DNA of 64,000 bases from an uncultured Candidatus Micrarchaeota archaeon (GTDB taxonomy: Archaea; Micrarchaeota; Micrarchaeia; Micrarchaeales; Micrarchaeaceae), in contig CAVXKI010000002.1 in assembly GCA_963762345.1 (NCBI GenBank), positions 370-64,369 on the forward strand. The letters are read 5' to 3'. The translations under genes and the position numbers were made by a program. Within the stretch, counting starts at the first letter, position 1; the number at the start of each line of letters is the position of its first letter. Shown piece after piece: positions 1 to 64,000 of the stretch. The notes beneath the pieces are model-generated. The model worked only from the letters and a program-made list of their open reading frames with translations, was not told the origin of the DNA and made no database searches.

Positions 1-82
1 TAATTTTATTTGCTTCTTGTTCATTACGTTCGACAGAAGCTGCAATTTCAATACCAGTATAGGCTATCCGTTTCTTTTCCAA
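1..82 (-). CDS. hypothetical protein, 5' fragment running off the window
   Basis: TTG start at 80-82 preceded about 7 nt upstream by GGAGGAGG (reverse complement of 88-97). Reads LEKKRIAYTGIEIAASVERNEQEANKI. No family recognised. Confidence 0.3.
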   Translation of the reverse strand, partial: MEKKRIAYTGIEIAASVERNEQEANKI

Positions 83-155
83 TTTTTAATCCTCCTCCCC
101 CTGTTAAGAACTCTAAAACGACTTTTTCTCTATATTCACTTGAAAACTTGACCAA

Positions 156-200
156 ACTAAAAACCCCCTTAGCGGGTCTTTAGTCCAACTAAGAGGGGTT
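156..200 (-). terminator. rho-independent terminator downstream of the MFS gene
   Basis: On the minus strand, AACCCCTCTTAG...CTAAGGGGGTT stem-loop (163-200) followed by TTTTT (156-162), directly after the stop at 234. Confidence 0.6.
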
Positions 201-233
201 CACATCATGGATAGCTTTTTTAATGGTTATCTT

Positions 234-1710
234 CTATCTATTTATTCCGACTTCATTGGAATGATAACCACCCATATTTTTAAACTCATTTTTATAGTTT
301 CTAGAGGTTATGATCAGTGAAAGGAATGAAAACACAGCAATTATAAAATATGCTGACCTAAACGTGATTACCAAATGATCCAGGTGATTATCCCCGTAAA
401 GTTTTAAAAAGAATTGGTATGACAACCCTCCTAGTGTAATCCCCAAACTCATTCCAAATGTTCGGGACATATTGAGAATGCCTCCCGCAATCCCCAATGA
501 ATTCTTAGGAACATTCCCCATCACATGGCTATTGTTTGGTGGGGTAAACATCCCGATTCCACCACCAACTAAAAAAAGTCCTATACAGGTTAAAATATAT
601 GTTCCTGTAAAATCAATAACGGTAAAAGGAAAGCTCCGACGGTAGCCATTGAAAGCCCAATTATCGATGGAATGGCAGGTCCGCGATCATCTGCCATCAT
701 TCCGGAAATAGGAGTAGAAACGGTCATCCCAATGGGTATAGCTGCAATAATTAACCCCGCTTGAAAAACAGGGAGATGCTTTACCTGATCAAGATAATAC
801 GGCGTTAGGAGAATGACGCATACATGATAATGAATGACATAATGCCAGTTATATTTCCCATTGTAAAAGGTATATTTTTAAATAGAGATAAGTTCACCAA
901 TGGTTCCGTCGTTTTCTTTCGAATTGAATAAACAAAACAGAAGTAGTAATACCAATTACGTAGCATCCGGCCATCAGTTCAGATCCCCATCCTAATTTAA
1001 TTCCAATATTTAAAATATAAATAATTGTAATAACTGGATGGGATAAGAAGCAGAGCTCCACCAAAGTCAAATTTCTTCCTTTTATTCATAACCGGATCTT
1101 TTGGTAAAAACATTATTCCTAGTAAAGTACCGATGATTCCGACAGGAAAATTAATAAAAAACATCCATTTCCAACTAATTAAGGAAAGTATCGCTCCCCC
1201 TGCTACTGGACCCAAACTTAAACCAATTCCTTGCGCACTTGCTTGGATACCAATGGCTTTTCCAAGATCATCCTTTGGAGTAGCAGAAGTGATAATAGAA
1301 ACGCTGTTTGCTTGAAGCATGGCTGCCCCAATTCCTTGTATCACACGGCATACAATTAAGATAGACAGCGATGGTGCTAGTCCACAAAATAACGAACTAA
1401 TGGAAAAAATCACAAATCCTAATGTGTATAGCCACTTCCGCCCAAACATATCGGCAAGCCGCCCGAAGATTAATATGGTTGATGCAAGGGATAACAAATA
1501 AGATAGGCTTACCCATTCTATCTCATTCATTCCGGTATGAAATTGTTGTTCCAAATTCGGAAGTGCTACATTAATGATACTTGCATCTAAGGCTGCCATG
1601 AAGGCACCAATACAAACAGTAGCTACAGCGAACCAGTGGTTTTTAGGTTTTAAATTATTAACGGAACCTGACGAAGAGATCAAATTAATCTTCCTCCATT
1701 TTAAATCCAA
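234..1710 (-). pseudogene. MFS drug-efflux transporter (EmrB/QacA-like), multiply frame-disrupted
   Basis: The 237-aa N-terminal ORF (997-1710) has MFS helices and the loop GRLADMFGRK. The 105-aa C-terminal ORF (234-551) has further TM helices. The ~445 nt between them has no continuous frame. Confidence 0.75.
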
Positions 1711-1874
1711 AGACCATTTTGAATTTTTGAATCAATAAAAAAAGAACCGAAAAAGATTCTTTTAAGTTTATTATACTACATTGGGTATATATGAAAATAT
1801 TTATATAAAGTTTAACAATATTTTACTCATTCACATGCTTCTTCAAAAAAACTTATACAATCCCCATCCATACT

Positions 1875-2630
1875 TTAATGGCAGTAACTAAAATTAAAAC
1901 AGCCATGACCATTTGTAATATTTTTGTATTCATCTTTTTTTCCGGCAGCAGCGCCAAGTGGGGAGGAAATTAAACTTGCAATCACCATGATAAGAGAGGG
2001 AAGAAATTGAACCTGTCCAGTTGAAATTTTACCGACTGTAGCCCCAATCGATGAAATCAGTGTAATCGCTAAGGAAGAAGCGATGGTCATTCGTGTAGGT
2101 ATCTTTAATACAACCAACATTATTGGCACTAATAGGAAGGCGCCACCCGCGCCCACAATCCCAGCCCCGATTCCAACGATAAAGGCAAGGATCGCAGCAA
2201 GCCACTTATTAAATTTGACCTGCTGGATTGGTATATCATCAATCCCTTTCTTAGGAACAAACATCATAATAACGGCTATTAATGCAAGGATTCTATAAAC
2301 TAAATTCACTCCACTTTCAGGCATATGCCTGAAACCGAATCCTCCAATAAAACTTCCAATTAAAATACTAATTCCCATATAAGCAATTAACGCTTTATTT
2401 AAAAATCCACCTTTTCGATATGCCAAAACACCACCAATAGTAGCAAAGAACACTTGGATTGCTGTAATTCCTGAAACTGAATGCGCTGTAAAATGCCCCA
2501 CACCCAATGCAACAGGAATATACAACAACATAGGATAATTAATAATTGATCCACCAATCCCTAACATTCCGGAAATGAATGAGCCTACGAAACCAATCAA
2601 GAAAATCGTAATAATCAAACTGGTTGTCAT
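1875..2630 (-). CDS. TauE/SafE family sulfite/anion exporter
   Basis: Start at ATG 2628-2630 behind GGAGGA. Hydrophobic Gly-rich 8-TM-like protein, and the neighbourhood is typical. The C-terminus is shifted in a T/A8 run at 1934-1941; the corrected frame reads [29 protein letters not shown] and stops at 1853. Confidence 0.7.
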
Positions 2631-2697
2631 TGTATCCTCCTTGCTGAAAATAGGGAACCTAGCCCGGTTCCCTATTTTCATTTTTTAACCCAAGATT

Positions 2698-3825
2698 TTA
2701 TCGAACTGCACAACGGTTTGGTCCTATTTCCATCTCACGTTGTTTATCGATATCAGGATTTACTTTCCCCATATTTGCTTCACGAATCTCTTGATAAGCG
2801 TTTGGCTGTGGTGGTAAGTTTTCTGTTACCACTTTTCTGAATTCATATTCATCCTCAATATTGAGACCGTGATTTTTTGCGAACAACATACCTAATTTTT
2901 CTGACACACTACCATCATCATTTAATTCGTCAATGATCATAAAATGTGCGGGAAGAACAATCAGATCTTCTGATAATTTTCTGTACCGCTTATACAGAGT
3001 TTCTCTTAAATCTCCCACCCAGTCTTCTGCCTTACCGGCAAGGTCTGGTCTTCCAATTGAATCAATGAATAAGATATCACCTGAGAGCAGGTACTTTTTA
3101 TCCACTACAAATGAAGTGGAGCCAATCGTGTGACCGGGAGAATATAATGCATGAATATCAATAATCGTATTTCCGATTGTTACATCATTACCGTCTTCTA
3201 ATGGCTGGTATTCAAAAGTTACCTCGGTAGCATCTTTTGGCGGCAGCCAATAAGTTGCGCCTGTTTTTTCAGCGATCATACGTCCTCCGGAAATATGGTC
3301 CGCATGAAGGTGCGTATCAAATACATGAGTAATTTTTACATTTATGTTTTTAGCAAAATCAACATAAATATTTGTCATACGTGTCGCATCAATAAGGGCT
3401 GCCTCACCATTTGAAACAACCATGTAGGATAAACACCCTTTGCCAATTCGAACAAACTGATAAATTTCTCCACCATCATTCAAATTGCCAACCTTAACAG
3501 CTTCCAAGTGCTCACTCCAAGCTTTCATACCACCTTTTAGGTAAGAAACGGATAAACCAGCTTCTGAAAGCATCTCTGACACCATGACAGATGATCCTTC
3601 TTTGGCACAAACGACCAATACTTCTTTATTAGTAGGAATTTTATCGATAATTCCTTCGACACCATCTAATAATTCAAAATAAGGAATGTTTAAATATTCG
3701 AAGTTTTTTCCTTCAATCTTCCAATCTCGAAAATCACTTTCATTACGAACGTCTAGTATAAATAGTTCTTCCTTATTAAAAATCTTTTTCGTTACCTCTT
3801 TTGAAGTCATAACTTTTACAGTCAT
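2698..3825 (-). CDS. rhodanese-domain / metallo-beta-lactamase-fold protein (persulfide dioxygenase-type, CstB/YrkH-like)
   Basis: N-terminal rhodanese module (LDVRN..., VVCAKEGSS) followed by an MBL fold with [11 protein letters not shown] metal motif. Intact 375-aa ORF. Confidence 0.85.
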
Positions 3826-3874
3826 TTTTCACTTACCCCCAAAGGTATTATTTCATTTAAAAAAATATGCCTCA

Positions 3875-4270
3875 TTAAAAAGTTAAAGTGACATCTGCAT
3901 CTTTTGCAAAATCTAAAAAGGTTACAGCTCCACCAACTTCGATTCCATCAACAAAGTCTTCTTTTTCTAACCCCATTACATCCATTGTCATTTGAAATCC
4001 GATCATTTTAACGCCCATTTCTTGAGCCATTTCGACCATTTCTGGAATAGAAGGCACATTTGCTTTAGCAAAGCCTTCTGCAAAATGTTCTTTTCCTTCC
4101 GGCATTGGAAGTTGTTTGTTTGCTTCTTTATGGATTAAATTTAAACCTTCAAACGTGAAGAAAATGGCTACTTCCTGGTCCGTTGCAGCCGCTGCCGTTG
4201 CGATATTAAACACTTTATATGCATCGAATAATCCACCATTACTTGCAATAATTGCTACTTTTTTATTCAT
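3875..4270 (-). CDS. DsrE/DsrF-like sulfur-relay family protein
   Basis: 131 aa, MNKKVAIIASNGGLFDAYK...AAAATDQEVAIFFTFEGL pattern of DsrE-like proteins. Sits in a sulfurtransferase cluster. Confidence 0.7.
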   Translation of the reverse strand: MNKKVAIIASNGGLFDAYKVFNIATAAAATDQEVAIFFTFEGLNLIHKEANKQLPMPEGKEHFAEGFAKANVPSIPEMVEMAQEMGVKMIGFQMTMDVMGLEKEDFVDGIEVGGAVTFLDFAKDADVTLTF

Positions 4271-4290
4271 TGTTTATTCCTCCTAATTTT

Positions 4291-4867
4291 TTAATGATTG
4301 ATTCCTGTTGTTTTGCCAGTCCATTGACTCATACCTGGTGTAACATTGATTACATTAATAAATCCCTTATCCGCTAAAATTTGTGCCGCAAGATCACTGC
4401 GGTTACCTGTACGGCAAACGACGTAAATTTCACTTTCTTTATTTAATTCACCCATTCGCGCTTCCAATTCACCTAAAGGAATGGAGATGGCGTTCGGGAT
4501 ATGATTAAAGGCATATTCCGCCGCTTCTCTTACGTCAAGGACGACAATATCTTCATTTCCCTCAAGTTTCATTTCAAGATCCTTATTATTTGTTACATTT
4601 GGATGTTTTCTTTCTGAGGTTTCATCAATTGATGCCTTTCTTAAGTAATGCTTTAATACTTCTCCTTCTTCAATTGTTCCTAAAAATTGATGACCCGTAC
4701 TTTCAGCCCAAGCTTTCATATCCGCTTTTGACCCTTTATCGGTTGCTTGAACTTCTAAGACTTGTACCTGCCTCTAAATTATTCATTGCCTTTTTGGTTT
4801 TCACAATTGGCATTGGGCAAGCTAATCCTTTAGCATCTAATATTTCGTTTGTTTTTATGTTTTCCAC
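4291..4867 (-). pseudogene. TusA-rhodanese fusion sulfurtransferase (YrkF/CstA-like), one frameshift
   Basis: GTG 4865-4867 behind AGGAGG. TusA motif LDAKGLACPMPIV, then a 1-nt indel near 4765 (EAG-QVLEVQATDKGSKADMKAW restored by removing one base). The C-terminal rhodanese has the active-site loop CRTGNRS. Confidence 0.8.
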
Positions 4868-4920
4868 TATAATTCCTCCTGACAAAATACGCATATGGGT
4901 ATAATTTGTATTTAAAAAAA

Positions 4921-5217
4921 TTACTCCACTTTACCTTCCCATGAAAGCATTCCGCTAGTCATGTTAATTACATTAAATCCATAGCTTTCAAGGAATTGTG
5001 AAGCCCGACCGCTTCTTCCTCCTGAGCGGCAAACCATGATATACTCTTTTGATTTATCCAATTAGTGCATGCGAAACTCAATTAACCCTAAAGGAATGTT
5101 CATAGCACCCGGGATTTTACCAGCTGCTACTTCATAGACTTCGCGAACATCAATGATATTTAATTGCTTTCCTTCATTTAATAATTCCTCTACTTGTTTT
5201 GCTGTGATTTGTTTCAT
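4921..5217 (-). pseudogene. single-domain rhodanese with in-frame TAA
   Basis: MKQITAKQVEELLNEGKQLNIIDVRE...MH*LDKSKEYIMVCRSGGRSGRA. The stop codon is at 5062-5064 in an otherwise intact 98-codon rhodanese. Confidence 0.8.
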
Positions 5218-5241
5218 TGGATACTCCCTCCTTCCATTTCA

Positions 5242-5604
5242 TTATACCCAAGCGCTCATACCGCCTTTTACATTTGTTACTTTCGTAAATCCTAAGCTTT
5301 TTAACATTTTACTAGCCTTTTGGCTTCTCATTCCACTTTGACAAATGACAACTACTTCTTTTTCCTTCGAAAGTTCTTTCTCTGCTTTTTGAGCAAGTTG
5401 TTGGAGAGGAATATTTTTAAACCCTCTGATGTGGTTCCCTTTAAACTCTTCAGGTGTACGGACATCAACAAATTGCCTATTCTTGTCATTTAACACTGTT
5501 TTTAAATCTGCTGTTGAAATATTACTAACACCTTTTGTTGGTAAGAATCGCTTGATCATAAAGAAAAGAAGTAAAGCAATAACAAGATAATCCACATATT
5601 GCAT
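5242..5604 (-). CDS. membrane-anchored rhodanese-domain protein
   Basis: N-terminal TM (YLVIALLLFFMI), rhodanese motifs FVDVRTPEEF and CQSGMRS. Intact. Confidence 0.8.
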   Translation of the reverse strand: MQYVDYLVIALLLFFMIKRFLPTKGVSNISTADLKTVLNDKNRQFVDVRTPEEFKGNHIRGFKNIPLQQLAQKAEKELSKEKEVVVICQSGMRSQKASKMLKSLGFTKVTNVKGGMSAWV

Positions 5605-5624
5605 TTGTAAACCTCCTTTTATTG

Positions 5625-6103
5625 TTATATAAAGAGATTAACATTCCCCTCTTGTGCATCTGCTAAGTAAGCAGCCACCCCGGCATATTCAATGTTGTCT
5701 AATAATTCTTCTTTCTGGAGACCTAATAAATCCATTGTCATGGTGCAGGCTACTAGTTTTACATCCTGCTCTTGAGCCATTTCGATTAATTGCGGTAACG
5801 GTAATGCGTTGTGCTTTTTTATAATCCCTTTGATCATTTTAGGACCAAATCCAGCAAAGTTCATTTTTGAAAGTCCCATTCTATCTGCGCCTTTTGGCAT
5901 CATTTTTCCAAACATTCTTTCCATAAACCCTTTTTTCACCGGGATATTTTCATCTTTTCGAAGTGCATTTAATCCCCAAAACGTATGAAAAATGGTTACT
6001 TCATGGTCATAGGCAGCTGCACCATTTGCAATGATATATGCCGCCATCGCTTTATCGTAATCTCCACTAAATAAGACGATCGTTGTCTTTTCTTTTCTGC
6101 CAT
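5625..6103 (-). pseudogene. DsrE-like (YrkE-type) protein, N-terminal frameshift
   Basis: The 140-aa ORF lacks its N-terminus. ATG at 6101-6103 is out of frame by one. The corrected reading KKTTIVLFSGDYDKAMAAYIIANGAAAYD crosses an A-run near 6080-6095. Confidence 0.7.
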
Positions 6104-6166
6104 GCAGTTGCCCCCTGTTTTGTTTTAACTCATACCCGTAAAGGTATAGTGTGGGTTTAAAAAAAT

Positions 6167-6393
6167 TTATCCTTTTTTAATCCGAAAATTTTAAAACCCC
6201 ATTCTCTTCTTCATGTTTCAAAAGCTCATGTCCACCCGATTTAGCCCAGGCTGTTAGGTCATTTTTTGCCTTTATCTGTTGTATGAATTTCTAAAACTTG
6301 ACCAGATTCGAGTTCATTCAGGGCTTTTTTTGTTTTTACGATCGGCATTGGACAAGCCAATCCTTTTGCATCTAATACTTTCGCTACATTCAT
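6167..6393 (-). pseudogene. TusA-family sulfurtransferase, frameshifted
   Basis: ATG 6391-6393 behind AGGAGG. MNVAKVLDAKGLACPMPIVKTKKAL...TTDKG, then a frameshift in an A-run; the remainder (NDLTAWAKSGGHELLKHEEENGVLKF) is in another frame. Confidence 0.75.
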
Positions 6394-6483
6394 CGTTTTA
6401 ATTCCTCCTGTTTTTTGAGATAAATTACTATTACCCCTATAGGTATAATGTTAATCAAAATAAAAGAGGGTGTCAACCCTTTT

Positions 6484-6745
6484 TTATCGGCTTTTTACTA
6501 ACAGATTAACCGCTTGTTGGACCAACTCTTCCATGCTTTCCGCTTCTTGATTTGCTTTTTGAACACATTCGACTAAATTGGAACTTACGATCACCCCAAT
6601 GGTACGATCAATGGCAGATCTAGCGGCAGATAACTGGGTAATCACATCTTTACAGTCCTTATTATCCTCCATCATTTTTAAAATTCCCCTTTACCTGTCC
6701 TTCAATACGTTTTACCCGATTTTTCATTTGATCATTATAATCCAT
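6484..6745 (-). pseudogene. CsoR-family repressor, CstR-like (two-Cys, no His), frameshifted
   Basis: ATG 6743-6745 behind AAGGAGG. MDYNDQMKNRVKRIEGQVKG, then a 1-nt indel, then MMEDNKDCKDVITQLSAARSAIDRT...SSNLVEC. Cys...N-x-x-x-Cys rather than Cys-His-Cys suggests a persulfide sensor. Confidence 0.7.
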
Positions 6746-6785
6746 CTATTTACCTCCTTTCCTTTATCCATTGGTTTTAAAATGT

Positions 6786-7127
6786 TTACGCTGATTTTTT
6801 TTGATTGGTAATTGTATATCCGATGACCCGAAAAACTTTTTTTCTTAAATAGCGTATACCAACATTTTTATCAATTAAGTTTGATCCAACTACGTGTAAA
6901 TCACAATTTGGAATTTCATTTAGATTTCTTTTAAGATAGGCGGTCGGAATATTAATAGCAAATTTGATGGGTTCCGCATAAGATTCGTTATAATCTCTTA
7001 CATCTATTACCTTTATTTTATCCAGTTCAAGGTCTTTCAAATGAATAAAACGTGCACCAAGAACCGGGAAATATCTTTTATACAAAATAAACGATACAAG
7101 GAATGTTATAACAATCAGAAATGTCAT
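6786..7127 (-). CDS. membrane-anchored rhodanese-like protein (active-site Cys apparently absent)
   Basis: N-terminal TM, VIDVRDYNESY rhodanese motif, and a loop HVVGSNLID without Cys. RBS GAAGGAGG at 7131-7139. Confidence 0.55.
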   Translation of the reverse strand: MTFLIVITFLVSFILYKRYFPVLGARFIHLKDLELDKIKVIDVRDYNESYAEPIKFAINIPTAYLKRNLNEIPNCDLHVVGSNLIDKNVGIRYLRKKVFRVIGYTITNQKKSA

Positions 7128-7139
7128 TTAAAACCTCCT

Positions 7140-7216
7140 TCAATTAAAGGAATAATACCGGCAAGCTAGTCATTATATTGTTTTCCTCTTTCTCTTTCAT
7201 AACATCACAACATCAA
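7140..7216. other. breakpoint between Firmicutes-like and archaeal DNA
   Basis: The last bacterial-style gene (SD-led, AT-rich) starts at 7127. The first archaeal-style ORF ends at 7217. Composition, start signals and gene taxonomy all change within this 77-nt gap. Confidence 0.6.
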
Positions 7217-7895
7217 TCATTCGAAATCCACAGTCGCATTGAAGAGCCTTCCTGTCTCCGCTATTATCTTCTGCTCGTCTATGCTCAGTATATTCCTTAT
7301 CGTAAGGTCGTCAACGCCAAGTCTCCTCAGGACATTGCTTATCTTGTCCCTGTCGAGGTCCGCCTTTTCAAGAAGGCCTGCAAACGTTATCACGTTTACG
7401 TGCCTGTGCGCCTTCTCCATGTTGTAAGAAGGGTCCATGTTTTTCTCGCTCACTCCGAATGCTAGCGAGTATCCTCTTCAGCTCCTGCCTGCTTATCACA
7501 AATGTGTCGAGTTTTGGCATTTCCGATGTCATCATGTCTTCGATATTATTCTCGTTATCAGCAGATCGTCGAGGCTTATGCTCTTTAGGAACGATACGAT
7601 ATTCGTGTTCGGCACTCCGCTTGCCTTCAGCTCCTGCACGAAGTCTATCATCTTTATGTTCCTGCCGCCTGTGTCCATTCTTGCGAAGAGCGCCTCTATG
7701 TTCTCAGTGCTATATGTTGAACTCTATGAACTTGTTCTTCAGTTCTTCCTTCTCGAACTGGTAGTCCTTCTGTATTATTCCAGCGGAAAGCTCGCCTGCG
7801 TGAGTATGTCAGACAAGGTCTATCGTGTACACGTAGAGCGGCTCCTCTCCGTGTATCCTTTCGAGCACAAAGGTCTGCGGGAACCTGATGCGCTG
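7217..7895 (-). pseudogene. tandem helical-repeat region (separate small gene or C-terminal extension of the ATPase), several frame breaks
   Basis: Stitching minus-strand frames gives RIRFPQTFVLERIHGEEPLYVYTIDLV(TGA)HTHAGELSAGIIQKDYQFEKEELKNKFIEFNI / STENIEALFARMDTGGRNIKMIDFVQELKASGVPNTNIVSFLKSISLDDLLITRII / ...SYNMEKAHRHVNVITFAGLLEKADLDRDKISNVLRRLGVDDLTIRNIL...ATVDFE. Two ~50-aa repeats align with each other. Confidence 0.45.
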
Positions 7896-9102
7896 TCTGG
7901 AAGGCCATCTCCACCGCTGCCTGGCCAACTCCGAAGTTGCTTATCTCTGTCCTTATGAAGTTGGAGAAGTTGAGCGACCCCTGCAGGTAGTTGAGGAACT
8001 TCTCGAATTTTATTCTCAGTATGAAGCTGGTGCCGACGTTCGAGAAGATCGCCTCGTTTATGTCGGTCGGGTTCTGCGATGCGACTATCAGGCCGAACTG
8101 GTACTTCCTTCCCTCCCTCACTATTGTTATGGCGTCGCTTTTCTCATCGCTCGCCACCTTCCACGCCTCGTCAAGCACTACCAGCGCCTTGAGCCCCTTC
8201 GTCTCGCTGAATCCTTCTGCCCTCATCTTTTCCTTCAGCGTCTGCAATATGAAAAGCGCCGCAAGGGTCCTGAACTTCTCATCGGGAAGCGACGAAAGGT
8301 CTATGTCAACCAGACCGGAGTCTATCAGTTTTCCGAGGTCGAGCGTGCTCTTCCTTGCGAAATAGTCCTCGCCCTCTCTCGCAAATTGCCTAAGCCTGTA
8401 TATCGCGTTCTCGAGCTCCGCTGGATATTCGTATGTGCCCTCCTGCAGCTTCTCCTCCAGCAGCGCTATGACGTTCTTGAGGGTCGGCGCGTCCTTGCCC
8501 ATCGGCGGCTTCTCCGCGACATAGAACCCTGCGTTGGTGTACGACTGCTCTATCGCCTCTTCCGTGAGCCTCTTTTGTTCTGGATATGTGCCTATGTCAG
8601 TGAGTATGTCCAGCGAGCTCATGATCTGCTTGACCCTGTCGAGCGGCTTCATCCCCGCAAGGTCCATTATGTTCAGATAGTCGCCCTTCGAAAATGCGAC
8701 GACAACGCCTCCTGTCTGCTTTGTCCATGCCTTGTACTCCCCGGCCCAGTCTATTATTATCGCATTCGTGTTCCAGATGTAGCTCGCCCTTATCAGCAGC
8801 GTCTTCACGAAGTAGCTTTTACCGGCTCCGGTTATTCCAACAACTGAAATGTGCGGGTTTGTAAGGTTGGAGAAAGTCCAGCTGAACGGTATCTTGAATA
8901 TTTTTGTAGTGCCTATGTAGATGGACTGCAACGGGTCGTTTATCAGTATCTCTGCCGGCGGCTCCGGAGGCCTCGAGAGGAACGACCTCCTTGCTATCTG
9001 GCTGCTCATTATGTGCTGCAGTTTCAACATTGACATTGTTTTCACTTTATTTGTTTTCTGTACTTTATATATTCTCATCTCTGCGTATCGAAATTCCGGC
9101 AT
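7696..9102 (-). CDS. VirB4/HerA-FtsK superfamily (DUF87-type) P-loop ATPase, motor domain only
   Basis: Walker A GITGAGKS (8815-8838), Walker B LVVLDEAW (8161-8184), REGRKYQFGLIVASQNPTDI. The true start is probably MSMLKLQ at 9036. After about 7893 the ORF-track frame turns to junk and the real frame shifts (see 7217-7895). Confidence 0.75.
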   Translation of the reverse strand: MPEFRYAEMRIYKVQKTNKVKTMSMLKLQHIMSSQIARRSFLSRPPEPPAEILINDPLQSIYIGTTKIFKIPFSWTFSNLTNPHISVVGITGAGKSYFVKTLLIRASYIWNTNAIIIDWAGEYKAWTKQTGGVVVAFSKGDYLNIMDLAGMKPLDRVKQIMSSLDILTDIGTYPEQKRLTEEAIEQSYTNAGFYVAEKPPMGKDAPTLKNVIALLEEKLQEGTYEYPAELENAIYRLRQFAREGEDYFARKSTLDLGKLIDSGLVDIDLSSLPDEKFRTLAALFILQTLKEKMRAEGFSETKGLKALVVLDEAWKVASDEKSDAITIVREGRKYQFGLIVASQNPTDINEAIFSNVGTSFILRIKFEKFLNYLQGSLNFSNFIRTEISNFGVGQAAVEMAFQTAHQVPADLCARKDTRRGAALRVHDRPCLTYSRRRAFRWNNTEGLPVREGRTEEQVHRVQHIALRT

Positions 9103-9906
9103 ATCCTGATACTCGTAGGCAGCGCGAAGCTGTACTTGAACAAAATGTAAAGCTCCCTTCCGACGACCCTGAGAAGCTGCAGGTCGAGCGAGCTGGCAGC
9201 TATCTGCAGCTGCTTTATCTGCGCTGACAGTGCGTCGAGCGCCGCCTTCTCGCTCACTCCAACTGCCGTTGTCTCCAGGTACATGAGGGATGCTATCGGC
9301 TTTTCGCCCTGCGATATGCTGTCTATCTGCGTCTGTATGACGTTCATCTTCCTTTGCATGTCGGCCACTATAACATCAGTGGTATTCTTGCTGCTCAGCG
9401 CCTTTGACATCTGAAATTCCTGGTATGACCTCTGGCCTTCGAGTTCGTCCCTGACCGTCTGTATGTCCCTGCCCTACCGTAATTGCATGGAACTTGAACG
9501 AGAATGGGACGCTCATCACTACTCTCTCCCATATGTCAACAGATTGCACCTGCTTCATCTCCTGTCCCTCCTCTTCGCGCTCCGCCTTGAACACGAACGA
9601 GAACAGGTTCCCGGTTATGTATCCAGTTGCATAGTAGAGCCCGTTCACGTTTTTCACTATTGCCTCCTGGCTCTTTGTTATCTTGTAGTCCTTGTACGGC
9701 CTGAATGTTATGCCGAGTGTGCTCGTTATCAGCGGGAAGAGGAGATAATCGGCGAAGTTCATGACGAGTATGTATGCAAGCAGCAGCGCGACGAGTATGA
9801 CCACAAGATATGTGTAGATGCCGCCGCCGAACGAGCCCAGGTTTGCTATGACGAGTACTGGGACAACGGCGCTGAATACCAGATAGACTATCTCTTCCTC
9901 GTCCAT
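9075..9906 (-). pseudogene. 2-TM membrane protein with cytoplasmic domain (one frameshift near 9455-9470)
   Basis: ORFs 9376-9906 and 9075-9410 join as ...FKFHAITVGQ-DIQTVRDELEGQRSYQEFQMSKALSS... when one base is removed. The N-terminus has two TM helices. It overlaps the ATPase start. Confidence 0.6.
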
Positions 9907-10739
9907 TATATGACCTCTTCTCTTATCGACTTCGTTATCTGCTCCGTTGCAGTGGAATATGGTATCAGGTATTCGGGCTCGACAAACCTGAGTATCGCGT
10001 TTCCTGTTATGATGCTCGGTGTCACGCCGAATGTCGCCGCTATTCCGGACATTGCCTCCCGAGATCTTTGCTGCACTCCTGTTATCGCCTGGAATTCCGT
10101 CGAGCCAGTTGCAGAGAGCGATGCGTAGCTCACCAATTCAAGCGACACGACCTTGCTGACGTTGTCAAGCGTGTGGTGCCACATGCTGGACTTGCCCCTT
10201 GTCCTGCTGATTTCCTGGTCTGTTGCATTCTTCTGCAACAGGCCTGCTTCCTCGAGCTCTGCGGCGCTTGCCGTGCTTCTCAGCGTGTTTATGTAGTCGT
10301 CCTTGTTCATTATGTGGAGCTGGGTTGTGAGCCTCATCGGCGCTTCGCTCGAGCTCACAATGCGCGAGAGCTGGTTCGTGAATGTAAGCTTCTCTTCATC
10401 GGTCATCTCTGTGCCAGACCTGTATACGGGAATCTTTATGAAGACGGTTGCGATGAAGTCCTCTCCTTCCTTGTGTATTATCGAATCTGCTGTAGATGAT
10501 AGCCAGTATGCGTCCTCTGTGTTCAGCACCAGGTCGCGCTTCCTTTGCTTGAGTATGGGCCCGAGCAGGTAGGAATAGAATCTTGTTGAAAAGGCGCACG
10601 CGTCGAAGAATAGCACTGCCAGGAGTATCAGTATCTTGTAGACCGGCGCCAGGAAATTCGGCGATATCGAGATTATCGTGATTAGCAGCACTATCGATAT
10701 GCCGAGGAATCCAAGAAATATGAATATGCGATTATCCAT
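9906..10739 (-). CDS. 2-TM membrane protein with cytoplasmic domain, same architecture as 9075-9906
   Basis: 277 aa with two N-terminal TM helices, then a soluble domain. Stop/start overlaps the next gene at 9906. Confidence 0.6.
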   Translation of the reverse strand: MDNRIFIFLGFLGISIVLLITIISISPNFLAPVYKILILLAVLFFDACAFSTRFYSYLLGPILKQRKRDLVLNTEDAYWLSSTADSIIHKEGEDFIATVFIKIPVYRSGTEMTDEEKLTFTNQLSRIVSSSEAPMRLTTQLHIMNKDDYINTLRSTASAAELEEAGLLQKNATDQEISRTRGKSSMWHHTLDNVSKVVSLELVSYASLSATGSTEFQAITGVQQRSREAMSGIAATFGVTPSIITGNAILRFVEPEYLIPYSTATEQITKSIREEVI

Positions 10740-10783
10740 TAAGCTCAGCTTTTATTGGAGATAAATATGGGATAAAACCTTTT

Positions 10784-10801
10784 AAGCTGTTTGCACAGCT
10801 T
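10784..10801 (-). promoter_or_regulatory. intergenic hairpin between the membrane-protein block and the ATPase block
   Basis: AAGCTGT-ttgc-ACAGCTT perfect 7-bp stem in the only sizeable gap (10740-10835) of this part of the array. ATATTTAT lies downstream on the minus strand. Confidence 0.3.
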
Positions 10802-10835
10802 GATTGACCTGTTTGCTTTGCACTTGTCTGCGACG

Positions 10836-12110
10836 CTATATGAAACCAGCCCTTAGTCTCCCTCCCATCTGCGCGGATGCGCCCACGAAGTTCGCTACCT
10901 GCGTCACGAAGGTGTAGGTCAGCGCTGTAATTAGTATGGGATAGAATATCGCCTGCAGCCAGAGCGGTGACAGCACGCTCGCTATGGGGCCGAATGTTGA
11001 ACATATGAATGATGGGAAGACGTTGACGCCGCCGCACGCATTGTAACTGAGCGTTGTCGGATACGGATTCACGCTTGGAGAGTAGAGTAGCGCAAAAAGT
11101 ACAGGCGCGACTACAAAGAAGCCTATTCCTGTTGAGATCAGTATGCCGCCCAAAGCCCTGGTCGGGAGGAATGCCCTGAATATTATTCCTAGGGTCACGA
11201 ACACCGGGCCTACGAACGAGAAGAACAGTATTAGATAATACAGGGCCCATAGCACAAAGAGCCCATCGTTCAGGAATGCCAAGACCACGGTCTCGGGAAG
11301 CTGCAGGTCAGCGTATATGAAGGTCCTATAGATGGGCAGCACGTTGCCCAACGCAAACTGGACGATAGCGGTAAATATGTTGCTGGATATGTAACCGCTC
11401 CCTGCCGAAATTTGCACTGCCCATGTGGTGTACGCGCTGAGGAACACGAAGTTCGTGCTTCCCGTGACCGCGCCGCCGACAGGATTGATTAATGCGGGCG
11501 TGGAGCCCGAGACGTATGGGCACGGAGGCCCGGATGGCTGGCTGCCTGTGCCGAGCGGAGGTGGGGGCGGAGGCGCCTGTCCTATTGAAGAACCGCCATT
11601 CCCGTAAAGCACGCAGTCGTATTCTATTTGTATGGTGTTGATGGTGTAAAGTATCGCGCTTGTCGAGAGCACATACGGATCCGTAGTTGCTGGAACAGAG
11701 CTGCCTGGCGAGAACAGGCCCAACAAAGTCACGGGTATGGTCTGGACAAGGAGGCCTGCGATCAGCAGCGCAGAGCCCACGATTATGGCTGTGGCTAGCG
11801 CCTCGTAGAGCTCACCTACGCCGAAGCTTCTTATCCTTTCGTTCTTCGATGCGGTGCCGACCATGAATATTATCGCGGCTATGGTAAATGACAGAAGAAC
11901 AGCAATGACAGCTATAGGCAGCATGCCGTTCCACGTGTTGCATATCTCGTTCTGTATCGGCTGGCCTGTCGGTGCAGCGCAGCTGCTGGGTCCTGCTGCA
12001 CCCGCCGTGAGAGAAATATATGAAAGCATAATTATTGCAATCACTGATAGACGCAACGCTAGGGAAGAGATGAATTTTTTATTGATATGCCTTGAGTTCA
12101 TTTCCATCAT
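10836..12110 (-). CDS. polytopic membrane protein, paralog family member 1 (candidate VirB6/CedA-like channel component)
   Basis: 424 aa with a signal peptide, the TM-loop-TM motif SKNERIRSFGVGELYEALATAII, a large ecto-loop with a PPPPPP tract, and the family motif GIIFRAFLPTRALGGILISTGIGFFVVAP. Confidence 0.6.
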   Translation of the reverse strand: MMEMNSRHINKKFISSLALRLSVIAIIMLSYISLTAGAAGPSSCAAPTGQPIQNEICNTWNGMLPIAVIAVLLSFTIAAIIFMVGTASKNERIRSFGVGELYEALATAIIVGSALLIAGLLVQTIPVTLLGLFSPGSSVPATTDPYVLSTSAILYTINTIQIEYDCVLYGNGGSSIGQAPPPPPPLGTGSQPSGPPCPYVSGSTPALINPVGGAVTGSTNFVFLSAYTTWAVQISAGSGYISSNIFTAIVQFALGNVLPIYRTFIYADLQLPETVVLAFLNDGLFVLWALYYLILFFSFVGPVFVTLGIIFRAFLPTRALGGILISTGIGFFVVAPVLFALLYSPSVNPYPTTLSYNACGGVNVFPSFICSTFGPIASVLSPLWLQAIFYPILITALTYTFVTQVANFVGASAQMGGRLRAGFI

Positions 12111-13243
12111 ATTACATTTATAAGCAATGACATGAAGTCTACTCTCTCTCCTATCGACTTCGAGAAGTCGACTATGAAAGCATCTACTATTGTGAAATTG
12201 AGGAATGGTATGAACGTCAATCCAGCTATGGCCATCGCCAGCGGGAAGATCCAGCTTCCTGCCGGAGGCGCCTGGTAGAATATCGCCTCTACTGTAGAGG
12301 TGATCAGGCTCGTTATTATCGCGGAGCCCGTTATGCTGCTCGACCCGTTGACATTCGCCATGCTAAGCTGCGTGTTCACGAATCCGTATGTCATAATTGT
12401 CATCAGTGGATATATGATGCCCAAGCCTATGCCCATGGCTATCATCGCGCCGCCGAAGGTCCTTGAGAAGCCGAACGACCTCGCTATCACGCCAAGAGAA
12501 ACGAAAAACGCAAGCCAGAGCAGCGAGCCCGAGATAAGCAGCACCTGCACCTGGAGCAGCACGAACAATATCAGTATGCTTGAGAAGACAGTAGCGAACA
12601 TGACCTCGGCGGGGATGGGTATGAAGCTGCCCAAGCTGCCGCTAGCGGAAGCTACGGTACTTCCATCCTTTAGGGTACTGGTGATGGATACGCCGGTTGT
12701 GACACCCATGTATACCGTCACCTCATAAATCCCTTCGAAGACGCCGTACGTAAAGTGGTTGAACTCTGATATGTCGCATGTTGCAAGTGTGAATATGTCA
12801 AATGCTTGAGAACAGTCAAACTCTCCTGTATATACTGTGGCAGTGGGTAGGAGCCCTATTGCTGATAGCACTGGCTGCGGGTTGAGGAAGAAGATGAAGA
12901 CGAAGAAGAGGAATATCAGTATGAAGATGATTGACAGTATCGCCTCGTATATTTGGAAGCGCGCCCATCCCCTGGCGTTCGGGCTGTCTATCAGCCCAGC
13001 AAGCATGTAGACGATAACTGCAAACGCTATCACTATCAGGATCACGAGCGCGGCAACGCCGACCCACGAACCTGGAAGTATAGGCAGCGTGTATTGCAGG
13101 ATTGCGATTCCCGATTTTGGAACGAGCCCCGTACTCTGTGCGCCAGACACAGCGGCCGATGCCAGCAGCGCCATCAGCAGGAGCGCTGCGCTGCGCTTCC
13201 ACGACAGGGCGCCTGCAATCTTATTCTTTATTTTTTCTATCAT
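12107..13243 (-). CDS. polytopic membrane protein, paralog 2
   Basis: 378 aa with a signal peptide (AAVSGAQS), SPNARGWARFQIYEAILSIIF, and the family motif GVIARSFGFSRTFGGAMIAMGIGLGIIYP. 4-nt overlap with the downstream gene. Confidence 0.6.
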   Translation of the reverse strand: MIEKIKNKIAGALSWKRSAALLLMALLASAAVSGAQSTGLVPKSGIAILQYTLPILPGSWVGVAALVILIVIAFAVIVYMLAGLIDSPNARGWARFQIYEAILSIIFILIFLFFVFIFFLNPQPVLSAIGLLPTATVYTGEFDCSQAFDIFTLATCDISEFNHFTYGVFEGIYEVTVYMGVTTGVSITSTLKDGSTVASASGSLGSFIPIPAEVMFATVFSSILILFVLLQVQVLLISGSLLWLAFFVSLGVIARSFGFSRTFGGAMIAMGIGLGIIYPLMTIMTYGFVNTQLSMANVNGSSSITGSAIITSLITSTVEAIFYQAPPAGSWIFPLAMAIAGLTFIPFLNFTIVDAFIVDFSKSIGERVDFMSLLINVI

Positions 13244-13253
13244 CTAGATCATT

Positions 13254-14388
13254 TCATATCAATTTTCTAAGCGTGTGCTGCGAACTGAGGCTCGGCGAGC
13301 CCAGCAGGTCCCCTACCGCCTCCATGAAATCGAATGATAATATCAGCGACAGCAGGAAAGCGACCACAATGTAAAACATCTGGCCTACGACCGTGCCTAT
13401 GAGTTCCTCGATCACGTTGAGCCCGATGAGGTTTGACTGCGGCACCCAGAAGTTTGAACTTGGAGAGACTGAGCCCAGCAGCGACTGTGTAGAGTAGGAG
13501 GAGAACTGTATGGACGTGAGGCTCACCTGCCCCAGCAGCAGGTACAGCATCAGCGGGAAGAGCACGTAGAACGCGATGAAGAATCCGAGGAATGCGCCGC
13601 CTGCCGCCCTGCTGAACGGGAGAGTACGGAACACGATCCCGAGATACAGGAACAGTGGCGCTATCTTGAAGAAGATGGCGAGTATAGCTGCGCCTGCCAA
13701 CGGTATGACAAACATGAAGTAAAGTATGTTCATAAGGTCGAATATAGGTATCAGCACGAAACCGTATCCACGGTACGGTTGCACTAAGAATCCGTAGTTG
13801 TTGTCTTTTGCGCTCAACTGTAAGCTCGATACAAATGACACCTCATCGCTTACAACATACATGGACAGTATGTCGTTTATCACCGTTATGCTGGCGCCTC
13901 CGAGGTTTCCGCAGTCCGTAGTGAATATGCTAGGCGACAGCGTGCCGGGGCTGATCGCAAGATAGTTGCTAGACGTCGGCAGCGAGCCTACCGCGAGGAA
14001 TGTGCCGAGGAATATCAGCACGATCAGCCCGGTGAGCGCGACCTCGCCGATCTCGGTCCTTCCCAAAAGAGACGAGCCTGCCCACCTTGAACGCGGATCC
14101 TATCAGGTAACATAACGCAGCTATGTTCAGCATGACGAGCAGCGCAAGCAATGATATGAATATTACGTTGTTGGCGCCGACAACGGCCGGGCTTGTGCCG
14201 GACCCGCTCAGCGGGATGGAGCCGGAGAAAAGGCTGGAACAGAAATCGCCGGCGGTATACGCTGGCGCTGAGTACTGCGCTCCCGCGACGGTTGTGACGG
14301 CGAGAAGCGCGATAAGCCCTAGCGCTGCTAGCTTGAGCGAACGCGGCACGGTTTTTTGCTTGCTAGTTTTCATTTTCATAATCGCCAC
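13254..14388 (-). pseudogene. polytopic membrane protein, paralog 3 (one frameshift near 14066-14072)
   Basis: ORFs 13969-14388 and 13254-14066 join as ...IGSAFKVGRLVS-LLGRTEIGEVALTGLIV... across a T4/A4 run. Family motif GIVFRTLPFSRAAGGAFLGFFIAFYVLFP. Confidence 0.6.
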
Positions 14389-16034
14389 TATACAAATCTT
14401 GAAAGCCCTGCCAGCTGGACGTCACCTCCCAGAAGGCCGGACAGGCCGAGCATCGATGCTATCGTTATCAGTATGTTGAGTATCGGGAGGAAATATCCCG
14501 CCACTCCGTCTACCCCGTATATCTGTGGAACTGAAAAGTCCATGCCCTCCCCTCCTGAGAATATTCCCAGCCCTGTTGTGGGCGAGGTCTGGCCAGTATA
14601 ACCGCCATAGTTGCAGAACTCTACCGTGCCCTGCGCCGCATTGGCGAAGCTCTGCTCGGTGTCGACGCTTGTGCTCACACCGTAGAAGAATCCGCCTATG
14701 GCTCCTGCCGGATTTGATGCGAATGAAGATATCAGGCCCGCTGCATTGTTGGCGAGGTCTCCCCACCAGAATGTGGTTGTGAGCGCCATATCCTCTGCGT
14801 TATTGTTCACGACTTCCCCGAGGCTGCCGCCGCCGGGGTAGCAGCCGCAGTCCTGCGCCACGCCTGCCAGGCTCGGCAGCGCGAAATAGTTCACCTGGTA
14901 TGAATATGCATTACTGCCGCAGAAAGTCAGCTGCGTCGAAGGCGATGACGGGAAGAGCGCCGGGTTGTTGGATGCAAGGTACTCTATACCCAGCACTGTT
15001 GGATAGATCAGGATTGCGCTTAGCGCTACCGCAATGAGAATGCCCCCGAGTTTCCTCGTGAAGAACAGCCCCCTAAGCGCAAGGCCGGCGAACAGCAGCC
15101 AAGGCCATGAGTAAAGCAGTATGTCCTCGAAGAGCAGCTGCATGTCTGCTATGACCAGTGAGTTATAGAGCAGGCCAGATATGTTTTGTATCGGCTTGTC
15201 GAACTGATCTGCGCCGTACAGCGGCCTTGCAGCCCACTGCACATAAAGGTTCGGTGAAGGCGCAAAAGGTATTGGCGGCAGGAAATTGACGAATGGAAGC
15301 GATGAGCATACGCCGAGTCCGCCGACGCAGATTGCAATGGTCGGAGTGAAAGTGTTCAGATATTCTAGATATGCATCGATTATGAATGCATCGTTGAGGC
15401 CCTGGCCCAGCTGGTTCATGACGTTTGCGTTTATAACCATTGCGGATGCGAGCGGGAACTCTGCGAGCGTTGTGCCGTCGTCGCCTATGTTGGCGCCGCT
15501 GTCAGTTACGGTTGCAACTATGCTGCAGGGAGTGGGTGCATGTGACGCCGGTGCCGATCCGGAAGTCGGCAGCAGGAACGGTCCGCCGAGCAGAGATGAT
15601 ACTGTGTCGAAGGTGGCGGTGCCGAACACTGGCAATCCGTTAGGGGTTGGCGGACACCCAAGTTGCTGCGACATCGTATAGATCTGCCCCTGCTGTAGGA
15701 CAGTGGGATATCCCGGAATGCCCTGCACGGAGTTATAGTATATGGTGCCGAAGGCGAGCAGGAAAGCGAGTATCAGCCCTCCTATTATTGCTGTGCCGAC
15801 GACCTGGAGGGCTTCGGCCCTGGCGCCAGCCTTCAGCTGCTGGCTGGAGAGCAGCGCGCCTATCATGTACCAGATCGCGACTATCAGCGCATCTATGGTT
15901 ATTGCAAGTATGACTAGGGGAAACATGTATGATTGCGCAGTTGTGAACGCGCCGGTCGGCGCAGCGGTTGCAAGCAGCGCCAGGCTCCCGCTTGCGCCGG
16001 AAAGCGCAGATACCAAGGTGCTTGTCAATATCAT
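14388..16034 (-). CDS. polytopic membrane protein, paralog 4
   Basis: 548 aa with SSQQLKAGARAEALQVVGTAIIGG, a long ecto-loop, and the family motif GLALRGLFFTRKLGGILIAVALSAILIYP. Confidence 0.6.
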   Translation of the reverse strand: MILTSTLVSALSGASGSLALLATAAPTGAFTTAQSYMFPLVILAITIDALIVAIWYMIGALLSSQQLKAGARAEALQVVGTAIIGGLILAFLLAFGTIYYNSVQGIPGYPTVLQQGQIYTMSQQLGCPPTPNGLPVFGTATFDTVSSLLGGPFLLPTSGSAPASHAPTPCSIVATVTDSGANIGDDGTTLAEFPLASAMVINANVMNQLGQGLNDAFIIDAYLEYLNTFTPTIAICVGGLGVCSSLPFVNFLPPIPFAPSPNLYVQWAARPLYGADQFDKPIQNISGLLYNSLVIADMQLLFEDILLYSWPWLLFAGLALRGLFFTRKLGGILIAVALSAILIYPTVLGIEYLASNNPALFPSSPSTQLTFCGSNAYSYQVNYFALPSLAGVAQDCGCYPGGGSLGEVVNNNAEDMALTTTFWWGDLANNAAGLISSFASNPAGAIGGFFYGVSTSVDTEQSFANAAQGTVEFCNYGGYTGQTSPTTGLGIFSGGEGMDFSVPQIYGVDGVAGYFLPILNILITIASMLGLSGLLGGDVQLAGLSRFV

Positions 16035-16039
16035 TCACA

Positions 16040-17353
16040 TCACATCAAACATTTGACCAGAAGCTCGCCGCCCCCTCTATCCCACCGTTGAGCGCTTTCG
16101 CGAGGCCTGCCGCGAATCCGAGCGTTACCGTCAAGTTCATCGCGAACAGAATCGTAACTGAAAACAGGAATTCGGCAAGCTCCAGCGATATGTATTGCTA
16201 CTGACTGTATGGTGTCGTTGCCGTCGAATCCCAACGTGTTCGTGATTGAGTCTGCACTCTGGCCGAACAGCGAAGTCAGCGTACCGATAACGGCGCTCGG
16301 CGACTGCGCGAATATGTTTGGCAGCTGGACGCCGAATACGGTCATGCTTCCGGCTACCGGCGGATTGAGGTTGCCGAACGTGTCGGGCGTGTACGAGACA
16401 TCGAGATAATTGAAAGAGGGATTGCACGTTGCCGTGACGACCTGGGCGCCGCCAGTGGCAGGGGGGATACATGGAGTGAACATCCATGCAATCGCGTAAG
16501 AATCGAAGACTATCATGACCGGATATATTATATAGAGCGCTATCGATGCAGCGAGCACAGAATTCGCGGCGAGCCTGAGCGTACCTCCCGAAAACGCCAG
16601 TGATCTTAGCACCAGCGCGACTGGAAGCAGCACGGTGAAGGCGGCCAGCTGCGACATCGCGAGTATGAGGTACTGCACAAGCATTATGGCAATGCCAAGA
16701 GTTGTGAGCGGCGCGTATGCGTCGATAAAGGCATCTGTGAGTATGCTGTACGGCGCGCCGAGATCAGCATTTATAGGTAATTCGAAGCAAACGCCGGTGA
16801 CCTGGCCCACGGAATCGGCGCATTCGGGGGGAATCTGGAAAGTGGGGATCACGTCGGATAACTGCGTGTAAACGGTATACCACATTAGGCTTATCAGGCC
16901 GAACGCATACGAATAAGCATCTACCTGTATCCCAAGCAATGGGCCTATGTTGAATGCGTACTGGCCGATGTAGCTTTCTGAATAGGAAAACGGATCGGAC
17001 TGCGCAGACAGGGGGATTACGGGCTGGGCGAGCGCCGGGCATGGGATCCCGTTGTTGCAGTAGCCGAAGGTGGGCGCGGCTGTCTTGATCGTCTGGGTCA
17101 TCTGCGCTATCGTGTTGCTTATCGAGGAGGTCGCGGAGCAGAGCGATGATGTCACGGCGAAAAGAAGCGCAAGTATGAAGATGCTTATGAATATCTGCGT
17201 CAGCTCTGTCTTTGTTATGCCTGTGATCTTTGCCTTCGTGTTTGATGGGAGGGTACGGCTCAGCAGGTATACGAGGGTGATGATCAGGATCGATATCAGT
17301 ATCACTATCCCGTTGATTCCGAGCCAACTTGTTCCATAGTCACAGGTTAACAT
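16040..17353 (-). CDS. polytopic membrane protein, paralog 5 (most divergent motif)
   Basis: 437 aa with SNTKAKITGITKTELTQIFISIF and the motif ALVLRSLAFSGGTLRLAANSVLAASIALYIIYP. Confidence 0.55.
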   Translation of the reverse strand: MLTCDYGTSWLGINGIVILISILIITLVYLLSRTLPSNTKAKITGITKTELTQIFISIFILALLFAVTSSLCSATSSISNTIAQMTQTIKTAAPTFGYCNNGIPCPALAQPVIPLSAQSDPFSYSESYIGQYAFNIGPLLGIQVDAYSYAFGLISLMWYTVYTQLSDVIPTFQIPPECADSVGQVTGVCFELPINADLGAPYSILTDAFIDAYAPLTTLGIAIMLVQYLILAMSQLAAFTVLLPVALVLRSLAFSGGTLRLAANSVLAASIALYIIYPVMIVFDSYAIAWMFTPCIPPATGGAQVVTATCNPSFNYLDVSYTPDTFGNLNPPVAGSMTVFGVQLPNIFAQSPSAVIGTLTSLFGQSADSITNTLGFDGNDTIQSVAIHIAGACRIPVFSYDSVRDELDGNARIRGRPRESAQRWDRGGGELLVKCLM

Positions 17354-17364
17354 TCATCATCACG

Positions 17365-18651
17365 CTATGAAATCTTCATGCCGCCTATGCCGAGCCTCAG
17401 GCTTCCGCCGAGAGCCCTCGCCGTGTTCGTTGCGACTATAATGCCGACTATGAGATCCAGCACGAACAGTATGAATTGCAATGCGACCACATTGGCATAG
17501 GCAAAGAATGGAGTGAGCACGTCGGTAAAGTCGCCGCTGAAGAATGCATCGAGTGCACCGTCATATCCTGCATTGAAAGCCGCAACATCGTTCTCGTTGG
17601 GGGGTTCGTTTGCATACAACGACGCAAGGATGGGCAACGTGGGTACCGCTGCCAGAGTGGTAACAACAGAGCACAAGCTAGGAATCAGCGGAGGGCACGG
17701 ATTTGCGGGTTGCGCTGTCGCGGCGTTAGGGAATGTCGGCGAAAAGAATGCAACAACCGGCGCATTGAACAGCGCCAGGAGCGCAGGATAAATAATCGCC
17801 ATCGCAATGGCCATCGCTATGAGGGATGCGCCAAGCGGCCTTAGAAACGGGGTAGCCCTGAATATCAGGCCTAGCGGCAGCAATATGCCGAGTGCTACCT
17901 GCACAAGCGCAGTGAAAAGGTATATTTGCGCACCTGTTACAATCAGCATCGGGAATATGAGTAGATTGAGCGCATCCTTTTCCACGGTCGCCCCTTTTGC
18001 TATGTTTGTATCAAGGATTTCGCTCTGGAACGGCTGGTAGGTCAGGCCGAGGTTTATGCTCCCCCATATCTTCCCGGCATCGAGCGCCACTGGCGGAATT
18101 GTATACGTGAAATACTGGTAGAGCCATATGCCCTTGAGAAATTCGGAGCCGAAAGCTATGCCCATGAGGTTGTTGTATGCCTCGTTCACATAGTTTATGG
18201 CACCTGGTCCGCTTGGATATCCCGAAAGGAAGTAGTATGCGTTCTGGTAGAGGTTGGTTATCCCAGCAGCGGGATTGGTGAGCGTGCCAAGCGGAGCGCC
18301 AGGCACCAGCGAGGTCAGAGCGCCGAAAACTATTATTATCGAGAGTATGGCGCCTACTATTAGTATGCTCTTCACCGATTCCCATAATTCTCCCCTGTAC
18401 CAGCCCTTGAACGTCTGTATGTCAAGGACTTCTCCCAAAAGGTATGCGAACGCAACCATGGTGAAAGATAGCAGCAGTGCGACGAACACGAAGGGAAGCG
18501 TCGAATTTATGCAATCGCTGAGGTTGGTCGACGACGCTGTTGATGTTGCACAGTAGAAGCTGCTGAATAAGGTCGGCTGTGCGGCAGTGACCCCCTGTAG
18601 TGCTATGAAAAAGATGATCGCGAGCAGTGCAAGTCTCATTTTTGAGAGCAT
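17365..18651 (-). CDS. polytopic membrane protein, paralog 6
   Basis: 428 aa with a signal peptide (GVTAAQP), DIQTFKGWYRGELWESVKSILIVG, and the motif GLIFRATPFLRPLGASLIAMAIAMAIIYP. Confidence 0.6.
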   Translation of the reverse strand: MLSKMRLALLAIIFFIALQGVTAAQPTLFSSFYCATSTASSTNLSDCINSTLPFVFVALLLSFTMVAFAYLLGEVLDIQTFKGWYRGELWESVKSILIVGAILSIIIVFGALTSLVPGAPLGTLTNPAAGITNLYQNAYYFLSGYPSGPGAINYVNEAYNNLMGIAFGSEFLKGIWLYQYFTYTIPPVALDAGKIWGSINLGLTYQPFQSEILDTNIAKGATVEKDALNLLIFPMLIVTGAQIYLFTALVQVALGILLPLGLIFRATPFLRPLGASLIAMAIAMAIIYPALLALFNAPVVAFFSPTFPNAATAQPANPCPPLIPSLCSVVTTLAAVPTLPILASLYANEPPNENDVAAFNAGYDGALDAFFSGDFTDVLTPFFAYANVVALQFILFVLDLIVGIIVATNTARALGGSLRLGIGGMKIS

Positions 18652-18709
18652 ACTTTCTATTGCTTTAAGAAGGTATTTATATTATTCTGAGGTTTGCCTC
18701 TCGGTATCT

Positions 18710-19441
18710 TCATCTCTTGAGAAGTCCGAACCTTCCCATGTACGATTGGCTCTGCAGCACGACAAGGAACGGCATTATGAACAGGGAATTGAACACAAGT
18801 ATCAGGTATCTTGAGAGTATGGTGCCTCCTATTGCTATGAAAAGATAGTCGAAAACGCTGAGCAGCACCAGCGCAACCACAAACCACAATATCACGAAGT
18901 CGAATCTCTTGAAGAAGAAGGAGGCGCTCTGCCTCATTGCGCGGTATATGCCCTTCTCATCGATTACTATTGAAGCGGGAGCATAGAAGAAGAACGGAAG
19001 TATCACAAGGGAGACTATGGCGCTTATGGACTCGGTGATGCCAAGCATGTACATCGCGACATCGAATAGCACCACTATCGCTGCGTAGAGGAGAAGGACT
19101 AAGAACACGTTTGCGGTGTACTTCTCAAGCCCGTCCATGACCTCTTTCCTTATCCTTGTCTGCGTCCTGCTGTGCTTCACTATCACGTTTATGGCAACCA
19201 TCGCAAAGCTCAGGAACAGCAGCGATAGGAGTATGGAGAATATTATTACCGCTGCGGTGAACGGAGTCAGGTTGATGAGGATGCTTGACAGCCTGAGGAA
19301 TATCGCGCCGATATCGTTGAAAGTTGGAAAGGAAGCGAATATGGGTATGAGGAATGCGATTATGAAGGATATGGAGAATACGAGTATCATTGGAAGGTGC
19401 GTTGTGTAGATCTCCATCGAGTACTTAAGCGTGTTCTTCAT
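18710..19441 (-). CDS. ~6-TM integral membrane protein, unknown function
   Basis: 243 aa, very hydrophobic. First gene after the pilin terminator. TTTATATT lies about 35 nt upstream of its ATG. Confidence 0.5.
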   Translation of the reverse strand: MKNTLKYSMEIYTTHLPMILVFSISFIIAFLIPIFASFPTFNDIGAIFLRLSSILINLTPFTAAVIIFSILLSLLFLSFAMVAINVIVKHSRTQTRIRKEVMDGLEKYTANVFLVLLLYAAIVVLFDVAMYMLGITESISAIVSLVILPFFFYAPASIVIDEKGIYRAMRQSASFFFKRFDFVILWFVVALVLLSVFDYLFIAIGGTILSRYLILVFNSLFIMPFLVVLQSQSYMGRFGLLKR

Positions 19442-19494
19442 AAAACCACAGATAAGATGCTTTAGATGGTAAAGAATATAAAGCGTGCACTACG

Positions 19495-19555
19495 CCGATG
19501 AAAGAAGAAAAAGCAGAAAATAAAAGATTAAAAGGTGCAAAGCCTAGGCTTTGCA
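19495..19555 (-). terminator. strong terminator after the small pilin-like gene
   Basis: Perfect 9-bp hairpin TGCAAAGCC-ta-GGCTTTGCA (19536-19555), followed on the minus strand by a T-rich tract CCTTTTAATCTTTTATTTTCTGCTTTTTCTTCTTTC. Confidence 0.6.
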
Positions 19556-19583
19556 TCATGCCTCGCCGCAGAGCGTTGTGCTT

Positions 19584-19976
19584 TTAGCCGCACGAAGCCG
19601 CTGCGTTTGCTGTTACTCCGGAGACGCTGTTGCCTGTTATCACAGTCAGTATGAATGGCGCTATTACCGCAATTATTATGCCAATCACACCGCCGAGCAC
19701 CATACCCATGCCGTAACCCTGCATAGTGCCCTTGGTCTGTCCGGGCATTATGTGCGAGCCAGCATAGAGAGCGCCGCCTAATATCATCAGCATTAAGCCG
19801 ATTATGAATATGGCTGCGACCACGGAGCTGTATACGCTGTATATTGCACAGATCACATTGCTCGCCTGTGCCGAGGCTGTCGTCATAAACACGCTTGTCA
19901 GCGCTAGCAACATGAACAATACCCTAAACATATTGTTCGAGTTCAGCGCCAATAGCTTGTACATTATGTTTCCCAT
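19584..19976 (-). CDS. small VirB2/TrbC-like two-helix hairpin protein (candidate major pilin)
   Basis: Probable start MGNIMYK (19976) or later. Sec signal peptide ending ASAQA, then NVICAIYSVYSSVVAAIFIIGLMLMILGGALYAGSHIMPGQTKGTMQGYGMGMVLGGVIGIIIAVIAPFIL...AAASCG: TM, short basic loop, TM. Confidence 0.6.
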   Translation of the reverse strand: MGNIMYKLLALNSNNMFRVLFMLLALTSVFMTTASAQASNVICAIYSVYSSVVAAIFIIGLMLMILGGALYAGSHIMPGQTKGTMQGYGMGMVLGGVIGIIIAVIAPFILTVITGNSVSGVTANAAASCG

Positions 19977-20011
19977 ATTGGTACACCTTATATCTATATG
20001 ATATCTCGTAG

Positions 20012-20028
20012 ATATATTTAAATACCTA
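20012..20028 (-). promoter_or_regulatory. TATA box / promoter of the small pilin-like gene
   Basis: The minus strand reads GGTATTTAAATATATC about 45 nt upstream of ATG 19976, in the 20049-20067-flanked intergenic region. Confidence 0.45.
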
Positions 20029-20067
20029 TCTTTATGACGCTGCTGCACATGTTTGTCGTCTGCGAAT

Positions 20068-20514
20068 TCACTTCTTCGAGTAGAATTCGTAGGCGATTGC
20101 GGCGCCGACTATAGCCAGCATGCCCATCTGCACCCATGTGGTTATCGCAACGCTCAGGATCAGCGCGCCGACCCCTGCGGCGGATCCTCCTCCTGACACG
20201 TATGATATGAAGCTCTGCGAGTATGCTCCGAGAGCATAGCTCAGCACGACGTTCACGAAGCCGACTATAAGCGTGAGCATAAGAGCGGCTATCATGCTGA
20301 CCCAGAGGTAATCGAATGCCTTGGCAGACCTTCTTCCGACCCAGATGCCGAAGAGTATTGCGAGGAATAGCGTGTTGGTGCCCAGCATTATCTGCGTAGA
20401 TATGCTGAGATATGAAGTGAACCCTGCAACGAAGGCGATCACCTCGAACACGAGCCATACTATCAGCGGATACTTTATTATGTCAAGGTAGCTTTTTTTC
20501 ACCATAGAATCCAA
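20068..20514 (-). CDS. 4-TM small membrane protein, unknown function
   Basis: 148 aa, hydrophobic, with a Gly/Ala-rich loop SGGGSAAGVGA. Lies between the giant hairpin proteins and the small pilin gene. Confidence 0.5.
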   Translation of the reverse strand: MDSMVKKSYLDIIKYPLIVWLVFEVIAFVAGFTSYLSISTQIMLGTNTLFLAILFGIWVGRRSAKAFDYLWVSMIAALMLTLIVGFVNVVLSYALGAYSQSFISYVSGGGSAAGVGALILSVAITTWVQMGMLAIVGAAIAYEFYSKK

Positions 20515-20556
20515 CCTTGAGTATAAAGCATTGCATGTTTAAAAGGTTTGCCCCGC

Positions 20557-23355
20557 TCAAACCGAGCACGCGGCGAGCAGGTTCGTGAGCTGGCCATAGA
20601 CGGTAATCGATACGACTACATAAGAGAACGCAGCGAGTCCCGCGCCTACAAGTCCGCCTAGAATCATGCCCATCGCATAACCCTGTATTGTGCCCCTCGC
20701 CTGGGCAGGGAGCAGCTGCCCGAGTTCGTAGAGAACCGCGCCAAGCAGCAGCAGGGTGATTGACAGTACGGCGAGTATCGCCTCTATCTGCGCGAAGATC
20801 GTACAGAGGCTGGATGTGAGCGGCGCCGCGTTCGCTGTTCCGCCGTTCGATGATCCTATATTCGACTGCGATGGATTTATGGTAAGCGCCCCCGCGCCCA
20901 CATAGCCATTGTCGTACATAAGGCAATAGAGATATGTGCCTGGAGGGAAGTCGGCGGGGCTTTGTGAGCCTATGCTGCATTCGACTCCTTGTGGCTGTTG
21001 CGACTCGCTTTGCGTGCCGCTCTGTGTGCCTGCGCAGTCAACGTAGCCCGGATGGGTCGGATCCTCGGTGCATCCTGGAGGAACGTATGGCTGGCAGTTG
21101 TCTGTCGATACTCCTGCACCGTAGCCGCACGTCGACCCTGGGAGCGCTGGTGTCTGCGACGTGCATGAGTATGGCGCTGTTGTGCTCGGCAGATAGCCCA
21201 TATAACAGCCGTTCGCATCGCCCGGCGAATCCGTACACGGACCATATGCAGGGGACAGAGTGGCGGTGCATGCCTGCTGCGCGTTTATGAGATTTGTGTT
21301 AGTATATGGAATCACATACAGCCTCAGGGGCACGCTCGAGAGGCCATATGCATTTGCAGTGATGGTCGCGCTTGATCCCTGTTGTATTGTGTATGGATTG
21401 ATGTTGACCGAGCCCAAAGCAGTGAGCGGTGCTCCAGTTGAGCCGATGAATGTTGTCGGCGCCTGCTCCGTGCTCTGGCCGGTGGTGCACTGGCCTGCCC
21501 CATTGCACGTTATGCCAGCGCTCGCGAAGAATATTGCAAGGCTGGCTCCATCACCAGCAGTCTGGGTGGGCGGAGGGGACGCATAGTAGCCGAGCGTCGG
21601 GTTCACGCCGTAGTCGTATCCTTGTGACGGGTTTGATGGATACTGCAGCTGCAGCGAATCGGGGCCGAAGCCGCCAGAGCCGCTTGGAGTGAAATAATCA
21701 TACGCGCAGACCAGGTAACTGCCGGCATGACCCTGCGGCAGGTAGGTCTGCGGATCTATAGATGCGGTGTCGGATGGCCCGCTGCTTCCGGAGAATGTTG
21801 TTATTAGGCACGGGAGCGAGGTGCCGGCGTTAGAGCAGTAGTCATCCTGTGCCTGCAACACCAATGGAGGCACGCACCCGTTTGAATCGGTACCGCTCGC
21901 AAGCTCGAAGTAGCAGTTGTATCCGCCGTTCAGGCTCCCGCCGCACAGCGATGTTGATGACGGAGCGGACTGGCCTATGCTTGTGAAGTAGTTCACGAAC
22001 GGTGATTTCGGCACTTCGTCCGGATTTAGCGTAACCTGCAGCGGCGCGGTGGTCGAAAGCGGGAATGTTGATGGACCGAATGTGAGGAACAGCCCATAGC
22101 TCGGACCCCACATCGCGTTTGCCGCAACAACGATGTTGCCGACAACAGGGTTAGCCTGGCCTTGTGGAACCAACAGCCCGCTGCCGGACGGGCTGGGCGC
22201 AAGGATCTGGTAGCTGCCGCATATATTATATGTGCCCTGGGGCGTGTATATCGTGTTCGTGAAATAGCTGAGCTGGCAGTACGGAGTCGCAATGTTGTTG
22301 TTCATGTCAAAGCTGTTGAACACCTGCGCTGCATCGGTGATGCAAGGAGGCCACGGGCGTATTGTTCCATACGCATTTATCTGCACCTGATATTGAATTC
22401 CATTGATGTTCCTGTACTGCAGCCCGGTTGTCAGGAAGGTAGTATCCTCAGAGCAGAAGACATTGATGAAGCCGTCGTTTTCCTGTGCTGGCGATGATGC
22501 TAGTGTATCCGGTACTACGCACGGCGTTCCCTGCGCAGACATCTGAACGAAGCTCTCCGTGTTGCACGATACTCCTGAATAATTGAAATCTATGTCTGAG
22601 GATGCGCCAGGAAGCAGGACTGTTGGGCCGATTGTAAGTTTCTCTGATGTGCCGGATACGAGAGAAAGCGTGGCGCCTCCGGCATATTCGGGGATAGTGG
22701 GAGGGGGCGAGGAATAGCCGGCTCCTGAACACAGGGAGGGTCCCCCGTATGTGTTGCACTGCGGCGGATTTGTGCCTGCGCAGAAAAGGCTCGACCCGTA
22801 GGTGCAGTCCGGGACACCTGTCTGGCAAGCGGGCTGAACATTATCGTATATGCAGGACTCAAGCGAGGGATCAAGGACTCCTATGAAATAGTAGTTTACA
22901 TTTGGCAGGAGGCCCTGCGGCGTCTGCACCTGCAGCGTTATGGATGGATTTGGGGACCAGACGGCATTGGCGAGCACGCACGCATCGCTTATTGTTAGAC
23001 CTGCGTTGCCGCACGTCGGCAATCCATAAACTGTGAGAGCGGCGATGGTCCAATAATCATTCGGATTGTTGATGACTATGGAGTTTGTAGATGGCAGGAA
23101 TATCAGGAATGCGTTGTCATTATCGGCAAAAACTCCGCATCCGCTGCTCTCACCATTGCACGTAGACCCTGGTGGTGTTGTTGCAAATGTCACTGTAGCC
23201 TGCCCACCCACAGCTATCGTAGGTGGACTGAAGGTCACTCCGCCAACAGCAAGATCTGACGGGGGCGGTTGCACCGCGCCCGCGCTGTGCGCGAAAAGGA
23301 GCAGCAGCAGTAGGAACAGCGGCGCGAAGTGTTTTATTTTTTTATTCAATGTCAT
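20557..23355 (-). CDS. giant secreted Cys-rich protein with C-terminal VirB2-like hairpin module (932 aa)
   Basis: Signal peptide (LLLLLFAHSAGA). Ectodomain of ~830 aa rich in C, G, T, S, P, with recurring G-[TS]-Y-x-x-C-x-Y motifs. C-terminus LCTIFAQIEAILAVLSITLLLLGAVLYELGQLLPAQARGTIQGYAMGMILGGLVG...LLAACSV. Confidence 0.65.
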   Translation of the reverse strand: MTLNKKIKHFAPLFLLLLLLFAHSAGAVQPPPSDLAVGGVTFSPPTIAVGGQATVTFATTPPGSTCNGESSGCGVFADNDNAFLIFLPSTNSIVINNPNDYWTIAALTVYGLPTCGNAGLTISDACVLANAVWSPNPSITLQVQTPQGLLPNVNYYFIGVLDPSLESCIYDNVQPACQTGVPDCTYGSSLFCAGTNPPQCNTYGGPSLCSGAGYSSPPPTIPEYAGGATLSLVSGTSEKLTIGPTVLLPGASSDIDFNYSGVSCNTESFVQMSAQGTPCVVPDTLASSPAQENDGFINVFCSEDTTFLTTGLQYRNINGIQYQVQINAYGTIRPWPPCITDAAQVFNSFDMNNNIATPYCQLSYFTNTIYTPQGTYNICGSYQILAPSPSGSGLLVPQGQANPVVGNIVVAANAMWGPSYGLFLTFGPSTFPLSTTAPLQVTLNPDEVPKSPFVNYFTSIGQSAPSSTSLCGGSLNGGYNCYFELASGTDSNGCVPPLVLQAQDDYCSNAGTSLPCLITTFSGSSGPSDTASIDPQTYLPQGHAGSYLVCAYDYFTPSGSGGFGPDSLQLQYPSNPSQGYDYGVNPTLGYYASPPPTQTAGDGASLAIFFASAGITCNGAGQCTTGQSTEQAPTTFIGSTGAPLTALGSVNINPYTIQQGSSATITANAYGLSSVPLRLYVIPYTNTNLINAQQACTATLSPAYGPCTDSPGDANGCYMGYLPSTTAPYSCTSQTPALPGSTCGYGAGVSTDNCQPYVPPGCTEDPTHPGYVDCAGTQSGTQSESQQPQGVECSIGSQSPADFPPGTYLYCLMYDNGYVGAGALTINPSQSNIGSSNGGTANAAPLTSSLCTIFAQIEAILAVLSITLLLLGAVLYELGQLLPAQARGTIQGYAMGMILGGLVGAGLAAFSYVVVSITVYGQLTNLLAACSV

Positions 23356-23409
23356 GGCAACCTTTTCCTTTTTTTTATTTTTATTTTCATACTTAAATAT
23401 TTATTGCGC

Positions 23410-24909
23410 TCATGGCGTACATCCGTTCAGCGCCAATATGTTTCCTACAGTTGTGTTTGCCGCGAACGACAGCGTGTACACTGACACGCCCACTATCACC
23501 AAGCTTATTATGCCGGCAAGTACCAGCCCCATAGCGTAACCCTGTATCGTACCTCTCATCTGACCGGGTATTGAGTAGCTGACCGCGTATGTCGCGGCGC
23601 CTATCAGTATGAGGACCAGGGCCAGGATCGCGAGCAGCGCTTGAACTTGGTAGTAAGCTGAGCAGAGTATTGTCTGTATGATGGCTGCGGATGCGGATGG
23701 GCCTGGCTGGATGTAATTGATATTGCCGCATGTCAGGTCTCCGGGGAGGCACTGTACCTCGAAGTCCTGCTGCGCGAAGAAAACCGACCATGGATCTGAT
23801 GATGATGAAAGGCCGGGCTGGTTGCCCTCGTAGCCGCATATGCTGTATGTGCTCGCGGCCAGATTTGCCGTCGATATCTGCACTGGCGCGATGTTCCCGT
23901 CTGTGGGTGCGGTGTTCGGCCCTCCCGAATATGCTATTACACATGGAAGATCTGCGCTGGCGGGCGCATAACTGGGACATAATGGAACCTTGTCTGTGCT
24001 TGCTACGGTGCCGGGTGCGTCCTGTGATTGCGTGGTCGGAACGCCGCCGTATTGGCAATACACGCCTGCACCTGGTTCTGCAATTTCAAGATATGTTGGG
24101 TAGGCGCCATCGCCGGACAGAGATATCTGCATCTCGTCTCCCTTTATGAAATTTGTCTGCGGGGCTGTGATACCTTGCATTACTTGATCGACTGTCAATG
24201 TCAGCGGAGCAAGCGTAGTGAGCGAGAAAGATCCAGACGCGGTGTTTGGGAGCACGGACTGGTCGATGAGGATATTCTGCGGCAGCGACTGATCAGGCTG
24301 TATCTGGAACCACTGAAAGCCGGAGCATGCTGCTGGAGGGTTGACACTCCTCCACGGGTTTGACGTGCTCTCCGGCGCTATTCCTATATAGGCGCAGAGC
24401 TGGTAGTAACCTGGTGCGAGGTCGGCGCCGTAATAGGGGTTAACTATGCAGGTGCCATCGTGATTGCCGTCCAGATAATTATACGGCGTGCTGCCACTGC
24501 ATGCCCACGCCTGATCGTATGCATAACCCGAAGGTGGGCTCGACTGCAGGTCTGCCCATTGGCTTCCGACAGAAGACGCATCTGGGCACGACAGGCCGGC
24601 CGGTTGGGCAACGATGTAGACCGGGCACTGCGGCGCTGGATAATTGGATTGGTCGCATGCATCATACGTGTCGGGGACGCCCGGAATCTCTGTCGGGAAG
24701 CTATATGCCACGCCGAATCCAAGCTGCGTGTACGCACCGGGCTCGATCTGCGTCGCGCCGGTGATGCCGAATCCTGACTGTGAAACGGAAACTGTGGGAC
24801 AGCCACCCGTGAAGAGGGCGGATGTCTTTGCCGAAAGCGATGACAGTAAAATGACAAGCAGCATCGTAGCGAAAAGATAATTCCTGATTTTACTCTTATT
24901 GTTCATCAT
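23410..24909 (-). CDS. secreted Cys-rich protein with C-terminal VirB2-like hairpin module (499 aa)
   Basis: Signal peptide, then motifs APGYYQLCAYIG and AASTYSICGYEG. C-terminus LCSAYYQVQALLAILALVLILIGAATYAVSYSIPGQMRGTIQGYAMGLVLAGII...ALNGCTP. Confidence 0.65.
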   Translation of the reverse strand: MMNNKSKIRNYLFATMLLVILLSSLSAKTSALFTGGCPTVSVSQSGFGITGATQIEPGAYTQLGFGVAYSFPTEIPGVPDTYDACDQSNYPAPQCPVYIVAQPAGLSCPDASSVGSQWADLQSSPPSGYAYDQAWACSGSTPYNYLDGNHDGTCIVNPYYGADLAPGYYQLCAYIGIAPESTSNPWRSVNPPAACSGFQWFQIQPDQSLPQNILIDQSVLPNTASGSFSLTTLAPLTLTVDQVMQGITAPQTNFIKGDEMQISLSGDGAYPTYLEIAEPGAGVYCQYGGVPTTQSQDAPGTVASTDKVPLCPSYAPASADLPCVIAYSGGPNTAPTDGNIAPVQISTANLAASTYSICGYEGNQPGLSSSSDPWSVFFAQQDFEVQCLPGDLTCGNINYIQPGPSASAAIIQTILCSAYYQVQALLAILALVLILIGAATYAVSYSIPGQMRGTIQGYAMGLVLAGIISLVIVGVSVYTLSFAANTTVGNILALNGCTP

Positions 24910-24915
24910 ATCATC

Positions 24916-26940
24916 TCATGAAGTGAATGCGGTGCAGTAGCTCAATACCTGTGCGATGGAAGTGTCAGCAGATATGGAAAGCGCCCATACAGACAGCGCT
25001 GCTATCACCATTGCTATTATCCCTACAAGTATAAATCCAAATGCATAGCTCTGGGCTTGCCCCCTTACCGCAGCTGGCAGTATGCTAGATCCGGCGTAGA
25101 GAGCGGCACCGAGCAGCAGTAGTATCATCGCGAATATCAACAATATTATGTCGAGCTCGCTGTATATCGTGCATACGGTCGAGCCGAATGCGCCGAGGCT
25201 TTGCGCGCCCTGGCCGTATGGCGTGACCACGCCGAGAGTGGTGCATATGCCGCATGGGCACGTGACACCTGGGGGCACCGTGCATGTCGGGGGCACATAT
25301 GCCTGCGCTGACGACGACGTTGTGCACAAGCCGTTCACGCATGATACTGTTGCGGTGGCAAAGAACGGGGCAAATTCCGTGATTGTATATGGATTTGTCA
25401 CCCAGTCCAATGGGGTATAATCATACATGCATAAAAGATAATCGCCGTTCGTCAGATACTGCGTGCTCAGCAGTTGCGAGTATGTGAGATTGTCTCTGTT
25501 TTGATAATTGTTTGGATATGAATCAAGGATGCACGGCGCAGAGCCCTGTGTCAATGGAAGCGTGCATGTGGAGATCGTATGCAGCACTGCTGTGATGCCG
25601 ACCGCAGTGTAGTACTCCGGCGCTTCGCACGTGGCAGATGGCTCCTGACCCGCATACTCCACGTAGCAGTTGTCGCCCGTGTCGCCGGTGCCGCATATGT
25701 TTGGTGCAACAGTGCTGGATGTCCTGTAATCTGAGGTTGCCTGCGTTGATATTGTTGTGGTGTTGCCCAGCAGGAATGTCGTCGGCGTGATCAACAGCCC
25801 GTAGCCGCTCGAGAATGTATTGACGGTGATAACTGCACTGCCTATTGGCGAGCCTGCGGATTGCTCCTGGGCCTGCGCAGAATAATAAATGCAATAGTTG
25901 TACGTGCCCGAAGAAACCCTGCCTGGGAATGCTGAGTACATCGTCCATGAAGCCGACGTTGGACTTGCTGCTGTGCAGGTCGGCGGAGATTCTTCGACGT
26001 ATCCTGTTTCTATGGAGCAGGAGCTGGTGATGATGTATGGGCATGGCGGCTCTGTAGGCGATGCAGTGGAGCTGTCGTAGTAGGAGGGCGGGCAGGGAGG
26101 CGGCGTGGACGAACCGGACGGCGCAGCCATTATGTTGACGAAGACTCCGTCGTAGAACATGCATTCTGTCGTCGTGCTTGACAAGCCAGTGACCGTGACA
26201 GACACGTTAGATGCTGCGCCAGGTATTATTTCCGCAGGTTGGGGTATGACAATTGCGATCGTTGATGCGTATGATACTATCAGATTTGCAGTGCCGGCCC
26301 AGATTGGGTCGATGGTGCCGACAGAGGGCGCCACCGTTTGCGGGTTTAGAAGCCCAGTATCCTCATAGTAGGCTTGGAATGTGTATGTGCCTGCAGGCAG
26401 CGTGCTGGGCAGGGGACCGCTCGCCGATACCGTACCGGTTGACTGCTCCTGCGCTGCCCCTTGTGATGTGGTTATGCTTGCGGCTATGCATGCCGCAGTG
26501 GTATACGGATTGGAGAGCGAGGAGCATTGCGGCAGACTGTTGAGGTTGCCGTTGCCGTTGTAGTTTGTTGTTGTTCCGGGCGGGACATATATCACAACTA
26601 GGGCGCACCCGGTTGGAGGTGGACCGGAGTTGGCGGTGCATTGCACGTTCAACGTGTTGACTGTGAAACCCACGCCTCCTGTTGTGCCTGTAGCAATCGG
26701 ATTGCCGGGCGAGAACGAGATAGTGCCGCAGAAGTCCTCCGGATAGAAGACGCCGGCGCTATAGTCTGACACGCATGGCAGCGAGCCGATAGGCGCAGTG
26801 CAGCCTATTGTCAATGTGGCGGGATCCGTGCACGCAGGCAGCGTGGCGGCATCGGTCTTAAGCAGGAAAAGCGCACAGAATAAAATCGCAGCGAGTAATA
26901 TTGCACCGCGGTTTATCGAGAACATGCAAAACCAATCCAT
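24916..26940 (-). CDS. secreted Cys-rich protein with C-terminal VirB2-like hairpin module (674 aa)
   Basis: Likely start MFSINRG at 26925, followed by a signal peptide. Motifs SSGTYNYCIYYSA and TNGDYLLCMYDY. C-terminus VCTIYSELDIILLIFAMILLLLGAALYAGSSILPAAVRGQAQSYAFGFILVGII...LSYCTAFTS. Confidence 0.65.
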   Translation of the reverse strand: MDWFCMFSINRGAILLAAILFCALFLLKTDAATLPACTDPATLTIGCTAPIGSLPCVSDYSAGVFYPEDFCGTISFSPGNPIATGTTGGVGFTVNTLNVQCTANSGPPPTGCALVVIYVPPGTTTNYNGNGNLNSLPQCSSLSNPYTTAACIAASITTSQGAAQEQSTGTVSASGPLPSTLPAGTYTFQAYYEDTGLLNPQTVAPSVGTIDPIWAGTANLIVSYASTIAIVIPQPAEIIPGAASNVSVTVTGLSSTTTECMFYDGVFVNIMAAPSGSSTPPPCPPSYYDSSTASPTEPPCPYIITSSCSIETGYVEESPPTCTAASPTSASWTMYSAFPGRVSSGTYNYCIYYSAQAQEQSAGSPIGSAVITVNTFSSGYGLLITPTTFLLGNTTTISTQATSDYRTSSTVAPNICGTGDTGDNCYVEYAGQEPSATCEAPEYYTAVGITAVLHTISTCTLPLTQGSAPCILDSYPNNYQNRDNLTYSQLLSTQYLTNGDYLLCMYDYTPLDWVTNPYTITEFAPFFATATVSCVNGLCTTSSSAQAYVPPTCTVPPGVTCPCGICTTLGVVTPYGQGAQSLGAFGSTVCTIYSELDIILLIFAMILLLLGAALYAGSSILPAAVRGQAQSYAFGFILVGIIAMVIAALSVWALSISADTSIAQVLSYCTAFTS

Positions 26941-26998
26941 TTTAGTTGATGAATTGTATTTGCCTAAGCCTCTTTATATATTTATTGATTTTCCAGCG

Positions 26999-29278
26999 TC
27001 AGACTGCGGCGCCGGAGCACACCATGCTGATTATGTTTGCGGGCGAGTTGTACGCTATCGACAATACGTAAGGAGCGACCATCGCGATTATCGCTCCTGC
27101 AACTCCGCCGAACACGAGTCCCATTGCGTAGCCCTGCACCACGCCTCTTGACTGTCCTGGGAGTATCTGCGCCCCGGCGTAGAGCGCCCCTCCGAGTATC
27201 ATGAGAGTCAGCGCGAGTAGGAAGACGATCGTGTTTACAATATAGTATACGCTGCATATCGCTTGAAGTGCAGGAGTGATTGAGCCGCTGCCGCTTGTGC
27301 CGCCTGTGCTGCCGCTGCCAGGATTGAGTGTGAGCTGCGCGCTCTGCATTGCCCAGCAGCCCGTGGGCCCGACGCTTGGGTTGTTGTTGCAGGTAACGCC
27401 AGTGGGACCGGTTGCACCAACCAGCGAGTACGAGCATATTGTGTCTGTTCCGCCAGAGGTCGATGTTGTGACAGGCAATGTCACAGACTCGTATACAGAG
27501 GAGCTGGAGCCGACCTCACAGGAGATTCCAGTGGGAGTAGGTATTCCCGGGTTTGTATACGTAGATGCGCAGGAAGTCCCTGACGATGCTTCACCATAGT
27601 ATGGAATGGCCTGGCATGTGCCGCCCGGCCCAATATCGTCTATCTCTGTGTAGGTGCCGCAGTCGGTCGGGTCGTTGCACTGCGCTGTGAACGTGACCTG
27701 GTTCTGGTCTGTACTCGGATTGAGGTTCTGCGTGGCTGGATTGTATGATATGTCAAGCGACTCTGGGTTGCCGCCTGTTGCGATTATTGTGAGTGCAGCC
27801 TGTGTGGTCGCCGGCGCCCATGCCTGTTGGCCTGTGTTGATGTCGCACACGCCGTAGCACGCGTATCCGCACACATTGACGGTTGTGGTTTGGCTTGCGA
27901 CAACGTCCTGTGAATAGTATATTCCCTCGCTCGCACCGGAGGGATAAAGACTGGTTGACCACGAAGTCCATGATGAAGTTGGATTCAGGACGCATCCGAC
28001 GCTTGAGATGGCGAATAAGTCAGTGCTTCCGCAGTATGGCTGCCAGAGGCCGTTGCCCTGCCCTCCGCCCGTTATGGCAAGGCCGCTGCCCGAGGGGCAT
28101 GACGTTCCTTGGGGCTCTATCAATATCGTGCCCCAGTTGCATTGGCTGGACGATGGAGAGGTAAGAGATGTACCATAAGCTGAGCCGTGGCAGGCCACCA
28201 AGAATGATGCAGCCGAACCCGAATCTACAGTGGCAGATGAGCCCCACCCCTGAAGGGTAGGCGTGCCACCAGGAATAACACCCACGTAGACTGGCGGCGG
28301 AGACGATGAAGTAGGGGTTGATATTGTGAGAGTCCCCTGGCTTGCATCGGTCCACGTGCTCGAGCCCTGCGCCTGGAAGTATCCGCATACGTCGAGATTG
28401 GTGCCAGAGCTGGAAGTTGTGTATGCTGTGCCTGTCGCAGACATCGTATAGCATTCAGGCCCCAGGCCGCAGCTGCCGAAGCTACCGAGATTGCCTGACG
28501 AGCCGGCAAAGTTGTTCAGCTCGCAGTATCCGGATAGTTGTGACAGGTCGCTCGGGCAAGTGCTTGTCACGCTGCTTGGCGTGAAGGTGGCGCCGGTCGG
28601 ACAACCGGAGCTTGAGAGCATCATGTCGCCGGTATAGCATGAGCTGTTGGGGCCAACGCAGATCATCCCCGCAGTGAACGTGTTGCTAGGTCCTGACACA
28701 ACACTTTGGCTGCCCGGAGTGACCGCGGCATACACAGATATCACTGAAAAAACCGCTGAAATGATGTTCCCGTTTGTTAAATCATTCGCATAGAATATGT
28801 AGTCTCCCAAAGCCAGGTCTGATGGCGTAGCGTAGTTGCAGGTTGTGACTCCTGAGCCTGCCTGTCCTGTACAGACATGAGTTCCCGGTGACGGATAGTC
28901 GAGGGCGCAATTGTCACCCTGGACGCAAAGCGCTTGTATAGTTGCAGAAGAGCCATACGCAACTGAGTTCACTCCTGCAGGCAGAAAAACGACTGATGGG
29001 GAGATGCCTGTGAAAGACATGGTGGTTGTGCTTGTACTGGTTGGGAATGTGGAGAAGCTGGAAGTGGAAAAGCCTCCGACGGTGGTCATGGTTATGGGAC
29101 CGATGGTGGATTCTGAAGAAGAGGAGGGTATTGAGGGGACTGTCGGGCCAATCTGACCGATCGGGCTGACGCCCATGAGCGTGCTAAGCGTTGATATGAT
29201 CATCGCGCTTAAGAATAGGAAGAGCATGGTCTTTGCATTAGCTGCGATAACCTTCGCCAGCCCCTTTTTTCTCGCCAT
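26999..29278 (-). CDS. secreted Cys-rich protein with C-terminal VirB2-like hairpin module (759 aa), first gene of the array
   Basis: N-terminal signal/anchor and a T/S/G-rich ectodomain. C-terminus ICSVYYIVNTIVFLLALTLMILGGALYAGAQILPGQSRGVVQGYAMGLVFGGVAG...SMVCSGAAV. Confidence 0.65.
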   Translation of the reverse strand: MARKKGLAKVIAANAKTMLFLFLSAMIISTLSTLMGVSPIGQIGPTVPSIPSSSSESTIGPITMTTVGGFSTSSFSTFPTSTSTTTMSFTGISPSVVFLPAGVNSVAYGSSATIQALCVQGDNCALDYPSPGTHVCTGQAGSGVTTCNYATPSDLALGDYIFYANDLTNGNIISAVFSVISVYAAVTPGSQSVVSGPSNTFTAGMICVGPNSSCYTGDMMLSSSGCPTGATFTPSSVTSTCPSDLSQLSGYCELNNFAGSSGNLGSFGSCGLGPECYTMSATGTAYTTSSSGTNLDVCGYFQAQGSSTWTDASQGTLTISTPTSSSPPPVYVGVIPGGTPTLQGWGSSATVDSGSAASFLVACHGSAYGTSLTSPSSSQCNWGTILIEPQGTSCPSGSGLAITGGGQGNGLWQPYCGSTDLFAISSVGCVLNPTSSWTSWSTSLYPSGASEGIYYSQDVVASQTTTVNVCGYACYGVCDINTGQQAWAPATTQAALTIIATGGNPESLDISYNPATQNLNPSTDQNQVTFTAQCNDPTDCGTYTEIDDIGPGGTCQAIPYYGEASSGTSCASTYTNPGIPTPTGISCEVGSSSSVYESVTLPVTTSTSGGTDTICSYSLVGATGPTGVTCNNNPSVGPTGCWAMQSAQLTLNPGSGSTGGTSGSGSITPALQAICSVYYIVNTIVFLLALTLMILGGALYAGAQILPGQSRGVVQGYAMGLVFGGVAGAIIAMVAPYVLSIAYNSPANIISMVCSGAAV

Positions 29279-29295
29279 GAAATCTTCGCCTGATT

Positions 29296-29330
29296 AAGAT
29301 ATATCTTTGTGGTCAGGTATTTAATCTTAA
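29296..29330 (-). promoter_or_regulatory. candidate promoter of the array
   Basis: The minus strand reads AGATTAAATACC (29316-27) about 44 nt upstream of ATG 29278, plus a 12-nt palindrome AAGATATATCTT (29296-29307). Confidence 0.4.
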
Positions 29331-29333
29331 CTC

Positions 29334-30398
29334 TTAAGCGAGTGATTGCGCAAGATTGCCCACTATCGTCTGGTGCGCCTCGCAAGGAGTCCAGCAGTTG
29401 GGGCACCTCTTCGCCTTTATGTCCTTTCTGAAATCGTTGGTCTCCCTCTTGCTCCACATGTTCCTCAAGTCGTAGTCTATCTCCCTGATATTGGCGAGCT
29501 GCCTGTACCACATTGTGCACGGGTAAAGGAATCCGTACGGGTCCAGGAAAACAGATGCGTTGAGCGACTTGCAGTCCATCGGCGTCTTTCCTGTCTTATA
29601 GTATTCTATCGATTTCTTGAGATAGATGTCCTCTATGGTGCGTTCTATCCCCAGCTCGAACTCCCTTGACTTTATTATCTGGCGCACCTCGTCCGGATAC
29701 ACTTTGCTCGGCCCCAAGTCCTTCATCTCCTGATTATGGTAGTAGTTTGAAGAGGAGTGCGCTATGTTGACATGCATGTCGATGTGCTTGAGCTTGGGAA
29801 TGTCTTTCTTCACTTCCTGATATGTCTTTTCGAACTGTCCCTCATTGTATTTCGACATCGTGTAACCGAACACGTGATAAAGATTCGGGTATTGCTTTCT
29901 TAGTTCTGATAGCGTCTTATACATCTCTATTGCGCGGTTGTAGTTTCCAGGTATGCCCCTGATTTTGTCGTGCAGCTCCCTGTAGCCATCCAAGCTCACC
30001 GTTATCGCAACTTTGGGTATCTTCATGTCAAGTATCTGCGTTATTCCACTGATCACTTTTTCCCTGTTGACAAGGGAGTTGACCGCCATGGTCATAAGAT
30101 AGAGGTCTTTTGAATTGTCCTTGAATGCCCTTGCTATTTCTATTATGTCCTCGCGCAGCCACGGCTCTCCTCCAGTCAGCCTTACCCACCTGAAGAAATT
30201 GTTCTTTACCGCGAACTTCCTTATCTCGTCTAGAGTGAGCTCCTCCTTCTTCCTGTGGATCTGCCATATGTTGCATGTCTCGCACCTGGAGTTGCACTCG
30301 TACGTCATGGCGAAGTTGAGCATGTACGGCACGCTAAGTGTCGAGAAATTCGACTTGAGCGCAGATGCGCCCATCCCCAGCAGCTTCTCCATCTTCAA
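29334..30398 (-). CDS. radical SAM enzyme with SPASM/twitch-type C-terminal Cys motifs
   Basis: CNSRCETC (CX3CX2C, nt 30273-30296). C-terminal C-x12-G-x4-C (CKSLNASVFLDPYGFLYPC) and CPNCWTPC. Confidence 0.8.
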   Translation of the reverse strand: MKMEKLLGMGASALKSNFSTLSVPYMLNFAMTYECNSRCETCNIWQIHRKKEELTLDEIRKFAVKNNFFRWVRLTGGEPWLREDIIEIARAFKDNSKDLYLMTMAVNSLVNREKVISGITQILDMKIPKVAITVSLDGYRELHDKIRGIPGNYNRAIEMYKTLSELRKQYPNLYHVFGYTMSKYNEGQFEKTYQEVKKDIPKLKHIDMHVNIAHSSSNYYHNQEMKDLGPSKVYPDEVRQIIKSREFELGIERTIEDIYLKKSIEYYKTGKTPMDCKSLNASVFLDPYGFLYPCTMWYRQLANIREIDYDLRNMWSKRETNDFRKDIKAKRCPNCWTPCEAHQTIVGNLAQSLA

Positions 30399-30486
30399 TC
30401 CAGCACCGTTGTACTACTGTGATATGTGATATAGGTAGCGACTCTATACATATTTAGATATTTATAGAGTATCCTCTATAGATTAG

Positions 30487-30497
30487 GGTTTAAATAG
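30487..30497 (+). promoter_or_regulatory. TATA box for the GT2 gene
   Basis: GGTTTAAATAG about 35 nt upstream of ATG 30529. Confidence 0.45.
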
Positions 30498-30528
30498 TAA
30501 CAGCCGCTTTATTTCGGCGGATGAGGAA

Positions 30529-31212
30529 ATGAGGCCGTATATCACAATAGTAATACCGACGCTCAACGAGGCGAAGAACATAGGCAAGCTTCTGCGTAAT
30601 GTGAAAAAAGCAGTAAGAAATTATTCCTATGAGATAATAGTAGTTGACGGAGGGGCTAACGGGCCCTCCGAGGACAACACCGTACAAATAGCGAAGAGCT
30701 ACGGCGCCAGGATACTTTATGATAGGAGAGGAAAAGGCTCTGCGCTCATACGCGGCTTCAAAGCGTCGAGGGGCAAGATAGTGATATCTATGGATGCTGA
30801 TCTGTCGCACAGGCCGAGGGAACTAGCGCTTCTCATATCTGGGATTGAATCGGGTTATGACATCTGCGTGGGCTCGAGATTCCTTGCGGGAGGGGGCTCT
30901 GCAGACATGCCTCCTTTTAGGATATTTGGCAACACTGTGTTTGTATCTCTCGTGAATCTCCTTTATGGCTCGCACTACACCGACCTGTGCTACGGCTACA
31001 GGAGCTTCTCCCCGCATGCACTGAAGAAGATGAGATTGACAGAGACCGGTTTTGGAATAGAGACAGAGATAAACATAAAGGCGAAGAAGGAGGATTTGAA
31101 AGTGCTTGAAGTACCGAGCTTCGAGAAGAAGCGCGCTGAGGGGGAGGGAAAGCTGAGGAGCTTCAGCGACGGATTCCTTATCCTCAGGACCATAATAAAA
31201 AATATGTCCTAG
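30529..31212 (+). CDS. family 2 glycosyltransferase (dolichyl-phosphate hexose synthase-like)
   Basis: ITIVIPTLNE...IIVVDGG...MDADLSH, the classic GT2 DxD architecture. 227 aa. Confidence 0.8.
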   Translation: MRPYITIVIPTLNEAKNIGKLLRNVKKAVRNYSYEIIVVDGGANGPSEDNTVQIAKSYGARILYDRRGKGSALIRGFKASRGKIVISMDADLSHRPRELALLISGIESGYDICVGSRFLAGGGSADMPPFRIFGNTVFVSLVNLLYGSHYTDLCYGYRSFSPHALKKMRLTETGFGIETEINIKAKKEDLKVLEVPSFEKKRAEGEGKLRSFSDGFLILRTIIKNMS

Positions 31213-31213
31213 C

Positions 31214-32956
31214 TCATGTGGTATAGTTCTCCACGTAATAGAAGCTGAATGTCTTGCCCATGGGAACATATGTGGCGTTTGTTATTGTCTTGAGAGTCGA
31301 AAGCGAGTTTGCATCAGTGCAGAGGTTGTTCGGGGTATAGCACCAGTAGCCGTAATCGATTACCATGCAGCTGTACTGCTTTGACAGGTTCGCAACAAGG
31401 GACTGGTTGTAATAATAGTACATCTGCAGCGCTGTCTTGTTCACGAGATTGAATAGCGTGGGATCATATGTGAACACCAGGCAGTTGTTCGGGATCATGT
31501 AGCTCTCGTTGTACACGAAGCTCTCGTAGAACCTTGCATCCGGCGCCTGCGTTACCTGCGATGGCTGTACCGAGAGCTGAGGGATATGCATGTACAGTGA
31601 ATATGCGATCAGCAGCAGCACGACTGCGCAAGATACATACAAAACCATGCGTGCGTATTTTTTGTAGGCCTTTGCCCTTTTCACAATTCCATCTGCGGTG
31701 TCCAGAAGCGCCATGCAGCCGAATCCGCCGAGTATGCTAGCCGGGGCAAGAATGCTTAGCATGAACCTCCAGTCGACTCCGTATGTCACTGAGCCCGCAT
31801 AGAAAGCGGTGTACAGGATGAAGAATGCAAGGAACCATATCACTAGGAATGCGAGCTCCCTCCTGTTGTTGAAGAACGCGTATACCGCGCCTAGTATGCC
31901 CACGAGCGTGAAGAACACTGGCTGCATTATGTCCTGCGATGAATAAGCATCAAACCAGAAATAGAAGTTGGAGCATGCATTGTACTCAAAATTTTGTAAG
32001 TTGAATTTGCCGCTTGCCGTTGCACTCACTGACGGAGCGCACGTATCCTGTACGTTTGTGCCCTTATAACCATAGTCCCCGGCTACGTATTCGTTGTGTG
32101 CGTATATTATCTCCGGTGTTATTGTGAACACCAACAGCAGCAACACAATCAGCACGCCGGTGCTTGAGAGCCCTTTCTTGATGAGCGGGTAGTTTTTCCT
32201 GATGGATTTTTTTATGCTTGCGTCATCGAGCAGCATGTAGCCGGCGAATATGATGAACAGGAACAATACATTATCGACCTTCATGTAGAAGAGCAGCACA
32301 GCGCTGAACGATAGCATGGCCAGAGTGTATGCGTTCTTCCGTTTTAGGAATATCATGAGGAAGAAAAGGCTGAGCACCATGTATGCAAGAGTTGGAACGT
32401 CTGATGTGGTCGGCCTGGCCCAGACCAGCAGCATCGGAGACAACGCTATGAGAATTGCGGAGAAAGCGGCGATCCTCGTATCTTTCGACAGCATCTGTGC
32501 TACGAAGAATGTAAGGAACACCGCAATGAACGAGAGAAAAAGGTTGACATTGTATGCAACGGCCTGGCTGACTCCGAACAGTGCGAAGCCTATGGCGATG
32601 TTGAATGCTGTGCCCAGCGGCTCGTGGTATACCTCTCCTATAAAGCATGTTGTCGGAGAGCCGAAATCGCACATCCACGCCTGGCCCATGTGGATTAGGT
32701 CGAGCGCCTGGGCCTGGTATATCGCGTCATCGAAATATAGGAGCTGCGTCGCATGGACAAGACAGAGCTCCACTGCCAAAAACAGTATTGCAATGATAAG
32801 CGCGTATGCAAGATGACGGCGGTTTATGCCGTATTGTTTAAGTGCATATGATATGTGCTTTCGCCCAAGCGCGACAGCTGCAACAAGGCATACGAATGCA
32901 AGAACTATGCCAATTGTAAAGATGTATTCCTCCAATGAGATGGTAGAGAGCATCAC
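31214..32956 (-). CDS. GT-C fold membrane glycosyltransferase (ArnT/PMT, GT39/83-like)
   Basis: 580 aa with more than 10 TM helices, the first-loop motif YFDDAIYQAQA, and a C-terminal soluble domain. Confidence 0.55.
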   Translation of the reverse strand: MMLSTISLEEYIFTIGIVLAFVCLVAAVALGRKHISYALKQYGINRRHLAYALIIAILFLAVELCLVHATQLLYFDDAIYQAQALDLIHMGQAWMCDFGSPTTCFIGEVYHEPLGTAFNIAIGFALFGVSQAVAYNVNLFLSFIAVFLTFFVAQMLSKDTRIAAFSAILIALSPMLLVWARPTTSDVPTLAYMVLSLFFLMIFLKRKNAYTLAMLSFSAVLLFYMKVDNVLFLFIIFAGYMLLDDASIKKSIRKNYPLIKKGLSSTGVLIVLLLLVFTITPEIIYAHNEYVAGDYGYKGTNVQDTCAPSVSATASGKFNLQNFEYNACSNFYFWFDAYSSQDIMQPVFFTLVGILGAVYAFFNNRRELAFLVIWFLAFFILYTAFYAGSVTYGVDWRFMLSILAPASILGGFGCMALLDTADGIVKRAKAYKKYARMVLYVSCAVVLLLIAYSLYMHIPQLSVQPSQVTQAPDARFYESFVYNESYMIPNNCLVFTYDPTLFNLVNKTALQMYYYYNQSLVANLSKQYSCMVIDYGYWCYTPNNLCTDANSLSTLKTITNATYVPMGKTFSFYYVENYTT

Positions 32957-34692
32957 GCACCTGCCCTGTTTGTTATGAATACGTTGTTCATGAACATGTA
33001 TTTTGTCTTTGTTGCCTTCATAGTGGCGAGCGCATCCTCGGGGCTCATGACTATCGGGAATCCGTGAAGGTTGAAGCTAGTGTTAAGCACTATCCCGTGT
33101 CCGCTTGACTTCTTCACTTTCCTGAGCATCTCCATGTACGGCGTGTTCTCGCTTCCTACAGCGTGAGGCCTAGCTGTGCCATCGATGTGCATGACAGACT
33201 TTGTCATCGGCCTCATCTTCTCCTTGATGTCGTATGCCATCGTCATGAAGCTGTCACGCCCTTTCCCATCGTAATCGATTATGCTGTTGAGATCGTCCTC
33301 AAGTATCGAAGGTGCGAAAGGCTGGAACCATTCGCGCTTTTTCACATGTATGTTAAGCTTCTCCTTCACATCTTCTGAGTCGCTTCTTGAGATTATGCTG
33401 CGGTTTCCCAGAGCTCTTGGCCCGTATTCCATCCTGCCCTGGAACCACATCAGATAATCGCCCTTTTCTATCAGCTCCGCAGCGTGCGATGCCTGCTCCG
33501 ACTCGCTTTCTTTTTGGCAAACGAGGCTTCTGTCGCTTTTTGCGATTTGCTCGGTATAATCCTGATCATACTCATTGCCCAGATATGCGGAGAAAGCAAA
33601 ATCTGTTTTTCCTGTGCTTGCATAGTTGGAATAAAGCGCACTTCCTAGTGCGATGCCACCATCGCCCATATGCGGGAATACATACCAGTGCTTGAGCTGG
33701 TCCAGATTTCTTATTACCATGTTCGCCTTTACGTTTGCGAATATGCCGCCTGCGAGCACGACGTCATATATTCCGTACCTGTCCATGAGGTTGCTTATGT
33801 ATTTCCCGAGAACATACTCGAGATGCTGCTGTGCCATGTACGCGAACTGCTCTCTTGGCAGGCTCCATAAAACATTCCTCAACATGTCGTACTGTCTCCA
33901 CGGGCCGTACTTTGCAGTTACTGTTGTTCCCGTTACTTTGAAAAAGTCCTTGAGCTTGTTTTCCTCATATGTGAATGGATATGAATAGCATGCCATCGCC
34001 ATGACTTTTCCCTCGTCCTCCAACGCTCTCATGCCAAGCAGGCTTGTGACCTGTTCGTAGAATATTCCTATAGAATCCCTTGCTCTTATCCTCTGTCTTC
34101 TTTCCAACTTTCCGTTTTCCAGCACTGCCACGCTTCCGCACAGCCCATCGCCAAGTCCGTCCATCGTCACTACAAGAGATCTATTCATTCCGGATGTGAA
34201 CGCTGCTGTTGCAGCGTGCGCCGTGTGGTGCTCCACAACATTTAATCTAAAATCCCTGAAGCCCATGTGCTTTAACCTGCTCGAGACCATGGCCTTGCTT
34301 ATAGTACCGCAGAGCGGCAATGGCCCGATCTGTGTTACAATGAATTTCCTCTTTTGCATTATATGCTCGAACCGCGGCCTCGGCCTCTTTTTCCTTCTTA
34401 AAGCATAGTACTCCTCTAAGAAGAAAGGGAAAACCCTCTCTACTGTCTTTGATATCTCGGTCGTAGTGAATGCAACATTCTCAATGTCGCTGTGCTTCAG
34501 CTTTGCGTAATTGAGCGCCGCGTTTATCGAATGAATGGGAAACTTTATCTCGAGCTTGCGCTTCGTGAACCTCTCCTCGTTTGCCGCGAAGACTACCTTG
34601 TCATCGTCTATAAGCGCAGCTCCCGAATCGTGACCATCCCATATGCCTAACGTATACATAGACCCCACAGAATGTGCACTAAGATTGTGCAC
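32953..34692 (-). CDS. carbamoyltransferase (NodU/CmcH family)
   Basis: MYTLGIWDGHDSGAALIDDDKVVFAANEERFTKRK N-terminus and length typical of the family. The start is probably at 34659. Confidence 0.8.
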   Translation of the reverse strand: MHNLSAHSVGSMYTLGIWDGHDSGAALIDDDKVVFAANEERFTKRKLEIKFPIHSINAALNYAKLKHSDIENVAFTTTEISKTVERVFPFFLEEYYALRRKKRPRPRFEHIMQKRKFIVTQIGPLPLCGTISKAMVSSRLKHMGFRDFRLNVVEHHTAHAATAAFTSGMNRSLVVTMDGLGDGLCGSVAVLENGKLERRQRIRARDSIGIFYEQVTSLLGMRALEDEGKVMAMACYSYPFTYEENKLKDFFKVTGTTVTAKYGPWRQYDMLRNVLWSLPREQFAYMAQQHLEYVLGKYISNLMDRYGIYDVVLAGGIFANVKANMVIRNLDQLKHWYVFPHMGDGGIALGSALYSNYASTGKTDFAFSAYLGNEYDQDYTEQIAKSDRSLVCQKESESEQASHAAELIEKGDYLMWFQGRMEYGPRALGNRSIISRSDSEDVKEKLNIHVKKREWFQPFAPSILEDDLNSIIDYDGKGRDSFMTMAYDIKEKMRPMTKSVMHIDGTARPHAVGSENTPYMEMLRKVKKSSGHGIVLNTSFNLHGFPIVMSPEDALATMKATKTKYMFMNNVFITNRAGA

Positions 34693-34729
34693 TATGGTAT
34701 CGTAGAAAGAGTTTATTAATTAATAAGAT

Positions 34730-36202
34730 TTAGCTTGCGCCGCTGCCTCCCTGAGACCACAGTTCCTTCAGGTGCTTCATCCATGCCTGGTGCCTTTCCT
34801 CATCCTGCTGCATTGCGGTTTGGTGGTCACGAGCTTCTTTCTCCCTCATTTCATCAAGCTTCCCACCCAGCCTTTCGCTGTCTGCGTTTGCCTTTACTTG
34901 GGCTGCAATGGCTGCACTTGCGTTTTGCTGCTGCTGGTGCATTTGCTCCCTTTCCGCATCCCAGTGCGCACGCAATCTGTCGCCGGTTCCGTCTCGTGCT
35001 ATTCCTTGTGAATTAAGCAGTTCCTTGCTTACATTTTTAGTATCTGCCTCCCTCCGTGCCTCGTCGCGAGCCATTTGGCGCCGCGCGTCCATTTCCTCAA
35101 GACCGCCCTTTTGTATTGGATAATGTTCTGATATGAACTGTGCCGCCCTGCCTTGTCCACGCTCCGCCTGTTCTTGATATCCCCAGTTCCTGATGCGTGT
35201 GTAAACGCTTGGCTTGCCCACTGCTGGTACGTACTGCCCGGTCGCTACCGTCGTCGTAAGTGCGAACGTGACTGGACGGTTTGTTGCCTGGGCTGTTGAA
35301 GAATATACAACCATCGGTGCTGTAAATTCATACGTTGCATGTGCCGCGCTTGCAGACCTGCCAATGAGGTGAGGTTTCGGTATAAACCCGCCTGCCACCG
35401 ACGCCTTGTAAACCTGAACGTGGAATGCGTTCAATGCGTTGGTATACGCCTCCGCGGCCTGCGCCTGTGCAAACCCCGCTTTATTTGCCGCGCTCATGGG
35501 CTTCGGGATCGGAATCACCCTTACAAGCGGGAGCATAAACCATCCCCTTCCTTTTGAGTTGCCCGAAGCATCGAGTGCGCTTGCTCTCTGATCTGCATAC
35601 GACAGGTTGACCTTTGCGGTATCAAGCTTGTGCAGTGCCCGAAGATATCGTCCCTTCCTGAAGTTGGAGATTCTTGGATTATTGATAACCATATTTGCAT
35701 GACCCTGTATCCCAGTCCCGTAGCCGAGCGTTTCTGCTGCGCCAGGCTTATTCGCCATGCCACCACCTAGTGCGCCAGAAGCCACTGCGGCACCGACACC
35801 CGCAACGCCTGCGGTCCCGAGAACCGCTGCAACCTCTACTGTGGTCTTTGACGCCTTTAATGCATTGCGCGAAGCGATGAAGCTAGTTATAGATGACTTA
35901 TGGCCTATCGGGGTTGCCGCTCTTATGGTCGAGCCCAGACTAGTTTTGTAGTTTGGATTCCTCAACGTCTGCGTGAACCTTGTGTGGATCTTTGCGGACT
36001 TGAGCCCCTTTCCTGCTCCCCCTCCGCCCACACTGCCCTTTAATCCTATAAGCGTGCCGATTCCGAAAAGCGAGAACATGTCAGCACCTCTTGTGAGCCC
36101 TGCCGCTGCCAGTATCAATACGAATACTAGTATCAATGGCGCTACTTCTACTAACGTAGGCGCAGTAATCTGCAGTAACCACATTATTCCGAGCTCCAAC
36201 AT
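34730..36202 (-). CDS. hypothetical membrane-anchored protein with Gly-rich segments and a charged coiled-coil-like C-terminus
   Basis: 490 aa with an N-terminal TM, GGGGAGKG, and a C-terminal E/R/Q-rich ~130 aa. No family recognised. Confidence 0.5.
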   Translation of the reverse strand: MLELGIMWLLQITAPTLVEVAPLILVFVLILAAAGLTRGADMFSLFGIGTLIGLKGSVGGGGAGKGLKSAKIHTRFTQTLRNPNYKTSLGSTIRAATPIGHKSSITSFIASRNALKASKTTVEVAAVLGTAGVAGVGAAVASGALGGGMANKPGAAETLGYGTGIQGHANMVINNPRISNFRKGRYLRALHKLDTAKVNLSYADQRASALDASGNSKGRGWFMLPLVRVIPIPKPMSAANKAGFAQAQAAEAYTNALNAFHVQVYKASVAGGFIPKPHLIGRSASAAHATYEFTAPMVVYSSTAQATNRPVTFALTTTVATGQYVPAVGKPSVYTRIRNWGYQEQAERGQGRAAQFISEHYPIQKGGLEEMDARRQMARDEARREADTKNVSKELLNSQGIARDGTGDRLRAHWDAEREQMHQQQQNASAAIAAQVKANADSERLGGKLDEMREKEARDHQTAMQQDEERHQAWMKHLKELWSQGGSGAS

Positions 36203-36267
36203 GTGCTCATCCTAATTATATTAGCGGCGTTTTTAATATTTATAGGTATACCTTTTTTACCAAAATT

Positions 36268-36292
36268 ATAGACAGATGTCCACGTTTTGTAT
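36268..36292 (-). promoter_or_regulatory. 25-nt upstream element, copy 1 (candidate operator/activator site)
   Basis: ATAGACAGATGTCCACGTTTTGTAT, 65 nt upstream of ATG 36202. Contains the GACA-ga-TGTC inverted repeat. Differs at 1 position from the copy at 37357-37381. Confidence 0.5.
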
Positions 36293-36351
36293 CACATATA
36301 TAGAGAATTGGACTAAACAGGCAGCAATTGCATCTGTCCGCTCTTCTGAGT

Positions 36352-37293
36352 TTAAGAGTAGCTTCTAATAAGATCATCGTGTTCGCGGGTGCGTCTCCCG
36401 ATTTCATCGTTTAACTCTGCGACTCGGCTTTTTAGGTATACGACGTCTATAGTCTCCAGCTTCAAACTTCTGGCAATCTGTGCAGCTTCTGCAAGCGTAC
36501 GGGCGGCAATGACGAGGTTAGAGGACAGTACCCAGAAGAGATCCGATTGTGAAGGCGTATAATCCCCTTGAGTTAGGCGCGTCATTGTCGCAGGCATTAC
36601 TTTCGCGCTTTCCTCCGCTCTTTGAATCAATTCATTGCAAATCTGGACTCCAAACCTCTTGATATCGGGATGCACCTCCACTGCGCTGTTGCCGATATGG
36701 TAATAGTCTACGGCTGTGGAGAGCGGCTCTAACATATCGGGTCTTATATACTCCCGTCCCAGCAGTTGTTCCACCAGCTTTTTCCCATGCGCGTGCGCAT
36801 AGTCTACAAATCCATTTCCTATGCCATGCTCTCTTGCCATTTTCTCCGCCGATCGGTAAGCTCTCGATGCCTCAAGCGTCTCCCCTATTTCAACGAGTAC
36901 TCTGGCGACCATAAGCCTCGTGCTGAACGCCTGCAAGAACATTCTTGGTTCGCCACGGGTTAGACCAAGTGCCTCGGAGATATCCGCCGCTATTGCGAAC
37001 TCTCCGGCTGCACCGTAGAGTGCGCTTTGATTATTCAACCTCGAAAACAGCTTGCCTATGCTCATATGAAGATCATAAAGTTCGTCGCTTGGAACAGCAT
37101 AATTCCCTATTGATTTGGAAGCTTCGCGGAGCAGCGCCTCTGAACGCTCCGGTTCGCCCCTATCTTGGGCTATTCTGGCCCTCTCTGCGTAGTGGGCAGC
37201 CATTTCGGCATCCGAGCTTCTTCCGAAGACGCGTCTGAGCAGCCCAGTATGGCTGCCATTAGCAGCGCGCGATGGTACCGTCGTAGATTCCAT
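36352..37293 (-). CDS. hypothetical helical (TPR-like) protein
   Basis: The likely start is MESTTVPS (ATG 37291-37293), because the ORF-track N-terminus covers the promoter motifs. Alpha-helical, Ala/Glu/Arg-rich. Confidence 0.5.
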   Translation of the reverse strand: MESTTVPSRAANGSHTGLLRRVFGRSSDAEMAAHYAERARIAQDRGEPERSEALLREASKSIGNYAVPSDELYDLHMSIGKLFSRLNNQSALYGAAGEFAIAADISEALGLTRGEPRMFLQAFSTRLMVARVLVEIGETLEASRAYRSAEKMAREHGIGNGFVDYAHAHGKKLVEQLLGREYIRPDMLEPLSTAVDYYHIGNSAVEVHPDIKRFGVQICNELIQRAEESAKVMPATMTRLTQGDYTPSQSDLFWVLSSNLVIAARTLAEAAQIARSLKLETIDVVYLKSRVAELNDEIGRRTREHDDLIRSYS

Positions 37294-37356
37294 ATGTAAA
37301 CAGAGTTTATTCTGATATTTATGCCTTTCATGGACTCCACTTTTTCGTCTGTAAAT

Positions 37357-37381
37357 ATAGACAGATGTCCACATTTTGTAT
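37357..37381 (-). promoter_or_regulatory. 25-nt upstream element, copy 2
   Basis: ATAGACAGATGTCCACATTTTGTAT, 63 nt upstream of ATG 37293. ATAAATAT TATA-like box at 37315-37322 (minus strand). Confidence 0.5.
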
Positions 37382-37447
37382 TTAACAATACCCCCCAAGC
37401 ATTACAAAATAGCAAGGTTTAACTCGTATTTTGTAATGAAAAATAGT

Positions 37448-37464
37448 GCTTAAATATCTGAAAA
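37448..37464 (+). promoter_or_regulatory. extended TATA promoter motif, copy 1
   Basis: GCTTAAATATCTGAAAA, identical 17-mer to 40854-40870. About 40 nt upstream of the 37507 ORF. Confidence 0.45.
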
Positions 37465-37506
37465 AAGGAAACAATATTATAGAAGAGATAGCACGAGGAT
37501 GATATA

Positions 37507-38493
37507 TTGGTACTATTAACAAGAGCATCACGACTTCAAAAAGCAGAAGGGTACGTTGAGCGCGCAAAAGCAGAGCACGGCAAGGGCAACGAAAAGGCGG
37601 AATTGAACTTGCTGTACCAAGCGGCGCTTATAGTGTTGGAGCCGGGATTTGATGCAGGTATAACAGGCACGCCGGAGCGCCGGAGCGAAGTCCATGGGAG
37701 GTTTGCAATCGCGTTCGGTAGTCTGGGAAACGCCGGCAGCAATTATCCGGTAATAGTGGAGCTCGAATACGCACTTAAAATCAGAAAGGAAAATGGTCTG
37801 AGTACACCGAGGGGAATTGCCGGACTGGCGCTAGTGCTGCGCGATGAGTTGCTCGAGAGCGCTGACAGGGCCGGCAACGTCGGCAGGAATGGCACGATTG
37901 GCAGGGCGCTTTATGATATAGAGAAAAATGAATGGCTAAAAAGAAACGGTGACAAGCAGCACGGCCCATTCTATCCGGATATCGGAGTAAAGTGGGAAAC
38001 GTCGCTGCGAAAACTGATGGAGCCGCTGATATTCCCATACGGCTTGACAATGGCGCTGGAAAAGACAAAGGAGGCAATTGCGTTGGAGAAGGAGTATGGA
38101 CCGCTTTGGCCACCGGAGACTCCGAAGAACGCTGAGCAGCTAGAGCCCAAAATCGCGCGAAGGCTTTTCGACGCGATAATGGATCTCGTGGACAACCTGG
38201 ATGTATTGAGCGAGCCAGTAAAGTGGATGTATCTGGATGGTGAAGTTGTCACGAACCCTTACCCCGGATTTGAGAAGGTGCCAGGGCATAAGATAGTTCC
38301 GACCTCGAATCTGGTTGAAACGATAGAGTTGCTGAAGGCAGCCATAGCGGTGGTTTCTGCGGAGCAGCTGGACACAACCCTGCTGGAACGCCCGGAGAGG
38401 ATGCTGAAGGAGGCGCAAGAGAGGCGCAAAAACGAGACTGTTGGAACCGGAAAACCCGGTGCAACTTCGCCAGTACCAGACCAAGAGTCGTAG
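37507..38493 (+). CDS. hypothetical helical protein
   Basis: 328-aa ORF. The only in-frame start is TTG 37507. An SD-led ATG at 37499 is out of frame, so the start is uncertain or there is an indel. Confidence 0.5.
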   Translation: MVLLTRASRLQKAEGYVERAKAEHGKGNEKAELNLLYQAALIVLEPGFDAGITGTPERRSEVHGRFAIAFGSLGNAGSNYPVIVELEYALKIRKENGLSTPRGIAGLALVLRDELLESADRAGNVGRNGTIGRALYDIEKNEWLKRNGDKQHGPFYPDIGVKWETSLRKLMEPLIFPYGLTMALEKTKEAIALEKEYGPLWPPETPKNAEQLEPKIARRLFDAIMDLVDNLDVLSEPVKWMYLDGEVVTNPYPGFEKVPGHKIVPTSNLVETIELLKAAIAVVSAEQLDTTLLERPERMLKEAQERRKNETVGTGKPGATSPVPDQES

Positions 38494-38548
38494 AGGCATA
38501 CTGTTTATTAAATTTGCCATAATAGTATTATATGAGATAGGTGTTCCT

Positions 38549-39154
38549 ATGGCCGAATTGTGGAGTGATTATACAGACAACATAATAACAGAGCTTGATG
38601 CAGTGGCAGGTGCAAAGTACGGCAAGGCCAATATCAGGAGGTTTCTCTCAAATCCGGCAAAGTACGCATCGCAGGCGAACATAAACGCCACAATGCAAAA
38701 GATGAGGAATGATGCCAATGCTTATTTTGATGGCAGGCTCGGCGATCTCTCCGCTGAGAGCAAGACGCTTTCTGACAACCTTATAAAGGCGGATTCGATA
38801 ACCGGGCAAATCGCGCAGAATATATCGATGCAGGCGAAGCAGAACAAGGTGCCTATCATAAAGCCGCCTCTTATCGAAAGGGATGTCACAAAGGACCAGA
38901 CAATTTATGTGGATGCCGTGGACGGAAACGTAATGACGCTCATCGAAAAGTTAGTGACCAATGCCATGTACATAGCAGATAACACAGGCACTTTCGACAA
39001 CAAGAAGGTCGGCGAATGGGTCTTCGGGGGCAAGAGGACATATGTGCTGCGCGTGTATGTGCCGCAGACTAACGTGGTTCTCCTTAGGGGCTCGCGCGAT
39101 GAATTGAATGCGCTCTTTGACGTGGCTGCCGACTACATAAAGCAGCAGAAATAG
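38549..39154 (+). CDS. hypothetical protein
   Basis: Likely start MAELWSDY at 38549 within ORF 38441-39154. No family recognised. Confidence 0.45.
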   Translation: MAELWSDYTDNIITELDAVAGAKYGKANIRRFLSNPAKYASQANINATMQKMRNDANAYFDGRLGDLSAESKTLSDNLIKADSITGQIAQNISMQAKQNKVPIIKPPLIERDVTKDQTIYVDAVDGNVMTLIEKLVTNAMYIADNTGTFDNKKVGEWVFGGKRTYVLRVYVPQTNVVLLRGSRDELNALFDVAADYIKQQK

Positions 39155-39157
39155 ACG

Positions 39158-40285
39158 TCATCCAGAGCTCGTCGCATTTTGGACATACTTGCACAATCCC
39201 TGCAGCGAAGCGTTCGATATCTGCAAGCACATTGTAGCGTTGCTCGCGTTGATGGCCACGCTCAGTATACATCTGTCTCTGTTAAGCGTGCCGTTTGTAG
39301 TGTTCAACAGGAAGCACGGCGCAGCCGTCTTTGTCCTGAGCGCGTCGCTGAGAGCGTATTCAGATGTGCACAGGTTTGCCTTGTAGCCGACATAGGCGCC
39401 GCATGCGGCGGTGTAGTTCGTCGCATTGAGGTCGAACGTTATCCTGCTTGCATTGAGTCCGGCAATGAACGCACCGCACTCCGCGCTGAGCGCACCGCCT
39501 ATGGAACCGCATACGGTGGCGTTGTTCTCCTTTATCGCCAGCTGGTAGTAGCAGTAGTTCTGCGGCGTGAGGTTGTATGCACTGAGCGCAAAATAACTAT
39601 TGAGCGTGGATGAGACATTCGCGTTGAACTGCCCGCTTGCGTTGTAGCTGAGGAACTGGTAGGTGGTGTAGTTGACCTGGTCTTGCACGTAGGCGCAGAG
39701 CCTTTCGTCGGACGTTCCCAATGCCTCCTTGTAGTAATAGAGATTCGTGCACGCGGAACGATATGTGACATTTGACAATTCCGAGCAGAGCGACGGATTT
39801 GAGAAGTTGAAGCCGGCAGATATGTTGTATATGCATGGCAGCGCGCTTTGCTGCTGCAGGTAGCCGCACAGGCCCAGATTCTTCAGTTTTTGGTTGATCG
39901 ATAGTATGCACTGCGTGTAGTAGGGATCGTAGGGATTGATAGTGAAGCATTTGCTCGCATTCTGCGACTTCAGCGCGATGCTGTATGCGCAACTCGATTG
40001 CTCTGCATTAGGCAGATAGCCGCATACGCTCGTATTCAGCGTCGTGTTGGCAAGATTTCCTACGCATGAGTATATGGCCGAGTATGAATTCTGCTTGCCG
40101 CAGCCTCCCGGATAGTATGCAATCGCCGACGACTGGCCGATGATGCTGTCCGCTATGACTATAGATACGGCAAACGCGATCAGGATCACTGCTCCAATGA
40201 TATAGAGGTTCCTCTTCTCGCCTTCGCTGAGCCTTACATCGCGCATAGATGTTATCTGCTCTTCAGGTTTTTTGTCTTCAGCCAT
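39158..40285 (-). CDS. N-terminally anchored surface protein built of Cys-pair repeats with many N-x-S/T sequons
   Basis: Likely start MAEDKKPEE at 40285 (the ORF-track N-terminus overlaps the tRNA). One TM, then about 9-10 units of N-x-[ST]-x-C-x(9-13)-C (20 Cys in total). Confidence 0.55.
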   Translation of the reverse strand: MAEDKKPEEQITSMRDVRLSEGEKRNLYIIGAVILIAFAVSIVIADSIIGQSSAIAYYPGGCGKQNSYSAIYSCVGNLANTTLNTSVCGYLPNAEQSSCAYSIALKSQNASKCFTINPYDPYYTQCILSINQKLKNLGLCGYLQQQSALPCIYNISAGFNFSNPSLCSELSNVTYRSACTNLYYYKEALGTSDERLCAYVQDQVNYTTYQFLSYNASGQFNANVSSTLNSYFALSAYNLTPQNYCYYQLAIKENNATVCGSIGGALSAECGAFIAGLNASRITFDLNATNYTAACGAYVGYKANLCTSEYALSDALRTKTAAPCFLLNTTNGTLNRDRCILSVAINASNATMCLQISNASLQGLCKYVQNATSSG

Positions 40286-40297
40286 CGCAATACCTTT

Positions 40298-40382
40298 ATG
40301 CAGGGAGAGAGATTTGAACTCTCGCAGCCCTAAGGCACAAGGTCCTAAGCCTTGCGCGTTTGACCAAGCTCCGCCATCCCTG
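40298..40382 (-). tRNA. tRNA-Leu (anticodon UAG), type II with long variable arm
   Basis: GCAGGGA acceptor pairing with TCCCTGC, anticodon stem CAAGG/CCTTG with loop CTTAGGA (anticodon at 40344-40346), a long variable arm, T-arm GAGAG-TTCAAAT-CTCTC and discriminator A. No encoded CCA. Confidence 0.85.
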
Positions 40383-40437
40383 CACGAAGTATATATCAAA
40401 ACCGACTGTTTTTATTACTTTAGATGGAATTAACATC

Positions 40438-40842
40438 ATGCAAACTGATCTTAAGAGTTTGTCGGTTAGCGGGCTGCTAAAACACCTGCACGATTCGATA
40501 GTCAGCTTTGTAAAGACCATAGATAATACAACGGGGCGCAATAATTCGATAAGCGAGGAGGAGATAGGTGCGATAAGGGACCATCTAAAGCAGCGGCTGA
40601 GTAGCAATAAAGAAGCACTAGAAAACGAAAAACTGCTGAAGCTTATAGATCTCTTCGAGATGGATAAAAAGGTGCTGGAGTTCATAAAAGGGGACGCAAA
40701 AGAATGGCTGGATCTTATAGAAACCCTAAAGGATTCTCTTGCTGCCAGGGGCGCGTTGAATGAGCAGGAAAAGGCAGAGCTCGAAGAGATTACCAGAAAG
40801 CTGGATAGGTTGGCCAGCACCCTTAGGAAGGAGGGCACGTAG
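40438..40842 (+). CDS. hypothetical coiled-coil protein
   Basis: Likely start MQTDLKSL at 40438. Helical, E/K/L-rich, 134 aa. Confidence 0.45.
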   Translation: MQTDLKSLSVSGLLKHLHDSIVSFVKTIDNTTGRNNSISEEEIGAIRDHLKQRLSSNKEALENEKLLKLIDLFEMDKKVLEFIKGDAKEWLDLIETLKDSLAARGALNEQEKAELEEITRKLDRLASTLRKEGT

Positions 40843-40853
40843 GCACCAACAAG

Positions 40854-40870
40854 GCTTAAATATCTGAAAA
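40854..40870 (+). promoter_or_regulatory. extended TATA promoter motif, copy 2
   Basis: GCTTAAATATCTGAAAA, about 25-35 nt upstream of the GTG 40888 / ATG 40894 start. Confidence 0.45.
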
Positions 40871-40887
40871 TTCAAATGACTATGTAG

Positions 40888-41598
40888 GTGGAGATGGCAG
40901 GACCAGCAGCTGTTTCGTGGGATAAGACGCACAGGGCCGGAGAACGGCTTGCAAGCGAGGGCAGACTTACAAGCATAAACGGAATAGAGTATTACCAGGG
41001 CAGGCCCTTGATTCATCGTGATTCGCCGATAGATGGTGGCGTTTACCTTGGAGCGGGGCAGCGGGAAGCCATTGTTGTGGATTCGACACGGAGTGACTCT
41101 AAAATAAGGGAGCTATATCAAAAAGTGCTTGCTAGAGCAAGAGAATACGATCCCGTGGAGAAAAAGTATACTCTCAATAAAGGGAAGGTTTTGAACGCGG
41201 TCTTTGATACTGTGAAAGAAGCGATGCCTGTGCAGGACGACGCTGCTGTGCAGCGAATAGTAGACAGGAGGGCCGTAGGCAAGGACGGAAAGATCGATCT
41301 TGATGTATTTATCAAAGAAGGCGTTGGCGAATGCAGGCATGATGCACTGGCCTGCGCAGTATTATTGGAACTGTTGAAGAAGGATGGTTTTGTTAGTGGG
41401 AGGGCAAGCGTCGATAGAAACGCTGCATTTTATCCGGAGGGGGATGATCGTTTAAGCGGGGGCCACGCGTGGTGCAGGTACACGAATTCCGTTGGAGAGG
41501 TATATGTGCTGGATGTCGCGCAGGGCTTCATCGGAAGCCTGGAAGAGGCGAGCAAAAACCCAAAGGCGTGGGCGTATCAAAGGCCTGATGATTATTGA
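40888..41598 (+). CDS. transglutaminase/papain-like fold protein with Cys-His-Asp triad
   Basis: GVGECRHDALACAVLLELL (Cys at 41332-41334), GGHAWCRY (His at 41464-41466), VYVLDV (Asp at 41512-41514). Spacing and context are typical of transglutaminase-like cysteine peptidase/deamidase folds. Confidence 0.5.
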   Translation: MEMAGPAAVSWDKTHRAGERLASEGRLTSINGIEYYQGRPLIHRDSPIDGGVYLGAGQREAIVVDSTRSDSKIRELYQKVLARAREYDPVEKKYTLNKGKVLNAVFDTVKEAMPVQDDAAVQRIVDRRAVGKDGKIDLDVFIKEGVGECRHDALACAVLLELLKKDGFVSGRASVDRNAAFYPEGDDRLSGGHAWCRYTNSVGEVYVLDVAQGFIGSLEEASKNPKAWAYQRPDDY

Positions 41599-41637
41599 AC
41601 ATACTCTTTTTAGTCTTTTAGTGAGCATAGCTTCCGT

Positions 41638-42933
41638 ATGATAACAACGAAATACGTAAGGGAGCATCTGCCAGAGATAAGGGATTCGCTCAAGAGGCGC
41701 AAGAGCGCGTTTCCGCTAGATCAACTCCTGAAGTTTGATGAGGAATGGAGAACGCTGAAGACAAAGCTCCAGGATTTGCAGGCATCCCTGAACAGATCAA
41801 GCCTTGAGATATCTGAGATGAAGAAAAAAGGTGAAGAAATCAAGTCGCGCGTTGCATCGCTCGCGAAGACCAAGCAGGAAATCGCAGGCATCGAAAGCGA
41901 GCTTCCCACCTATGAATACAAGATAAACGAGCTTCTCTGGAATCTCCCGAATGTCCTCCATGAGTCGGTCAGATACGGAGAGGGCGCAGAGGGCAATGCA
42001 GAAGTGAGGAAGTGGGGCACTATAAAGAGCAAGAACACGAAAAGCCACGAGGAGATACTTACAAAGCTTGATGGAATAGACATAGAAAGGGCTGCAAAGA
42101 TATCCGGAGCAAGGTTTTATTTCTTAAAGGGAGACATCGCGCTGCTGGAGCAATCTCTCATAAGGTTTGCAATAGATGAAATGGTCAGCAAGGGCTACAT
42201 GCTCATCTATCCGCCGCTCATGCTGAGGAAGAAATATTACAGAGGGGTCACTGCTCTCGGGGATTTCGAGGATATGTTATATAGGATAGGCGACCCCAAG
42301 GAGGTCGAGGGCAAGAAAGATTACGAGCGCGTAAATGACGAGCTCTTCATGATAGGCACTTCCGAGCATACTATGGCTGCCATGCATGCAGATGAGGTGT
42401 TTTCAGGAAATGATTTGCCGCTCAAATACGTCGGTATAAGCCCATGTTTCAGGCGCGAGGCAGGTGCGCATGGAAAGGACACGAAGGGAATTTTCAGGGT
42501 CCATCAATTTTTCAAGGTCGAGCAGTTCATCTTCTCGAAGCAGGAGGATTCGTGGGGCTATTTTGACGAATTGCTTGCAAACGAAGAGGAAATCTACCAG
42601 AAGCTCAAGATACCTTATCATGTGCTTGACATATGCACAGGAGACATAGGCACCGTTGCTGCGAAAAAGGTGGACATTGAGGGCTGGATGCCGAGCCAGA
42701 ATGCATACAGAGAACTGACTTCATGCTCGAACTGCACAGACTGGCAGAGCGCAAGGCTCAACATAAAATACGACGAAAAAGGCGAGCGAAAGTACGTGCA
42801 TACGCTTAATGCTACCGCAGTTGCAACCACGAGGACGCTTGTTGCGATCGTTGAGAACTATGTAAATGGAGATGGGAGCATAACGGTGCCTGACGTCCTT
42901 GTCCCATATATGGGAAAGAGCCAAATAGGATAG
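41638..42933 (+). CDS. serS: seryl-tRNA synthetase
   Basis: N-terminal coiled-coil arm and class II motifs (FRREAGAHGKDTKGIFRVHQF; GTSEH; TLNATAVATTRTLVAIVEN). 431 aa, intact. Confidence 0.9.
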   Translation: MITTKYVREHLPEIRDSLKRRKSAFPLDQLLKFDEEWRTLKTKLQDLQASLNRSSLEISEMKKKGEEIKSRVASLAKTKQEIAGIESELPTYEYKINELLWNLPNVLHESVRYGEGAEGNAEVRKWGTIKSKNTKSHEEILTKLDGIDIERAAKISGARFYFLKGDIALLEQSLIRFAIDEMVSKGYMLIYPPLMLRKKYYRGVTALGDFEDMLYRIGDPKEVEGKKDYERVNDELFMIGTSEHTMAAMHADEVFSGNDLPLKYVGISPCFRREAGAHGKDTKGIFRVHQFFKVEQFIFSKQEDSWGYFDELLANEEEIYQKLKIPYHVLDICTGDIGTVAAKKVDIEGWMPSQNAYRELTSCSNCTDWQSARLNIKYDEKGERKYVHTLNATAVATTRTLVAIVENYVNGDGSITVPDVLVPYMGKSQIG

Positions 42934-42961
42934 CAGTCATAATATTGCTGCGCCTCTTTTT

Positions 42962-44171
42962 GTGAGTGCAATGAAACAAGAGTATAATATAAGGAAGGAG
43001 ATGAAGCGTCTTTCATCAATTCGCGGCAGTGGAACCGAGCTCATAAGCCTTTACATCCCTCCAGGCTCGCAGATATCCGATGCTACCACAAAACTTCGAG
43101 AGGAGCACGGCCAGGCTGCGAACATAAAATCTAAGACGACAAAGACAAACGTGCAGGCAGCCATAGACAAAATAATGCAGTACCTGAAGCTTTACAAGCA
43201 GCCGCCGAAAAACGGGCTCGCTATCTTCTGCGGCAACATATCCTCGGAGGCGGCCAAGCCAGACATAGAGCTGTTTTCGATAGAGCCCCCGCTGCCTATC
43301 CGCACAAACATATACAGATGCGATTCCACATTCCTTCTTGAGCCGATAGAGGCGATGACAGAGAGCAAGGACATCTATGCGCTTGTAGTGATGGACGGAA
43401 GAGAAGCGACGCTCGGGACGCTTCGTGGCAATCATTTCGAGAAACAGAAGCAGATAAGGTCTTTTGCGCACGCAAAGATCAGGAAGGGCGGCCAGTCCAT
43501 GAACAGATACCAGAGGCTTATCGAGGAAAGCATCGAGGATTATTACAAAAGGGTCGGCGACTTCTGTAAACGAGCTCTATGCAAAGTACAATTTCAAGAT
43601 CAAGGGGCTTCTTGTTGGCGGACCTGGTCCCTCAAAGGAGAACTTCGTTAGGGCGAAGACGATAAACTACCAGATAAAGGTGCTCGGCATCTTCGATACT
43701 GGATATACGGACGAGGTCATGGGCGTGAACGAGCTCCTCGAGCGATCGAAGGAAGTGCTCGAAGCCCAGGAGGCCATACAGGAAAGAAACGTAATGGAAA
43801 GGTTCATGAGCGAGACCGCGCGTGGCGGGCTTGCGGTTTCGGGTTATGATGCCGTGAAAAAGGCCCTTCAATCAAACAATGTCATGAAACTGCTTGTGAG
43901 CGAAGGAATAGAGTTGACAAAAGTAGAATACAGGTGCTCGAAGTGCGGCGCAGAAATCACCGCGGTAGAGCAGGGAAACTCGAGAAAGGACAAGCATGAT
44001 GATGGAGGAAAGCTGGAGATAGTAAAGCAGACGGACGCGATCGAGGAACTGCTCGACATAGCCGATGCTGCAAAGATAGACATAATATTCGTCAGCGACG
44101 ACAGCCAGTACGGGAAACAGCTCCTTCTCGGCTTTGGGGGAATAGCAGCGATGCTAAAGTACAAGCCCTGA
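42962..44171 (+). pseudogene. prf1: peptide chain release factor aRF1, one frameshift near 43557-43570
   Basis: NIKS (ANIKSKTT) and GGQ (KIRKGGQSMNRY) motifs. After YYKRVGD the frame shifts; the continuation VNELYAKYNFKIKGLLVGGPGPSKENF... joins ORF 43680-44171. Confidence 0.85.
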
Positions 44172-44720
44172 TCATGGGCCGGCGGTAATCTCAGATGCGA
44201 CGCCGCACTGGATCATGAATCTCACGTCACCGGATACGTAAAGAGTGTCTGTCGTTATAACCGTCTTGTTCACCAGGCTGTAGTTTATGAATATCGCAGG
44301 AGTAGATGTGCTCATCTTGAGGCATTGCGCAGTGGAGGTGGAGTTGCTCGGGCTGCCCAATCCTGTGGTCGTGTACGAGCACGATGTCTGGTTCATCACG
44401 AAATAGCTTATAGTTGTGGGATCTTTGTGCGCAGACCCGTGCGTGCTTGTCAATTGTTCTATTAGATTGCTCGCGCAGTCTATCGCAGGGCTCAATGCAG
44501 TGTTGTTTGCCCCGTATACAACAACGGCTACATGAGGCGCAGCGTCGAAATTGCTCTCGAAAGTGGTTATGCTCGTGCCTGTCGTTGCGTTCAGCCCGTA
44601 GACAAGCCCTCCCGCTATTACTGCTACTATTATGACTGTGAACACGATGACAGCTATGAACTTCTTGCCGTCAGATGGCGCGGCCTTCTTTTCCTGCTTC
44701 TTGTCCCCCTTTGGCATTAT
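44172..44720 (-). CDS. membrane-anchored protein whose ectodomain is paralogous to the C-terminal domain of 44717-46870
   Basis: Likely start MPKGDKKQEKK, one TM. The ectodomain ...VYGANNTALSPAIDCASNLIEQL...PAIFINYSLVNKTVITTDTLYVSGD...QCG aligns with IYIMANQSIAYNASVQQCVTALETTI...PTIIINPGSNSTIVYKGLYGDTLYVTGT...ACP. Confidence 0.5.
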   Translation of the reverse strand: MMPKGDKKQEKKAAPSDGKKFIAVIVFTVIIVAVIAGGLVYGLNATTGTSITTFESNFDAAPHVAVVVYGANNTALSPAIDCASNLIEQLTSTHGSAHKDPTTISYFVMNQTSCSYTTTGLGSPSNSTSTAQCLKMSTSTPAIFINYSLVNKTVITTDTLYVSGDVRFMIQCGVASEITAGP

Positions 44721-46870
44721 ACCACCCTTGCTACGGCGTTGAGCGGGCATGCGGTCCCTGATGCGGCTGTCCCGGTCACATACAGCGTGTCGCCGTATAG
44801 GCCCTTGTATACTATCGTGCTGTTGCTTCCCGGGTTTATTATTATAGTCGGGTCATAGCTCGAGTATATTTTGTTTACGCATGCGGATCCTGTTATCGAC
44901 GAATTGCCCGGATAGGTGCAGCCGTTGCTGTTGAACGTGGTGTAATAGTAGGTCTTGCCGAAGCCTTTTATCGTGGTCTCGAGCGCGGTCACGCACTGCT
45001 GCACAGATGCGTTATACGCTATGCTCTGGTTTGCCATTATGTAAATCGTGTTTGCCGCAGTGGCGCTCGCCACGAATCCGCTTGCTGGCAGGAAGTCATT
45101 CGCGCCGGCTGCGTATGAATATGTCGTTGCGGTGTATATCAGCACCAGTATGAACATGATAACGAAGAGCATCATCCATGCCCTCTGCGTTCCTGGGTTC
45201 ATGTTCAGCTTGTGCTCCTTCTGCAGCCTGAAGTAGGTGAGGAAGTAGATTATCAGCAGTATGATTATGCCTATGAAGAACGAGATCGCGGCCGCGTATG
45301 TCGGAGCTGCCGCAAGCTTGGATGCAACGGGGGTAGTGGGCGATGCCAGCAGCGCGTTGAGCATTCCGCCGTCGACGGCCTTTATTGTACCGCCAGGACT
45401 GAACGGAGGCAGTATTGAATGCGCCTGTCCGCTTATCGAGCTTATCTGCGCGCTCAGCGACGCGGCGGTCGATGCGTTTATCCTTCCGTTGAGCTTTGCA
45501 TTTATCGCAGATTGCTGTGTTGCAAGCGCGCTTACGGATGTCGGGGGGACCTGGAAGTCAAGCTCTCTCAGGAGTATCAGGCTTGTGCTGTTGTACGCGC
45601 TCTTGTACAATGGAAGGTACTTCGCGGCGGCGCTGCCGTATGTTTTTGTCGAGTTTGTTATAGTATTATTGAGCAGGAGCCCTGCCGAGGTGAAGTTCTG
45701 GTTTATTCCTGACTGGTTTATTGCCAGCTCTACTGCGGCGAGCATCGCGATGGAGCTTTGCAGCGAGCTGTTCTGATAATGCGATGCCAGGAACGTCATG
45801 TTGTTGTACAGAGATAGGTATTTTGGATATGTTGCAGCCATAAGCGCGTTGAAGGTGGCGCTCTGCCCCGCTACGTACTTCGGCTCGAAGAACTGCGCCC
45901 CGTAGTTCGCGCTCCTTATCGCTATGTTGGTTATGCTTGTATTTGATATTGGAGTGGATAGGATGGCGCTTATCTGGCTTTGCAGATTTTCTAGCAGCGT
46001 GATATTGAAGTTCGGGTTCTGGCAGAATCCGGTTGAGTAGCAGTACCACGGACCTCCCTGCACGCCCTGGTATGATATGCAGTTGTTGCGCTGCTTCGTC
46101 ACGTTTGTGTACAGGAACAGCGGGTCCTGCAGTATTGTTGAGTTGAGAAGCTCTATGGTGGAAATGATGCCTGACATCTGCTGCAGGTTGCTGCCTATGT
46201 TTGCCTGCGTTATGTTCGACGACAGGGAGTAGTAGCTGTTGTAGCTGGTGTTCAATATCGTGTAATTCCACGAGAAGTTCATTATGCCGCCGATAAAGCC
46301 GAGGGGTACGCCCACAGAGAGCTTGCCGACCCTTCCCTGCAGCGCATCGAAGCATATGGGCACACTCTGGCACGTCTTTTGTATGCATGATGTGGTGTTG
46401 TAATGCGCAGGACACAGGAAGTTGTTAAGTCCGGTCTCCTGCAGGCAGTCCGCAAGCGCGGGCTGGGCATTCGCCTGGTAGCTTCTAATGTTGAATTGCA
46501 GGCTGCCCAGTACCGTCGAGTTCGGGAAATACTTGCTTATCAGGAACGGCCGCAATACCTTGAAATTGGTAGCCTGGTCAAGCACGAATGACTGGTCGTT
46601 TACCGAGAGATTGCTCATGTTGAATACTATGTAGTTGTCGCCCGAGCTGTTTATCTGCATTATGGTGTAGTTGTACCCATTAACAGACTCGTTTATGAAT
46701 ACGGAGTCGCTTGTTATCGCATTCGGTATATAGCCTGCTATGAAGGCTTTCAGATCAGAAAGAGAAGCGTGATGGGGCGTGAAGCCGGGCTGTATGACCC
46801 TTGCGTTGGCCGTTGCAACCAGGCCGATGATCGCGATCAGCGATATAATTCCGAATATCTTTGCATTCAT
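44717..46870 (-). CDS. heavily N-x-S/T-sequon-rich surface glycoprotein with C-proximal TM hairpin (candidate S-layer anchor/stalk)
   Basis: 717 aa with a signal peptide, dozens of N-x-S/T sequons, and two TM helices (ISFFIGIIILLIIYFLTYF; MMLFVIMFILVLIYTATTY) followed by a ~130-aa ectodomain. Directly downstream of the S-layer-type gene. Confidence 0.55.
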   Translation of the reverse strand: MNAKIFGIISLIAIIGLVATANARVIQPGFTPHHASLSDLKAFIAGYIPNAITSDSVFINESVNGYNYTIMQINSSGDNYIVFNMSNLSVNDQSFVLDQATNFKVLRPFLISKYFPNSTVLGSLQFNIRSYQANAQPALADCLQETGLNNFLCPAHYNTTSCIQKTCQSVPICFDALQGRVGKLSVGVPLGFIGGIMNFSWNYTILNTSYNSYYSLSSNITQANIGSNLQQMSGIISTIELLNSTILQDPLFLYTNVTKQRNNCISYQGVQGGPWYCYSTGFCQNPNFNITLLENLQSQISAILSTPISNTSITNIAIRSANYGAQFFEPKYVAGQSATFNALMAATYPKYLSLYNNMTFLASHYQNSSLQSSIAMLAAVELAINQSGINQNFTSAGLLLNNTITNSTKTYGSAAAKYLPLYKSAYNSTSLILLRELDFQVPPTSVSALATQQSAINAKLNGRINASTAASLSAQISSISGQAHSILPPFSPGGTIKAVDGGMLNALLASPTTPVASKLAAAPTYAAAISFFIGIIILLIIYFLTYFRLQKEHKLNMNPGTQRAWMMLFVIMFILVLIYTATTYSYAAGANDFLPASGFVASATAANTIYIMANQSIAYNASVQQCVTALETTIKGFGKTYYYTTFNSNGCTYPGNSSITGSACVNKIYSSYDPTIIINPGSNSTIVYKGLYGDTLYVTGTAASGTACPLNAVARVV

Positions 46871-46996
46871 GGCGACACTCTATGTAGGTATTAGCTATTG
46901 TATAAGAATATTTAAAAACCTGCACTAAAACTTTTGGCTTGCTGCTTTTTGTCGGCGCAAAGCTGCGCTAAGATATTGAAACAAAAGAAAAAGATA

Positions 46997-47069
46997 AGCC
47001 TTTTTCAAGGAAAAAGGCTCAAAAAAGAGCTAAACAAAAAAGAAAAAAGGACCGTATTTTTATACGGTC
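46997..47069 (-). terminator. double terminator after the S-layer-type gene
   Basis: Hairpin GACCGTAT-aaaa-ATACGGTC (47050-47069, includes the stop codon), followed by CTTTTTTCTTTTTTG. A second hairpin AGCCTTTTT-ccttg-AAAAAGGCT (46997-47019) is followed by a T-rich tract. Confidence 0.6.
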
Positions 47070-50056
47070 GCCTGCGCGTACAGCTGGTTTATGAAGTTAT
47101 CAGCTGCTGCTTGTGTCTGGTTTCCATAGAATCCAGCTATCAGGATCCTGTTGGTTCCATACGCCTGTGCTATCGGCTGCGAGCTTGGCGTGAACGTTAT
47201 GTTCTGCGACACTTGCAACTGCTGCGATAGGGAGTTAACGAACCCTGATCCTATCAATATGTAGTTGCTCTGTGGTGTAGCTGCCGCCTGCGAGTCTAGC
47301 ACTACCAGTGGTGCCGAGCCTGACAACGACTTCAGCAATACAGGCGTTGTGGCGCTTGATACAGACGGTATCGCCTGTATGTTGCCTATGCCTGTTATGT
47401 TGTACGTTGCTCCCGGAGCTAGTATCACTGTTGCGTTGACCTTGCCTATGCTTACATTGGCAATGTTCGTGGCCTGTCCGACTCCGTATGGGCCCCATAG
47501 CTTGTAGCTCTTGCCCGATATCGCTGTTGCCGCTGTCGCCACTGCGAACTGCAGTGTGTCAACGGTCTTTGCTATCGAGAATGTGTCCGTGTTCGGGCTG
47601 ATTATTGCTACCTTTGAGCCACGCTCTGTCCTGAATCCCGGAGGCGCATTTATCAGCGTTCCGATCGTCGAGGTATACGTGACGTTGTTCTTTGTTCCAG
47701 ACAACGAGTAGTTCAGCTGGAATATAGGCGATGAGCCCAATGCCTGAATACCCGAGGTGCTGTTCATCAACTGGAACGACATGTAGTCAACGGCTGCGGT
47801 GTTTGTAGGCACTGCTATTTCACCCATGCTGTATGTGAAGTAGTTTCCTACCTGTCCCGCTACGTTCAACGGGTTTGCAAGCTGCTTCAGGAGGAATGTG
47901 CTTGTCGGCTGTCCGTTCTGCTGGTTGTAGATGACGTTGCCGAGGTTTATTCCCTGCCATGCCTTACCCGCTATCGTATACAGTATACCAGGCGTGTATG
48001 TGGTCAATGTTGCCAGTGGCGCGTTGGTTACTGCGTTGGCCTCGATAACCTCTATCGAGAATCCTGTTCCAGGCAGCGCTTTGTTGTTCAATGTTATTGC
48101 AGTTATGTTGTAGAACAACTGCGTTGTCGTCACAATGTTGCCTGTCGTCGCCGAGTTGCCGCTGAACGCGAACGGAGCCGATACTGCCGATGTGGCAGAT
48201 GATGTTGGCCATCCTGATACCGTTCCTGTCAACTGGTACGTGGATGTTATCCATGTTGCTCCAGTGTTGCTCGTGTATACCAACGCTATCTGTGTGTTTG
48301 TTGGTGCGGTGACTCCGGCTGCATTATTCTGTTCGACCAGCTGGTACGGTGTAAGTAAGTACTGCACCGATCCGCTCGATTGTCCTGCATACGAGAATGC
48401 ATTCGGGATTCCGCTTGTTACTGTCAACAGCTGAGCCGGCTCTGTTATGTTTGTCGGATTTGGATATCCAACGCCTCCACCTGTACCAAGGTTCTGGTAT
48501 TGGAGGGAGCTTGTCTGTGATGTAGTTGCCGTTACAGTGTCGAAGTTTCCTGAGCCAAGTTGGTCACCGATGAAGGTGAGCTTGTATGCCACAGGGTTCT
48601 GGACAAAGTTGAAGCTCTGACCAGGATTTAGCGACGTTGCCGATGTGTTGAAGAGTATTATGCTCTGCAACGAGTTTGCGTTCTGCGCCGTTGTGGACGT
48701 AGTGTTTGTCCAGAGCAGCTTTACCTGCCAACCTGGGTTGGTTGTTTGGTTGAACACCTTTCCGTCCTGTATCTTATATACATTACTGTACAGCTGCATC
48801 TTCGCCCACTTCTGGTATGCGTACAAACCTGCGAACGTGCTGTTCACGTTTACATACAGGGTTTGACCAGAGATGTTGAACTTCTGGGTGTTGCCCGGGT
48901 ATATCTGCGACGTGTTTGTCAACAGGTTGTTGTAGTAGACATTTATTGATGCCTGCGATACGCCTCCCGTGTTAGGCTGACCCAAGTCTGTAAGCTGCAC
49001 CTTGAATGGCGCCGCCGTTATGTTCTGACCTACGTATACTGTTTGTATAGTAGCCAGCGATGTCGCCAGGAACAGTTGGCCTCCATTCACGAAGTTCTGC
49101 GAGCCTATTGTCTTGCCCGGAGGGGTCTCGTTGATTATTGTCCAGTTTGTCTTTAGCAACTGGATAGGCACGTTGATGTTCTTCGCGCCTGAGCCTGTTA
49201 GCCAGAATATAGGCTTGTTGAATGTCACCTGGTATGCACCACCAGAGCTCAATAGCTGGAATTGGTTAACTCCAGATTGCTGGTTGTATACAGGGAATCC
49301 TGTTAGCCACAGTATCTCGGTTTCTCCAGAGCCACCATAGTTGCTCAGAAGAGCAGGCAGTTGTGCGTTCGTTATTTCCATAACGTTATCGAACGTTGTT
49401 CCCGCCTGGAACGTCGAGAATGTAATACCGCCGCCGTTGCTAGATGCAAGAGGAGGGTTTGACACAGGCACATAGTTGACTGTCGAGTAAGGCGATGCCG
49501 CCGGGGACAATGTCAAGGAGTTTGACTCCTGGTATGCGTACTGTGTTCCTGTTCCGCTCTGCAACTGCTTCGTGTACTGCAGCGAGCTTAGTATTATAGC
49601 GCCGTTAAGCACTGATCCTATCAAGGCTCCGAACTGGAACGATCCACTTGTCGAGGTTGAGCCAGACTCGTTTAGCCAGACCTGCTGGTTTGTAACGGTC
49701 GCTCCCTTCGATGAGGATACAGATACCTTTAGAACGGATGCAGCCTGCGACTGGTTTACCGTTGCCGTAACCGGTACGCTTGCATACGCAAGGTTTCCGA
49801 TAGCCGCAGCGATGTTTCCTGCTGAAACGCCGTCGATTGGTTGTGCACTCGATCCTATTACTATCTGTACAAGCGGTTGTCCGCTCGCGCTTATGATCGG
49901 TATGTTACCTATTGTTATTGGGCCTGCGAACGCAGCGCCAAGTCCTAACAAAGCAGCTCCTGCTACTATTGTCGCGATTCTCTTTGCATTTAGAGTTTTC
50001 ACTTTCTCACCTAAACATTCTACCAATAAGAGCGAAGGCAAGGTATTTAAACCCAT
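47060..50056 (-). CDS. S-layer-type major surface glycoprotein
   Basis: ~980-998 aa. Sec signal peptide KRIATIVAGAALLGLGAAFA, no other TM, T/S/N/Q/G-rich with many sequons. The real start is probably GTG at 50002 behind GGTGA, because the ORF-track ATG lies inside the TATA box. Confidence 0.6.
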   Translation of the reverse strand: MGLNTLPSLLLVECLGEKVKTLNAKRIATIVAGAALLGLGAAFAGPITIGNIPIISASGQPLVQIVIGSSAQPIDGVSAGNIAAAIGNLAYASVPVTATVNQSQAASVLKVSVSSSKGATVTNQQVWLNESGSTSTSGSFQFGALIGSVLNGAIILSSLQYTKQLQSGTGTQYAYQESNSLTLSPAASPYSTVNYVPVSNPPLASSNGGGITFSTFQAGTTFDNVMEITNAQLPALLSNYGGSGETEILWLTGFPVYNQQSGVNQFQLLSSGGAYQVTFNKPIFWLTGSGAKNINVPIQLLKTNWTIINETPPGKTIGSQNFVNGGQLFLATSLATIQTVYVGQNITAAPFKVQLTDLGQPNTGGVSQASINVYYNNLLTNTSQIYPGNTQKFNISGQTLYVNVNSTFAGLYAYQKWAKMQLYSNVYKIQDGKVFNQTTNPGWQVKLLWTNTTSTTAQNANSLQSIILFNTSATSLNPGQSFNFVQNPVAYKLTFIGDQLGSGNFDTVTATTSQTSSLQYQNLGTGGGVGYPNPTNITEPAQLLTVTSGIPNAFSYAGQSSGSVQYLLTPYQLVEQNNAAGVTAPTNTQIALVYTSNTGATWITSTYQLTGTVSGWPTSSATSAVSAPFAFSGNSATTGNIVTTTQLFYNITAITLNNKALPGTGFSIEVIEANAVTNAPLATLTTYTPGILYTIAGKAWQGINLGNVIYNQQNGQPTSTFLLKQLANPLNVAGQVGNYFTYSMGEIAVPTNTAAVDYMSFQLMNSTSGIQALGSSPIFQLNYSLSGTKNNVTYTSTIGTLINAPPGFRTERGSKVAIISPNTDTFSIAKTVDTLQFAVATAATAISGKSYKLWGPYGVGQATNIANVSIGKVNATVILAPGATYNITGIGNIQAIPSVSSATTPVLLKSLSGSAPLVVLDSQAAATPQSNYILIGSGFVNSLSQQLQVSQNITFTPSSQPIAQAYGTNRILIAGFYGNQTQAAADNFINQLYAQATV
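50043..50052 (-). promoter_or_regulatory. TATA box of the S-layer-type gene
   Basis: The minus strand reads GGGTTTAAATACC about 46 nt upstream of GTG 50002. Confidence 0.45.
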
Positions 50057-50361
50057 ATGCCATTTTTAACATTTCTTTTATAAAAGAGAGTTTATACTTC
50101 GTCCATCGTAGTATTTCCTCTCTTTAAAGGACGGATTTCTCCCTCGTGACTCCCTCTGTAAACCATATGTGTGGATTGCCGTAGTCCGTACCCATGCCAT
50201 GCTCAGATCCATTGGGCTGGCAAGCTATATATAATGTGAACCTGCCCTGCTTTGGAGGTGCCAGGACCTGGGCTTGTTGGACCAGGCTGCGCGCATTTAA
50301 GAGAATCATTAAAAAGGTTATTTGCCAATCGTAACTGTCATTTTTCAGTAGAGGGGAACAT

Positions 50362-52698
50362 GTGGGCCTAATGGAGGGAACAACTACACCAGAGGAAATC
50401 AAGCACGAGGCTGTCCATTCTGCGCCAGCTGAGACCCATGCTCACCGCAAGGCCATGAACATAAGCCTCGAGAACAAGTACATTTTTGCCGTCATAGTCG
50501 TAGCCATAATGATAGTGCTCGTATACCTTAGGACAGGGCTTCTGCAATATCAGGGATTGTTCGAGCCTGACGGCTTCTTCTATTTTACGGCGCTAAAGCA
50601 GCTGGTAGCCCAGGGTTATCCTCTGGTTACGCCGAGCACGCAGGTGCTGCTCTCATCATACCCGTGGCACTACAGGCTCAATGAGGGGATAGGCCTGATG
50701 TACTTCACGCTCATACCGTACTTCTTCCTCAGGTTCTTCGGCATCAGTCTCTTGACAGTAATGCAGCTTGTGCCGATAGGCTTCGGCATTCTCGAGGTGA
50801 TAGTCGCGTATTTCCTTGTCAAACATCTGGCAAACAGCAGGGCTCTCGGGCTCCTTGCCATGTTCTTCATCGCTGCGTCAAGCGGCAACGTAGCCAGGAC
50901 TGCGGGCGCGGTGTACAGGGGAGACACGTTCGTAACTCTGTTCGTAATGCTTGCGCTGCTCCTGATGCTGATGATATTGAGGGAGAAGAATGACAAGAGG
51001 CGTTATGCATATCTTATAATAGTGACAGTCCTTGTCGGCAGCAGCATGCTGGTATGGAACGGCGGCGTGATAGTGCCGGCTCTCTTCTTCCTCTCCGCAG
51101 GGGTGGTCGCTGTATATGGATTCGTGGCGGCCGATAAGAGGGCGCTCGAGAACTGCGTGTTGCTGCTCATGGCCACGCTCATAGGCTGGGTCATCAACCT
51201 GTTCTGGCTTTCGATCGGGATGGTCAACGGCAACCTGTTCGCCACCACAAGCTTCTTCGGCATATTCATACCTGTAATGGTAGGCACGCTCATAGCGAAA
51301 TACCTGATAGACAAAAGACATTCGTTCAAGAGCAACTCAATCTTCACTGCGATCACCGGCAGCCTTTCAAGGAGAGTCATTGTCCTAGTAGCAGTGGCGG
51401 TAGTGATAGGGCTGCTCGCGCTCATTGTATTCAGCTCGTATATAAACGCGCTGCTGACTAACGGAGGCAGCATCTACGTGCAGAACAGCAACATAGCGAA
51501 TACTACGCAGGAGTTGCAACCTCCCACTTATGCATTCCTGTGGGCGAGCTTCAGCCTGCAGCTGTTCCTTGCTCCGATAGGCGTGCTTCTCTACCTGCTG
51601 CTCGCGCACACTGCTGCCGATACGCACCACGTGAAGAGGGGAAGATTGAGAGTGAACATGGGCTACGGCTTCGTTGTGCTTTTCGTATACCTTGCAGTGG
51701 CCGCATATCTGCAGGGCGGGGCCATAAGGTACAATTCCGTGCTGTCTGTGCCCCTTGCTCTCTTCTCGGCCTACGCCGTGTATATAATATACAAGGCGAT
51801 CAGCGGCTACAGCATGGTGCTCAGGGGAACAGAGATAAAGTTCGCTTACATTTACTGCGGCTTTGTGATCGCGCTCCTTCTTTTGCAGGTAAGCTTCACG
51901 CAGGCGCAGACTATGGCAAGCGTGCAAGCTGATGGAATCAACCCGTTGTTCCTGCAGGCGATGACATGGGTAAGCCAGAACACTCCGAAGAACGCGACGT
52001 TCGATGACCTCTGGCCTGACGGAAGCGTTGTGGAGGGATGGGGCAACCGCACGTCGTTCCAGGACAGCGTCGGGGGCGAGAACGGCACAAGGATAGTCGC
52101 ATTCGGCCAGTACATGTTCAACACAGGCACTGATTCGCAGTATCTGATAAACAAGGCGTTCAAGCCGCAGTATATCCTTGTGAGATACTTCTGGTACGAC
52201 GAGCTGGGGGGCATAGCAGAAGAGGCTAATCTCACGCAGAACCTGACCCTTTACGGTTACCAGGCCATGACCGGCTTCAACATTGCGGGCAATTCGACGC
52301 AGCAGATCTACGAGTTCTCCAGCCCATCGTACGGTGTCCAGCTGATAATAAGGCCGCAGGCCAACGGCACGAGGAGCATGGTTGCGCTCATCGCTCCGCT
52401 AGGCACCAACGCGACGCGGCAGCTCGCAAACATATTGTTCATAAACTCCAGCACCGACGACTATTCTATAATAACCACGAACAGCCCGAGCGCACTGAAC
52501 TTCACGCTTCTGGTGACGTTCTCTGGCAGGAACATAACCGGCGCTGCCCTGGCAGGCCAGGAGCTCTCCTATTCCAACATGTTCAGGTTCTTGGAGGAGT
52601 GCGGGTACAACGAGTGCAACTACGGAGATGCGAACGTGAGCGCGCAGCTCGTTTACGCGAATGCCGATTCTAAGATAATAAAGCTGACTTACACATAA
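50362..52698 (+). CDS. STT3/AglB-like oligosaccharyltransferase (divergent GT-C)
   Basis: 778 aa with ~13 TM helices plus a C-terminal soluble domain. First-loop FEPDGFFYF, RTAGAVYRGDTF, and DDLWPDGSVVEGWG in place of WWDYG. ATG at 50371. Confidence 0.5.
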   Translation: MGLMEGTTTPEEIKHEAVHSAPAETHAHRKAMNISLENKYIFAVIVVAIMIVLVYLRTGLLQYQGLFEPDGFFYFTALKQLVAQGYPLVTPSTQVLLSSYPWHYRLNEGIGLMYFTLIPYFFLRFFGISLLTVMQLVPIGFGILEVIVAYFLVKHLANSRALGLLAMFFIAASSGNVARTAGAVYRGDTFVTLFVMLALLLMLMILREKNDKRRYAYLIIVTVLVGSSMLVWNGGVIVPALFFLSAGVVAVYGFVAADKRALENCVLLLMATLIGWVINLFWLSIGMVNGNLFATTSFFGIFIPVMVGTLIAKYLIDKRHSFKSNSIFTAITGSLSRRVIVLVAVAVVIGLLALIVFSSYINALLTNGGSIYVQNSNIANTTQELQPPTYAFLWASFSLQLFLAPIGVLLYLLLAHTAADTHHVKRGRLRVNMGYGFVVLFVYLAVAAYLQGGAIRYNSVLSVPLALFSAYAVYIIYKAISGYSMVLRGTEIKFAYIYCGFVIALLLLQVSFTQAQTMASVQADGINPLFLQAMTWVSQNTPKNATFDDLWPDGSVVEGWGNRTSFQDSVGGENGTRIVAFGQYMFNTGTDSQYLINKAFKPQYILVRYFWYDELGGIAEEANLTQNLTLYGYQAMTGFNIAGNSTQQIYEFSSPSYGVQLIIRPQANGTRSMVALIAPLGTNATRQLANILFINSSTDDYSIITTNSPSALNFTLLVTFSGRNITGAALAGQELSYSNMFRFLEECGYNECNYGDANVSAQLVYANADSKIIKLTYT

Positions 52699-52715
52699 GC
52701 ATCATTGATGAGAGC

Positions 52716-53687
52716 ATGGATGACAACGTAACTACTCTAGACAAGGTGTTCGCAAACAGGAGCTACGTGGTGAATGTTGACCTTGCCATCGACCGCTTCG
52801 GCTTTGGGGGAATGCTGAAGATCGCGGCGCTGAGGCTTGGCATCGTCGGCGAGATCACGATAGAGAAGAATGGAGTCTCGCACAGACTGAACATGCAGAA
52901 CTTCCAGGCTTTCTGGAGGGACGAGGTAAGCCAGGACGACGACAAGACGATAATAGAGGGGGGGGACAGCCTGCGCTTCAAGTACAATGGAAAAAACGTG
53001 GTGTTCAAGACAGACGCGAGGAGCAAGAGGATAACCAACCAGACGATAAAGCTGATAAGGGAGCAGTTCTTCTCCGATCAATACAATTTCGAGAGAATAA
53101 AGGGAGGGACTGTAGTCGACATAGGCGCCAGCGTGGGCGACAGCGCGATATACTTTGCGCTTAAGGGCGCGAAGATAGTCTATGCTTATGAGCCGTTTCC
53201 ATACGCATACGGAATGGCGAGAAAGAATGTTGCAGCAAACCATCTCGACAAGATAATAAAACTGCACAACGAAGGTGTAGGAGGAAAGAACTCGAAGCTC
53301 GGCTTTGACAAGACATACATAAGCGAAGGCGGCGACAGCATAACAGACGCGGTCGGAAAGAGGAAGGCGGGCAGGCCATCTGTATCTGTGAATGTCATAA
53401 CTCTCAAATCCATAGTCGATAAGTACAAAATAAGGCACGCAATGCTGAAGAGCGACTGCGAGGGCGCGGAATACGACATACTGCTTGGCGCAGACGACAA
53501 CACGCTGGAAGCCTTCGACGAGATAATGCTGGAGTACCATTACGGCTACATCAACTTAAAGGAGAGGCTGGAGAGGGCGGGCTTCGATGTGAATATCTCA
53601 GGCCCGACAAAGATGCTGCACGCGGACGGGGCTCCGTGCTCCTACTCCGGATTGATACGGGCAAAGAGGCGCGATGATCATGGCTGA
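52716..53687 (+). CDS. FkbM-family SAM-dependent methyltransferase
   Basis: VVDIGASVGDSAIYFALKG SAM motif and KSDCEGAEYDIL motif. Confidence 0.8.
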   Translation: MDDNVTTLDKVFANRSYVVNVDLAIDRFGFGGMLKIAALRLGIVGEITIEKNGVSHRLNMQNFQAFWRDEVSQDDDKTIIEGGDSLRFKYNGKNVVFKTDARSKRITNQTIKLIREQFFSDQYNFERIKGGTVVDIGASVGDSAIYFALKGAKIVYAYEPFPYAYGMARKNVAANHLDKIIKLHNEGVGGKNSKLGFDKTYISEGGDSITDAVGKRKAGRPSVSVNVITLKSIVDKYKIRHAMLKSDCEGAEYDILLGADDNTLEAFDEIMLEYHYGYINLKERLERAGFDVNISGPTKMLHADGAPCSYSGLIRAKRRDDHG

Positions 53688-54396
53688 GCTTAGTCTTGAG
53701 TGGGGCGAGAGCGGAACCAAGAGGGCGATTGCAAGAGATGACGTCGTTGTAATAATAGACCAGCTGCGTTTCAGCTCCACGATGGTAACCGCAACTGCGC
53801 ACGGATTTACAATCGAGCCGATTTCGGAGAAGCCAAAAATGACGGAGGGGTTCAAGAACTCCCCGCTCTATTTCCTGGACAAGGAGCCAAGAAAAGTGAT
53901 GCTGTACTCGGCGAACGGCGCACAGGCGACATTGGCGGCGAAGAACGCGAGGCATGTTATATATGGATCTATTCTCAATGCAAAGGCGGCCGCAGCATGG
54001 ATTGACAAGACAAACGAAAGCACAACGCTCGTCGCGGCCGGAGAGAAGGATGTGGGATATGGCGGCACGCCGGAGAGGCATAAATACATGGACAAGGAGG
54101 AGGCGGAGCTTACGCGCGTCAACAACCTCTGGGCGCTTGAGGATCTGCTTGGAGCGGGAGCCATAGCTTACTTCTCAAAGATGAAAAAAACAAAAGAGGT
54201 AATTGAAGCGCAGAAGACTTTCGAGAAGAGCAAGGACAATCTTTTCGAGACGCTTGTAAAAACATCAAGCGGGAAGTGGCTTTTCGACAAGCACGGGAGC
54301 CATGACGACCTTATTTATTGCAACCAGCTCAATCTGTACAAAGTTGTTCCGAGGCTGCACATGATAGATGGGGTCCCAGAAATAAGGGCGGATTAG
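53674..54396 (+). CDS. comB: 2-phosphosulfolactate phosphatase (ComB) family protein
   Basis: VVVIIDQLRFSSTMVTA N-terminal motif; size (240 aa) and the LLGAGAI region fit the ComB family. 14-nt overlap with the upstream gene. Confidence 0.55.
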   Translation: MIMAELSLEWGESGTKRAIARDDVVVIIDQLRFSSTMVTATAHGFTIEPISEKPKMTEGFKNSPLYFLDKEPRKVMLYSANGAQATLAAKNARHVIYGSILNAKAAAAWIDKTNESTTLVAAGEKDVGYGGTPERHKYMDKEEAELTRVNNLWALEDLLGAGAIAYFSKMKKTKEVIEAQKTFEKSKDNLFETLVKTSSGKWLFDKHGSHDDLIYCNQLNLYKVVPRLHMIDGVPEIRAD

Positions 54397-54432
54397 ACAA
54401 AAGTATAAATTGCTAGCTTATCATCTCTTAAT

Positions 54433-56085
54433 ATGGACCTAGTCACGCTCATCTGGGCGCTCTTGCTTGATACGAGCGCATCCTGGCTCAGGATGTTTGT
54501 CGCGCTCGCCGTATCTATGCTAGTGAGCCTTGCTGTCGGCATATGGGCTGCAAGATCCGAGAAAGCGGGGCGTGTGATACTGCCGATCATCGACATACTG
54601 CAAACGCTTCCCATACTTGCGTTCTTCCCTTTTGTCATCTACATAGTCATAACGATATTCCCGGCATATCTTGGGATAAACGCAGCCGTAATATTCCTGA
54701 TAATAACCAGCATGCTGTGGAACATGATTTTCGGAGTGTATGAGGCGATAAAGACCCTGCCAGGCGAATTCACCGATGTTGCGTCCCTGTATAAAATGGG
54801 GGGCTGGCAGAAGATCACGAAGATATACATACCTGCTGCGATGCCGAAGCTCATTCAGCAGTCTGTTCTCTCATGGTCCATAGGTCTGTTCTATCTCGTG
54901 ACAAGCGAAATATTCTCAACTGGAAGCGCAAGCTACACTGTGACCCATGGGATAGGAGTGGCGCTTACGCAGCTCGCCCTGTCCGGAAGCTATGTTGATT
55001 ATGTGATAGGCCTCGCAATCTTCATAATATTCGTGATTGCGACGAGATTCCTGATCTTCGTGCCTCTTGAAAGGCACTACGAAAAGCCGAACAAGGTCAT
55101 GGCAACCAAGGTGCAGCAGCACAAGATGCAGGGCATCTCCATGCGCAGCGTAAGGCTTTTCAGGGAGATAGAAAATCTTTACAGAAAGAATTTCGAGAGA
55201 AGCGCACTTAAGAGCAAAAGAGGGGAGGAGCCCAACCTTGAGCCGATCTTCGACCGCGAGCTTGCGGAGATGCATCGACAGAGGAGGATAAGGTGGAGCT
55301 TTTACTTCGTGGTGCTGCTCCTGCTTGTCGCCGCATTCCTGATCACGACCGGGACGATAAACCCGACTACTATATATTATGAGGAAATGTCGCTGATCGC
55401 GCTCGCTTTCTCTTTTGTGAGGGTGTGGCTGACCTTCCTTGTCATACTGGCAGTGGCGGTACCCGTTTGTGTTTATCTCATATTCATATCGAAGAGGGCT
55501 GGAAGCTATCTTACGCTGTTCCAGATACTGGCGTCTATACCCGCTACTATTGTGCTGCCGATAATCGTGGTTGCGCTTGCTAATTATCCCGCGCACAGCG
55601 AGCTTGTTGCATTTTCTGTGTTCTTCCTGAGCGGCATCTGGTACGTGATATTCAGCTCTATAGCAGACGCAAAGTCGCTGCAGAGCAGCGTGTTCGAGGT
55701 CAAGAAGCTATTCAAAGTAAAAGGATTGAACGCGTGGAAGAACATCTATGTCAAGGCGATTGCACCCGGCATCATAACCGGCGCGGTGACTGGCATAGCC
55801 GCAGAATGGAACGCTAGCATAGTTGCGGAATACTTCACGAGCGCAGGCATAGGAGGCAATGCAACAACAGTATGCAGCGCTGTGAGCTCTACGATTGCTG
55901 CAAACTCACCGTGCATAGTGAGCGCAGTCAATGTCGGCATGGGAAGGCTCCTCGACACATCACTCGCAAGCGGGAATCTTTCGCTCATGCTCATAGCATT
56001 AATTAATTTAACCGTTATGATAATACTGATAGATACCTTTGTGTGGAAGAAACTCTACAAGAGGGTGTCTGATGTGTACAAGTGA
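54433..56085 (+). CDS. ABC transporter permease, fused double domain (NitT/TauT sulfonate/nitrate/taurine type)
   Basis: Two permease halves, each with an EAA-like loop (YEAIKTLPGEFTDVASLYKMGGWQKITKIYIPAAMP; ADAKSLQSSVFEVKKLFKVKGLNAWKNIYVKAIAP), joined by a charged linker. Confidence 0.7.
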   Translation: MDLVTLIWALLLDTSASWLRMFVALAVSMLVSLAVGIWAARSEKAGRVILPIIDILQTLPILAFFPFVIYIVITIFPAYLGINAAVIFLIITSMLWNMIFGVYEAIKTLPGEFTDVASLYKMGGWQKITKIYIPAAMPKLIQQSVLSWSIGLFYLVTSEIFSTGSASYTVTHGIGVALTQLALSGSYVDYVIGLAIFIIFVIATRFLIFVPLERHYEKPNKVMATKVQQHKMQGISMRSVRLFREIENLYRKNFERSALKSKRGEEPNLEPIFDRELAEMHRQRRIRWSFYFVVLLLLVAAFLITTGTINPTTIYYEEMSLIALAFSFVRVWLTFLVILAVAVPVCVYLIFISKRAGSYLTLFQILASIPATIVLPIIVVALANYPAHSELVAFSVFFLSGIWYVIFSSIADAKSLQSSVFEVKKLFKVKGLNAWKNIYVKAIAPGIITGAVTGIAAEWNASIVAEYFTSAGIGGNATTVCSAVSSTIAANSPCIVSAVNVGMGRLLDTSLASGNLSLMLIALINLTVMIILIDTFVWKKLYKRVSDVYK

Positions 56086-56091
56086 AGCGAA

Positions 56092-56841
56092 ATGGCAATA
56101 ATCGATGTGAAGAACATTGTGTTCTATTACGATGCGCAGAAGCAGTTCGAGATAATAGACAATGTATCGTTCACCGCAAACAAGGGAGAGTTCGTGTCTG
56201 TGATAGGACCATCAGGCTGCGGCAAGAGCACGTTGCTGAGGATAATGGCTGGCCTGATAAAGCCGAGCTCAGGAAAGGTCATGTATATGAACAAGAATAT
56301 CGCAGAGCCTATCCCAGAAATATCTTTTGTGTTCCAGGACTTTGCGCTGATGCCGTGGTTGACAAACCTAGATAACGTAAAGCTTGGATTGTCATTGTCG
56401 AAGATGGATGAGCAGAAGAAAGACAAGAGGGCAAGAGAACTTCTTGATCAGTTTGGCCTTGCCGGATTCGAGGATTCGTATCCGAATGTTTTGAGCGGCG
56501 GAATGAAGCAGAGAGTTGGAATAGCGAGGGCGATAGCGCCGAATCCGAAGGTATTGCTCATGGACGAGCCGTTCAGTTCCCTTGATGAACTCACAGCAAA
56601 CACGCTGAGGAGCGACATAATGTACATGCTGAAAAGCAAGAAGATTTCTGTTGACTGCGTGATAATGGTCACGCACAACGTGGAAGAGGCTGTCGAGCTT
56701 TCGAGCAAGGTTGTTGTTCTGTCCAACAAGCCATCGAGGGTCAAGGCAATAGACAGGATGCCGATGAAATACCCGAGGGACAGGCACAGCAAGATGTTCC
56801 TGAACGCTGTTGACAGGCTCTACGCGAGGCTTACAGGCTGA
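56092..56841 (+). CDS. ABC transporter ATP-binding protein (SsuB/TauB-like)
   Basis: Walker A GPSGCGKST, signature LSGGMKQR, Walker B LLMDEPFSSLD. Confidence 0.85.
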   Translation: MAIIDVKNIVFYYDAQKQFEIIDNVSFTANKGEFVSVIGPSGCGKSTLLRIMAGLIKPSSGKVMYMNKNIAEPIPEISFVFQDFALMPWLTNLDNVKLGLSLSKMDEQKKDKRARELLDQFGLAGFEDSYPNVLSGGMKQRVGIARAIAPNPKVLLMDEPFSSLDELTANTLRSDIMYMLKSKKISVDCVIMVTHNVEEAVELSSKVVVLSNKPSRVKAIDRMPMKYPRDRHSKMFLNAVDRLYARLTG

Positions 56842-56850
56842 AAGAAAGAT

Positions 56851-57336
56851 TTAGCTTAATCTCCATCTGTCGCTGCGAGGGTTATAATTGAATATCTTGC
56901 ACCTCAATGCCCATTCCAGGAGCACATGCCTGAGTATCTCCTCGTTCTCTCTTTCGTTTGTGCTGAATGCGAGCTTGTTGTGCCTGAGATAAAATGAGAG
57001 CTGCCTTGTTGATTCGCTTTTGTGCATCTGCAGCGCGGCCTTTGCAAGCCTGAACGGCTCCAACCTTGTTATATAAGTCCTGATCAGCGCCTGGAAATTG
57101 TCCGGGTGCATCTTTGCCCCCAGTTTGGTGAGTTTCAGCTTGCCCCTGTTCACCGTCATAAATCCGAGCATTATGCCAGCGCCCACAACAGGAAGCAACT
57201 TGTCCACCTTCCTGTGCGTTATCTGCTCTAGCTCCGACAGCGATATTGTATGGTTGCGGCTGTCCTTTGCTATGTCCACTACTGCCCTCATCTCGCTGAT
57301 GCCTGCCTCGAACGGGAACATTTGTATTCTCTGCAT
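56851..57336 (-). CDS. stand-alone AAA-associated C-terminal domain protein (normally fused to NitT/TauT-type ABC ATPases)
   Basis: 161 aa with ISLSELEQITHRKVDKLLPVVGAGIMLGF...KLTKLG, a winged-helix-like pattern recalled from the C-terminal extension of nitrate/sulfonate ABC ATPases. Confidence 0.4.
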   Translation of the reverse strand: MQRIQMFPFEAGISEMRAVVDIAKDSRNHTISLSELEQITHRKVDKLLPVVGAGIMLGFMTVNRGKLKLTKLGAKMHPDNFQALIRTYITRLEPFRLAKAALQMHKSESTRQLSFYLRHNKLAFSTNERENEEILRHVLLEWALRCKIFNYNPRSDRWRLS

Positions 57337-57387
57337 AGATTCACTTGCTCATATAAGGTTTAAATCAGTTATCACCACGGGACTTTC

Positions 57388-57901
57388 TTAAGCTTCAATG
57401 CGTGCGCTATTATGTTCGTGATCGGGTGCAATAATCCTGTCAGTATTGTTATGAATATCAGGCCATAGATGCTCGGGAGATTGCCCAGAGAATATGCGAA
57501 TATCAACGCAACTACGTAGAAACCATATTGGTCCATTATCGGGACGCCCGTGCCCTGCCTTTAGGTCCATTCTTCTCTTTATGAAGCTGCCGAGTATGTC
57601 GCCGACCATCGCGCCTATGGAAAGCGCAATTCCTATATAAAACAGGTATGGCAGTCCAAAGAGGATGCTTTCGAGATAAGCGACTATTATGCCTGCAATG
57701 ATCCCGGACAGCGTCCCTCTTATTGTCTTGTTGTCGCCGAAATTCTCTTTCCGTTGATGCATCTTGTTGAAATCGAGTGGTCTTCCGCCCTTTCCGAAAA
57801 GTACAGGCAGCCGCATTGGCCACATAAGCTGGGAATATGTAGATTATCGGATAGAGTATGACAGAGTAGATTAAGCCTAAGTCCATGAGATCACTCGACA
57901 A
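57388..57901 (-). pseudogene. carS: CDP-archaeol synthase, frame-disrupted
   Basis: IFPAYVANAA..., GGRPLDFNKMHQRKENFGDNKTIRGTLSGIIAGIIVA..., GAMVGDILGSFIKRRMDLKAG. Pieces lie in at least two minus-strand frames (ORFs 57388-57825 and 57536-57901). Confidence 0.7.
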
Positions 57902-59700
57902 TCGCCTTTATCCTTCTTACTCCTGCGGCAACGGCCTCCTGCTTGATTATCTTGAAAGTGCCCAGCTCTCTTGTATTGCTGACGTGAGGCCCGCCGCAGA
58001 TCTCTCTGGAGTATACTGTCTTGCCTTTTGCAATGGTGTAGACCTTGACAGTCTGTTCATACTTTTCCTCGAAGACTCCCTGTGCGCCCAGCTTCTTCGC
58101 CGCCTCCACCGCCATTATCTCAAACGAGACATCGGCCTCTGCCTTTATCACGTTGTTGACCCAGTCCTCTATCTTTTTTATCTGATCATCAGTAAGCTTT
58201 TTGTCATAGTTGAAGTCGAATCGCAATCTTTCCGGTGTGATGTTTGATCCGACCTGGTAAATTGATTGGATCTACGACCGCCCTCAATGCCTGGTTGAGC
58301 AGGTGCGTTGCAGTGTGGAGCTTTGTCGTGGCCTCGCTGTGGTCTGCAAGCCCTCCCTTGAACTTCTGTTCTGCTCCCTTGCGCGAAATCGCCTGATGCT
58401 CCTTCATCAATGCATTGAATCCCGCTACGTCGACACCGAAACCCTTTTCTTTGCACATTTCTGTCGTTATTTCCAACGGGAAGCCGAAGCTCTGGAAGAG
58501 ATCGAATGCGCTCTTCGCATCGAGGGTCTTTTTGTGCGCCTCCTCGAGAAGCTGGAGCTCCCTCTCAAGCTGCTTGGTGCCGTTCTCGAGCGCCGCGGAG
58601 AATCTCTCCTCCTCTTTGCCGAGCTCCTCGAAGATCCTCTTGCTGTTTTTCCTAAGCTCTGGATATGATTCTCCCATTACATCTACTACGACCTTTGCGA
58701 CATCGTTGCAGAAGTTACCGTTGATCCCAAGCATTCTGGCGTGTCTTATGCTTCTCCTGATGAAACGCCTTAGCACATAGCCCTGGTCGACATTGCTTGG
58801 CACCACGCCCTTGTCGTCGCCGATTATCATCACTGCTGCGCGGATATGGTCTGTGATTATTCGTGCATTGCGGTTTGCCCTGTCGATTTTCACTGTTGAG
58901 ATGGAGATTACTTTATCAATAATAGGCGCTTAGGGTGTCGCACTCGTAGACGTTGGTGAAGCCGTTGAGCGAAGCCACTGTTCGTTCCACGCCCATTCCG
59001 GTGTCGATGTTCTTCTGTGTCAGGTTTTCAAACCTGCCGTCTTCGGTTTTGTTGTACTGCATCAGGACGTCATTCCAGATCTCGCAGAATACGCCTTCTT
59101 TGCACAAGCCTGTTAAACTCGTCTGTGCTTCTTTCCTGCACATCCTTAACATGATAGAACATTTCGGTGTCTGGTCCGCATGGGCCAGTCTGCTCCTGCT
59201 GGGCCCCACCAATTGTCCTCTTAGGTAAAAAGTGTATCCTGTTTTTTTCTACGCCAAGTTTTTCCCATACGCGCGCGGCTTCGTCGTCGCGCGGTGCGTC
59301 CTTGCTCCCTGCAAAGCAGGTAACGCTAAATCTCTCTTCGGTATTCTCCAGTTCTTTTGTCAGGAATTCGAAGCTCATCGCTATTGCTTCTTCTTTGAAG
59401 TAATCGCCAAGTGACCAGTTGCCGAGCATCTCGAAGAAGCTGAGATGCCATGCATCGCCCACTTCATCTATGTCACCGGTGCGCACGCATTTCTGCACGC
59501 TGCACAGGCGCTTTCCGAGCGGGTGCGGCTCTCCGAGCAAGAACGGCACAAGCGGATGCATCCCCGCAGTTGTGAAAAGTACGCTCGGATCGTTCTCCGG
59601 GATTAAGCGATGCGTTCGGGATGAGCTTGTGTCCCTTCTTTTCGAAGAACGCCAGGTATTTCTTTTTCAGATCTGCACTTGAAATCATTTTAACACTCAT
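57891..59700 (-). pseudogene. alaS: alanyl-tRNA synthetase, bacterial type, short (no C-Ala domain), several frameshifts
   Basis: [20 protein letters not shown] / [56 protein letters not shown] / editing-domain HTATHLLNQALR and CGGPHVSNTRELG. The ~603 codons end right after the editing domain. Confidence 0.85.
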
Positions 59701-59707
59701 TCAACGT

Positions 59708-60566
59708 CTAATCCCTTTTGCGGCCACCAGACCTTGCATTCCTTTCCGAAGAAGACACAGTAGTTGCATTTCCATTTCTCTTCTCTGGGCACAGGCAAGC
59801 GATTCTCTCTCTCCTTTCCAGTACTTGAGCACGAACTCCAGCTCCTTCTGCTATCTCCTGCTCATCGTAGTTGAACTTGTAGAGCTTAATCTCCTTTCCT
59901 GTGAACTGGTTTATGTACCTTATGTGCAGCGTGTCGCTTATTTTTCCCAGTTTTGGGAACATGTCAAAGAACTTTATTGCGATCGCATCTACGGTCTGCA
60001 TGGACTTCTCTATCCGACAGCGCGTCGAGCTGCCTTGCAAACTGGTCTGTTATCCTTAGTGTTGATATGCCGTACTTCTTTCTGAACATGTCGATGGTGT
60101 ACGTACTTGTTGATCAGATCCTCGAGCATTTTCCTGTAGACCATCACCTGTACCTTGTGCGTCAGCATCTGCGGCTCGTCGGAAGATTGTCATTCGACTT
60201 TGTCTTGTCCTCCCAGACAAATACCTCGTTATCCTTTATCTCGAGCTGGTCTATCTTCCCGACTACGGTGAAACCGTTTATCGCGCCGTATACCTGTATC
60301 TCTCTCGATATCTTGTTCTTCACAAGAGCATCGAGCGCGCTCACGCTCGTGTACAGTATCTTGTACATCACGTCCGCATAGCTCTTCGGCATTAGCACTA
60401 TCGGAACATTTGTCTCGCTCTCGAGCTCCTCGTGGAGAGCCCTTCCTTTCTTTATCTCTGCGGTTATCTTGGCACCGTGGATGTAGTTGAGCTCCATCTG
60501 CCTCTCGCACCAGTACTGCGCACGCGATGTCTGTCGCTCGTATACTGCTTTTGCCCAGCTTTCCAA
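59708..60566 (-). pseudogene. Cas4/RecB-like PD-(D/E)xK nuclease with 4-Cys cluster, frame-disrupted
   Basis: N-terminal YWCERQ, GKIDQLEI...VFVWEDKTK (D...E-x-K). The corrected C-terminus reads CPEKRKWKCNYCVFFGKECKVWW (C-x2-C-x6-C). Pieces lie in different frames. Confidence 0.5.
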
Positions 60567-60796
60567 GGTTGTCCAAATAATCAGCCCGCCTACTTGTCTT
60601 CACAGCTATAAAGCTCAGCTTTCACCTCAATCATCACGGAATTAGTTGAGAGGTATAATTATAAATAGCTTAGATTTTCTTGCAACAACACAGCCAATGG
60701 GTCAGGCCCTTGTAAGGGTAAGCCTTTTAAAAGTTTACAGTTTAATGAAAACAGGTGTTTTGAATAAACGGCTCTAAGCTTATCTGGGTACTCCTT

Positions 60797-61198
60797 GTGC
60801 TTATCGCTCTTGTGCTGTTTGCATATTTCATCGGCGTTGCGCAGAACTATTATAACAACGGCTCCGCTCCCGCGGCCTATTCGAATGCGAGTGGCGCGAT
60901 GGGGGTTGCGATAGCTATACTGATAATATCGCTGGTTGGCGCATACTTCGTCTCTGAGTTCAGGCCCCTTTCTACAAAATCGATTATCTTTGGAATTGCC
61001 TTTGCGCCGATAGGAATTTTGATATGGCTTTACGGGGATTATGGCGGCGGCCCCACTTGTGTCGGGGCGGGATTGCTGGTGCTGATAATCGGTATAGCGC
61101 TATGGGCCATTGGCGACATAAGCGGCGGCGCGTTTAGCAGAAGGGCAGCAATTAATATGGGACCACGAAGGCACGCCAGAAGGCGAAGGTCTAAGTAG
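60797..61198 (+). CDS. small 4-TM membrane protein with basic tail
   Basis: 133 aa, GTG start, hydrophobic, C-terminal RRHARRRRSK. Confidence 0.45.
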   Translation: MLIALVLFAYFIGVAQNYYNNGSAPAAYSNASGAMGVAIAILIISLVGAYFVSEFRPLSTKSIIFGIAFAPIGILIWLYGDYGGGPTCVGAGLLVLIIGIALWAIGDISGGAFSRRAAINMGPRRHARRRRSK

Positions 61199-61216
61199 CA
61201 CTTGCGGAGACGGCTG

Positions 61217-61843
61217 CTACTGCTTGTTCTTCCTTATTCTCCTCATTGCATAGACGTATATCAGGTATAGGATTATTACGAAGACGGCAATTGCGCCGAG
61301 CACGAAACTGATGCTGCGCACAGAAAGCAGATAATAGCCGAATAGCAAGAGCACGATCTCCCATATCAGGCAGCCGAGAATAGACCAGAAGAAGAACTTC
61401 TTAAGCGGCATCTTTGCAAAGCCTGCTGGAAAACTCATGAGTGCCCTGACTTCTGGTATGAACCTGCTTATGAAAACAGCGAATGCGCCGTTCCTCGCAA
61501 ACCATTCATCAAATGCATCGAGAGACGACTTCTTTATGCGGAAGAAGCTCAGGTGCCTGTAGATCACATCCTTGCCCAGATAGTAGCCTATCGCATAGTC
61601 TATTGCGAGGCCGAGGACATTGGCGATGAATATGACGATGAAAACAAGGTATATGTTCAGGATGCCCTGTGCTGAGAACACGCCGGCCAAAGGTATGACG
61701 ACCTCGCTCGCTATGGGCAGCGACGCGCTTCCCAAGGTCATCAGTATGAACAGCGCAAGGTATCCGTATGCCTTCACGAATAACATTATTGCGCCGCTGG
61801 AGCCCTCTATTATCGCCAAAATGCTGCTGATTATGTCTGTCAT
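61217..61843 (-). CDS. DedA / SNARE-associated (VTT domain) membrane protein
   Basis: 208 aa with LPIASEVVIPLAGV and FISRFIPEVRALMSFPAGFAKMPLKKFF, hallmark DedA motifs. Confidence 0.8.
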   Translation of the reverse strand: MTDIISSILAIIEGSSGAIMLFVKAYGYLALFILMTLGSASLPIASEVVIPLAGVFSAQGILNIYLVFIVIFIANVLGLAIDYAIGYYLGKDVIYRHLSFFRIKKSSLDAFDEWFARNGAFAVFISRFIPEVRALMSFPAGFAKMPLKKFFFWSILGCLIWEIVLLLFGYYLLSVRSISFVLGAIAVFVIILYLIYVYAMRRIRKNKQ

Positions 61844-61911
61844 CGATTCACGTATTGCTTAATATGTTAAACTATTAATATTGCTTTGTAAAAGCCTATT
61901 GTGTTGTTTTT

Positions 61912-62944
61912 ATGAAAGTGATAAAGTTCTACGAAAGCGAGGGCAAGCTCAAACTGCGAGTGGACACTCTCGACGATCTTGTGGACCCTTCAGAGGATAA
62001 TATTCGCAAACGACCTTGTAAAATCCGAGAGTGTGAGAAAGTTCAAGTCGAGCGAGAGCGACAAGGGAGAGCTCAAGGAGGTAGTCATAACGGTAAGGGT
62101 GGAAAAGACAGAATTCGACAAGACCGCAAACAGGCTGAGGATAATGGGAAAGATAGTTGAAGGAAAGCCTCTTGATTACATAAAGCTGAACAGCTATCAC
62201 ACGCTCAACATCGCGCCCGGAGACGTTCTTGATCTTATGAAGAGCGAATGGCACGACTATCTTGTGATCGTTATAAGGAATGCTGTATCCGACACAAAGA
62301 AGGCGCAGGCTCGGGCTTATTGTTGTCGATGAGGAGAAGGCGATGCCCGCGTATCTTCTCGGTTACGGAGTTGAGTTCAAGAACGAGATATACAGCGGGC
62401 TGAGCAAGAGGATGAGCCAGAAGGATTTCGTTGAGCAGCAGAAGAAATATTTCCAGGCAGTGCTTAACATGGCAAACGAGATGAGAGTGGATACTGTCAT
62501 AATAGCCGGACCTGGCTTCACAAAGGACGACATAAAGAAGTTCGGTGAGGAGAGCGGCTTCATAAAGAAGATGGAGAAGAAGCTGATATTCGAGAAGACT
62601 AGCAGACTCGAGAGCGCACCGGAGTCTACGAACTGATAAAGAGCGACAAGGTCGCAACGCTATTGCAAAGGGAAAGGATAAGGATCGAGTTCAAGCTTAT
62701 GGAGGAATTCCTCAACAACCTGGATTCCGGGCGTTCAAAATCCGGGATCGAAGCGGTCAATGACGCAATAGAAAGCTACGAGGCAAAGACCGTTCTTGTG
62801 AATGACAGCGTACTCGGCAACAAGGATGTTCAGGCTGTACTGGCAAACGCGGAGCGCAACAAGGTGAAGATCGAGGTCTTCAACGCGGGAGATGAAGTAG
62901 GAGAACAGCTCCATGCGTTCAAGGACATTGCAAGCATAGGCTGA
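61912..62944 (+). pseudogene. pelA: Pelota (mRNA surveillance / ribosome rescue factor), about 3 frameshifts
   Basis: MKVIKFYESEGKLKLRVDTLDDL / TLQRIIFANDLVKSES...RLRIMGKIVEG / LGLIVVDEEKAMPAYLLGYGVE...VIIAGPGFTKDD / GVYELIKSDKVATLLQRERI...VLVNDSVL. Fragments are in three frames (shifts near 61980, 62300, 62630). Confidence 0.8.
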
Positions 62945-62945
62945 G

Positions 62946-63418
62946 CTATTTCTCGATCCTGCTTTTTCCGTAGTTGAATGCGATTTTTGTAATGAGATAT
63001 GATAGTGTAATCGCAAATATCACTCCGAGTGTCAGGTATCCCACGTAGCGCAAGGAGATGAAGTGTATCGATGTAAACTGGTTGTACAAGAAGCTGAGAA
63101 AGTTCAGAGTAGAGAGTTCCGAAGGCAGGTTCTGCCTTATGAAGCCAGTGGAGTATGCAACAAGGTCGAGCAGAAGAAAGAGCATGACGGCTATGCCTGC
63201 AAATGCGAAAAGCTGCCCGAAATACGGCCCGTACTTGCCTGCCCCTTTGGCTTGTGCTTCCTCATCATTGCCATGTTGTAGCCGCTCGTGTACGCGGTCC
63301 ACATCGAGAAAATTAGGTAGCCGATTGGCAGTGCTATCTCTAGTATGGTAAAGGTTTCTGCCGTCGCCATCTTGATTACCGATTTGCTTTGTGTGGGCAA
63401 ATTTATAATCTTTGGCAA
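62946..63418 (-). pseudogene. small membrane protein, one frameshift near 63265
   Basis: ORFs 63191-63418 and 62946-63302 overlap in different frames. Joined, they give a ~150-aa multi-TM protein. Confidence 0.4.
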
Positions 63419-63848
63419 TTAGTTCTGTCCCTTTCTCTGGAACGCCTCAATGTCTTCCTTTGTTATGCCGACTCCGTAGTGCCTGCTCCAGGCCACGTCC
63501 GGTGAATCGCCAATTAGAACCTGTCTTAGTATGTGAACTACTCCGCTTTTTCTCTGCTTTCCCTCTTTCTGTAGTGACGTGCCCCCAATCATTAAATCAT
63601 CAGGAAATAGTATGTTGGTTTATTATAAATAATTATCGCTCGCGTTTATTAGAACAAAAGCTTTAAATATTATTCCAGGCGCATAGATTACTATACGCTT
63701 AAATTGCGGCGTTGTACGGTAATAAGAATGCAACTTGCACTGCACGTAGATACATGTGCTCTTTTTGGCAGCGCAAGCAAGATTATAGCATCTAATATGA
63801 ATCCGTACGACGCTTTGACCGCATAAATTCTAAAATCTGGGTGTTTAT

Positions 63849-64000
63849 GTGGGTCAAATTGCTATAACTACTAGTGTGAAGGTTTCGAGGCTGACAAAGC
63901 GAGAGCAGTTGGTAATCCTCGAGATCGGGGACGACATGATAGACAGCGCGTCCGCATTTGTGTCTTACATGAGCGAGAGCTATGGCTTCTCAAAGAGTTC
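63849..64000 (+). CDS. hypothetical protein, 5' fragment (possible winged-helix regulator) running off the window
   Basis: Open frame from GTG 63849 to the window end: ...VKVSRLTKREQLVILEIGDDMIDSASAFVSYMSESYGFSKS. Weak call. Confidence 0.25.
   Translation, partial: MGQIAITTSVKVSRLTKREQLVILEIGDDMIDSASAFVSYMSESYGFSKS

Follow-up and report, generated by a model that had tools for sequence, protein, structure and literature searches.

A conserved chromosomal gene cluster of Micrarchaeota encoding a VirB2-like pilin and a HerA/VirB4-family ATPase, a candidate T4SS-like apparatus

INTRODUCTION

Chromosomal T4SS-like systems that lack a relaxase have been described as Ced and Ted (PMC9905601, PMC11868833) and in Patescibacteria (PMC12102498). 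The Ted system of Thermoproteales (the pilin TedC, TedA, and TedB) also lacks a coupling protein and unites, in one neighborhood, a VirB2-like two-helix pilin with a signal peptide, a polytopic partner, and an ATPase of the HerA/VirB4 superfamily, in an archaeal host with an S-layer (PMC9905601). The Ced system of Sulfolobales (CedA, CedA1, CedA2, CedB, CedD, and CedE) is a minimal T4SS-like set that includes small proteins with two transmembrane (TM) segments and contains duplicated components, namely CedB/CedD and CedA/CedE (PMC11868833). The relaxase-less T4SS of the ultra-small, episymbiotic Patescibacteria, considered here together with the monoderm MPF-FATA T4SS, is chromosomal and lineage wide, and comprises a bona fide VirB4 along with PrgI/VirB3, VirB6, and VirB8-like partners (PMC12102498). 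Nanohaloarchaeal SPEARE-like giant proteins, also from DPANN, combine large adhesin-like extracellular domains with a T4SS-family ATPase and were proposed to act in host interaction (PMC10266531). HerA-type ATPases of HerA-NurA repair and of defense systems belong to the same DUF87 P-loop fold family.

Here, we describe a gene cluster of Micrarchaeota that shares the features listed above for Ted as well as the minimal composition and small 2-TM proteins of Ced. Its host is a DPANN symbiont, whereas that of Ted is a free-living crenarchaeon, and the link to UV and DNA damage belongs to Ced, with none known for the micrarchaeal cluster. Our literature search found no paper describing it.

RESULTS

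Gene content of the cluster

The stretch of DNA analyzed here (64,000 nucleotides, referred to as the window) originates from a micrarchaeon, which agrees with the small-genome archaeal host that an earlier note had proposed from the sequence. Between 7.2 and 29.3 kb, the minus strand carries 17 tightly packed genes that form a 22-kb cluster (Table 1); the co-directional array was thereby confirmed, with gene junctions of −4 to +142 nt. About a dozen unknown membrane proteins are encoded alongside a VirB2-like pilin (PIL) and a HerA/VirB4-family ATPase. As had been claimed, a relaxase, a coupling protein, VirB11, and an integrase were not found in or beside the cluster within the window, nor did the precomputed Pfam annotations for the related loci inspected include them.

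Table 1. Genes of the cluster in window coordinates
Gene and product	Position	Strand	Evidence
D1, ~100-aa soluble protein, paralogue of ATPase C terminus	7220..7520	−	tblastn with L005 orthologue; hhalign
DUF87/AAA_10 P-loop ATPase, HerA-FtsK/VirB4 superfamily	7538..9036	−	Pfam, NCBIfam, PDB, PADLOC, orthologue mapping, motif coordinates
T2, 277 aa, N-terminal 2-TM hairpin and ~210-aa soluble domain	9075..9906	−	orthologue mapping; hhalign vs T1
T1, 277 aa, 2-TM and soluble domain, T2 paralogue	9906..10739	−	orthologue mapping; hhalign
P6, polytopic membrane paralogue, 424 aa	10836..12110	−	BLASTP, HMM, hhalign
P5, polytopic membrane paralogue, 378 aa	12107..13243	−	HMM, hhalign, AF2 model
P4, polytopic membrane paralogue, ~363 aa in orthologues	13254..14388	−	orthologue mapping, hhalign
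P3, polytopic membrane paralogue, 548 aa, large extracellular loop	14388..16034	−	orthologue mapping, HMM, hhalign
P2, polytopic membrane paralogue, ~449 aa in orthologues	16040..17353	−	orthologue mapping, hhalign
P1, polytopic membrane paralogue, 428 aa	17365..18651	−	BLASTP, HMM, hhalign
M243, 243 aa, 5-6 TM	18710..19441	−	
PIL, ~130-aa precursor with a signal peptide and two TM segments joined by a short basic loop	19584..19976	−	TrbC/VirB2-like hairpin
S148, 148-aa 4-TM protein	20068..20514	−	
G1, 932-aa secreted Cys-rich (36 Cys), low-charge; C-terminal pilin hairpin module 20602-20838	20557..23355	−	BLASTP, HMM
G2, 499-aa secreted Cys-rich; C-terminal pilin hairpin module 23437-23691	23410..24909	−	BLASTP, HMM
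G3, 674-aa secreted Cys-rich; C-terminal pilin hairpin module 24934-25194	24916..26940	−	BLASTP, HMM
G4, 759-aa secreted Ser/Thr- and Cys-rich; C-terminal pilin hairpin module 27038-27280	26999..29278	−	BLASTP, HMM

The hairpin protein resembles VirB2-type pilins

The five hairpin modules reported in the earlier note were all recovered, one as the free protein PIL and four as the C termini of the secreted proteins, in which large ectodomains are joined N-terminal to the hairpin. The copies match one another by BLASTP (E values of 1e-5 to 1e-23) and by HMM comparison (1e-18 to 1e-53). Profile searches revealed similarity to the pilin families that also characterize the Patescibacteria/MPF-FATA systems: TrbC/VirB2 (PF04956) was matched by 34 of the 56 PIL orthologues and T4SS_pilin (PF18895) by 25 of them. 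The PF04956 match spans model positions 7 to 97 of 98, and three orthologues, at 29.4 to 29.8 bits, exceeded the curated cutoff of 27.9 bits; the window's own PIL lies below Pfam significance. One orthologue is annotated as a VirB2 pilin by JGI, and Cys residues flank the hairpin on both sides in all 52 motif-bearing orthologues. The AF2 model of PIL is a helical hairpin (pLDDT of 80). Against the proposed pilin relationship, Foldseek of this model returned no match to the solved structures of conjugative, Ced, or Ted pilins, and the PIL profile had no sequence match in the PDB. Comparison of PIL with the P protein N terminus by hhalign gave an E value of 0.29, and the relation reported between the CedA1 pilin and the N terminus of CedA was thus not reproduced. 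Furthermore, the Ced pilin has no cleaved signal peptide.

The pilin-ectodomain fusions, four of which are indeed present in the window, occur in only a few close relatives and are not a general trait. S148 was found only in the close relatives L010 and L011 and therefore lies outside the universal core.

Six ancient polytopic paralogues without VirB6 similarity

Mutual homology of P1 to P6 was corroborated by BLASTP, HMM, and hhalign, with hhalign probabilities of 52 to 99% (13 of the 15 pairs at ≥86%). The sixfold amplification assumed earlier is, however, not a recent expansion, as the six are ancient genes with one-to-one orthology between genomes and are fixed across the phylum. P5, whose AF2 model has a pLDDT of 84, contains an invariant extracellular Cys pair and an R..F.R.FGG motif. 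The proposed VirB6 identity found no support: P1 to P6 have no Pfam, NCBIfam, or PDB sequence match, and in Foldseek searches with the polytopic paralogues, TrwI/VirB6 appeared only at rank 25 (E value of 2.6, TM score of 0.20 to 0.25). M243, the best-conserved membrane component (mean identity of 52% across species), is encoded by a gene that always adjoins the pilin gene and is without Pfam, NCBIfam, or PDB relatives. T1 and T2 are paralogous to each other (hhalign, 96.8%) and have no Pfam or PDB relatives. In contrast to Ted, P1 to P6 and M243 show no detectable sequence or fold similarity to TedA/VirB6; no similarity to VirB6/TrbL/CedA, VirB3, or VirB8 was detectable for P1 to P6, M243, and T1/T2, and the partners of the patescibacterial VirB4 are likewise not detectable in the cluster. 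The six fixed polytopic paralogues, the two 2-TM paralogues, and the D1 to D5 genes have no Ted counterpart.

The ATPase is equidistant from VirB4 and HerA

The motifs read earlier in the ATPase proved exact in position (Walker A, GITGAGKS, 8815-8838; Walker B, LVVLDEAW, 8161-8184; ASQNPTD, 8062-8082), while the length of ~440 aa was a truncated reading. Orthologues have ~500 aa; in the window, the coding sequence is divided among three frames (9036-7801, 7889-7713, and 7816-7538 by orthologue mapping; ORF as listed, 7696-9102). The protein matches Pfam DUF87, AAA_10, and TraG P-loop. The former "VirB4-type" label is weakened: near-equal scores do not set VirB4 apart from HerA, CedB, or CedD, and the VirB4 N-terminal domain is missing. 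The scores were 70 bits for the PADLOC defense HerA model, 68 for CedD, 66 for the Mycoplasma ICE VirB4, 64 for the CD1110 VirB4-like protein, 62 for CedB, and 52 for HerA, as well as 64 for mad8 and 55 for DndH (PADLOC models) and 81 for the PDB defense HerA 8wiv. The NCBIfam matches to CedD (E value of 7.6e-19) and CedB (4e-17) are weak, and since these 62 to 68 bits compare with equivalog cutoffs of 600 to 700, the ATPase is not a member of either family. VirB4-like conjugal ATPases align with the whole domain in a single stretch (CD1110, residues 57-365; Mbov_0397, 60-349; PDB 4ag5, 59-326), while HerA-family matches mostly cover the C-terminal part; DptH, DndH, and mad8 also align in single long stretches. 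Only ~60 residues precede Walker A, which distinguishes the protein from HerA-type ATPases; in lacking the N-terminal domain, it differs from both Ted and the Patescibacteria. Judged by sequence, the ATPase appears to be as near to HerA-type and defense ATPases as to VirB4, CedB, or CedD.

Mean identity of the ATPase across species is 71%, compared with 33 to 39% for the P proteins. Relative to L006, it is 95% identical in amino acids and 74% in DNA, with synonymous sites saturated. The ORF at 7217-7453 belongs to D1, a conserved gene whose product is paralogous to the C-terminal ~80 residues of the ATPase (hhalign against residues 427-505, probability of 97.1%).

The cluster is conserved across Micrarchaeota and consists of two modules

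Conservation as a unit, on which the earlier interpretation depended, was evident: the order PIL-M243-P1..P6-T1-T2-ATPase-D1..D5 recurs in ~60 species representatives, including the cultured Ca. Micrarchaeum A_DKE, and is identical in nearly all loci. The cluster is therefore chromosomal, old, and vertically inherited rather than a mobile element. It was found in most sampled Micrarchaeota species, and the P5 family is encoded by 152 GTDB species representatives, almost all named Micrarchaeota. The outer flanks vary between genomes, and in several of them the cluster sits among housekeeping genes, e.g., those for tRNA synthetases, eRF1, and topoisomerase VI subunit B.

Two adjacent modules can be discerned, PIL-M243-P1..P6 and T1-T2-ATPase-D1, the latter extended by D2 to D5 in relatives. 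These might be unrelated neighbors, with T-ATPase-D1..D5 acting as a membrane-tethered housekeeping HerA/FtsK-like translocase, e.g., in DNA handling or cell division, and PIL-M243-P1..P6 forming an envelope complex of its own, whose hairpin simply anchors surface proteins in the membrane, with neither a pilus nor T4SS logic. The deep-branching relatives L088 and L089 retain only T-ATPase-D3(-D5), with D2 also counted in the retained set, and no pilin or P gene was found within 10 kb; it is thus the conserved adjacency in 61 of the 69 loci that ties the ATPase to the pilin. Together with breaks or inversions located precisely at the P6/T1 boundary in 8 of the 69 loci, this indicates that the modules may be functionally independent. 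The same reading draws on the far higher conservation of the ATPase, its equal distance from HerA, faint CdvB_HTH matches of D3, the resemblance of the large ectodomains N-terminal to the hairpin to anchored surface proteins, and the A_DKE culture paper, which calls the anchoring of the micrarchaeal S-layer protein unknown. Against it, T1 follows P6 on the same strand in those 61 loci, with a gap of ≤113 nt in 56 of them, even though outer synteny is lost; the inverted ATPase module still adjoins P6 in L052, L055, L062, and L068; L002 has no D genes, yet its T-ATPase pair still accompanies the P module; and the hairpin matches pilin families over their full length and not through a single TM segment. 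We consider two unrelated systems unlikely, although a serious contender.

Frameshifts and the left end of the window copy

The window copy carries at least six frameshifts, located in D1 (near 7460), the ATPase (two), T2 (near 9470, yielding ORFs 9376-9906 and 9075-9410), P4 (near 14060), and the C-terminal part of P2 (near 16200-16260). Because of the shift near 14060, ORFs 13254-14066 and 13969-14388 represent a single gene, P4. On the left, relatives continue with D2-D3-D4-D5, whereas homology in the window ends at ~7236, and GC content breaks sharply at ~7.2 kb from ~0.46-0.54 to 0.30-0.38. This genome's cluster could thus be decaying, with real frameshifts, which are not obviously within long homopolymers, and a left end (D2 to D5) lost through foreign insertion or rearrangement. 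However, the coding sequence is otherwise undegraded (83 to 86% identity to the L005 ATPase on either side of the first shift), all genes from P1 through G4 are intact, and a chimeric join could account for the GC break. An MFS gene of the low-GC block is split too, pointing to assembly or sequencing error in general. Decay is, in our judgment, rather improbable.

DISCUSSION

A HerA-type antiphage defense system, which the ATPase scores against the PADLOC HerA, mad8, and DndH models and PDB 8wiv might suggest, is very improbable: a search of nine partner proteins gave no credible defense-effector match (the only one, D2-Cas8b at an E value of ~1e-3, is not credible), neither NurA nor SIR2, DUF4297, or nuclease effector genes were found nearby, presence in most sampled Micrarchaeota species (152 species representatives) in a fixed order is unlike defense islands, and such a system is hard to reconcile with eleven membrane proteins and a pilin-like secreted protein. 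We reject a plasmid or an integrated conjugative element moving its own DNA as scarcely credible, despite the pairing of a VirB2-like pilin with a DUF87/AAA_10 ATPase and the 239 conjugative plasmids among 504 plasmid records with distant ATPase matches, given that these matches are only 24 to 28% identical, that the mobility genes sought above and a replication gene were not found, that the order is shared among species and housekeeping genes surround the cluster in several genomes, and that the viral contigs searched held no relatives.

The observed gene content, paralogy, conservation, synteny, and pilin-family similarity lead us to favor, with roughly even credence, a chromosomal, vertically inherited, T4SS-like pilus or conduit in the style of Ced and Ted, in its micrarchaeal version. 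From this we infer how a filament might form, how the ATPase might be coupled to the pilin, and what might be moved. The pilin precursor would be exported by Sec and cleaved after an A-x-A site; it would then lie in the membrane as a hairpin of helices, its two termini outside and its basic loop (PGQ.KG..QGYG) on the cytoplasmic side. Outside, the invariant Cys pair may clamp its N and C termini, mimicking the head-to-tail cyclization of TrbC/VirB2. T1/T2 would hold a hexameric DUF87 ATPase at the membrane, and this ATPase would pull pilins from the bilayer into a filament, for which M243 together with the six different P proteins could provide the platform or channel, possibly as a pseudo-sixfold hetero-oligomer. 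The filament would cross the S-layer for host contact and/or movement of macromolecules (DNA, lipid, or other). In the lineage of the window, the four additional genes fuse the pilin module to ectodomains that are acid stable and rich in disulfides, and the fusion proteins may be minor or tip subunits or membrane-anchored adhesins. In SPEARE-like giants, the ATPase domain, which is VirB4/TraG-like, resides within the giant protein itself (PMC10266531), whereas here the giants carry pilin hairpins and the ATPase is separate, small, and highly conserved.

Thin unassigned filaments have been observed on a cultured micrarchaeon (PMC11329633). The cluster may be the surface machine through which the tiny symbiotic Micrarchaeota deal with their hosts.

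Architecture and integrity of the cluster

The earlier note had described a packed, co-directional array, and both a list of the ORFs and greedy gene calling indeed revealed an unbroken run of genes, as listed in the table below. Hydropathy profiles agreed with the predicted membrane topologies, and the Walker A, Walker B and ASQNPTD motifs of the ATPase, a DUF87 P-loop protein, lie exactly where they had been placed. The six polytopic proteins, here referred to as P1 to P6 (363-548 aa), proved to be mutually homologous by BLASTP, family HMMs and profile-profile comparison, with pairwise hhalign probabilities of 52-99% (at least 86% in 13 of the 15 pairs). Likewise, the shared TM-loop-TM module was recovered in one free pilin-like protein of ~130 aa (PIL) and as the C-terminal part of G1 to G4, four secreted proteins with lengths of 499-932 aa. 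The length of ~440 aa assigned to the ATPase had to be corrected, as its orthologues have ~500 aa and the gene in the window is a frameshifted copy. Mapping of the intact orthologues from a related locus, L005, onto the window located at least six frameshifts, all of them within the 9 kb of the cluster nearest to the ATPase and in otherwise well conserved genes; one of these is D1, the conserved gene to which the small ORF listed with it corresponds. The sites lie outside long homopolymers and are compatible alike with sequencing error and with recent decay, and the window's copy of the cluster may be non-functional or mis-assembled.

The segment to the left of the cluster has a GC content of 37%, compared with about 50% in the remaining 57 kb, and carries genes for sulfur handling, namely, three rhodanese-domain genes, two DsrE-like genes, a TauE gene and an MBL-rhodanese fusion, together with an MFS transporter gene that is also split. 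The GC content drops within 200 nt, exactly where synteny with the relatives (D2-D3-D5) stops. Neither a tRNA nor another RNA gene (tRNA and Rfam scans) nor an integrase was found at the 7.2-kb junction, and two genes of the low-GC left flank, looked up by exact protein as a test of chimerism, had no record. The block represents either foreign DNA, its GC content being unlike that of the rest of the contig, or a chimeric assembly join.

Positions of the cluster, its frameshifts and other features in the window and in related genomes
Feature	Sequence	Coordinates	Strand	Detail
Cluster, gene run	window	7.2-29.3 kb	minus	junctions -4 to +142 nt
ATPase, 2 frameshifts	window	7800-7890; gene span about 7538-9036	minus	L005 mapping
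T2, 1 frameshift	window	near 9470	minus	L005 mapping
P4, 1 frameshift	window	near 14060	minus	L005 mapping
P2, 1 frameshift	window	near 16200-16260	minus	L005 mapping
D1, 1 frameshift	window	near 7460; small ORF 7217-7453	minus	L005 mapping
G1-G4	window	20557-29278	minus	pilin-ectodomain fusions
Low-GC block	window	1-7200
Split MFS transporter gene	window	234-1710
Enzyme genes adjoining the fusions	window	29334-34692
Cys-rich ORF	window	39158-40399
tRNA-Leu	window	40298-40384	minus	inside 5' end of the Cys-rich ORF
S-layer protein	window	47060-50056		998 aa
Four-pilin protein	L004 (GCA_027310085.1)	7942-9840		632 aa
Transposase	L001 (ERZ25039480 contig_63020)	9039-9902		DDE_Tnp_1
D2-D5 region	L005	11505-15580
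D2-D5 region	L088	11585-15339
Cluster	A_DKE (NZ_CP060530.1)	about 806-827 kb

Conservation among Micrarchaeota

A search of a 5.8-billion-protein collection yielded 1228 relatives of the ATPase. Among the best 120 of these 1228 (78-100% identity), the named sequences were mostly from Micrarchaeota or Micrarchaeia. Glycosylation genes and genes for an S-layer protein and a seryl-tRNA synthetase flank the cluster in the window, and the stretch is a DPANN chromosome. The few distant ATPase relatives bearing names belonged to Micrarchaeota and, in one case, to Thermoproteota. A scan for the P5 family in one genome per GTDB species detected it in at least 152 species, and 80 loci were kept. According to the record titles, almost all of them are from Micrarchaeota, including the complete genome of the cultured Ca. 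Micrarchaeum sp. A_DKE; a few were labelled Marsarchaeota, Acidiferrales or Methanothrix, which is probably due to mis-binning.

Labelling of the ORFs of these loci by family searches revealed a near-universal order, PIL-M243-P1-P2-P3-P4-P5-P6-T1-T2-ATPase-D1-D2-D3-(D4)-D5, in which M243 is a 243-aa polytopic protein, T1 and T2 are proteins with two TM segments, and D1 to D5 are the genes that follow the ATPase. The gene set behaves as a conserved unit, as the reading in the earlier note requires, its order being kept nearly everywhere across the species loci, and synteny is lost outside the cluster. Each P gene has its own orthologue at the matching position in other genomes, which shows that the sixfold set, described earlier as an amplification, is ancient and fixed and not a recent expansion. 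The mean pairwise identity across species was 71% for the ATPase, 52% for M243 and T2, 46% for T1 and 33-39% for P1 to P6. The ATPase of one relative, L006, is 95% identical to that of the window in protein and 74% identical in DNA, which indicates strong purifying selection on this gene.

Resemblance of PIL to TrbC/VirB2 pilins

As signs of membership in the VirB2/TrbC families, we considered a signal peptide and two hydrophobic helices with a short cytoplasmic loop, along with a match to PF04956 or PF18895. The 70 relatives of PIL found all have ~115-220 aa. PF04956 (TrbC/VirB2) was matched by 34 of the 56 aligned orthologues (best E value of 7e-7), with an alignment spanning the whole TrbC model, and PF18895 (T4SS_pilin) by 25. 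Three orthologues exceeded the curated Pfam cutoff (29.4-29.8 versus 27.9 bits) and most others scored 24-26 bits, and the window's own pilin matched neither family at an E value of ≤1. The proposed similarity of the hairpin to TrbC/VirB2 was therefore recovered through the orthologues, the window copy staying below the reporting level, and membership of the pilin in these families is borderline but consistent. Its AF2 model is a helical hairpin, for which Foldseek returned only generic helical hairpins from the PDB (pore-forming toxins, DgkA and designed proteins), the two-helix fold being non-discriminating; the pilin profile did not match any PDB sequence.

Exactly two Cys residues are present in 53 of the 56 orthologues, and in all orthologues with the motif, one Cys immediately precedes helix 1 and another follows helix 2, a pattern common to all four G1 to G4 fusions. 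By the positive-inside rule, both residues are predicted to be extracellular. TrbC and VirB2 pilins are cyclised, and the Cys pair may provide a functional parallel by joining both termini of the pilin through a disulfide.

Relationships of the ATPase and the membrane proteins

The ATPase matched DUF87, AAA_10 and the TraG P-loop family in Pfam. Its NCBIfam scores were all about tenfold under the equivalog cutoffs, reaching 67.8 bits for CedD (cutoff 600), 66 bits for Mycoplasma ICE VirB4, 64 bits for the CD1110 VirB4-like model, 62.1 bits for CedB (cutoff 700) and 49-52 bits for HerA (cutoffs 800-970, C-terminal part only). Against PDB sequences, the family profile scored 81 bits with the defence HerA 8wiv, 79 bits with both HerA 8xau and the VirB4-like 4ag5, and 73 bits with HerA 4d2i. 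The alignments to VirB4-like proteins (CD1110, Mbov_0397, TraC and 4ag5) span the entire ATPase domain without interruption, whereas those to the HerA family lie mainly on the C-terminal part; single long stretches were also obtained with DptH, DndH and mad8. The VirB4 N-terminal domain (CagE_TrbE_VirB) is missing from the ATPase and its distant relatives. The scores fail to separate the VirB4, HerA and CedB/CedD clades, and the VirB4 type proposed earlier is therefore no better supported than a HerA or CedB/CedD type. In the HerA-NurA module, NurA is adjacent to HerA, usually with Mre11/Rad50, whereas no nuclease gene was found among the conserved neighbours of the ATPase. D1 is a copy of the C-terminal ~80 residues of the ATPase (hhalign 97.1%).

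P1 to P6, M243 and the paralogous T1 and T2 (hhalign 96.8%) revealed no Pfam, NCBIfam or PDB-sequence relative, and none of eight membrane or secreted cluster proteins compared with NCBIfam matched a T4SS or Ced component. The P5 family (63 sequences) did not match TrbL/VirB6 in Pfam even at an E value of ≤1. The AF2 model of P5 (pLDDT of 84) had no significant structural neighbour in the PDB, TrwI/VirB6 appearing at rank 25 in Foldseek (E value of 2.6, TM of 0.20-0.25), and the assignment of P1 to P6 as VirB6 proteins could therefore not be upheld. In Ced, CedA1 is reported to be akin to the N terminus of CedA (PMC9905601); an hhalign comparison of the pilin with P5, seeking such a relation, was not significant. 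Of the VirB4/VirB6/VirB2 triad put forward earlier, the VirB6 assignment thus did not hold, the VirB4 assignment was not favoured over HerA or CedB/CedD, and a putative coupling of the ATPase to the pilin is suggested by the adjacency of their genes in the cluster. To judge from sequence comparison, the cluster appears to combine two parts from the T4SS/HerA repertoire with a dozen conserved partners without known relatives.

Two modules in one locus

The flank of P6 was tallied in 69 species loci for which it was sufficiently long. P6 was followed by T1 on the same strand in 61 of them (in 56 at a distance of ≤113 nt), the ATPase module was inverted and still adjoined P6 in four, P6 was directly followed by D3-D5 in one, and three had none of the T, ATPase or D genes in this flank. 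Since every break is located at the P6/T1 boundary, the locus consists of two modules, module B (PIL-M243-P1 to P6) and module A (T1/T2-ATPase-D1 to D5). Two deep-branching loci, L088 (T-ATPase-D2-D3-D5, ATPase identity of 55%) and L089 (T-ATPase-D3, 42%), carry no gene for the pilin, M243 or any P protein up to 10 kb away; the oldest partners of the ATPase are T and D3 rather than the pilin, and it is here that the argument for the triad is weakest. These loci, as well as the coincidence of all breaks with one junction, fit the chief alternative, that the modules are unrelated neighbouring systems and the pilin is not coupled to the ATPase. We consider this alternative less likely than a single apparatus; modules A and B stay adjacent while the outer synteny decays, which argues for a functional link between them.

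In L001, a DDE_Tnp_1 transposase gene lies directly upstream of the ATPase gene, the T, P and pilin genes being absent on that side, and constitutes an IS-mediated break at the A/B boundary. D2 to D5, found downstream of the ATPase in relatives, are all absent from the window. D2 has a zinc ribbon and two TM segments, D3 is a 242-aa coiled-coil protein with faint CdvB_HTH matches, and D4 has ~47 aa. In D5 (~790 aa), two TM segments enclose a large extracellular domain, and the cytoplasmic tail comprises ~215 aa. D3 and D5 are still found after the ATPase in the deep-branching lineages without a nearby pilin module.

Rejected origins and functions

HerA-based anti-phage defence would require HerA with a cognate effector (SIR2, DUF4297 or a nuclease) in a variable defence island. 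The ATPase scored 70 bits with the PADLOC HerA model and the tested partner proteins matched no PADLOC defence effector, the only match being that of D2 to Cas8b (E value of about 1e-3). This function was rejected because the HerA similarity is generic, an effector is missing and the locus is a constant feature of most species sampled. The absence of relaxase, coupling protein, integrase and replication genes, noted earlier, was confirmed in the Pfam annotation of the window, and precomputed Pfam calls revealed no relaxase, type IV coupling protein or integrase/replication functions in the related loci examined, whose flanks include housekeeping genes. A pilin orthologue had no tblastn match in 72,556 plasmids, where the ATPase found only distant DUF87, TraC or VirB4-like matches (24-28% identity). 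The lack of these genes and the conserved order exclude a mobile element (ICE or plasmid). A viral or proviral origin was rejected, as viral contigs scanned with the pilin and ATPase profiles contained no relatives.

Lineage-specific fusions and neighbouring genes

Most species encode only one pilin, with a length of ~130 aa. Pilin-ectodomain fusions, regarded earlier as a trait of the system, are four in number in the window but occur outside it only in its close relatives L004, L007, L009, L010, L011 and L037 (299-839 aa). The 148-aa protein S148, with four TM segments, was found beyond the window in L010 and L011 only. G1 to G4 contain 16-36 Cys residues, 5-7% charged residues and 1-3 N-x-S/T sequons each, a composition that suggests ectodomains stable to acid, held by disulfide bonds and sparsely N-glycosylated. 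The nearby S-layer protein (Pfam S_layer_C) has 21 sequons and one Cys, so that opposite stabilisation strategies meet on one cell surface. L004 encodes a protein with four tandem pilin modules (domain E values of 1e-27 to 1e-31). The giant fusion genes of the window are directly adjoined by genes for a radical SAM/SPASM enzyme, a GT2 glycosyltransferase, a PMT_2 (dolichyl-phosphate-mannose type) transferase and a carbamoyltransferase, which are syntenic in L004 and whose products may modify the secreted proteins. The only tRNA gene of the window lies inside the 5' end of a Cys-rich ORF with 20 sequons, whose real start must therefore be further downstream.

Discussion

To our knowledge, no molecular machine has been assigned to host attachment or uptake in Micrarchaeota, and a search of the openly accessible full-text literature on Micrarchaeota or DPANN with VirB4, VirB2, TrbC, type IV secretion or pilin revealed no description of the cluster. 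The leading reading, that it encodes a T4SS-like, Ced/Ted-style apparatus, is about as likely as not. From its gene content, homology and conservation, as observed here, we infer each step of the following mechanism. The pilin would be exported by Sec, cleaved from its signal peptide and accumulated in the membrane, from which a hexameric ATPase, docked via T1/T2, would extract it. Such pilin extraction is established for VirB4. The ATPase would then feed the pilin into a filament growing on a platform that M243 and P1 to P6 would form. By crossing the S-layer, the filament would serve in contact with the host or in the exchange of macromolecules, and the pilin-ectodomain fusions would be minor subunits, tip subunits or anchored adhesins.

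A more specific and less likely possibility is that of a phylum-specific host-interaction nanomachine of which only the filament subunit and motor would derive from the T4SS/HerA repertoire, the membrane core being a new invention. Its VirB2-like pilin would be disulfide-clamped instead of cyclised, and its core would be a pseudo-sixfold ring of P1 to P6, joined by the tethers T1/T2, M243 and D1 to D5. The resulting pilus or conduit, associated with lipid, would pass through the S-layer and take DNA, lipids or other macromolecules from the wall-less Thermoplasmatales host, and the lineage-specific pilin-adhesin fusions would set host specificity.

Ced and Ted are DNA import analogues of the proposed T4SS-like apparatus (PMC9905601, PMC11868833). 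In Patescibacteria, a relaxase-less T4SS is reported to be important for epibiotic growth (PMC12102498), and another study linked it to possible T4SS pili at the host interface (bioRxiv 10.64898/2026.06.21.733656). The six fixed P paralogues and the pilin-ectodomain fusions, including the four-pilin protein of L004, have no described counterpart among the compared systems, and the consulted papers likewise contain no parallel to the four-pilin protein. Thin filaments of the micrarchaeon ARM-1 were seen by cryo-ET and were not attributed to any protein (PMC11329633); in the A_DKE culture paper, pili and secretion go unmentioned. Present in at least 152 species, under strong purifying selection and available in the cultured A_DKE, the cluster represents a concrete, testable candidate for host interaction. 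If it does build a VirB2-based pilus, the idea of a domesticated T4SS, known from Ced/Ted in Crenarchaeota and the T4SS of Patescibacteria, would extend to DPANN, and this would point to convergence on shared machinery among ultra-small symbionts from the two domains.

Follow-up and report, generated by a model that had tools for sequence, protein, structure and literature searches.

A conserved array of six paralogous membrane protein genes associated with pilin and VirB4-like ATPase genes in Micrarchaeota

The window, the whole 64,000-nucleotide stretch of DNA analysed here, comes from a genome of the Micrarchaeota (DPANN) and includes six tandem genes, all on the minus strand, within nucleotides 10836-18651. 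All six consecutive ORFs of the original prediction were recovered on that strand. The lengths first given hold for g1, g2, g4 and g6 but not for the other two genes: repaired g3 is 377 rather than 378 amino acids long, and the 437 amino acids of g5 are those of a frameshifted ORF. The locus includes the following features.

20557..29278, minus strand: four large secreted Cys/Ser/Thr-rich proteins (932, 499, 674 and 759 aa)
19584..20048, minus strand: small VirB2/TrbC-like pilin, signal peptide and two-helix hairpin with a basic loop
18710..19441, minus strand: tm243, polytopic membrane protein, 243 aa; phmmer 186 bits to the ortholog in locus L002
17365..18651, minus strand: g6, position-1 paralog, 428 aa, intact; family HMM 218 bits, position-1 profile 363 bits
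16045..17353, minus strand: g5, position-2 paralog, frameshift near 16185-16200; position-2 profile 361 bits
14388..16034, minus strand: g4, position-3 paralog, 548 aa, intact; family HMM 186 bits, position-3 profile 358 bits
13254..14388, minus strand: g3, position-4 paralog, family HMM matched by two pieces; position-4 profile 321 bits
12107..13243, minus strand: g2, position-5 paralog, 378 aa, intact; family HMM 225 bits, position-5 profile 369 bits
10836..12110, minus strand: g1, position-6 paralog, 424 aa, intact; family HMM 288 bits, position-6 profile 302 bits
9906..10739, minus strand: p277a, 277 aa, N-terminal TM hairpin; phmmer 233 bits to the L002 ortholog
9075..9906, minus strand: p277b, paralog of p277a, two frame pieces, frameshift near 9440-9470
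7535..9102, minus strand: VirB4/HerA-superfamily ATPase, three frame pieces; about 506 aa in orthologs
7217..7453, minus strand: d100, small conserved downstream gene, the last locus gene remaining here; phmmer 64 bits

This copy of the locus has suffered damage, the cause being either faulty assembly or genuine decay, and there are frameshifts in g3, g5, p277b and the ATPase gene. The uncorrected g5 ORF (16040-17353) ends in about 45 Arg-rich residues that are out of frame; the true C-terminus, LAEFLFSVTILFAMNLTVTLGFAAGLAKALNGGIEGAASFWSNV, is found in another frame (16048-16197) and agrees with the intact L002 ortholog, and the family HMM is matched by two frame pieces, 16043-17353 and 16048-16197. 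The g3 frameshift lies in a T4/G3 run near 14066-14070. The p277b pieces, 9379-10137 and 9078-9473, correspond to ortholog residues 2-147 and 145-267, and the last 120 or so codons of the ATPase gene are broken, with about four frameshifts within 150 nt of its 3' end. Three further genes, d134, d243 and d790, are missing; in their place there is 36%-GC DNA starting at about 7250, where the G+C content falls from about 50% to about 34%. These lesions, in a window where long genes elsewhere look intact, could define a decaying, non-functional remnant, an explanation that we take seriously but find somewhat doubtful: the g3 and p277b frameshifts fall at short homopolymer runs, the 36%-GC DNA may mark a chimeric junction, and the coding sequence is otherwise well conserved (300-369 bits to the position profiles). 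Split ATPase ORFs are also present in other metagenome-assembled genomes (loci L017, L025 and L078), so consensus errors fit as well.

The pilin encoded in the window is 42% identical to that of L002, which matches PF04956 at 32.2 bits (cutoff 27.9); the same family is matched by 24 of 61 pilin orthologs. Each of the four large secreted proteins carries a complete pilin module at its C-terminus (pilin HMM, 108-114 bits). The two 277-amino acid proteins are related to each other (hhalign, 99.9%). The ATPase matches PF01935, PF12846 and PF19044 (DUF87, AAA_10 and TraG P-loop domains) above their cutoffs, and TraC/VirB4 proteins of conjugative plasmids at about 23% identity; its best NCBIfam matches are CedB (7.8e-21) and CedD (2.1e-19), both far below the family cutoffs. 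The array had been placed next to a VirB4-type ATPase, and the ATPase does belong to the same gene set, but the two 277-aa genes separate it from g1.

Pairwise BLAST of the six proteins alone revealed weak similarities, 25-45 bits at about 20-30% identity over short stretches. A profile made only from g1 orthologs scored g6, g3, g2 and g4 at 38.7-49.9 bits, versus 6.7 bits or less for 1800 shuffled sequences, while g5 was undetected at 6.8 bits, a score like those of the shuffles. Such values might be expected if the proteins were alike by composition, that is, if TM hydrophobicity and a short chance motif made them similar without common descent. This explanation was refuted, and we give it practically no credence: when hhalign was run with profiles built from the orthologs of each paralog in 60 genomes, all 15 orthogroup pairs, including those with the g5 type, matched at 96.3-99.6% probability, with E values of 1e-9 to 1e-23 over more than 210 collinear columns, and other TM proteins of the same loci, tm243 and p277, gave no match to the six. 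On the sequence evidence the six genes are true paralogs, forming one family in the all-against-all comparison proposed earlier. The best match outside a protein's own locus occupies the same array position in 357 of 360 cases, and identities are 34-44% among proteins of the same position and 24-27% across positions; the split is ancient and the six subunits are non-redundant. The best conserved orthogroup is that of g1, at position 6.

The loop motif described in the original prediction is real, and its conservation also argues against a compositional origin of the resemblance. The signature G-x3-R-x5-R-x2-G...P is near-invariant at equivalent positions across 366 sequences, with P336 kept in 365, R312 in 357, R318 in 344 (Lys in 14 others), and G308, G321 and G322 each in about 303-313; g5-type proteins have 4-6 extra residues between the two motif arginines. 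The predicted Glu-containing helix is likewise recognizable, as E100 is kept in 301 of the 366 sequences and is Gln in 54.

A topology with a large outward loop and a TM bundle had been proposed, and the distribution of charges and cysteines agrees with a polytopic protein with five TM helices, the N-terminus outside and the C-terminus inside. Lys plus Arg per 100 residues amount to 17.8, 26.1 and 8.8 in the three predicted inner segments versus 1.2-2.2 in the outer ones, and cysteines are confined to outer segments, where two loops carry them. Each subunit is predicted to consist of TM1, a basic cytoplasmic loop, a Glu-capped TM2, a variable outward domain and three further TM helices, TM3 and TM4 being joined by a short cytoplasmic loop that bears the two near-invariant arginines, R312 and R318; P336 lies in TM4. 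The signal peptide said to be usual is found in g1, g2, g3 and g6, is weak in g4 and is absent from g5. In an AF2 model of g1 (pLDDT 79.3, pTM 0.76) a 69-residue helix extends from the ectodomain through TM3. The variable parts of the six are the ecto-loops, which are longest in g4, and some family members have Ig-like or SprB N-terminal extensions of up to 1253 amino acids.

A survey of related genomes found exactly six copies in 63 of 63 loci with full flanks; 60 of these loci, all from other species, are complete and non-redundant, and their gene order is identical throughout; every locus with fewer than six is cut by a contig end. The array had been regarded as unusual, but it is not peculiar to this genome, nor a local oddity, since it is conserved across Micrarchaeota. 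An earlier description of the array was not found in the literature searched. The same housekeeping neighbours recur around the locus and no relatives of the six were found on plasmids or viral contigs; the array is chromosomal and not on mobile elements. The usual order is pilin(s), the 243-aa membrane protein, the six, two 277-aa proteins, the VirB4/HerA-like ATPase and four more genes. In about 56 of 60 loci the six are directly preceded by pilin and tm243 genes; of the 58 loci with enough downstream sequence for the ATPase module, 50 have it immediately after the six. The available 5.8-10 kb of downstream flank includes no ATPase gene in L022, L041, L050, L057, L059, L068, L069 and L074, all from Micrarchaeota. 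Among these, L041, L057, L059, L068 and L074 keep pilin and tm243 upstream while the downstream ATPase module is absent or inverted, and L069 keeps tm243, pilin not being detected. In L022 and in the divergent "uncultured archaeon" loci L086 and L087, pilin, ATPase, tm243 and p277 were not found within 10 kb on either side. The six genes can thus lie away from the genes of the machine.

When the pilin HMM was compared with 4948 ORFs, the N-terminal hairpins of position-2 paralogs were matched (E 3.9e-6 to 2e-4) and no other membrane ORF was. The pilin profile matched the position-2 profile at 79% (E 1.6e-5; reversed controls 14.8% or less) and the other five orthogroup profiles at 1.5% or less; position-2 paralogs and the pilin of their own locus have in common the pattern G-A-x-Y-A-x5-P-x3-R-x3-G. 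This likeness parallels the reported resemblances of the CedA N-terminus to CedA1 and of VirB6 to VirB2 (PMC9905601). VirB2/TrbC pilins (PF04956, PF18895) have the same TM1-basic loop-TM2 layout as the N-termini of the paralogs, but the likeness is significant in one of the six orthogroups, and the paralogs add an ectodomain and three TM helices; because these follow the hairpin, the paralogs should not be extractable into a filament as a pilin is.

The original prediction placed the six where VirB6/TrbL proteins would be. Position and topology are as expected of a VirB6/CedA-type protein, but membership was not detected by Pfam, hhalign or Foldseek: none of 84 family members matches PF04610 (TrbL/VirB6), hhalign against a TrwI/VirB6 alignment scored 16 versus 25 for the reversed-sequence control, and Foldseek with the AF2 model (pLDDT 79) found nothing at E<1, TrwI chains appearing at E 2.5-6 with TM scores of 0.16-0.31. 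Like the six, VirB6/TrbL proteins (PF04610) are polytopic inner-membrane proteins encoded between a pilin and a VirB4-type ATPase; both are N-out and C-in, cross the membrane about five times and have a large loop outside. The signature G-x3-R-x5-R-x2-GG...P and the Glu-capped TM2, on the other hand, are peculiar to the six. A multi-paralog precedent is found in Rickettsia, where the five RvhB6 paralogs, RvhB6a-e, are diverged, have variable flanking regions and are present genus-wide in a host-dependent organism (PMC2653234); here, in contrast, the genes number exactly six, always in the same order, and belong to an archaeon that has one membrane plus an S-layer.

No Pfam, NCBIfam or PDB family fits the six, and a search for an unrelated transporter or permease family in Pfam, NCBIfam and with Foldseek gave no match. 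A rival explanation is that the six constitute a self-contained hetero-oligomeric channel or uptake pore, for instance for host metabolites, lipids or nucleic acids, which would not need the VirB4-like ATPase and would be only loosely co-located with pilus genes. The loci with pilin or ATPase genes absent or displaced, together with the lack of detected homology to any T4SS membrane component, speak for such a pore. We consider it unlikely, given the usual association with pilin, tm243 and ATPase genes and the pilin-like hairpin of position 2; moreover, no transporter family matches the six either, and absence within 10 kb differs from absence from the genome.

The archaeal DNA-import systems Ced and Ted (Beltran et al. 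2023, PMC9905601) are likewise chromosomal, domesticated T4SS-like sets, in which a VirB2-like pilin and a VirB4-like ATPase accompany one or more polytopic membrane proteins. CedA and TedA are single genes coding for about seven TM helices, and tedA directly follows the pilin gene tedC (PMC9905601), whereas, compared by published description, there are here six 5-TM proteins with large ecto-loops, and the pilins, unlike those of Ced/Ted, are often fused to giant ectodomains. The very slot of tedA is occupied here by tm243, and this makes tm243 a competitor of the six for the place of CedA/TedA. With about six TM helices and a CedA-like size, and found in nearly all loci between pilin and the six, tm243 could be the real VirB6/CedA/TedA equivalent. 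The six would then be accessory envelope-spanning or host-recognition subunits, membrane-anchored, pilin-derived parts of a stalk, adhesin or docking device whose variable ectodomains set host specificity, as do the amplified TrwJ/TrwL in Bartonella; the variability of the ecto-loops and the Ig-like or SprB extensions are consistent with this. This arrangement seems to us quite improbable, more so than an uptake pore. The assignment of tm243 is a positional one, since it has no similarity to pilin, TrwI or the six, and the residues that vary least in the six lie not outside but on the cytoplasmic face and in TM4, so a core machine part fits better than an adhesin.

Another chromosomal T4SS-related set with VirB2-like pilins and VirB4 is near-universal in the Patescibacteria (CPR), which are also ultrasmall host-dependent episymbionts (PMC12102498). 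That system differs in being bacterial and MPF-FATA-derived, with single-copy recognizable VirB6/PrgH homologs, and a hexad of paralogs is not described in that report (PMC12102498).

The explanation that we favour, with a probability of about 0.55, is that the six are non-redundant sister subunits that form the membrane core of a chromosomal, Ced/Ted-like, T4SS-related pilus or translocation machine typical of Micrarchaeota. Because the set of six is strict, its order fixed and the operon tight, the subunits may form a membrane-embedded hetero-oligomer, an earlier suggestion that is a reasonable one in view of the 60 complete loci. Their conserved cytoplasmic face would contact the ATPase module, composed of the two 277-aa anchors and a VirB4-like hexamer, and their outward helical domains could form a base or stalk for the pilus. 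At this base the VirB2-like pilins, together with the giant surface proteins that carry pilin modules, would be extracted from the membrane and polymerised; alternatively, a substrate may pass through the outward domains. The six would thus be VirB6-like in role, performing the function of VirB6, CedA or TedA in the known systems. As a strict set that usually neighbours genes for the pilin and motor of a conjugation-like pilus machine, they are prime candidates, previously undescribed, for the apparatus by which cells of the tiny symbiotic Micrarchaeota contact their hosts.

As originally predicted, six consecutive open reading frames (g1 to g6) are found on the minus strand at 10836-18651, and the spacing between neighboring genes, which ranges from -4 to +11 nt, indicates that they form a tight operon. 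The features of the window that enter the discussion, together with one pair from the related locus L002, are as follows.

1-7250, block of 36% GC with a split MFS transporter, TauE, an MBL-rhodanese fusion, DsrE-like proteins and three small rhodaneses
7217-7453, d100, one of the genes normally downstream of the ATPase gene
9075-10739, p277a and p277b, two 277-aa proteins encoded between the six genes and the ATPase gene
10836-18651, minus strand, the six paralogs g1 to g6
18710-19441, tm243, a 243-aa polytopic membrane protein
19584-20048, minus strand, the small pilin
20068-20514, minus strand, a 148-aa four-TM protein, between the small pilin and the first pilin-fusion gene
20557-29278, minus strand, four consecutive large secreted proteins (932, 499, 674 and 759 aa)
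29334-31212, a radical SAM/SPASM gene (minus strand) and a family-2 glycosyltransferase gene (plus strand), between the pilin-fusion and the PMT/carbamoyltransferase genes
L002 11177-12843, p277a and p277b of that locus, between the six genes and the ATPase gene

The frameshift recognized earlier in g3 lies in a T4/G3 run near 14066-14070. A second lesion, which the original prediction had overlooked, puts the last ~45 residues of g5 in the wrong frame; its true C-terminal TM helix is encoded in another frame at 16048-16197, in agreement with the intact ortholog in L002.

None of the six proteins matched a Pfam or NCBIfam model. Direct BLAST comparisons among them gave weak similarities, and their paralogy was therefore tested on independent data, the profiles of their orthologs. 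A profile built from g1 orthologs only detected g6, g3, g2 and g4 at 39-50 bits and left g5 undetected; 1800 shuffled sequences scored at most 6.7 bits. With the array gathered from 60 other genomes and one profile built for each array position, all 15 profile-profile comparisons, those with the g5 type included, gave probabilities of 96.3-99.6% and E values of 1e-9 to 1e-23 over more than 210 collinear columns, so that the proposal of a single paralogous family holds for every pair. The loop motif described earlier is the signature of this family and is near-invariant among 366 aligned sequences: in g1 numbering, P336 is kept in 365, R312 in 357 and R318 in 344 (with Lys in another 14), G308, G321 and G322 are each kept in ~303-313, and E100 is found in 301, with Gln in 54. 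The observation of six tandem paralogs is thus confirmed.

Hydropathy, an AF2 model of g1 (136 sequences, pLDDT 79.3, pTM 0.76) and residue statistics over the 366 sequences agree on one topology, with five TM helices and large outward loops. Each paralog has, after a signal peptide where there is one, a short outer segment, TM1, a basic inner loop and a Glu-capped TM2, followed by outer domain 1, TM3, an inner R-x5-R loop, TM4, outer domain 2, TM5 and a basic inner tail. Lysine plus arginine amount to 17.8 per 100 aa in the TM1-TM2 inner loop and 26.1 in the R-x5-R loop, against 1.2-2.2 in the outer segments, which hold essentially all the cysteines. Outer domain 1 is variable (mean 95 aa) and outer domain 2 has a mean of 75 aa. 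In the model of g1, TM3 forms the final part of a helix of 69 residues starting well outside the membrane, and the modeled arrangement of this helix with an extension of TM2 and a further helix suggests a helical stalk. The best-conserved residues are found on the cytoplasmic side or within TM4, which contains the invariant Pro of the family, and the outer domains vary.

An exhaustive HMM search of 1.84 billion cluster representatives identified 2,796 family members at E<=1e-3, 1,918 of them at E<=1e-10. No Pfam domain was found over the family core in any of 84 diverse members scanned; a few of these have Ig-like or SprB N-terminal extensions, sequences which suggest surface-exposed adhesive add-ons. 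The named homologs and nearly all of 79 related loci, taken from GTDB species representatives, belong to Candidatus Micrarchaeota, and the loci include that of the complete genome of Ca. Micrarchaeum sp. A_DKE (L044) and one from a Mancarchaeum MAG. The window itself also has an archaeal S-layer gene, and its similarity to these loci and shared synteny would place it in Micrarchaeota.

The number of genes in the array is fixed. When the six-frame ORFs of all fetched loci were scanned with the family HMM, exactly six tandem members were counted in all 63 loci with enough flank (60 non-redundant) and seven in none, which answers the copy-number question raised by the original prediction; the 21 loci with fewer than six members all end at a contig end. 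In 357 of 360 cases a protein and its best match outside its own locus held the same position in the array, and identity is 34-44% within an array position as compared to 24-27% between positions. The divergence of the six thus predates that of the sampled Micrarchaeota, and their order has been retained since, positions 1 to 6 corresponding to g6 to g1 in the window. Variants in length were also seen: position 6 of L065 (1253 aa) and position 5 of L040 and L043 (~845 aa) have long N-terminal extensions, and the 901-aa protein P0111, with matches to g5 as well as g4, appears to consist of fused neighbors.

The array is part of a conserved locus that begins with one to three pilin genes, followed by tm243, the six, p277a and p277b, a gene for an ATPase of ~506 aa, and genes coding for proteins of ~100, ~134, ~243 and ~790 aa (d100, d134, d243 and d790). 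The ATPase module is located directly 3' of the six in 50 of the 58 complete loci with room for it and is absent or inverted in the other eight, and the pilin gene and tm243 adjoin the six in about 56 of 60 loci. The proteins p277a and p277b are paralogous (hhalign 99.9%), and each combines a TM hairpin at the N-terminus with a soluble domain. A possible role for them is to anchor in the membrane the ATPase, which is without the usual VirB4 N-terminal domain. Comparison of p277 and the other accessory proteins with single-sequence R388 VirB3/4/5/8, a test of low power, showed no similarity, and a Pfam scan of 63 accessory proteins returned coiled-coil or winged-helix noise and no T4SS family. 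The same carbamoyltransferase and PMT genes flank the locus in L002 and in the window, and searches of IMG/VR and PLSDB found no relatives of it; a mobile-element origin was rejected on these grounds, and the locus is chromosomal. Several other genes were observed in the surroundings. The radical SAM/SPASM and glycosyltransferase enzymes might modify Cys-rich surface proteins; in L002 the carbamoyltransferase gene is directly followed by a pilin gene, with neither enzyme gene between them. The 148-aa four-TM protein had no family match.

The identity of the ATPase and the pilin defines the kind of system. The ATPase belongs to the VirB4 family: it matched PF01935, PF12846 and PF19044 (DUF87, AAA_10 and TraG P-loop domains) with 63.6, 50.4 and 41.3 bits, all over the cutoffs, and its NCBIfam matches, all far under the equivalog cutoffs, were best to CedB and CedD, proteins of the archaeal Ced DNA-import system, followed by VirB4-type and HerA models. 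Its nearest plasmid relatives, at ~23% identity, are the TraC/VirB4 proteins of conjugative plasmids. The small pilin, a signal peptide followed by a two-helix hairpin with a basic loop, is of the VirB2/TrbC type. PF04956 (TrbC/VirB2) was matched by 24 of 61 orthologs (best 1e-7) and PF18895 by 6 of 61; the L002 pilin reached 32.2 bits against a PF04956 gathering cutoff of 27.9, and the window pilin, which had no direct PF04956 match, is 42% identical to this ortholog. A pilin profile compared with PDB sequences gave no TedC, CedA1 or VirB2 match. The presence of a VirB2-like pilin and a VirB4-like ATPase indicates that the locus is related to type IV secretion systems, of a reduced archaeal kind like Ced and Ted, which consist of a VirB2-like pilin, a VirB6-like membrane protein and a VirB4-like ATPase (PMC9905601). 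The system as such is of a known type, and the protein family at its core is new.

The four large secreted proteins at 20557-29278 are rich in Cys, Ser, Thr and Pro, and each of them terminates in a complete VirB2-like pilin module (108-114 bits). Long pilin fusions (298-679 aa) are also present in other Micrarchaeota loci, and such proteins may be adhesins incorporated into the pilus or tip proteins. The pilin module, both in the small pilin and in the C-termini of the four fusions, has a conserved Cys right before helix 1 and another right after helix 2, both of them predicted to be extracellular. The pilins TrbC and TrhA undergo head-to-tail cyclisation, and a disulfide between the two Cys would, by analogy, join both ends of the module.

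The original prediction had likened the six to VirB6/TrbL; their topology and place in the gene set fit this likeness, and homology was not found by Pfam, hhalign or Foldseek. VirB6 has a periplasmic N-terminus, about five TM helices, a large external loop and a cytoplasmic C-terminus. The six share this arrangement, with the N-terminus outside, and like VirB6 they have a VirB2-type pilin and a VirB4-type ATPase in their gene set (the VirB6 topology is shown in Fig. 3 of PMC2653234). VirB6 also has a conserved essential Trp in a TM/cytoplasmic region (PMC2653234); in the family's own alignment, Trp is absent among the family-wide invariant columns. PF04610 (TrbL/VirB6), carried by all relatives of TrwI, the VirB6 of R388, was not matched by the six at E<=1 or by any of the 84 diverse members at E<=0.01, and no NCBIfam model was returned for the six or tm243. 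The proposed HMM-HMM comparison of the family with TrwI and 120 relatives gave an hhalign score of 16.3 (0.2%) against 24.8 for the reversed control, with a shallow VirB6 profile (Neff 3.3), and the per-position profiles reached at most 1.6%, likewise below reversed controls; at such distance the method is insensitive, since even Pfam-homologous pairs score 1.4% (pilin with single-sequence TrwL) and 10.6% (ATPase with single-sequence TrwK). Foldseek of the pLDDT-79 model against the PDB returned nothing at E<1, so that no fold similarity to the solved VirB6 (TrwI in 7o3v, 8rt9 and 8rtd) was detected, TrwI chains ranking 8, 10 and 32 (E 2.5-6.3, TM 0.16-0.31). TrwI/VirB6 had ranked first with a pLDDT-64 model (E 0.34), and because the better model did not improve this match (E 2.5) the first rank is not counted as evidence. 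The family profile found nothing significant among PDB sequences, the best being a renin-receptor TM segment (E 0.24). As for CedA and TedA, for which we know of no solved structure, each is a single protein of ~7 TM helices encoded directly 3' of the pilin gene, whereas the six have five TM helices, are six in number and lie behind tm243, which occupies that slot.

One of the six resembles the pilin of its own locus in its N-terminal hairpin. Among 4948 ORFs, the pilin HMM matched the N-terminal hairpin of the position-2 (g5-type) paralogs of several genomes with E values of 3.9e-6 to 2e-4 and no other membrane ORF, the common pattern being G-A-x-Y-A-x5-P-x3-R-x3-G. In hhalign the pilin and position-2 profiles gave 79% (E 1.6e-5) with reversed controls at or below 14.8%, and the pilin profile gave nonsignificant values of at most 1.5% with the other five positions. 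The pooled family against the pilin was not significant (0.7%), a comparison that became informative only after splitting into six orthogroups. The likeness mirrors that reported between the CedA N-terminus and CedA1 and between VirB6 and VirB2 (PMC9905601). A caveat is that the TedA-like slot directly after the pilin gene belongs to tm243 and not to the six; tm243 itself showed no similarity to the pilin, TrwI/VirB6 or the six.

Paralogy, the fixed number of six, topology, conservation pattern, synteny and the identity of the pilin and ATPase are established by observation. As to role, we consider it somewhat probable (about 0.55) that the six make up, as non-redundant subunits, the hetero-oligomeric membrane core of a pilus or translocation machine, with a VirB6-like role. 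On the cytoplasmic side their conserved face would engage the p277/ATPase module; on the outside, the helical domains would serve as a base for the extraction and polymerisation of pilin, or as a conduit. In three loci, L022, L086 and L087, there are exactly six tandem members with no pilin, ATPase, tm243 or p277 gene within 10 kb, which would suit a self-standing six-subunit channel. L022 is from a Micrarchaeaceae MAG, and the other two are divergent "uncultured archaeon" loci (55-56% GC, one of them on a 1.17-Mb contig), whose members have no one-to-one match to the Micrarchaeota array positions:

L086 6549-13303, divergent array of six
L087 7417-14930, divergent array of six

The recurrence of six in such differing settings is striking. 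A self-standing channel is the main rival explanation, though an unlikely one. Next to the L086 array there are genes for an 882-aa M23-peptidase protein and a 1555-aa protein.

The membrane core could be imagined more specifically as a 1:1:1:1:1:1 hetero-hexameric ring, comparable in a prokaryote to rings built of paralogs such as MCM2-7 or Rpt1-6. The R-x5-R loop of each subunit would dock one protomer of a hexameric VirB4-like ATPase, the long outward helices would form a barrel across the S-layer space, and the ring would be the Micrarchaeota side of a host-symbiont conduit, for instance a candidate for the 21-nm "docking barrel" of ARM-1, through which DNA, lipids or metabolites might be imported from the host. 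Taken jointly, these steps are quite improbable.

The copy of the locus in the window is damaged. Its reading-frame lesions cluster at 7535-18651: besides g3 and g5, p277b is frameshifted near 9440-9470 and in the last ~120 codons of the ATPase gene there are about four frame changes in a stretch of ~150 nt. The long genes in other parts of the window, such as those for the S-layer protein (998 aa), SerRS, the carbamoyltransferase and the pilin fusions, are intact. The last locus gene present is d100; at ~7250 the GC content steps sharply from ~50% to ~34%, and in the block beyond, sulfur-transfer genes replace d134, d243 and d790. This block may have been acquired horizontally, or it may result from a chimeric join in the assembly. 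Since the g3 and p277b frameshifts lie at short homopolymer runs and split ATPase ORFs also occur in some other MAGs, consensus errors or a chimeric join are no less likely an explanation than genuine decay.

A literature search for the locus or the family found no prior description. Micrarchaeota and other DPANN depend on physical contact with a host, and to our knowledge few of the molecules that build this contact have been identified. Makarova et al. 2015 predicted another secretion system, not this one, and the paper on cultured Ca. Micrarchaeum harzensis does not mention pili or a secretion system; cryo-ET of Micrarchaeon ARM-1 and its host left a nanotube and the 21-nm docking barrel under the S-layer unidentified (PMC11329633). 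The gene set defined here is chromosomal and conserved, occurs in species representatives of about 80 Micrarchaeota, and combines a VirB2-like pilin, in many cases fused to giant surface domains, with a VirB4/CedB-like ATPase and the hexad. It provides concrete candidates for a contact apparatus, present in the complete A_DKE genome. Its central component is a newly defined family of ~2,800 clusters at 50% identity that is always deployed as six fixed paralogs. For the evolution of type IV secretion the locus represents a third archaeal branch beside Ced and Ted, and the position-2 hairpin adds support for a shared hairpin ancestor of polytopic core proteins and pilins. T4SS-related systems are near-universal in Patescibacteria, the bacterial counterparts of DPANN (PMC12102498), and Rickettsia also has a multi-paralog VirB6 set, with five RvhB6 proteins (PMC2653234); after Rickettsiales, this is the second case in which a host-dependent organism has a stable membrane core of several paralogs. 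The strict hexad raises the question of whether a homo-oligomeric ring was replaced by a hetero-oligomer in a prokaryote.

Follow-up and report, generated by a model that had tools for sequence, protein, structure and literature searches.

The C-terminal ends of four large, cysteine-rich secreted proteins encoded side by side in the genome of a tiny, symbiotic Micrarchaeota archaeon are homologous, as sequence comparison confirms, to a small neighboring protein that resembles VirB2/TrbC pilins. Our leading, still tentative, reading is that the four large proteins carry adhesin domains and co-assemble with the small pilin as minor or tip subunits. The genes lie in a window of 64,000 nucleotides (the whole stretch of DNA analyzed), in which the Micrarchaeota (DPANN archaea) DNA runs from ~7.2 kb onwards. 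All five open reading frames (ORFs), between 19584 and 29278, are on the minus strand, and the gaps along the gene string are 6-91 nt. The large proteins are 932 aa (20557..23355), 499 aa (p499, 23410..24909), 674 aa (p674, 24916..26940) and 759 aa (26999..29278) in length, with the shared module encoded at 20560-20814, 23413-23673, 24919-25182 and 27002-27265, respectively. Public gene calls start p499 at 24864 and p674 at 26925. The 932-aa protein comprises a signal peptide, a ~815-aa Cys-rich ectodomain (34 Cys), a G/S/N-rich linker and the module; its nearest relative, P0065, is 38% identical over the full length. The p499 ectodomain has 14 Cys, and an exact-match query with the 759-aa protein retrieved no record. 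By inspection, signal-peptide-like sequences are present at the N-termini of the large proteins, as the initial annotation had claimed in assigning them Sec signal peptides. Read-through of gene calls was rejected as the source of the fusions: no break interrupts the ORFs in the raw DNA, the modules lack leaders and starts of their own, and many genomes repeat the same architecture.

The small protein is 130 aa (19584..19976, module 19587-19859) when counted from the ATG of public gene calls; the mechanical ORF extends to 20048. The initial annotation had proposed that its sequence is shared with the last ~90 aa of the four large proteins, and the C-terminal ~86-90 aa of all five are indeed homologous, with pairwise BLASTP e-values of 7.6e-6 to 2.7e-23 and short gaps at the two ends only. 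The module of the 759-aa protein is nearest to the small pilin (54% identity, E 2.7e-23). Ten columns are invariant among the five modules: the N-terminal Cys, L, G, Y, P, G, Q, Y, G and G. The consensus first offered for the module stands in outline but not in detail, as p499 has C-S-A-Y, p674 has P-A-A-V-R-G, and a single residue follows the last Cys of the small protein. At the family level, a profile of 55 small homologues aligns with one of 46 fused modules at an hhalign probability of 99.95% (E 5e-38). Two helices joined by a conserved basic loop (Y-A-G-x-x-x-[LM]-P-G-Q-x-[RK]-G-x-x-Q-G-Y) form the hairpin of the module, and the terminal Cys pair is kept in 151/162 modules. The positions conserved in the small pilins (G, Y, P, G, Y, G, G and both Cys) are also conserved in the 46 fused modules, which come from many species. 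Divergence is faster in the ectodomains than in the module; columns average 44% identity in the modules versus 8% over whole proteins. BLASTP of the ectodomains of the large proteins against each other yielded nothing significant except between p499 and p674, in a single alignment that crosses from the ectodomain into the module.

The bacterial VirB2, TrbC and TraA pilins measure ~70-100 aa once a short leader has been removed. The module has the two long hydrophobic helices and short basic loop that characterize TrbC/VirB2 at this size. In the small protein a signal-peptide-like leader (..TASAQ/ASN..) is followed by the two helices, with a Cys near each end. The AF2 model (pLDDT 82.9) places the helices at residues 38-73 and 81-114 and the loop at 74-80. 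By inspection, only a short leader precedes the hairpin in the 130-aa protein, whereas in the four large proteins a folded, Cys-rich ectodomain of 350-830 aa separates the signal peptide from the hairpin. Among the 55 close small homologues, 33 match PF04956 and 24 match PF18895 (E<=1); none of 10 reversed-sequence controls matches PF04956. The best PF04956 match, P0192, covers model positions 7-96 of 98 (7.1e-7) and is the sole homologue above the gathering score (29.8 bits versus 27.9), with seven others listed at 17-26 bits. Fused modules give weak matches in only 3/46 and 7/46 cases. The five modules of the window have no Pfam match at E<=0.1 and no NCBIfam or PDB match. Neither the small protein nor the profiles built from the five modules and from 55 sequences found anything relevant among PDB sequences, and hhalign of the family profile against a single Agrobacterium tumefaciens VirB2 sequence (PDB 8cue) gave a probability of 0.6%. 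A Foldseek search of the PDB with the small-pilin model, a method that resolves simple helical hairpins poorly, had a best e-value of 0.43, with only non-significant helical proteins and no pilin among the 50 hits listed. The tblastn hits of P0192 on plasmids (E=1, in a non-tra region of Providencia plasmids) were dismissed as chance matches. A VirB2 profile from plasmid records was dropped because every hit shared at least 57% identity with the query, so that such a profile would have added nothing. One JGI record labels a homologue 'VirB2 component (pilin)'. Taken at sequence level, there is moderate evidence that the small protein family consists of TrbC/VirB2-type pilins.

The genomic neighborhood is consistent with this assignment. 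The T4SS-like setting noticed in the initial annotation is real: a VirB4/CedB/HerA-superfamily ATPase is encoded at 7544..9102 on the minus strand, in the same co-directional gene string, and its DUF87, AAA_10 and TraG P-loop matches in Pfam are all above gathering scores. Its best NCBIfam match is CedB (E 7.8e-21, but 74 bits versus a cut-off of 700), then CedD and VirB4 models. An intact orthologue searched against the PDB hits HerA best (7e-11), and the VirB4 C-terminal domain (4ag5) at 6e-7, and sequence does not confidently separate the ATPase from HerA. Orthologues of the ATPase are ~500 aa; the window copy changes reading frame twice in its last third, at ~7858-7889 and ~7713-7816 (tblastn). 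The module family could instead be a lineage-specific two-pass unit of some other membrane complex with a HerA-like ATPase, its TrbC matches being convergent. The HerA proteins among the PDB hits, the lack of Pfam matches for the window proteins, the single homologue above the PF04956 gathering score, the Foldseek result and the absence of any VirB6, VirB3 or VirB8 signal when these were looked for in the cluster all fit such a complex. We nevertheless regard it as the least probable of the readings considered here, and very unlikely. Near full-length matches fall consistently on one pilin family in 33/55 homologues and in none of the reversed controls, and the ATPase ranks CedB, CedD and then VirB4-type conjugation ATPases first in NCBIfam, with AAA_10 and TraG P-loop above gathering scores. 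There is also a precedent in the Ced/Ted systems, where a small protein of two helices, at first regarded as a membrane protein and accompanied by such an ATPase, proved to be a pilin (PMC9905601).

The cluster contains ~12 genes, headed by the five module genes and closed by the ATPase gene, and looks like a domesticated type-IV-secretion or Ced-Ted-type machine. Directly downstream of the pilin gene is a highly conserved polytopic membrane protein of 243 aa (18710..19441, minus strand), which matches its counterparts in related loci at E 1e-73 to 1e-112 and had no match in a Pfam search. Six consecutive paralogous polytopic membrane proteins follow on the same strand (10836..18651; hhalign between families 75-99%), at 17365-18651, 16040-17353, 14388-16034, 13254-14388 (frameshifted), 12107-13243 and 10836-12110. 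Their gene order is kept in related loci. They have no Pfam or PDB sequence match and no detected link to VirB6, TrbL or CedA; they are candidate channel or assembly-platform subunits. Two paralogous membrane-anchored, bitopic proteins of ~277 aa (9075..10739, minus strand; hhalign 96%) come next, one intact (9906-10739) and one frameshifted near 9472 (9075-9906). In all, three cluster genes including that of the ATPase are frameshifted, and every fusion gene is intact; the frameshifts may be either sequence errors or decay of the machine. A conserved multi-pass membrane protein of 148 aa (20068..20514, minus strand) has orthologues in L003, L012, L014, L018 and L023, and in related loci its gene separates the fusion genes from that of the small pilin.

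Gene order in the cluster is kept in most of 26 Micrarchaeota species-level loci. The cluster is chromosomal, being found on contigs of 0.94-1.05 Mb and flanked by ThrRS, SerRS and eRF1 genes. Most cluster-bearing loci have no fusion gene inside 10 kb. Fusion genes lie directly upstream of the small pilin gene in the window and in L002, L003, L012, L017, L023, L028 and L032; in L004 and L007 they share its strand but lie farther upstream. The small pilin always has a gene apart from the fusions, with a leader of its own, present alongside.

The ectodomains themselves appear to be folded domains. All seven G-x-Y-x-x-C motifs quoted in the initial annotation are where they were said to be, against 0.11 expected from shuffles, and across the family Y-x-x-C-x-[YF] occurs 65 times versus 5.9 expected. 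Cys content is 3.2-4.5%, the Cys count is even in every protein, and N-x-S/T sequons are depleted in the ectodomains (185 observed versus 425 expected). The even Cys counts, the motif and the avoidance of sequons argue that the ectodomains have been selected as folded domains and not as leaders. Where ectodomains are recognizable, they belong to beta-sandwich adhesin types: PKD, SprB, InlB B-repeat, Big_9/13, Ig_3, cadherin and MG2. An AF2 model of p499 has low confidence (pLDDT 49.8, 8-sequence alignment) and consists of a beta-rich region at residues ~220-375 and a helical hairpin; Foldseek matches this model weakly to Ig-like domains (E ~5e-3 to 4e-2), which is only suggestive. The possibility that the four large proteins are S-layer proteins was rejected: PF05123 and PF05124 are absent, Cys makes up 3-4.5%, and an S-layer gene is present elsewhere in the window (47060-50056). 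[quoted passage not shown]

These features also bear on the second reading put forward in the initial annotation, in which the fusions are cleaved precursors. Cleavage in the linker would free a pilin, or several from a tandem form, and possibly a soluble ectodomain. Bacterial conjugative pilins do mature by proteolysis, the linkers upstream of the modules are G/S/T/P/N-rich and probably exposed, the proteins with seven (P0001) and four (P0002, L017:7657-9555) tandem modules resemble polyproteins, and helix 2 of a preceding module would be oriented like the core of a signal peptide. We consider cleavage improbable all the same, and its obligate form is not supported: 83 junctions share no cleavage motif over the 25 residues that precede the first Cys of the module, and large ectodomains with paired Cys, a conserved motif and sequon avoidance fit a discarded propeptide poorly. 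The separate small pilin gene with its own leader also argues against it.

Fusions are common in the family. Extra domains are carried by 92 of the best 150 cluster representatives. The module may be at the N-terminus, in the middle or at the C-terminus, or in 4-7 tandem copies, and the extra domains, whether N-terminal, C-terminal or both, are always on a hairpin end predicted to be outside. P0149 joins a module to 1,600 aa of PKD/SprB/Ig repeats, and its gene, flanked by those for fumarase and PCNA, is remote from any cluster. The N-terminal and internal modules, the tandem forms and the off-cluster member had been overlooked in the initial annotation. In the literature searched, tandem multi-hairpin proteins have no described counterpart. 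A homologue search with p499 returned only the query itself, as low-complexity words saturated the candidate list, and a search with the fused-module alignment returned small pilins only.

This diversity of placement, together with P0149, keeps alive a reading in which the hairpin is a pilin-derived membrane anchor. It would hold the ectodomains in the cytoplasmic membrane as surface adhesins or coat proteins that never enter a filament, and the small protein could form a pilus or not. A tightly packed helical lattice would have no room for ectodomains of 380-815 aa on all of its subunits, the fusion genes remain intact though the ATPase frame is broken, and Foldseek found no structural match to pilins, all of which an anchor would accommodate. 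It is the chief rival reading, which we think possible but rather unlikely. Hydrophobicity would suffice for an anchor, yet the invariant loop, the Gly/Tyr pattern and the Cys pair match those of the small pilin across many species. A plain anchor needs no conserved cytoplasmic loop, so conservation of the loop in fused modules favors the pilin reading. The fusion genes are directly upstream of the pilin gene in the same gene string, and the Micrarchaeota S-layer (bioRxiv 10.1101/2021.04.28.441871) would partly bury membrane-anchored proteins.

The minor or tip subunit reading, also raised in the initial annotation, draws on the module homology, the pilin-family signal, the cluster with its ATPase and the wide spread of fusions; it is favored but unproven. 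It would work as follows. The large proteins would be exported by Sec, and the Cys-rich, probably Ig-like ectodomain would remain outside. Helix 1 of the C-terminal module is predicted to span the membrane inwards, the conserved basic loop to be cytoplasmic, and helix 2 to run back outwards, where the two conserved Cys may staple the outside ends by a disulfide. Because its invariant residues are identical to those of the small pilin, the fused module would be recognized by the same machine and might then enter a filament as a minor or tip subunit. In solved conjugative pili, both hairpin ends are on the filament surface. The variable ectodomain would be carried beyond the S-layer, where it could act as an adhesin for a wall-less Thermoplasmatales host.

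Several known systems resemble parts of this arrangement. Bacterial conjugative pilins (VirB2, TrbC, TraA; PF04956) and T4SS_pilin (PF18895) share with the family a Sec-type leader, two hydrophobic helices, a short basic loop, both ends outside the membrane, a VirB4-family ATPase encoded alongside, and weak-to-moderate profile matches in close homologues. The conserved Cys pair hints at a disulfide counterpart to pilin cyclisation, one that would tie the ends much as TrbC/VirB2 head-to-tail cyclisation does. The known pilins differ from the proteins described here in the interposed ectodomain and, for other family members, in the C-terminal extensions or 4-7 tandem hairpins. FimH and PapG (chaperone-usher tip adhesins) and TcpB and CofB (large type IV minor pilins) combine a receptor-binding domain and a pilin unit in one polypeptide, and such subunits are present in few copies per filament, usually at the tip. 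The pilin domain of FimH is Ig-like and is completed by donor-strand exchange. The analogy is one of design only, as the folds and assembly machines are unrelated; the module here is an alpha-helical, conjugative-type membrane hairpin, and Pfam detects no chaperone or usher domains in the cluster.

The Ced and Ted systems are archaeal DNA importers with CedA1/TedC pilins, CedA/TedA and CedB/TedB (Beltran et al. 2023, PMC9905601). They are likewise chromosomal, 'domesticated' T4SS-like clusters with a small two-helix pilin (here a candidate), polytopic protein(s) and a ~500-600-aa VirB4-like ATPase. Ced/Ted are found in Thermoproteota, whereas the present cluster is from DPANN archaea and has six paralogous polytopic proteins instead of one, and the CedA, CedA1 and TedC NCBIfam models show no detectable similarity to its small pilin and polytopic proteins. 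Pilin-ectodomain fusions are a further difference; the words 'fused', 'fusion' and 'adhesin' are absent from the Ced/Ted paper (PMC9905601). Variable VirB2 arrays near VirB4 are reported from episymbiotic Patescibacteria and from Bartonella, and the Bartonella Trw and Anaplasma VirB2 paralogues also form arrays; the variation in all of these is regarded as serving host recognition or evasion (PMC12102498). There too, tandem divergent pilin-module genes lie beside a T4SS-like ATPase in a host-dependent organism. The passages of PMC12102498 consulted describe small pilin genes and mention no fused domains, whereas here the organism is an archaeon and variation is mainly in the large ectodomains.

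For the question of how DPANN archaea recognize and tap their hosts, this locus offers testable candidates: a conserved chromosomal T4SS/Ced-like machine and a variable cassette whose large proteins have the polymerisation or membrane module of the pilin in common. The literature searched contains no description of a Micrarchaeota T4SS or of pilin fusions, and the locus points to an undescribed way to mount probable host-binding domains on a T4SS-like pilus or on the pool of its subunits in the membrane. Should the fusions be built into the filament, they would be the first conjugative-type (VirB2-class) pilins found with an adhesin domain of their own; to our knowledge, that design is so far seen only in unrelated pilus classes. 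They would also parallel the variable VirB2 arrays reported as essential in an episymbiotic Patescibacterium (PMC12102498). Cryo-ET has revealed pili-like fibers, of unknown makeup, between ARMAN-type cells and Thermoplasmatales (PMC4110969). A more speculative extension, which we hold to be improbable, is that a lipid-auxotrophic DPANN archaeon builds a lipid-containing VirB2-type pilus in which the first subunits, or occasional ones, are covalently joined to variable host-binding domains, with the 4-7-hairpin proteins as pre-assembled nucleating layers or tips. Such a pilus would pass through the S-layer onto the wall-less Thermoplasmatales as a conduit for DNA, lipids or metabolites. If true, it would give the ARMAN-host fibers (PMC4110969) a molecular identity. 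Directly upstream of the fusion genes is a radical SAM/SPASM gene (29334..30398, minus strand), whose membership in the pilin system is uncertain. It is part of a glycosylation-type block, and this block adjoins the pilin cluster with or without fusions.

Four large genes on the minus strand, at 20557-23355, 23410-24909, 24916-26940 and 26999-29278, encode fusion proteins of 932, 499, 674 and 759 aa, respectively (p932, p499, p674 and p759). The gene for a 148-aa membrane protein (20068-20514, minus strand) lies between the p932 gene and that of a small 130-aa protein (19584-19976, minus strand), a VirB2/TrbC-like pilin candidate. The fusion genes and the small pilin gene are co-directional, with intergenic gaps of 6-91 nt. 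The initial annotation held that the four large proteins end like the small one, and the similarity persists in an alignment of the five modules. The mature small protein aligns with the C-terminal ~86-90 aa of each large protein, gaps being short and confined to the two ends; 10 columns are invariant, and pairwise BLASTP of module against module among the five window proteins gives E-values of 7.6e-6 to 2.7e-23. Thus, the shared C-terminal module is real and far beyond chance. Between the ectodomains of the four fusion proteins there is no significant similarity, except for p499 and p674, where a single alignment spans the ectodomain and continues into the module.

The AlphaFold2 model of the small pilin (55-sequence alignment, pLDDT 82.9) consists of a leader helix, a helix at residues 38-73, a loop at 74-80, a second helix at 81-114 and a short terminal helix. 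The same hairpin ends the p499 model, at low confidence. Conservation is highest in the loop region, Y-A-G-x-x-x-[LM]-P-G-Q-x-[RK]-G-x-x-Q-G-Y, followed by the Gly-rich helix 2. The module has one Cys where helix 1 begins and another a few residues before the C-terminus (e.g., the module at 20560-20814). Neither Cys varies among 46 fused modules drawn from different species, and 151/162 modules overall keep the pair. The N-terminal Sec signal and the basic loop predict a topology with the ectodomain outside, the loop inside and the C-terminus outside. As this topology would place the two Cys adjacent to each other on the outside, a disulfide is likely to staple the outer ends of the hairpin. 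The pilins TrbC and VirB2 undergo head-to-tail cyclisation, to which such a staple may be a functional counterpart.

The window's own proteins have no Pfam match. The 55 close small homologues are 41-69% identical, and 33 of them match PF04956 (TrbC/VirB2) at E<=1, while 24 match PF18895 (T4SS_pilin). The top-scoring homologue reaches 29.8 bits with PF04956 (gathering score 27.9), aligned to positions 7-96 of a model 98 positions long; among the matches listed, six other homologues score 24-26 bits and one 17 bits. None of 10 reversed-sequence controls matched (best noise ~15 bits), and the TrbC/VirB2 signal is therefore not merely hydrophobic composition. One JGI record labels a homologue "VirB2 component (pilin)". 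Foldseek with the small pilin model and hhalign against a single A. tumefaciens VirB2 sequence were both uninformative on the relationship. The Pfam matches of the homologues, together with the ATPase neighborhood, make a VirB2-type ancestry of the module quite probable. Anecdotally, and without statistical support, helix 1 of the mature small pilin (module at 19587-19859) starts with S-N-V-I-C-A-I-Y, and the corresponding stretch of A. tumefaciens VirB2 (PDB 8cue) reads V-N-N-I-C-T-F-I.

Searched against 1.84 billion proteins, a profile built from the five modules found 290 cluster representatives (E<=1e-3). In a scan that took a single genome for each prokaryotic species, there were 26 module-bearing loci, in MAGs labelled Micrarchaeota/Micrarchaeia save for three labelled Marsarchaeota. 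Most of these loci share a gene order: a 140-150-aa membrane protein (where detected), the small pilin (1-3 copies), a 243-aa membrane protein, six polytopic proteins, two ~277-aa proteins and a ~500-aa ATPase. The two 277-aa proteins are paralogous (hhalign 96%), as are the six polytopic proteins, encoded consecutively at 10836-18651 (hhalign 75-99%), which have in common the motif F-R-x(2)-P-F-x-R-x(2)-G-G-x(2)-I-A-x(7)-I-Y-P and no Pfam or PDB sequence match. That these six paralogues keep the same order across related loci suggests a candidate hetero-oligomeric channel or platform. The DUF87, AAA_10 and TraG P-loop matches of the ATPase all exceed Pfam gathering scores. Its best NCBIfam matches are CedB (7.8e-21) and CedD, from archaeal DNA import, followed by VirB4-type conjugation ATPases; PDB matches of the intact orthologue are HerA (7e-11) and the C-terminal domain of VirB4 (4ag5, 6e-7). 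The cluster is found on contigs of 0.94-1.05 Mb amid tRNA synthetase and other housekeeping genes, and is thus chromosomal, as are the Ced/Ted systems (PMC9905601).

The window itself is chimeric or concatenated. Its first ~7.2 kb (1-7200) is Bacillaceae-like DNA of low GC (0.29-0.40), joined to Micrarchaeota DNA, as seen from its bacterial genes (MFS transporter, TauE/SafE-like, MBL-fold plus rhodanese, DsrE-like and rhodanese), the 78% DNA identity of 2698-6765 to Niallia and Priestia plasmids, and a jump in GC at ~7170-7220. The junction is due to misassembly, bin contamination or concatenated contigs. Within 7544-14388, the ATPase gene is apparently frameshifted twice in its last third (~7858-7889 and ~7713-7816), and the second 277-aa gene (~9472) and the fourth polytopic gene (~14053-14099) once each. 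None of these four frameshifts is at a long homopolymer, and they reflect either errors in the sequence or a machine in decay. Between 14.4 and 29.3 kb, a stretch of 15 kb, there are none.

The profile search also showed that fusions are widespread: 92 of the best 150 of the 290 representatives have extra domains or tandem modules. An N-terminal extension of 82-993 aa with one C-terminal module is the most common architecture (69/150), and the small proteins of about 64-190 aa account for 58. Domains stand on either side of the module in 11, nine begin with the module and extend C-terminally by up to 1,633 aa, and three have tandem modules. Seven loci (L002, L003, L012, L017, L023, L028 and L032) have fusion-gene arrays immediately upstream of the small pilin gene, and in two (L004 and L007) the arrays are farther upstream on the same strand. 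Most other loci have no fusion gene within 10 kb of the pilin gene, so the fusions are a variable cassette beside a conserved core. In many loci, whether or not fusion genes intervene, the pilin cluster is next to a glycosylation-type block, which in the window comprises radical SAM/SPASM, GT2, PMT_2-type glycosyltransferase and carbamoyltransferase genes (29334-34692); in loci without nearby fusions this block is nearer the pilin gene.

Among the tandem proteins, P0001 has seven modules after a 395-aa ectodomain and P0002 (L017:7657-9555) has four. In these multi-hairpin proteins (4 or 7 hairpins; L017:7657-9555 and L028:2675-5890) each hairpin has its Cys pair, the linkers are S/G/T/N-rich, and there is one ectodomain; both occupy the locus position of the window's fusions. 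We know of no counterpart among conjugative pilins. Such proteins make a polyprotein possible. Obligate cleavage of a precursor, the second of two readings initially offered, is not supported: at the 83 junctions examined the linker is rich in G, S, T, P and N, and no cleavage motif is conserved.

As had been proposed, each large protein begins with a signal-peptide-like sequence and is rich in Cys (3.2-4.5%); the number of Cys is always even. A recurring motif had been reported in these ectodomains; it is present in three of the four, and G-x-Y-x-x-C-type motifs number 7 against 0.11 expected from shuffles. In the wider family, 67 ectodomains contain 65 copies of Y-x-x-C-x-[YF], where 5.9 would be expected. 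Each ectodomain has few homologues, and between nearest relatives identity is 41-80% over the module and 34-44% over the ectodomain. Recognizable domains are confined to a few family members and are all of beta-sandwich, adhesin type (PKD, SprB, InlB B-repeat, MG2, Big_9/13, Ig_3, SpaA_4, cadherin). Although p499 was modelled poorly overall (pLDDT 49.8), the better-modelled residues ~220-375 form a beta-rich region with weak Ig-like Foldseek matches (E ~5e-3 to 4e-2).

The best-supported reading is that the fusion proteins are minor or tip subunits recognized by the machine. They would enter the membrane as pilin precursors do, the machine handling the small pilin would also recognize the fused modules, and their incorporation would display variable adhesin domains. 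This reading rests on the loop, Gly/Tyr and Cys positions conserved alike in small and fused modules, on the fusion genes adjoining the pilin gene, and on the extra domains being found only on hairpin ends predicted outside; filament formation and host binding, like the topology and disulfide, we infer. The chief alternative is that the module serves as a pilin-derived membrane anchor and never enters a filament, which is favored by the varied positions of the module within proteins, by steric considerations and by P0149 (L029:2669-7927). This protein of 1,752 aa has an N-terminal module followed by PKD/SprB/Ig repeats, and its gene lies between those for fumarase and PCNA, away from any T4SS-like cluster.

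The closest known proteins are bacterial VirB2/TrbC/TraA pilins and archaeal CedA1/TedC (PMC9905601). FimH-type two-domain tip adhesins are alike in design, by analogy only. In biology, the nearest parallel is with the variable VirB2 arrays found close to VirB4 in Bartonella and in episymbiotic Patescibacteria (PMC12102498). The present case is a variant on these, a probable VirB2-class module joined to large surface domains, in a T4SS/Ced-like cluster of Micrarchaeota of which the literature searched offers no description. The Micrarchaeota literature searched contained no mention of pili of this type or of VirB proteins. Cryo-ET has revealed pili-like links between ARMAN cells and their hosts (PMC4110969).

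The fusion proteins were rejected as a candidate S-layer protein; the likely S-layer gene (998 aa, S-layer outer domain PF05124) is at 47060-50056, ~18 kb from the pilin cluster. The S-layer protein of Ca. Micrarchaeum harzensis is almost without sulfur-containing residues (bioRxiv 10.1101/2021.04.28.441871). N-x-S/T sequons are depleted in the four window fusion proteins (7 vs. 27.6 expected) and in 57 long family members (185 vs. 425 expected, sd 18). They are enriched in two large neighbors without a Pfam match, at 44717-46870 (27 vs. 11.7 expected) and 50362-52698 (14 vs. 5.3 expected). The window also encodes a seryl-tRNA synthetase (41638-42933) and a tRNA-Leu (40298-40384).
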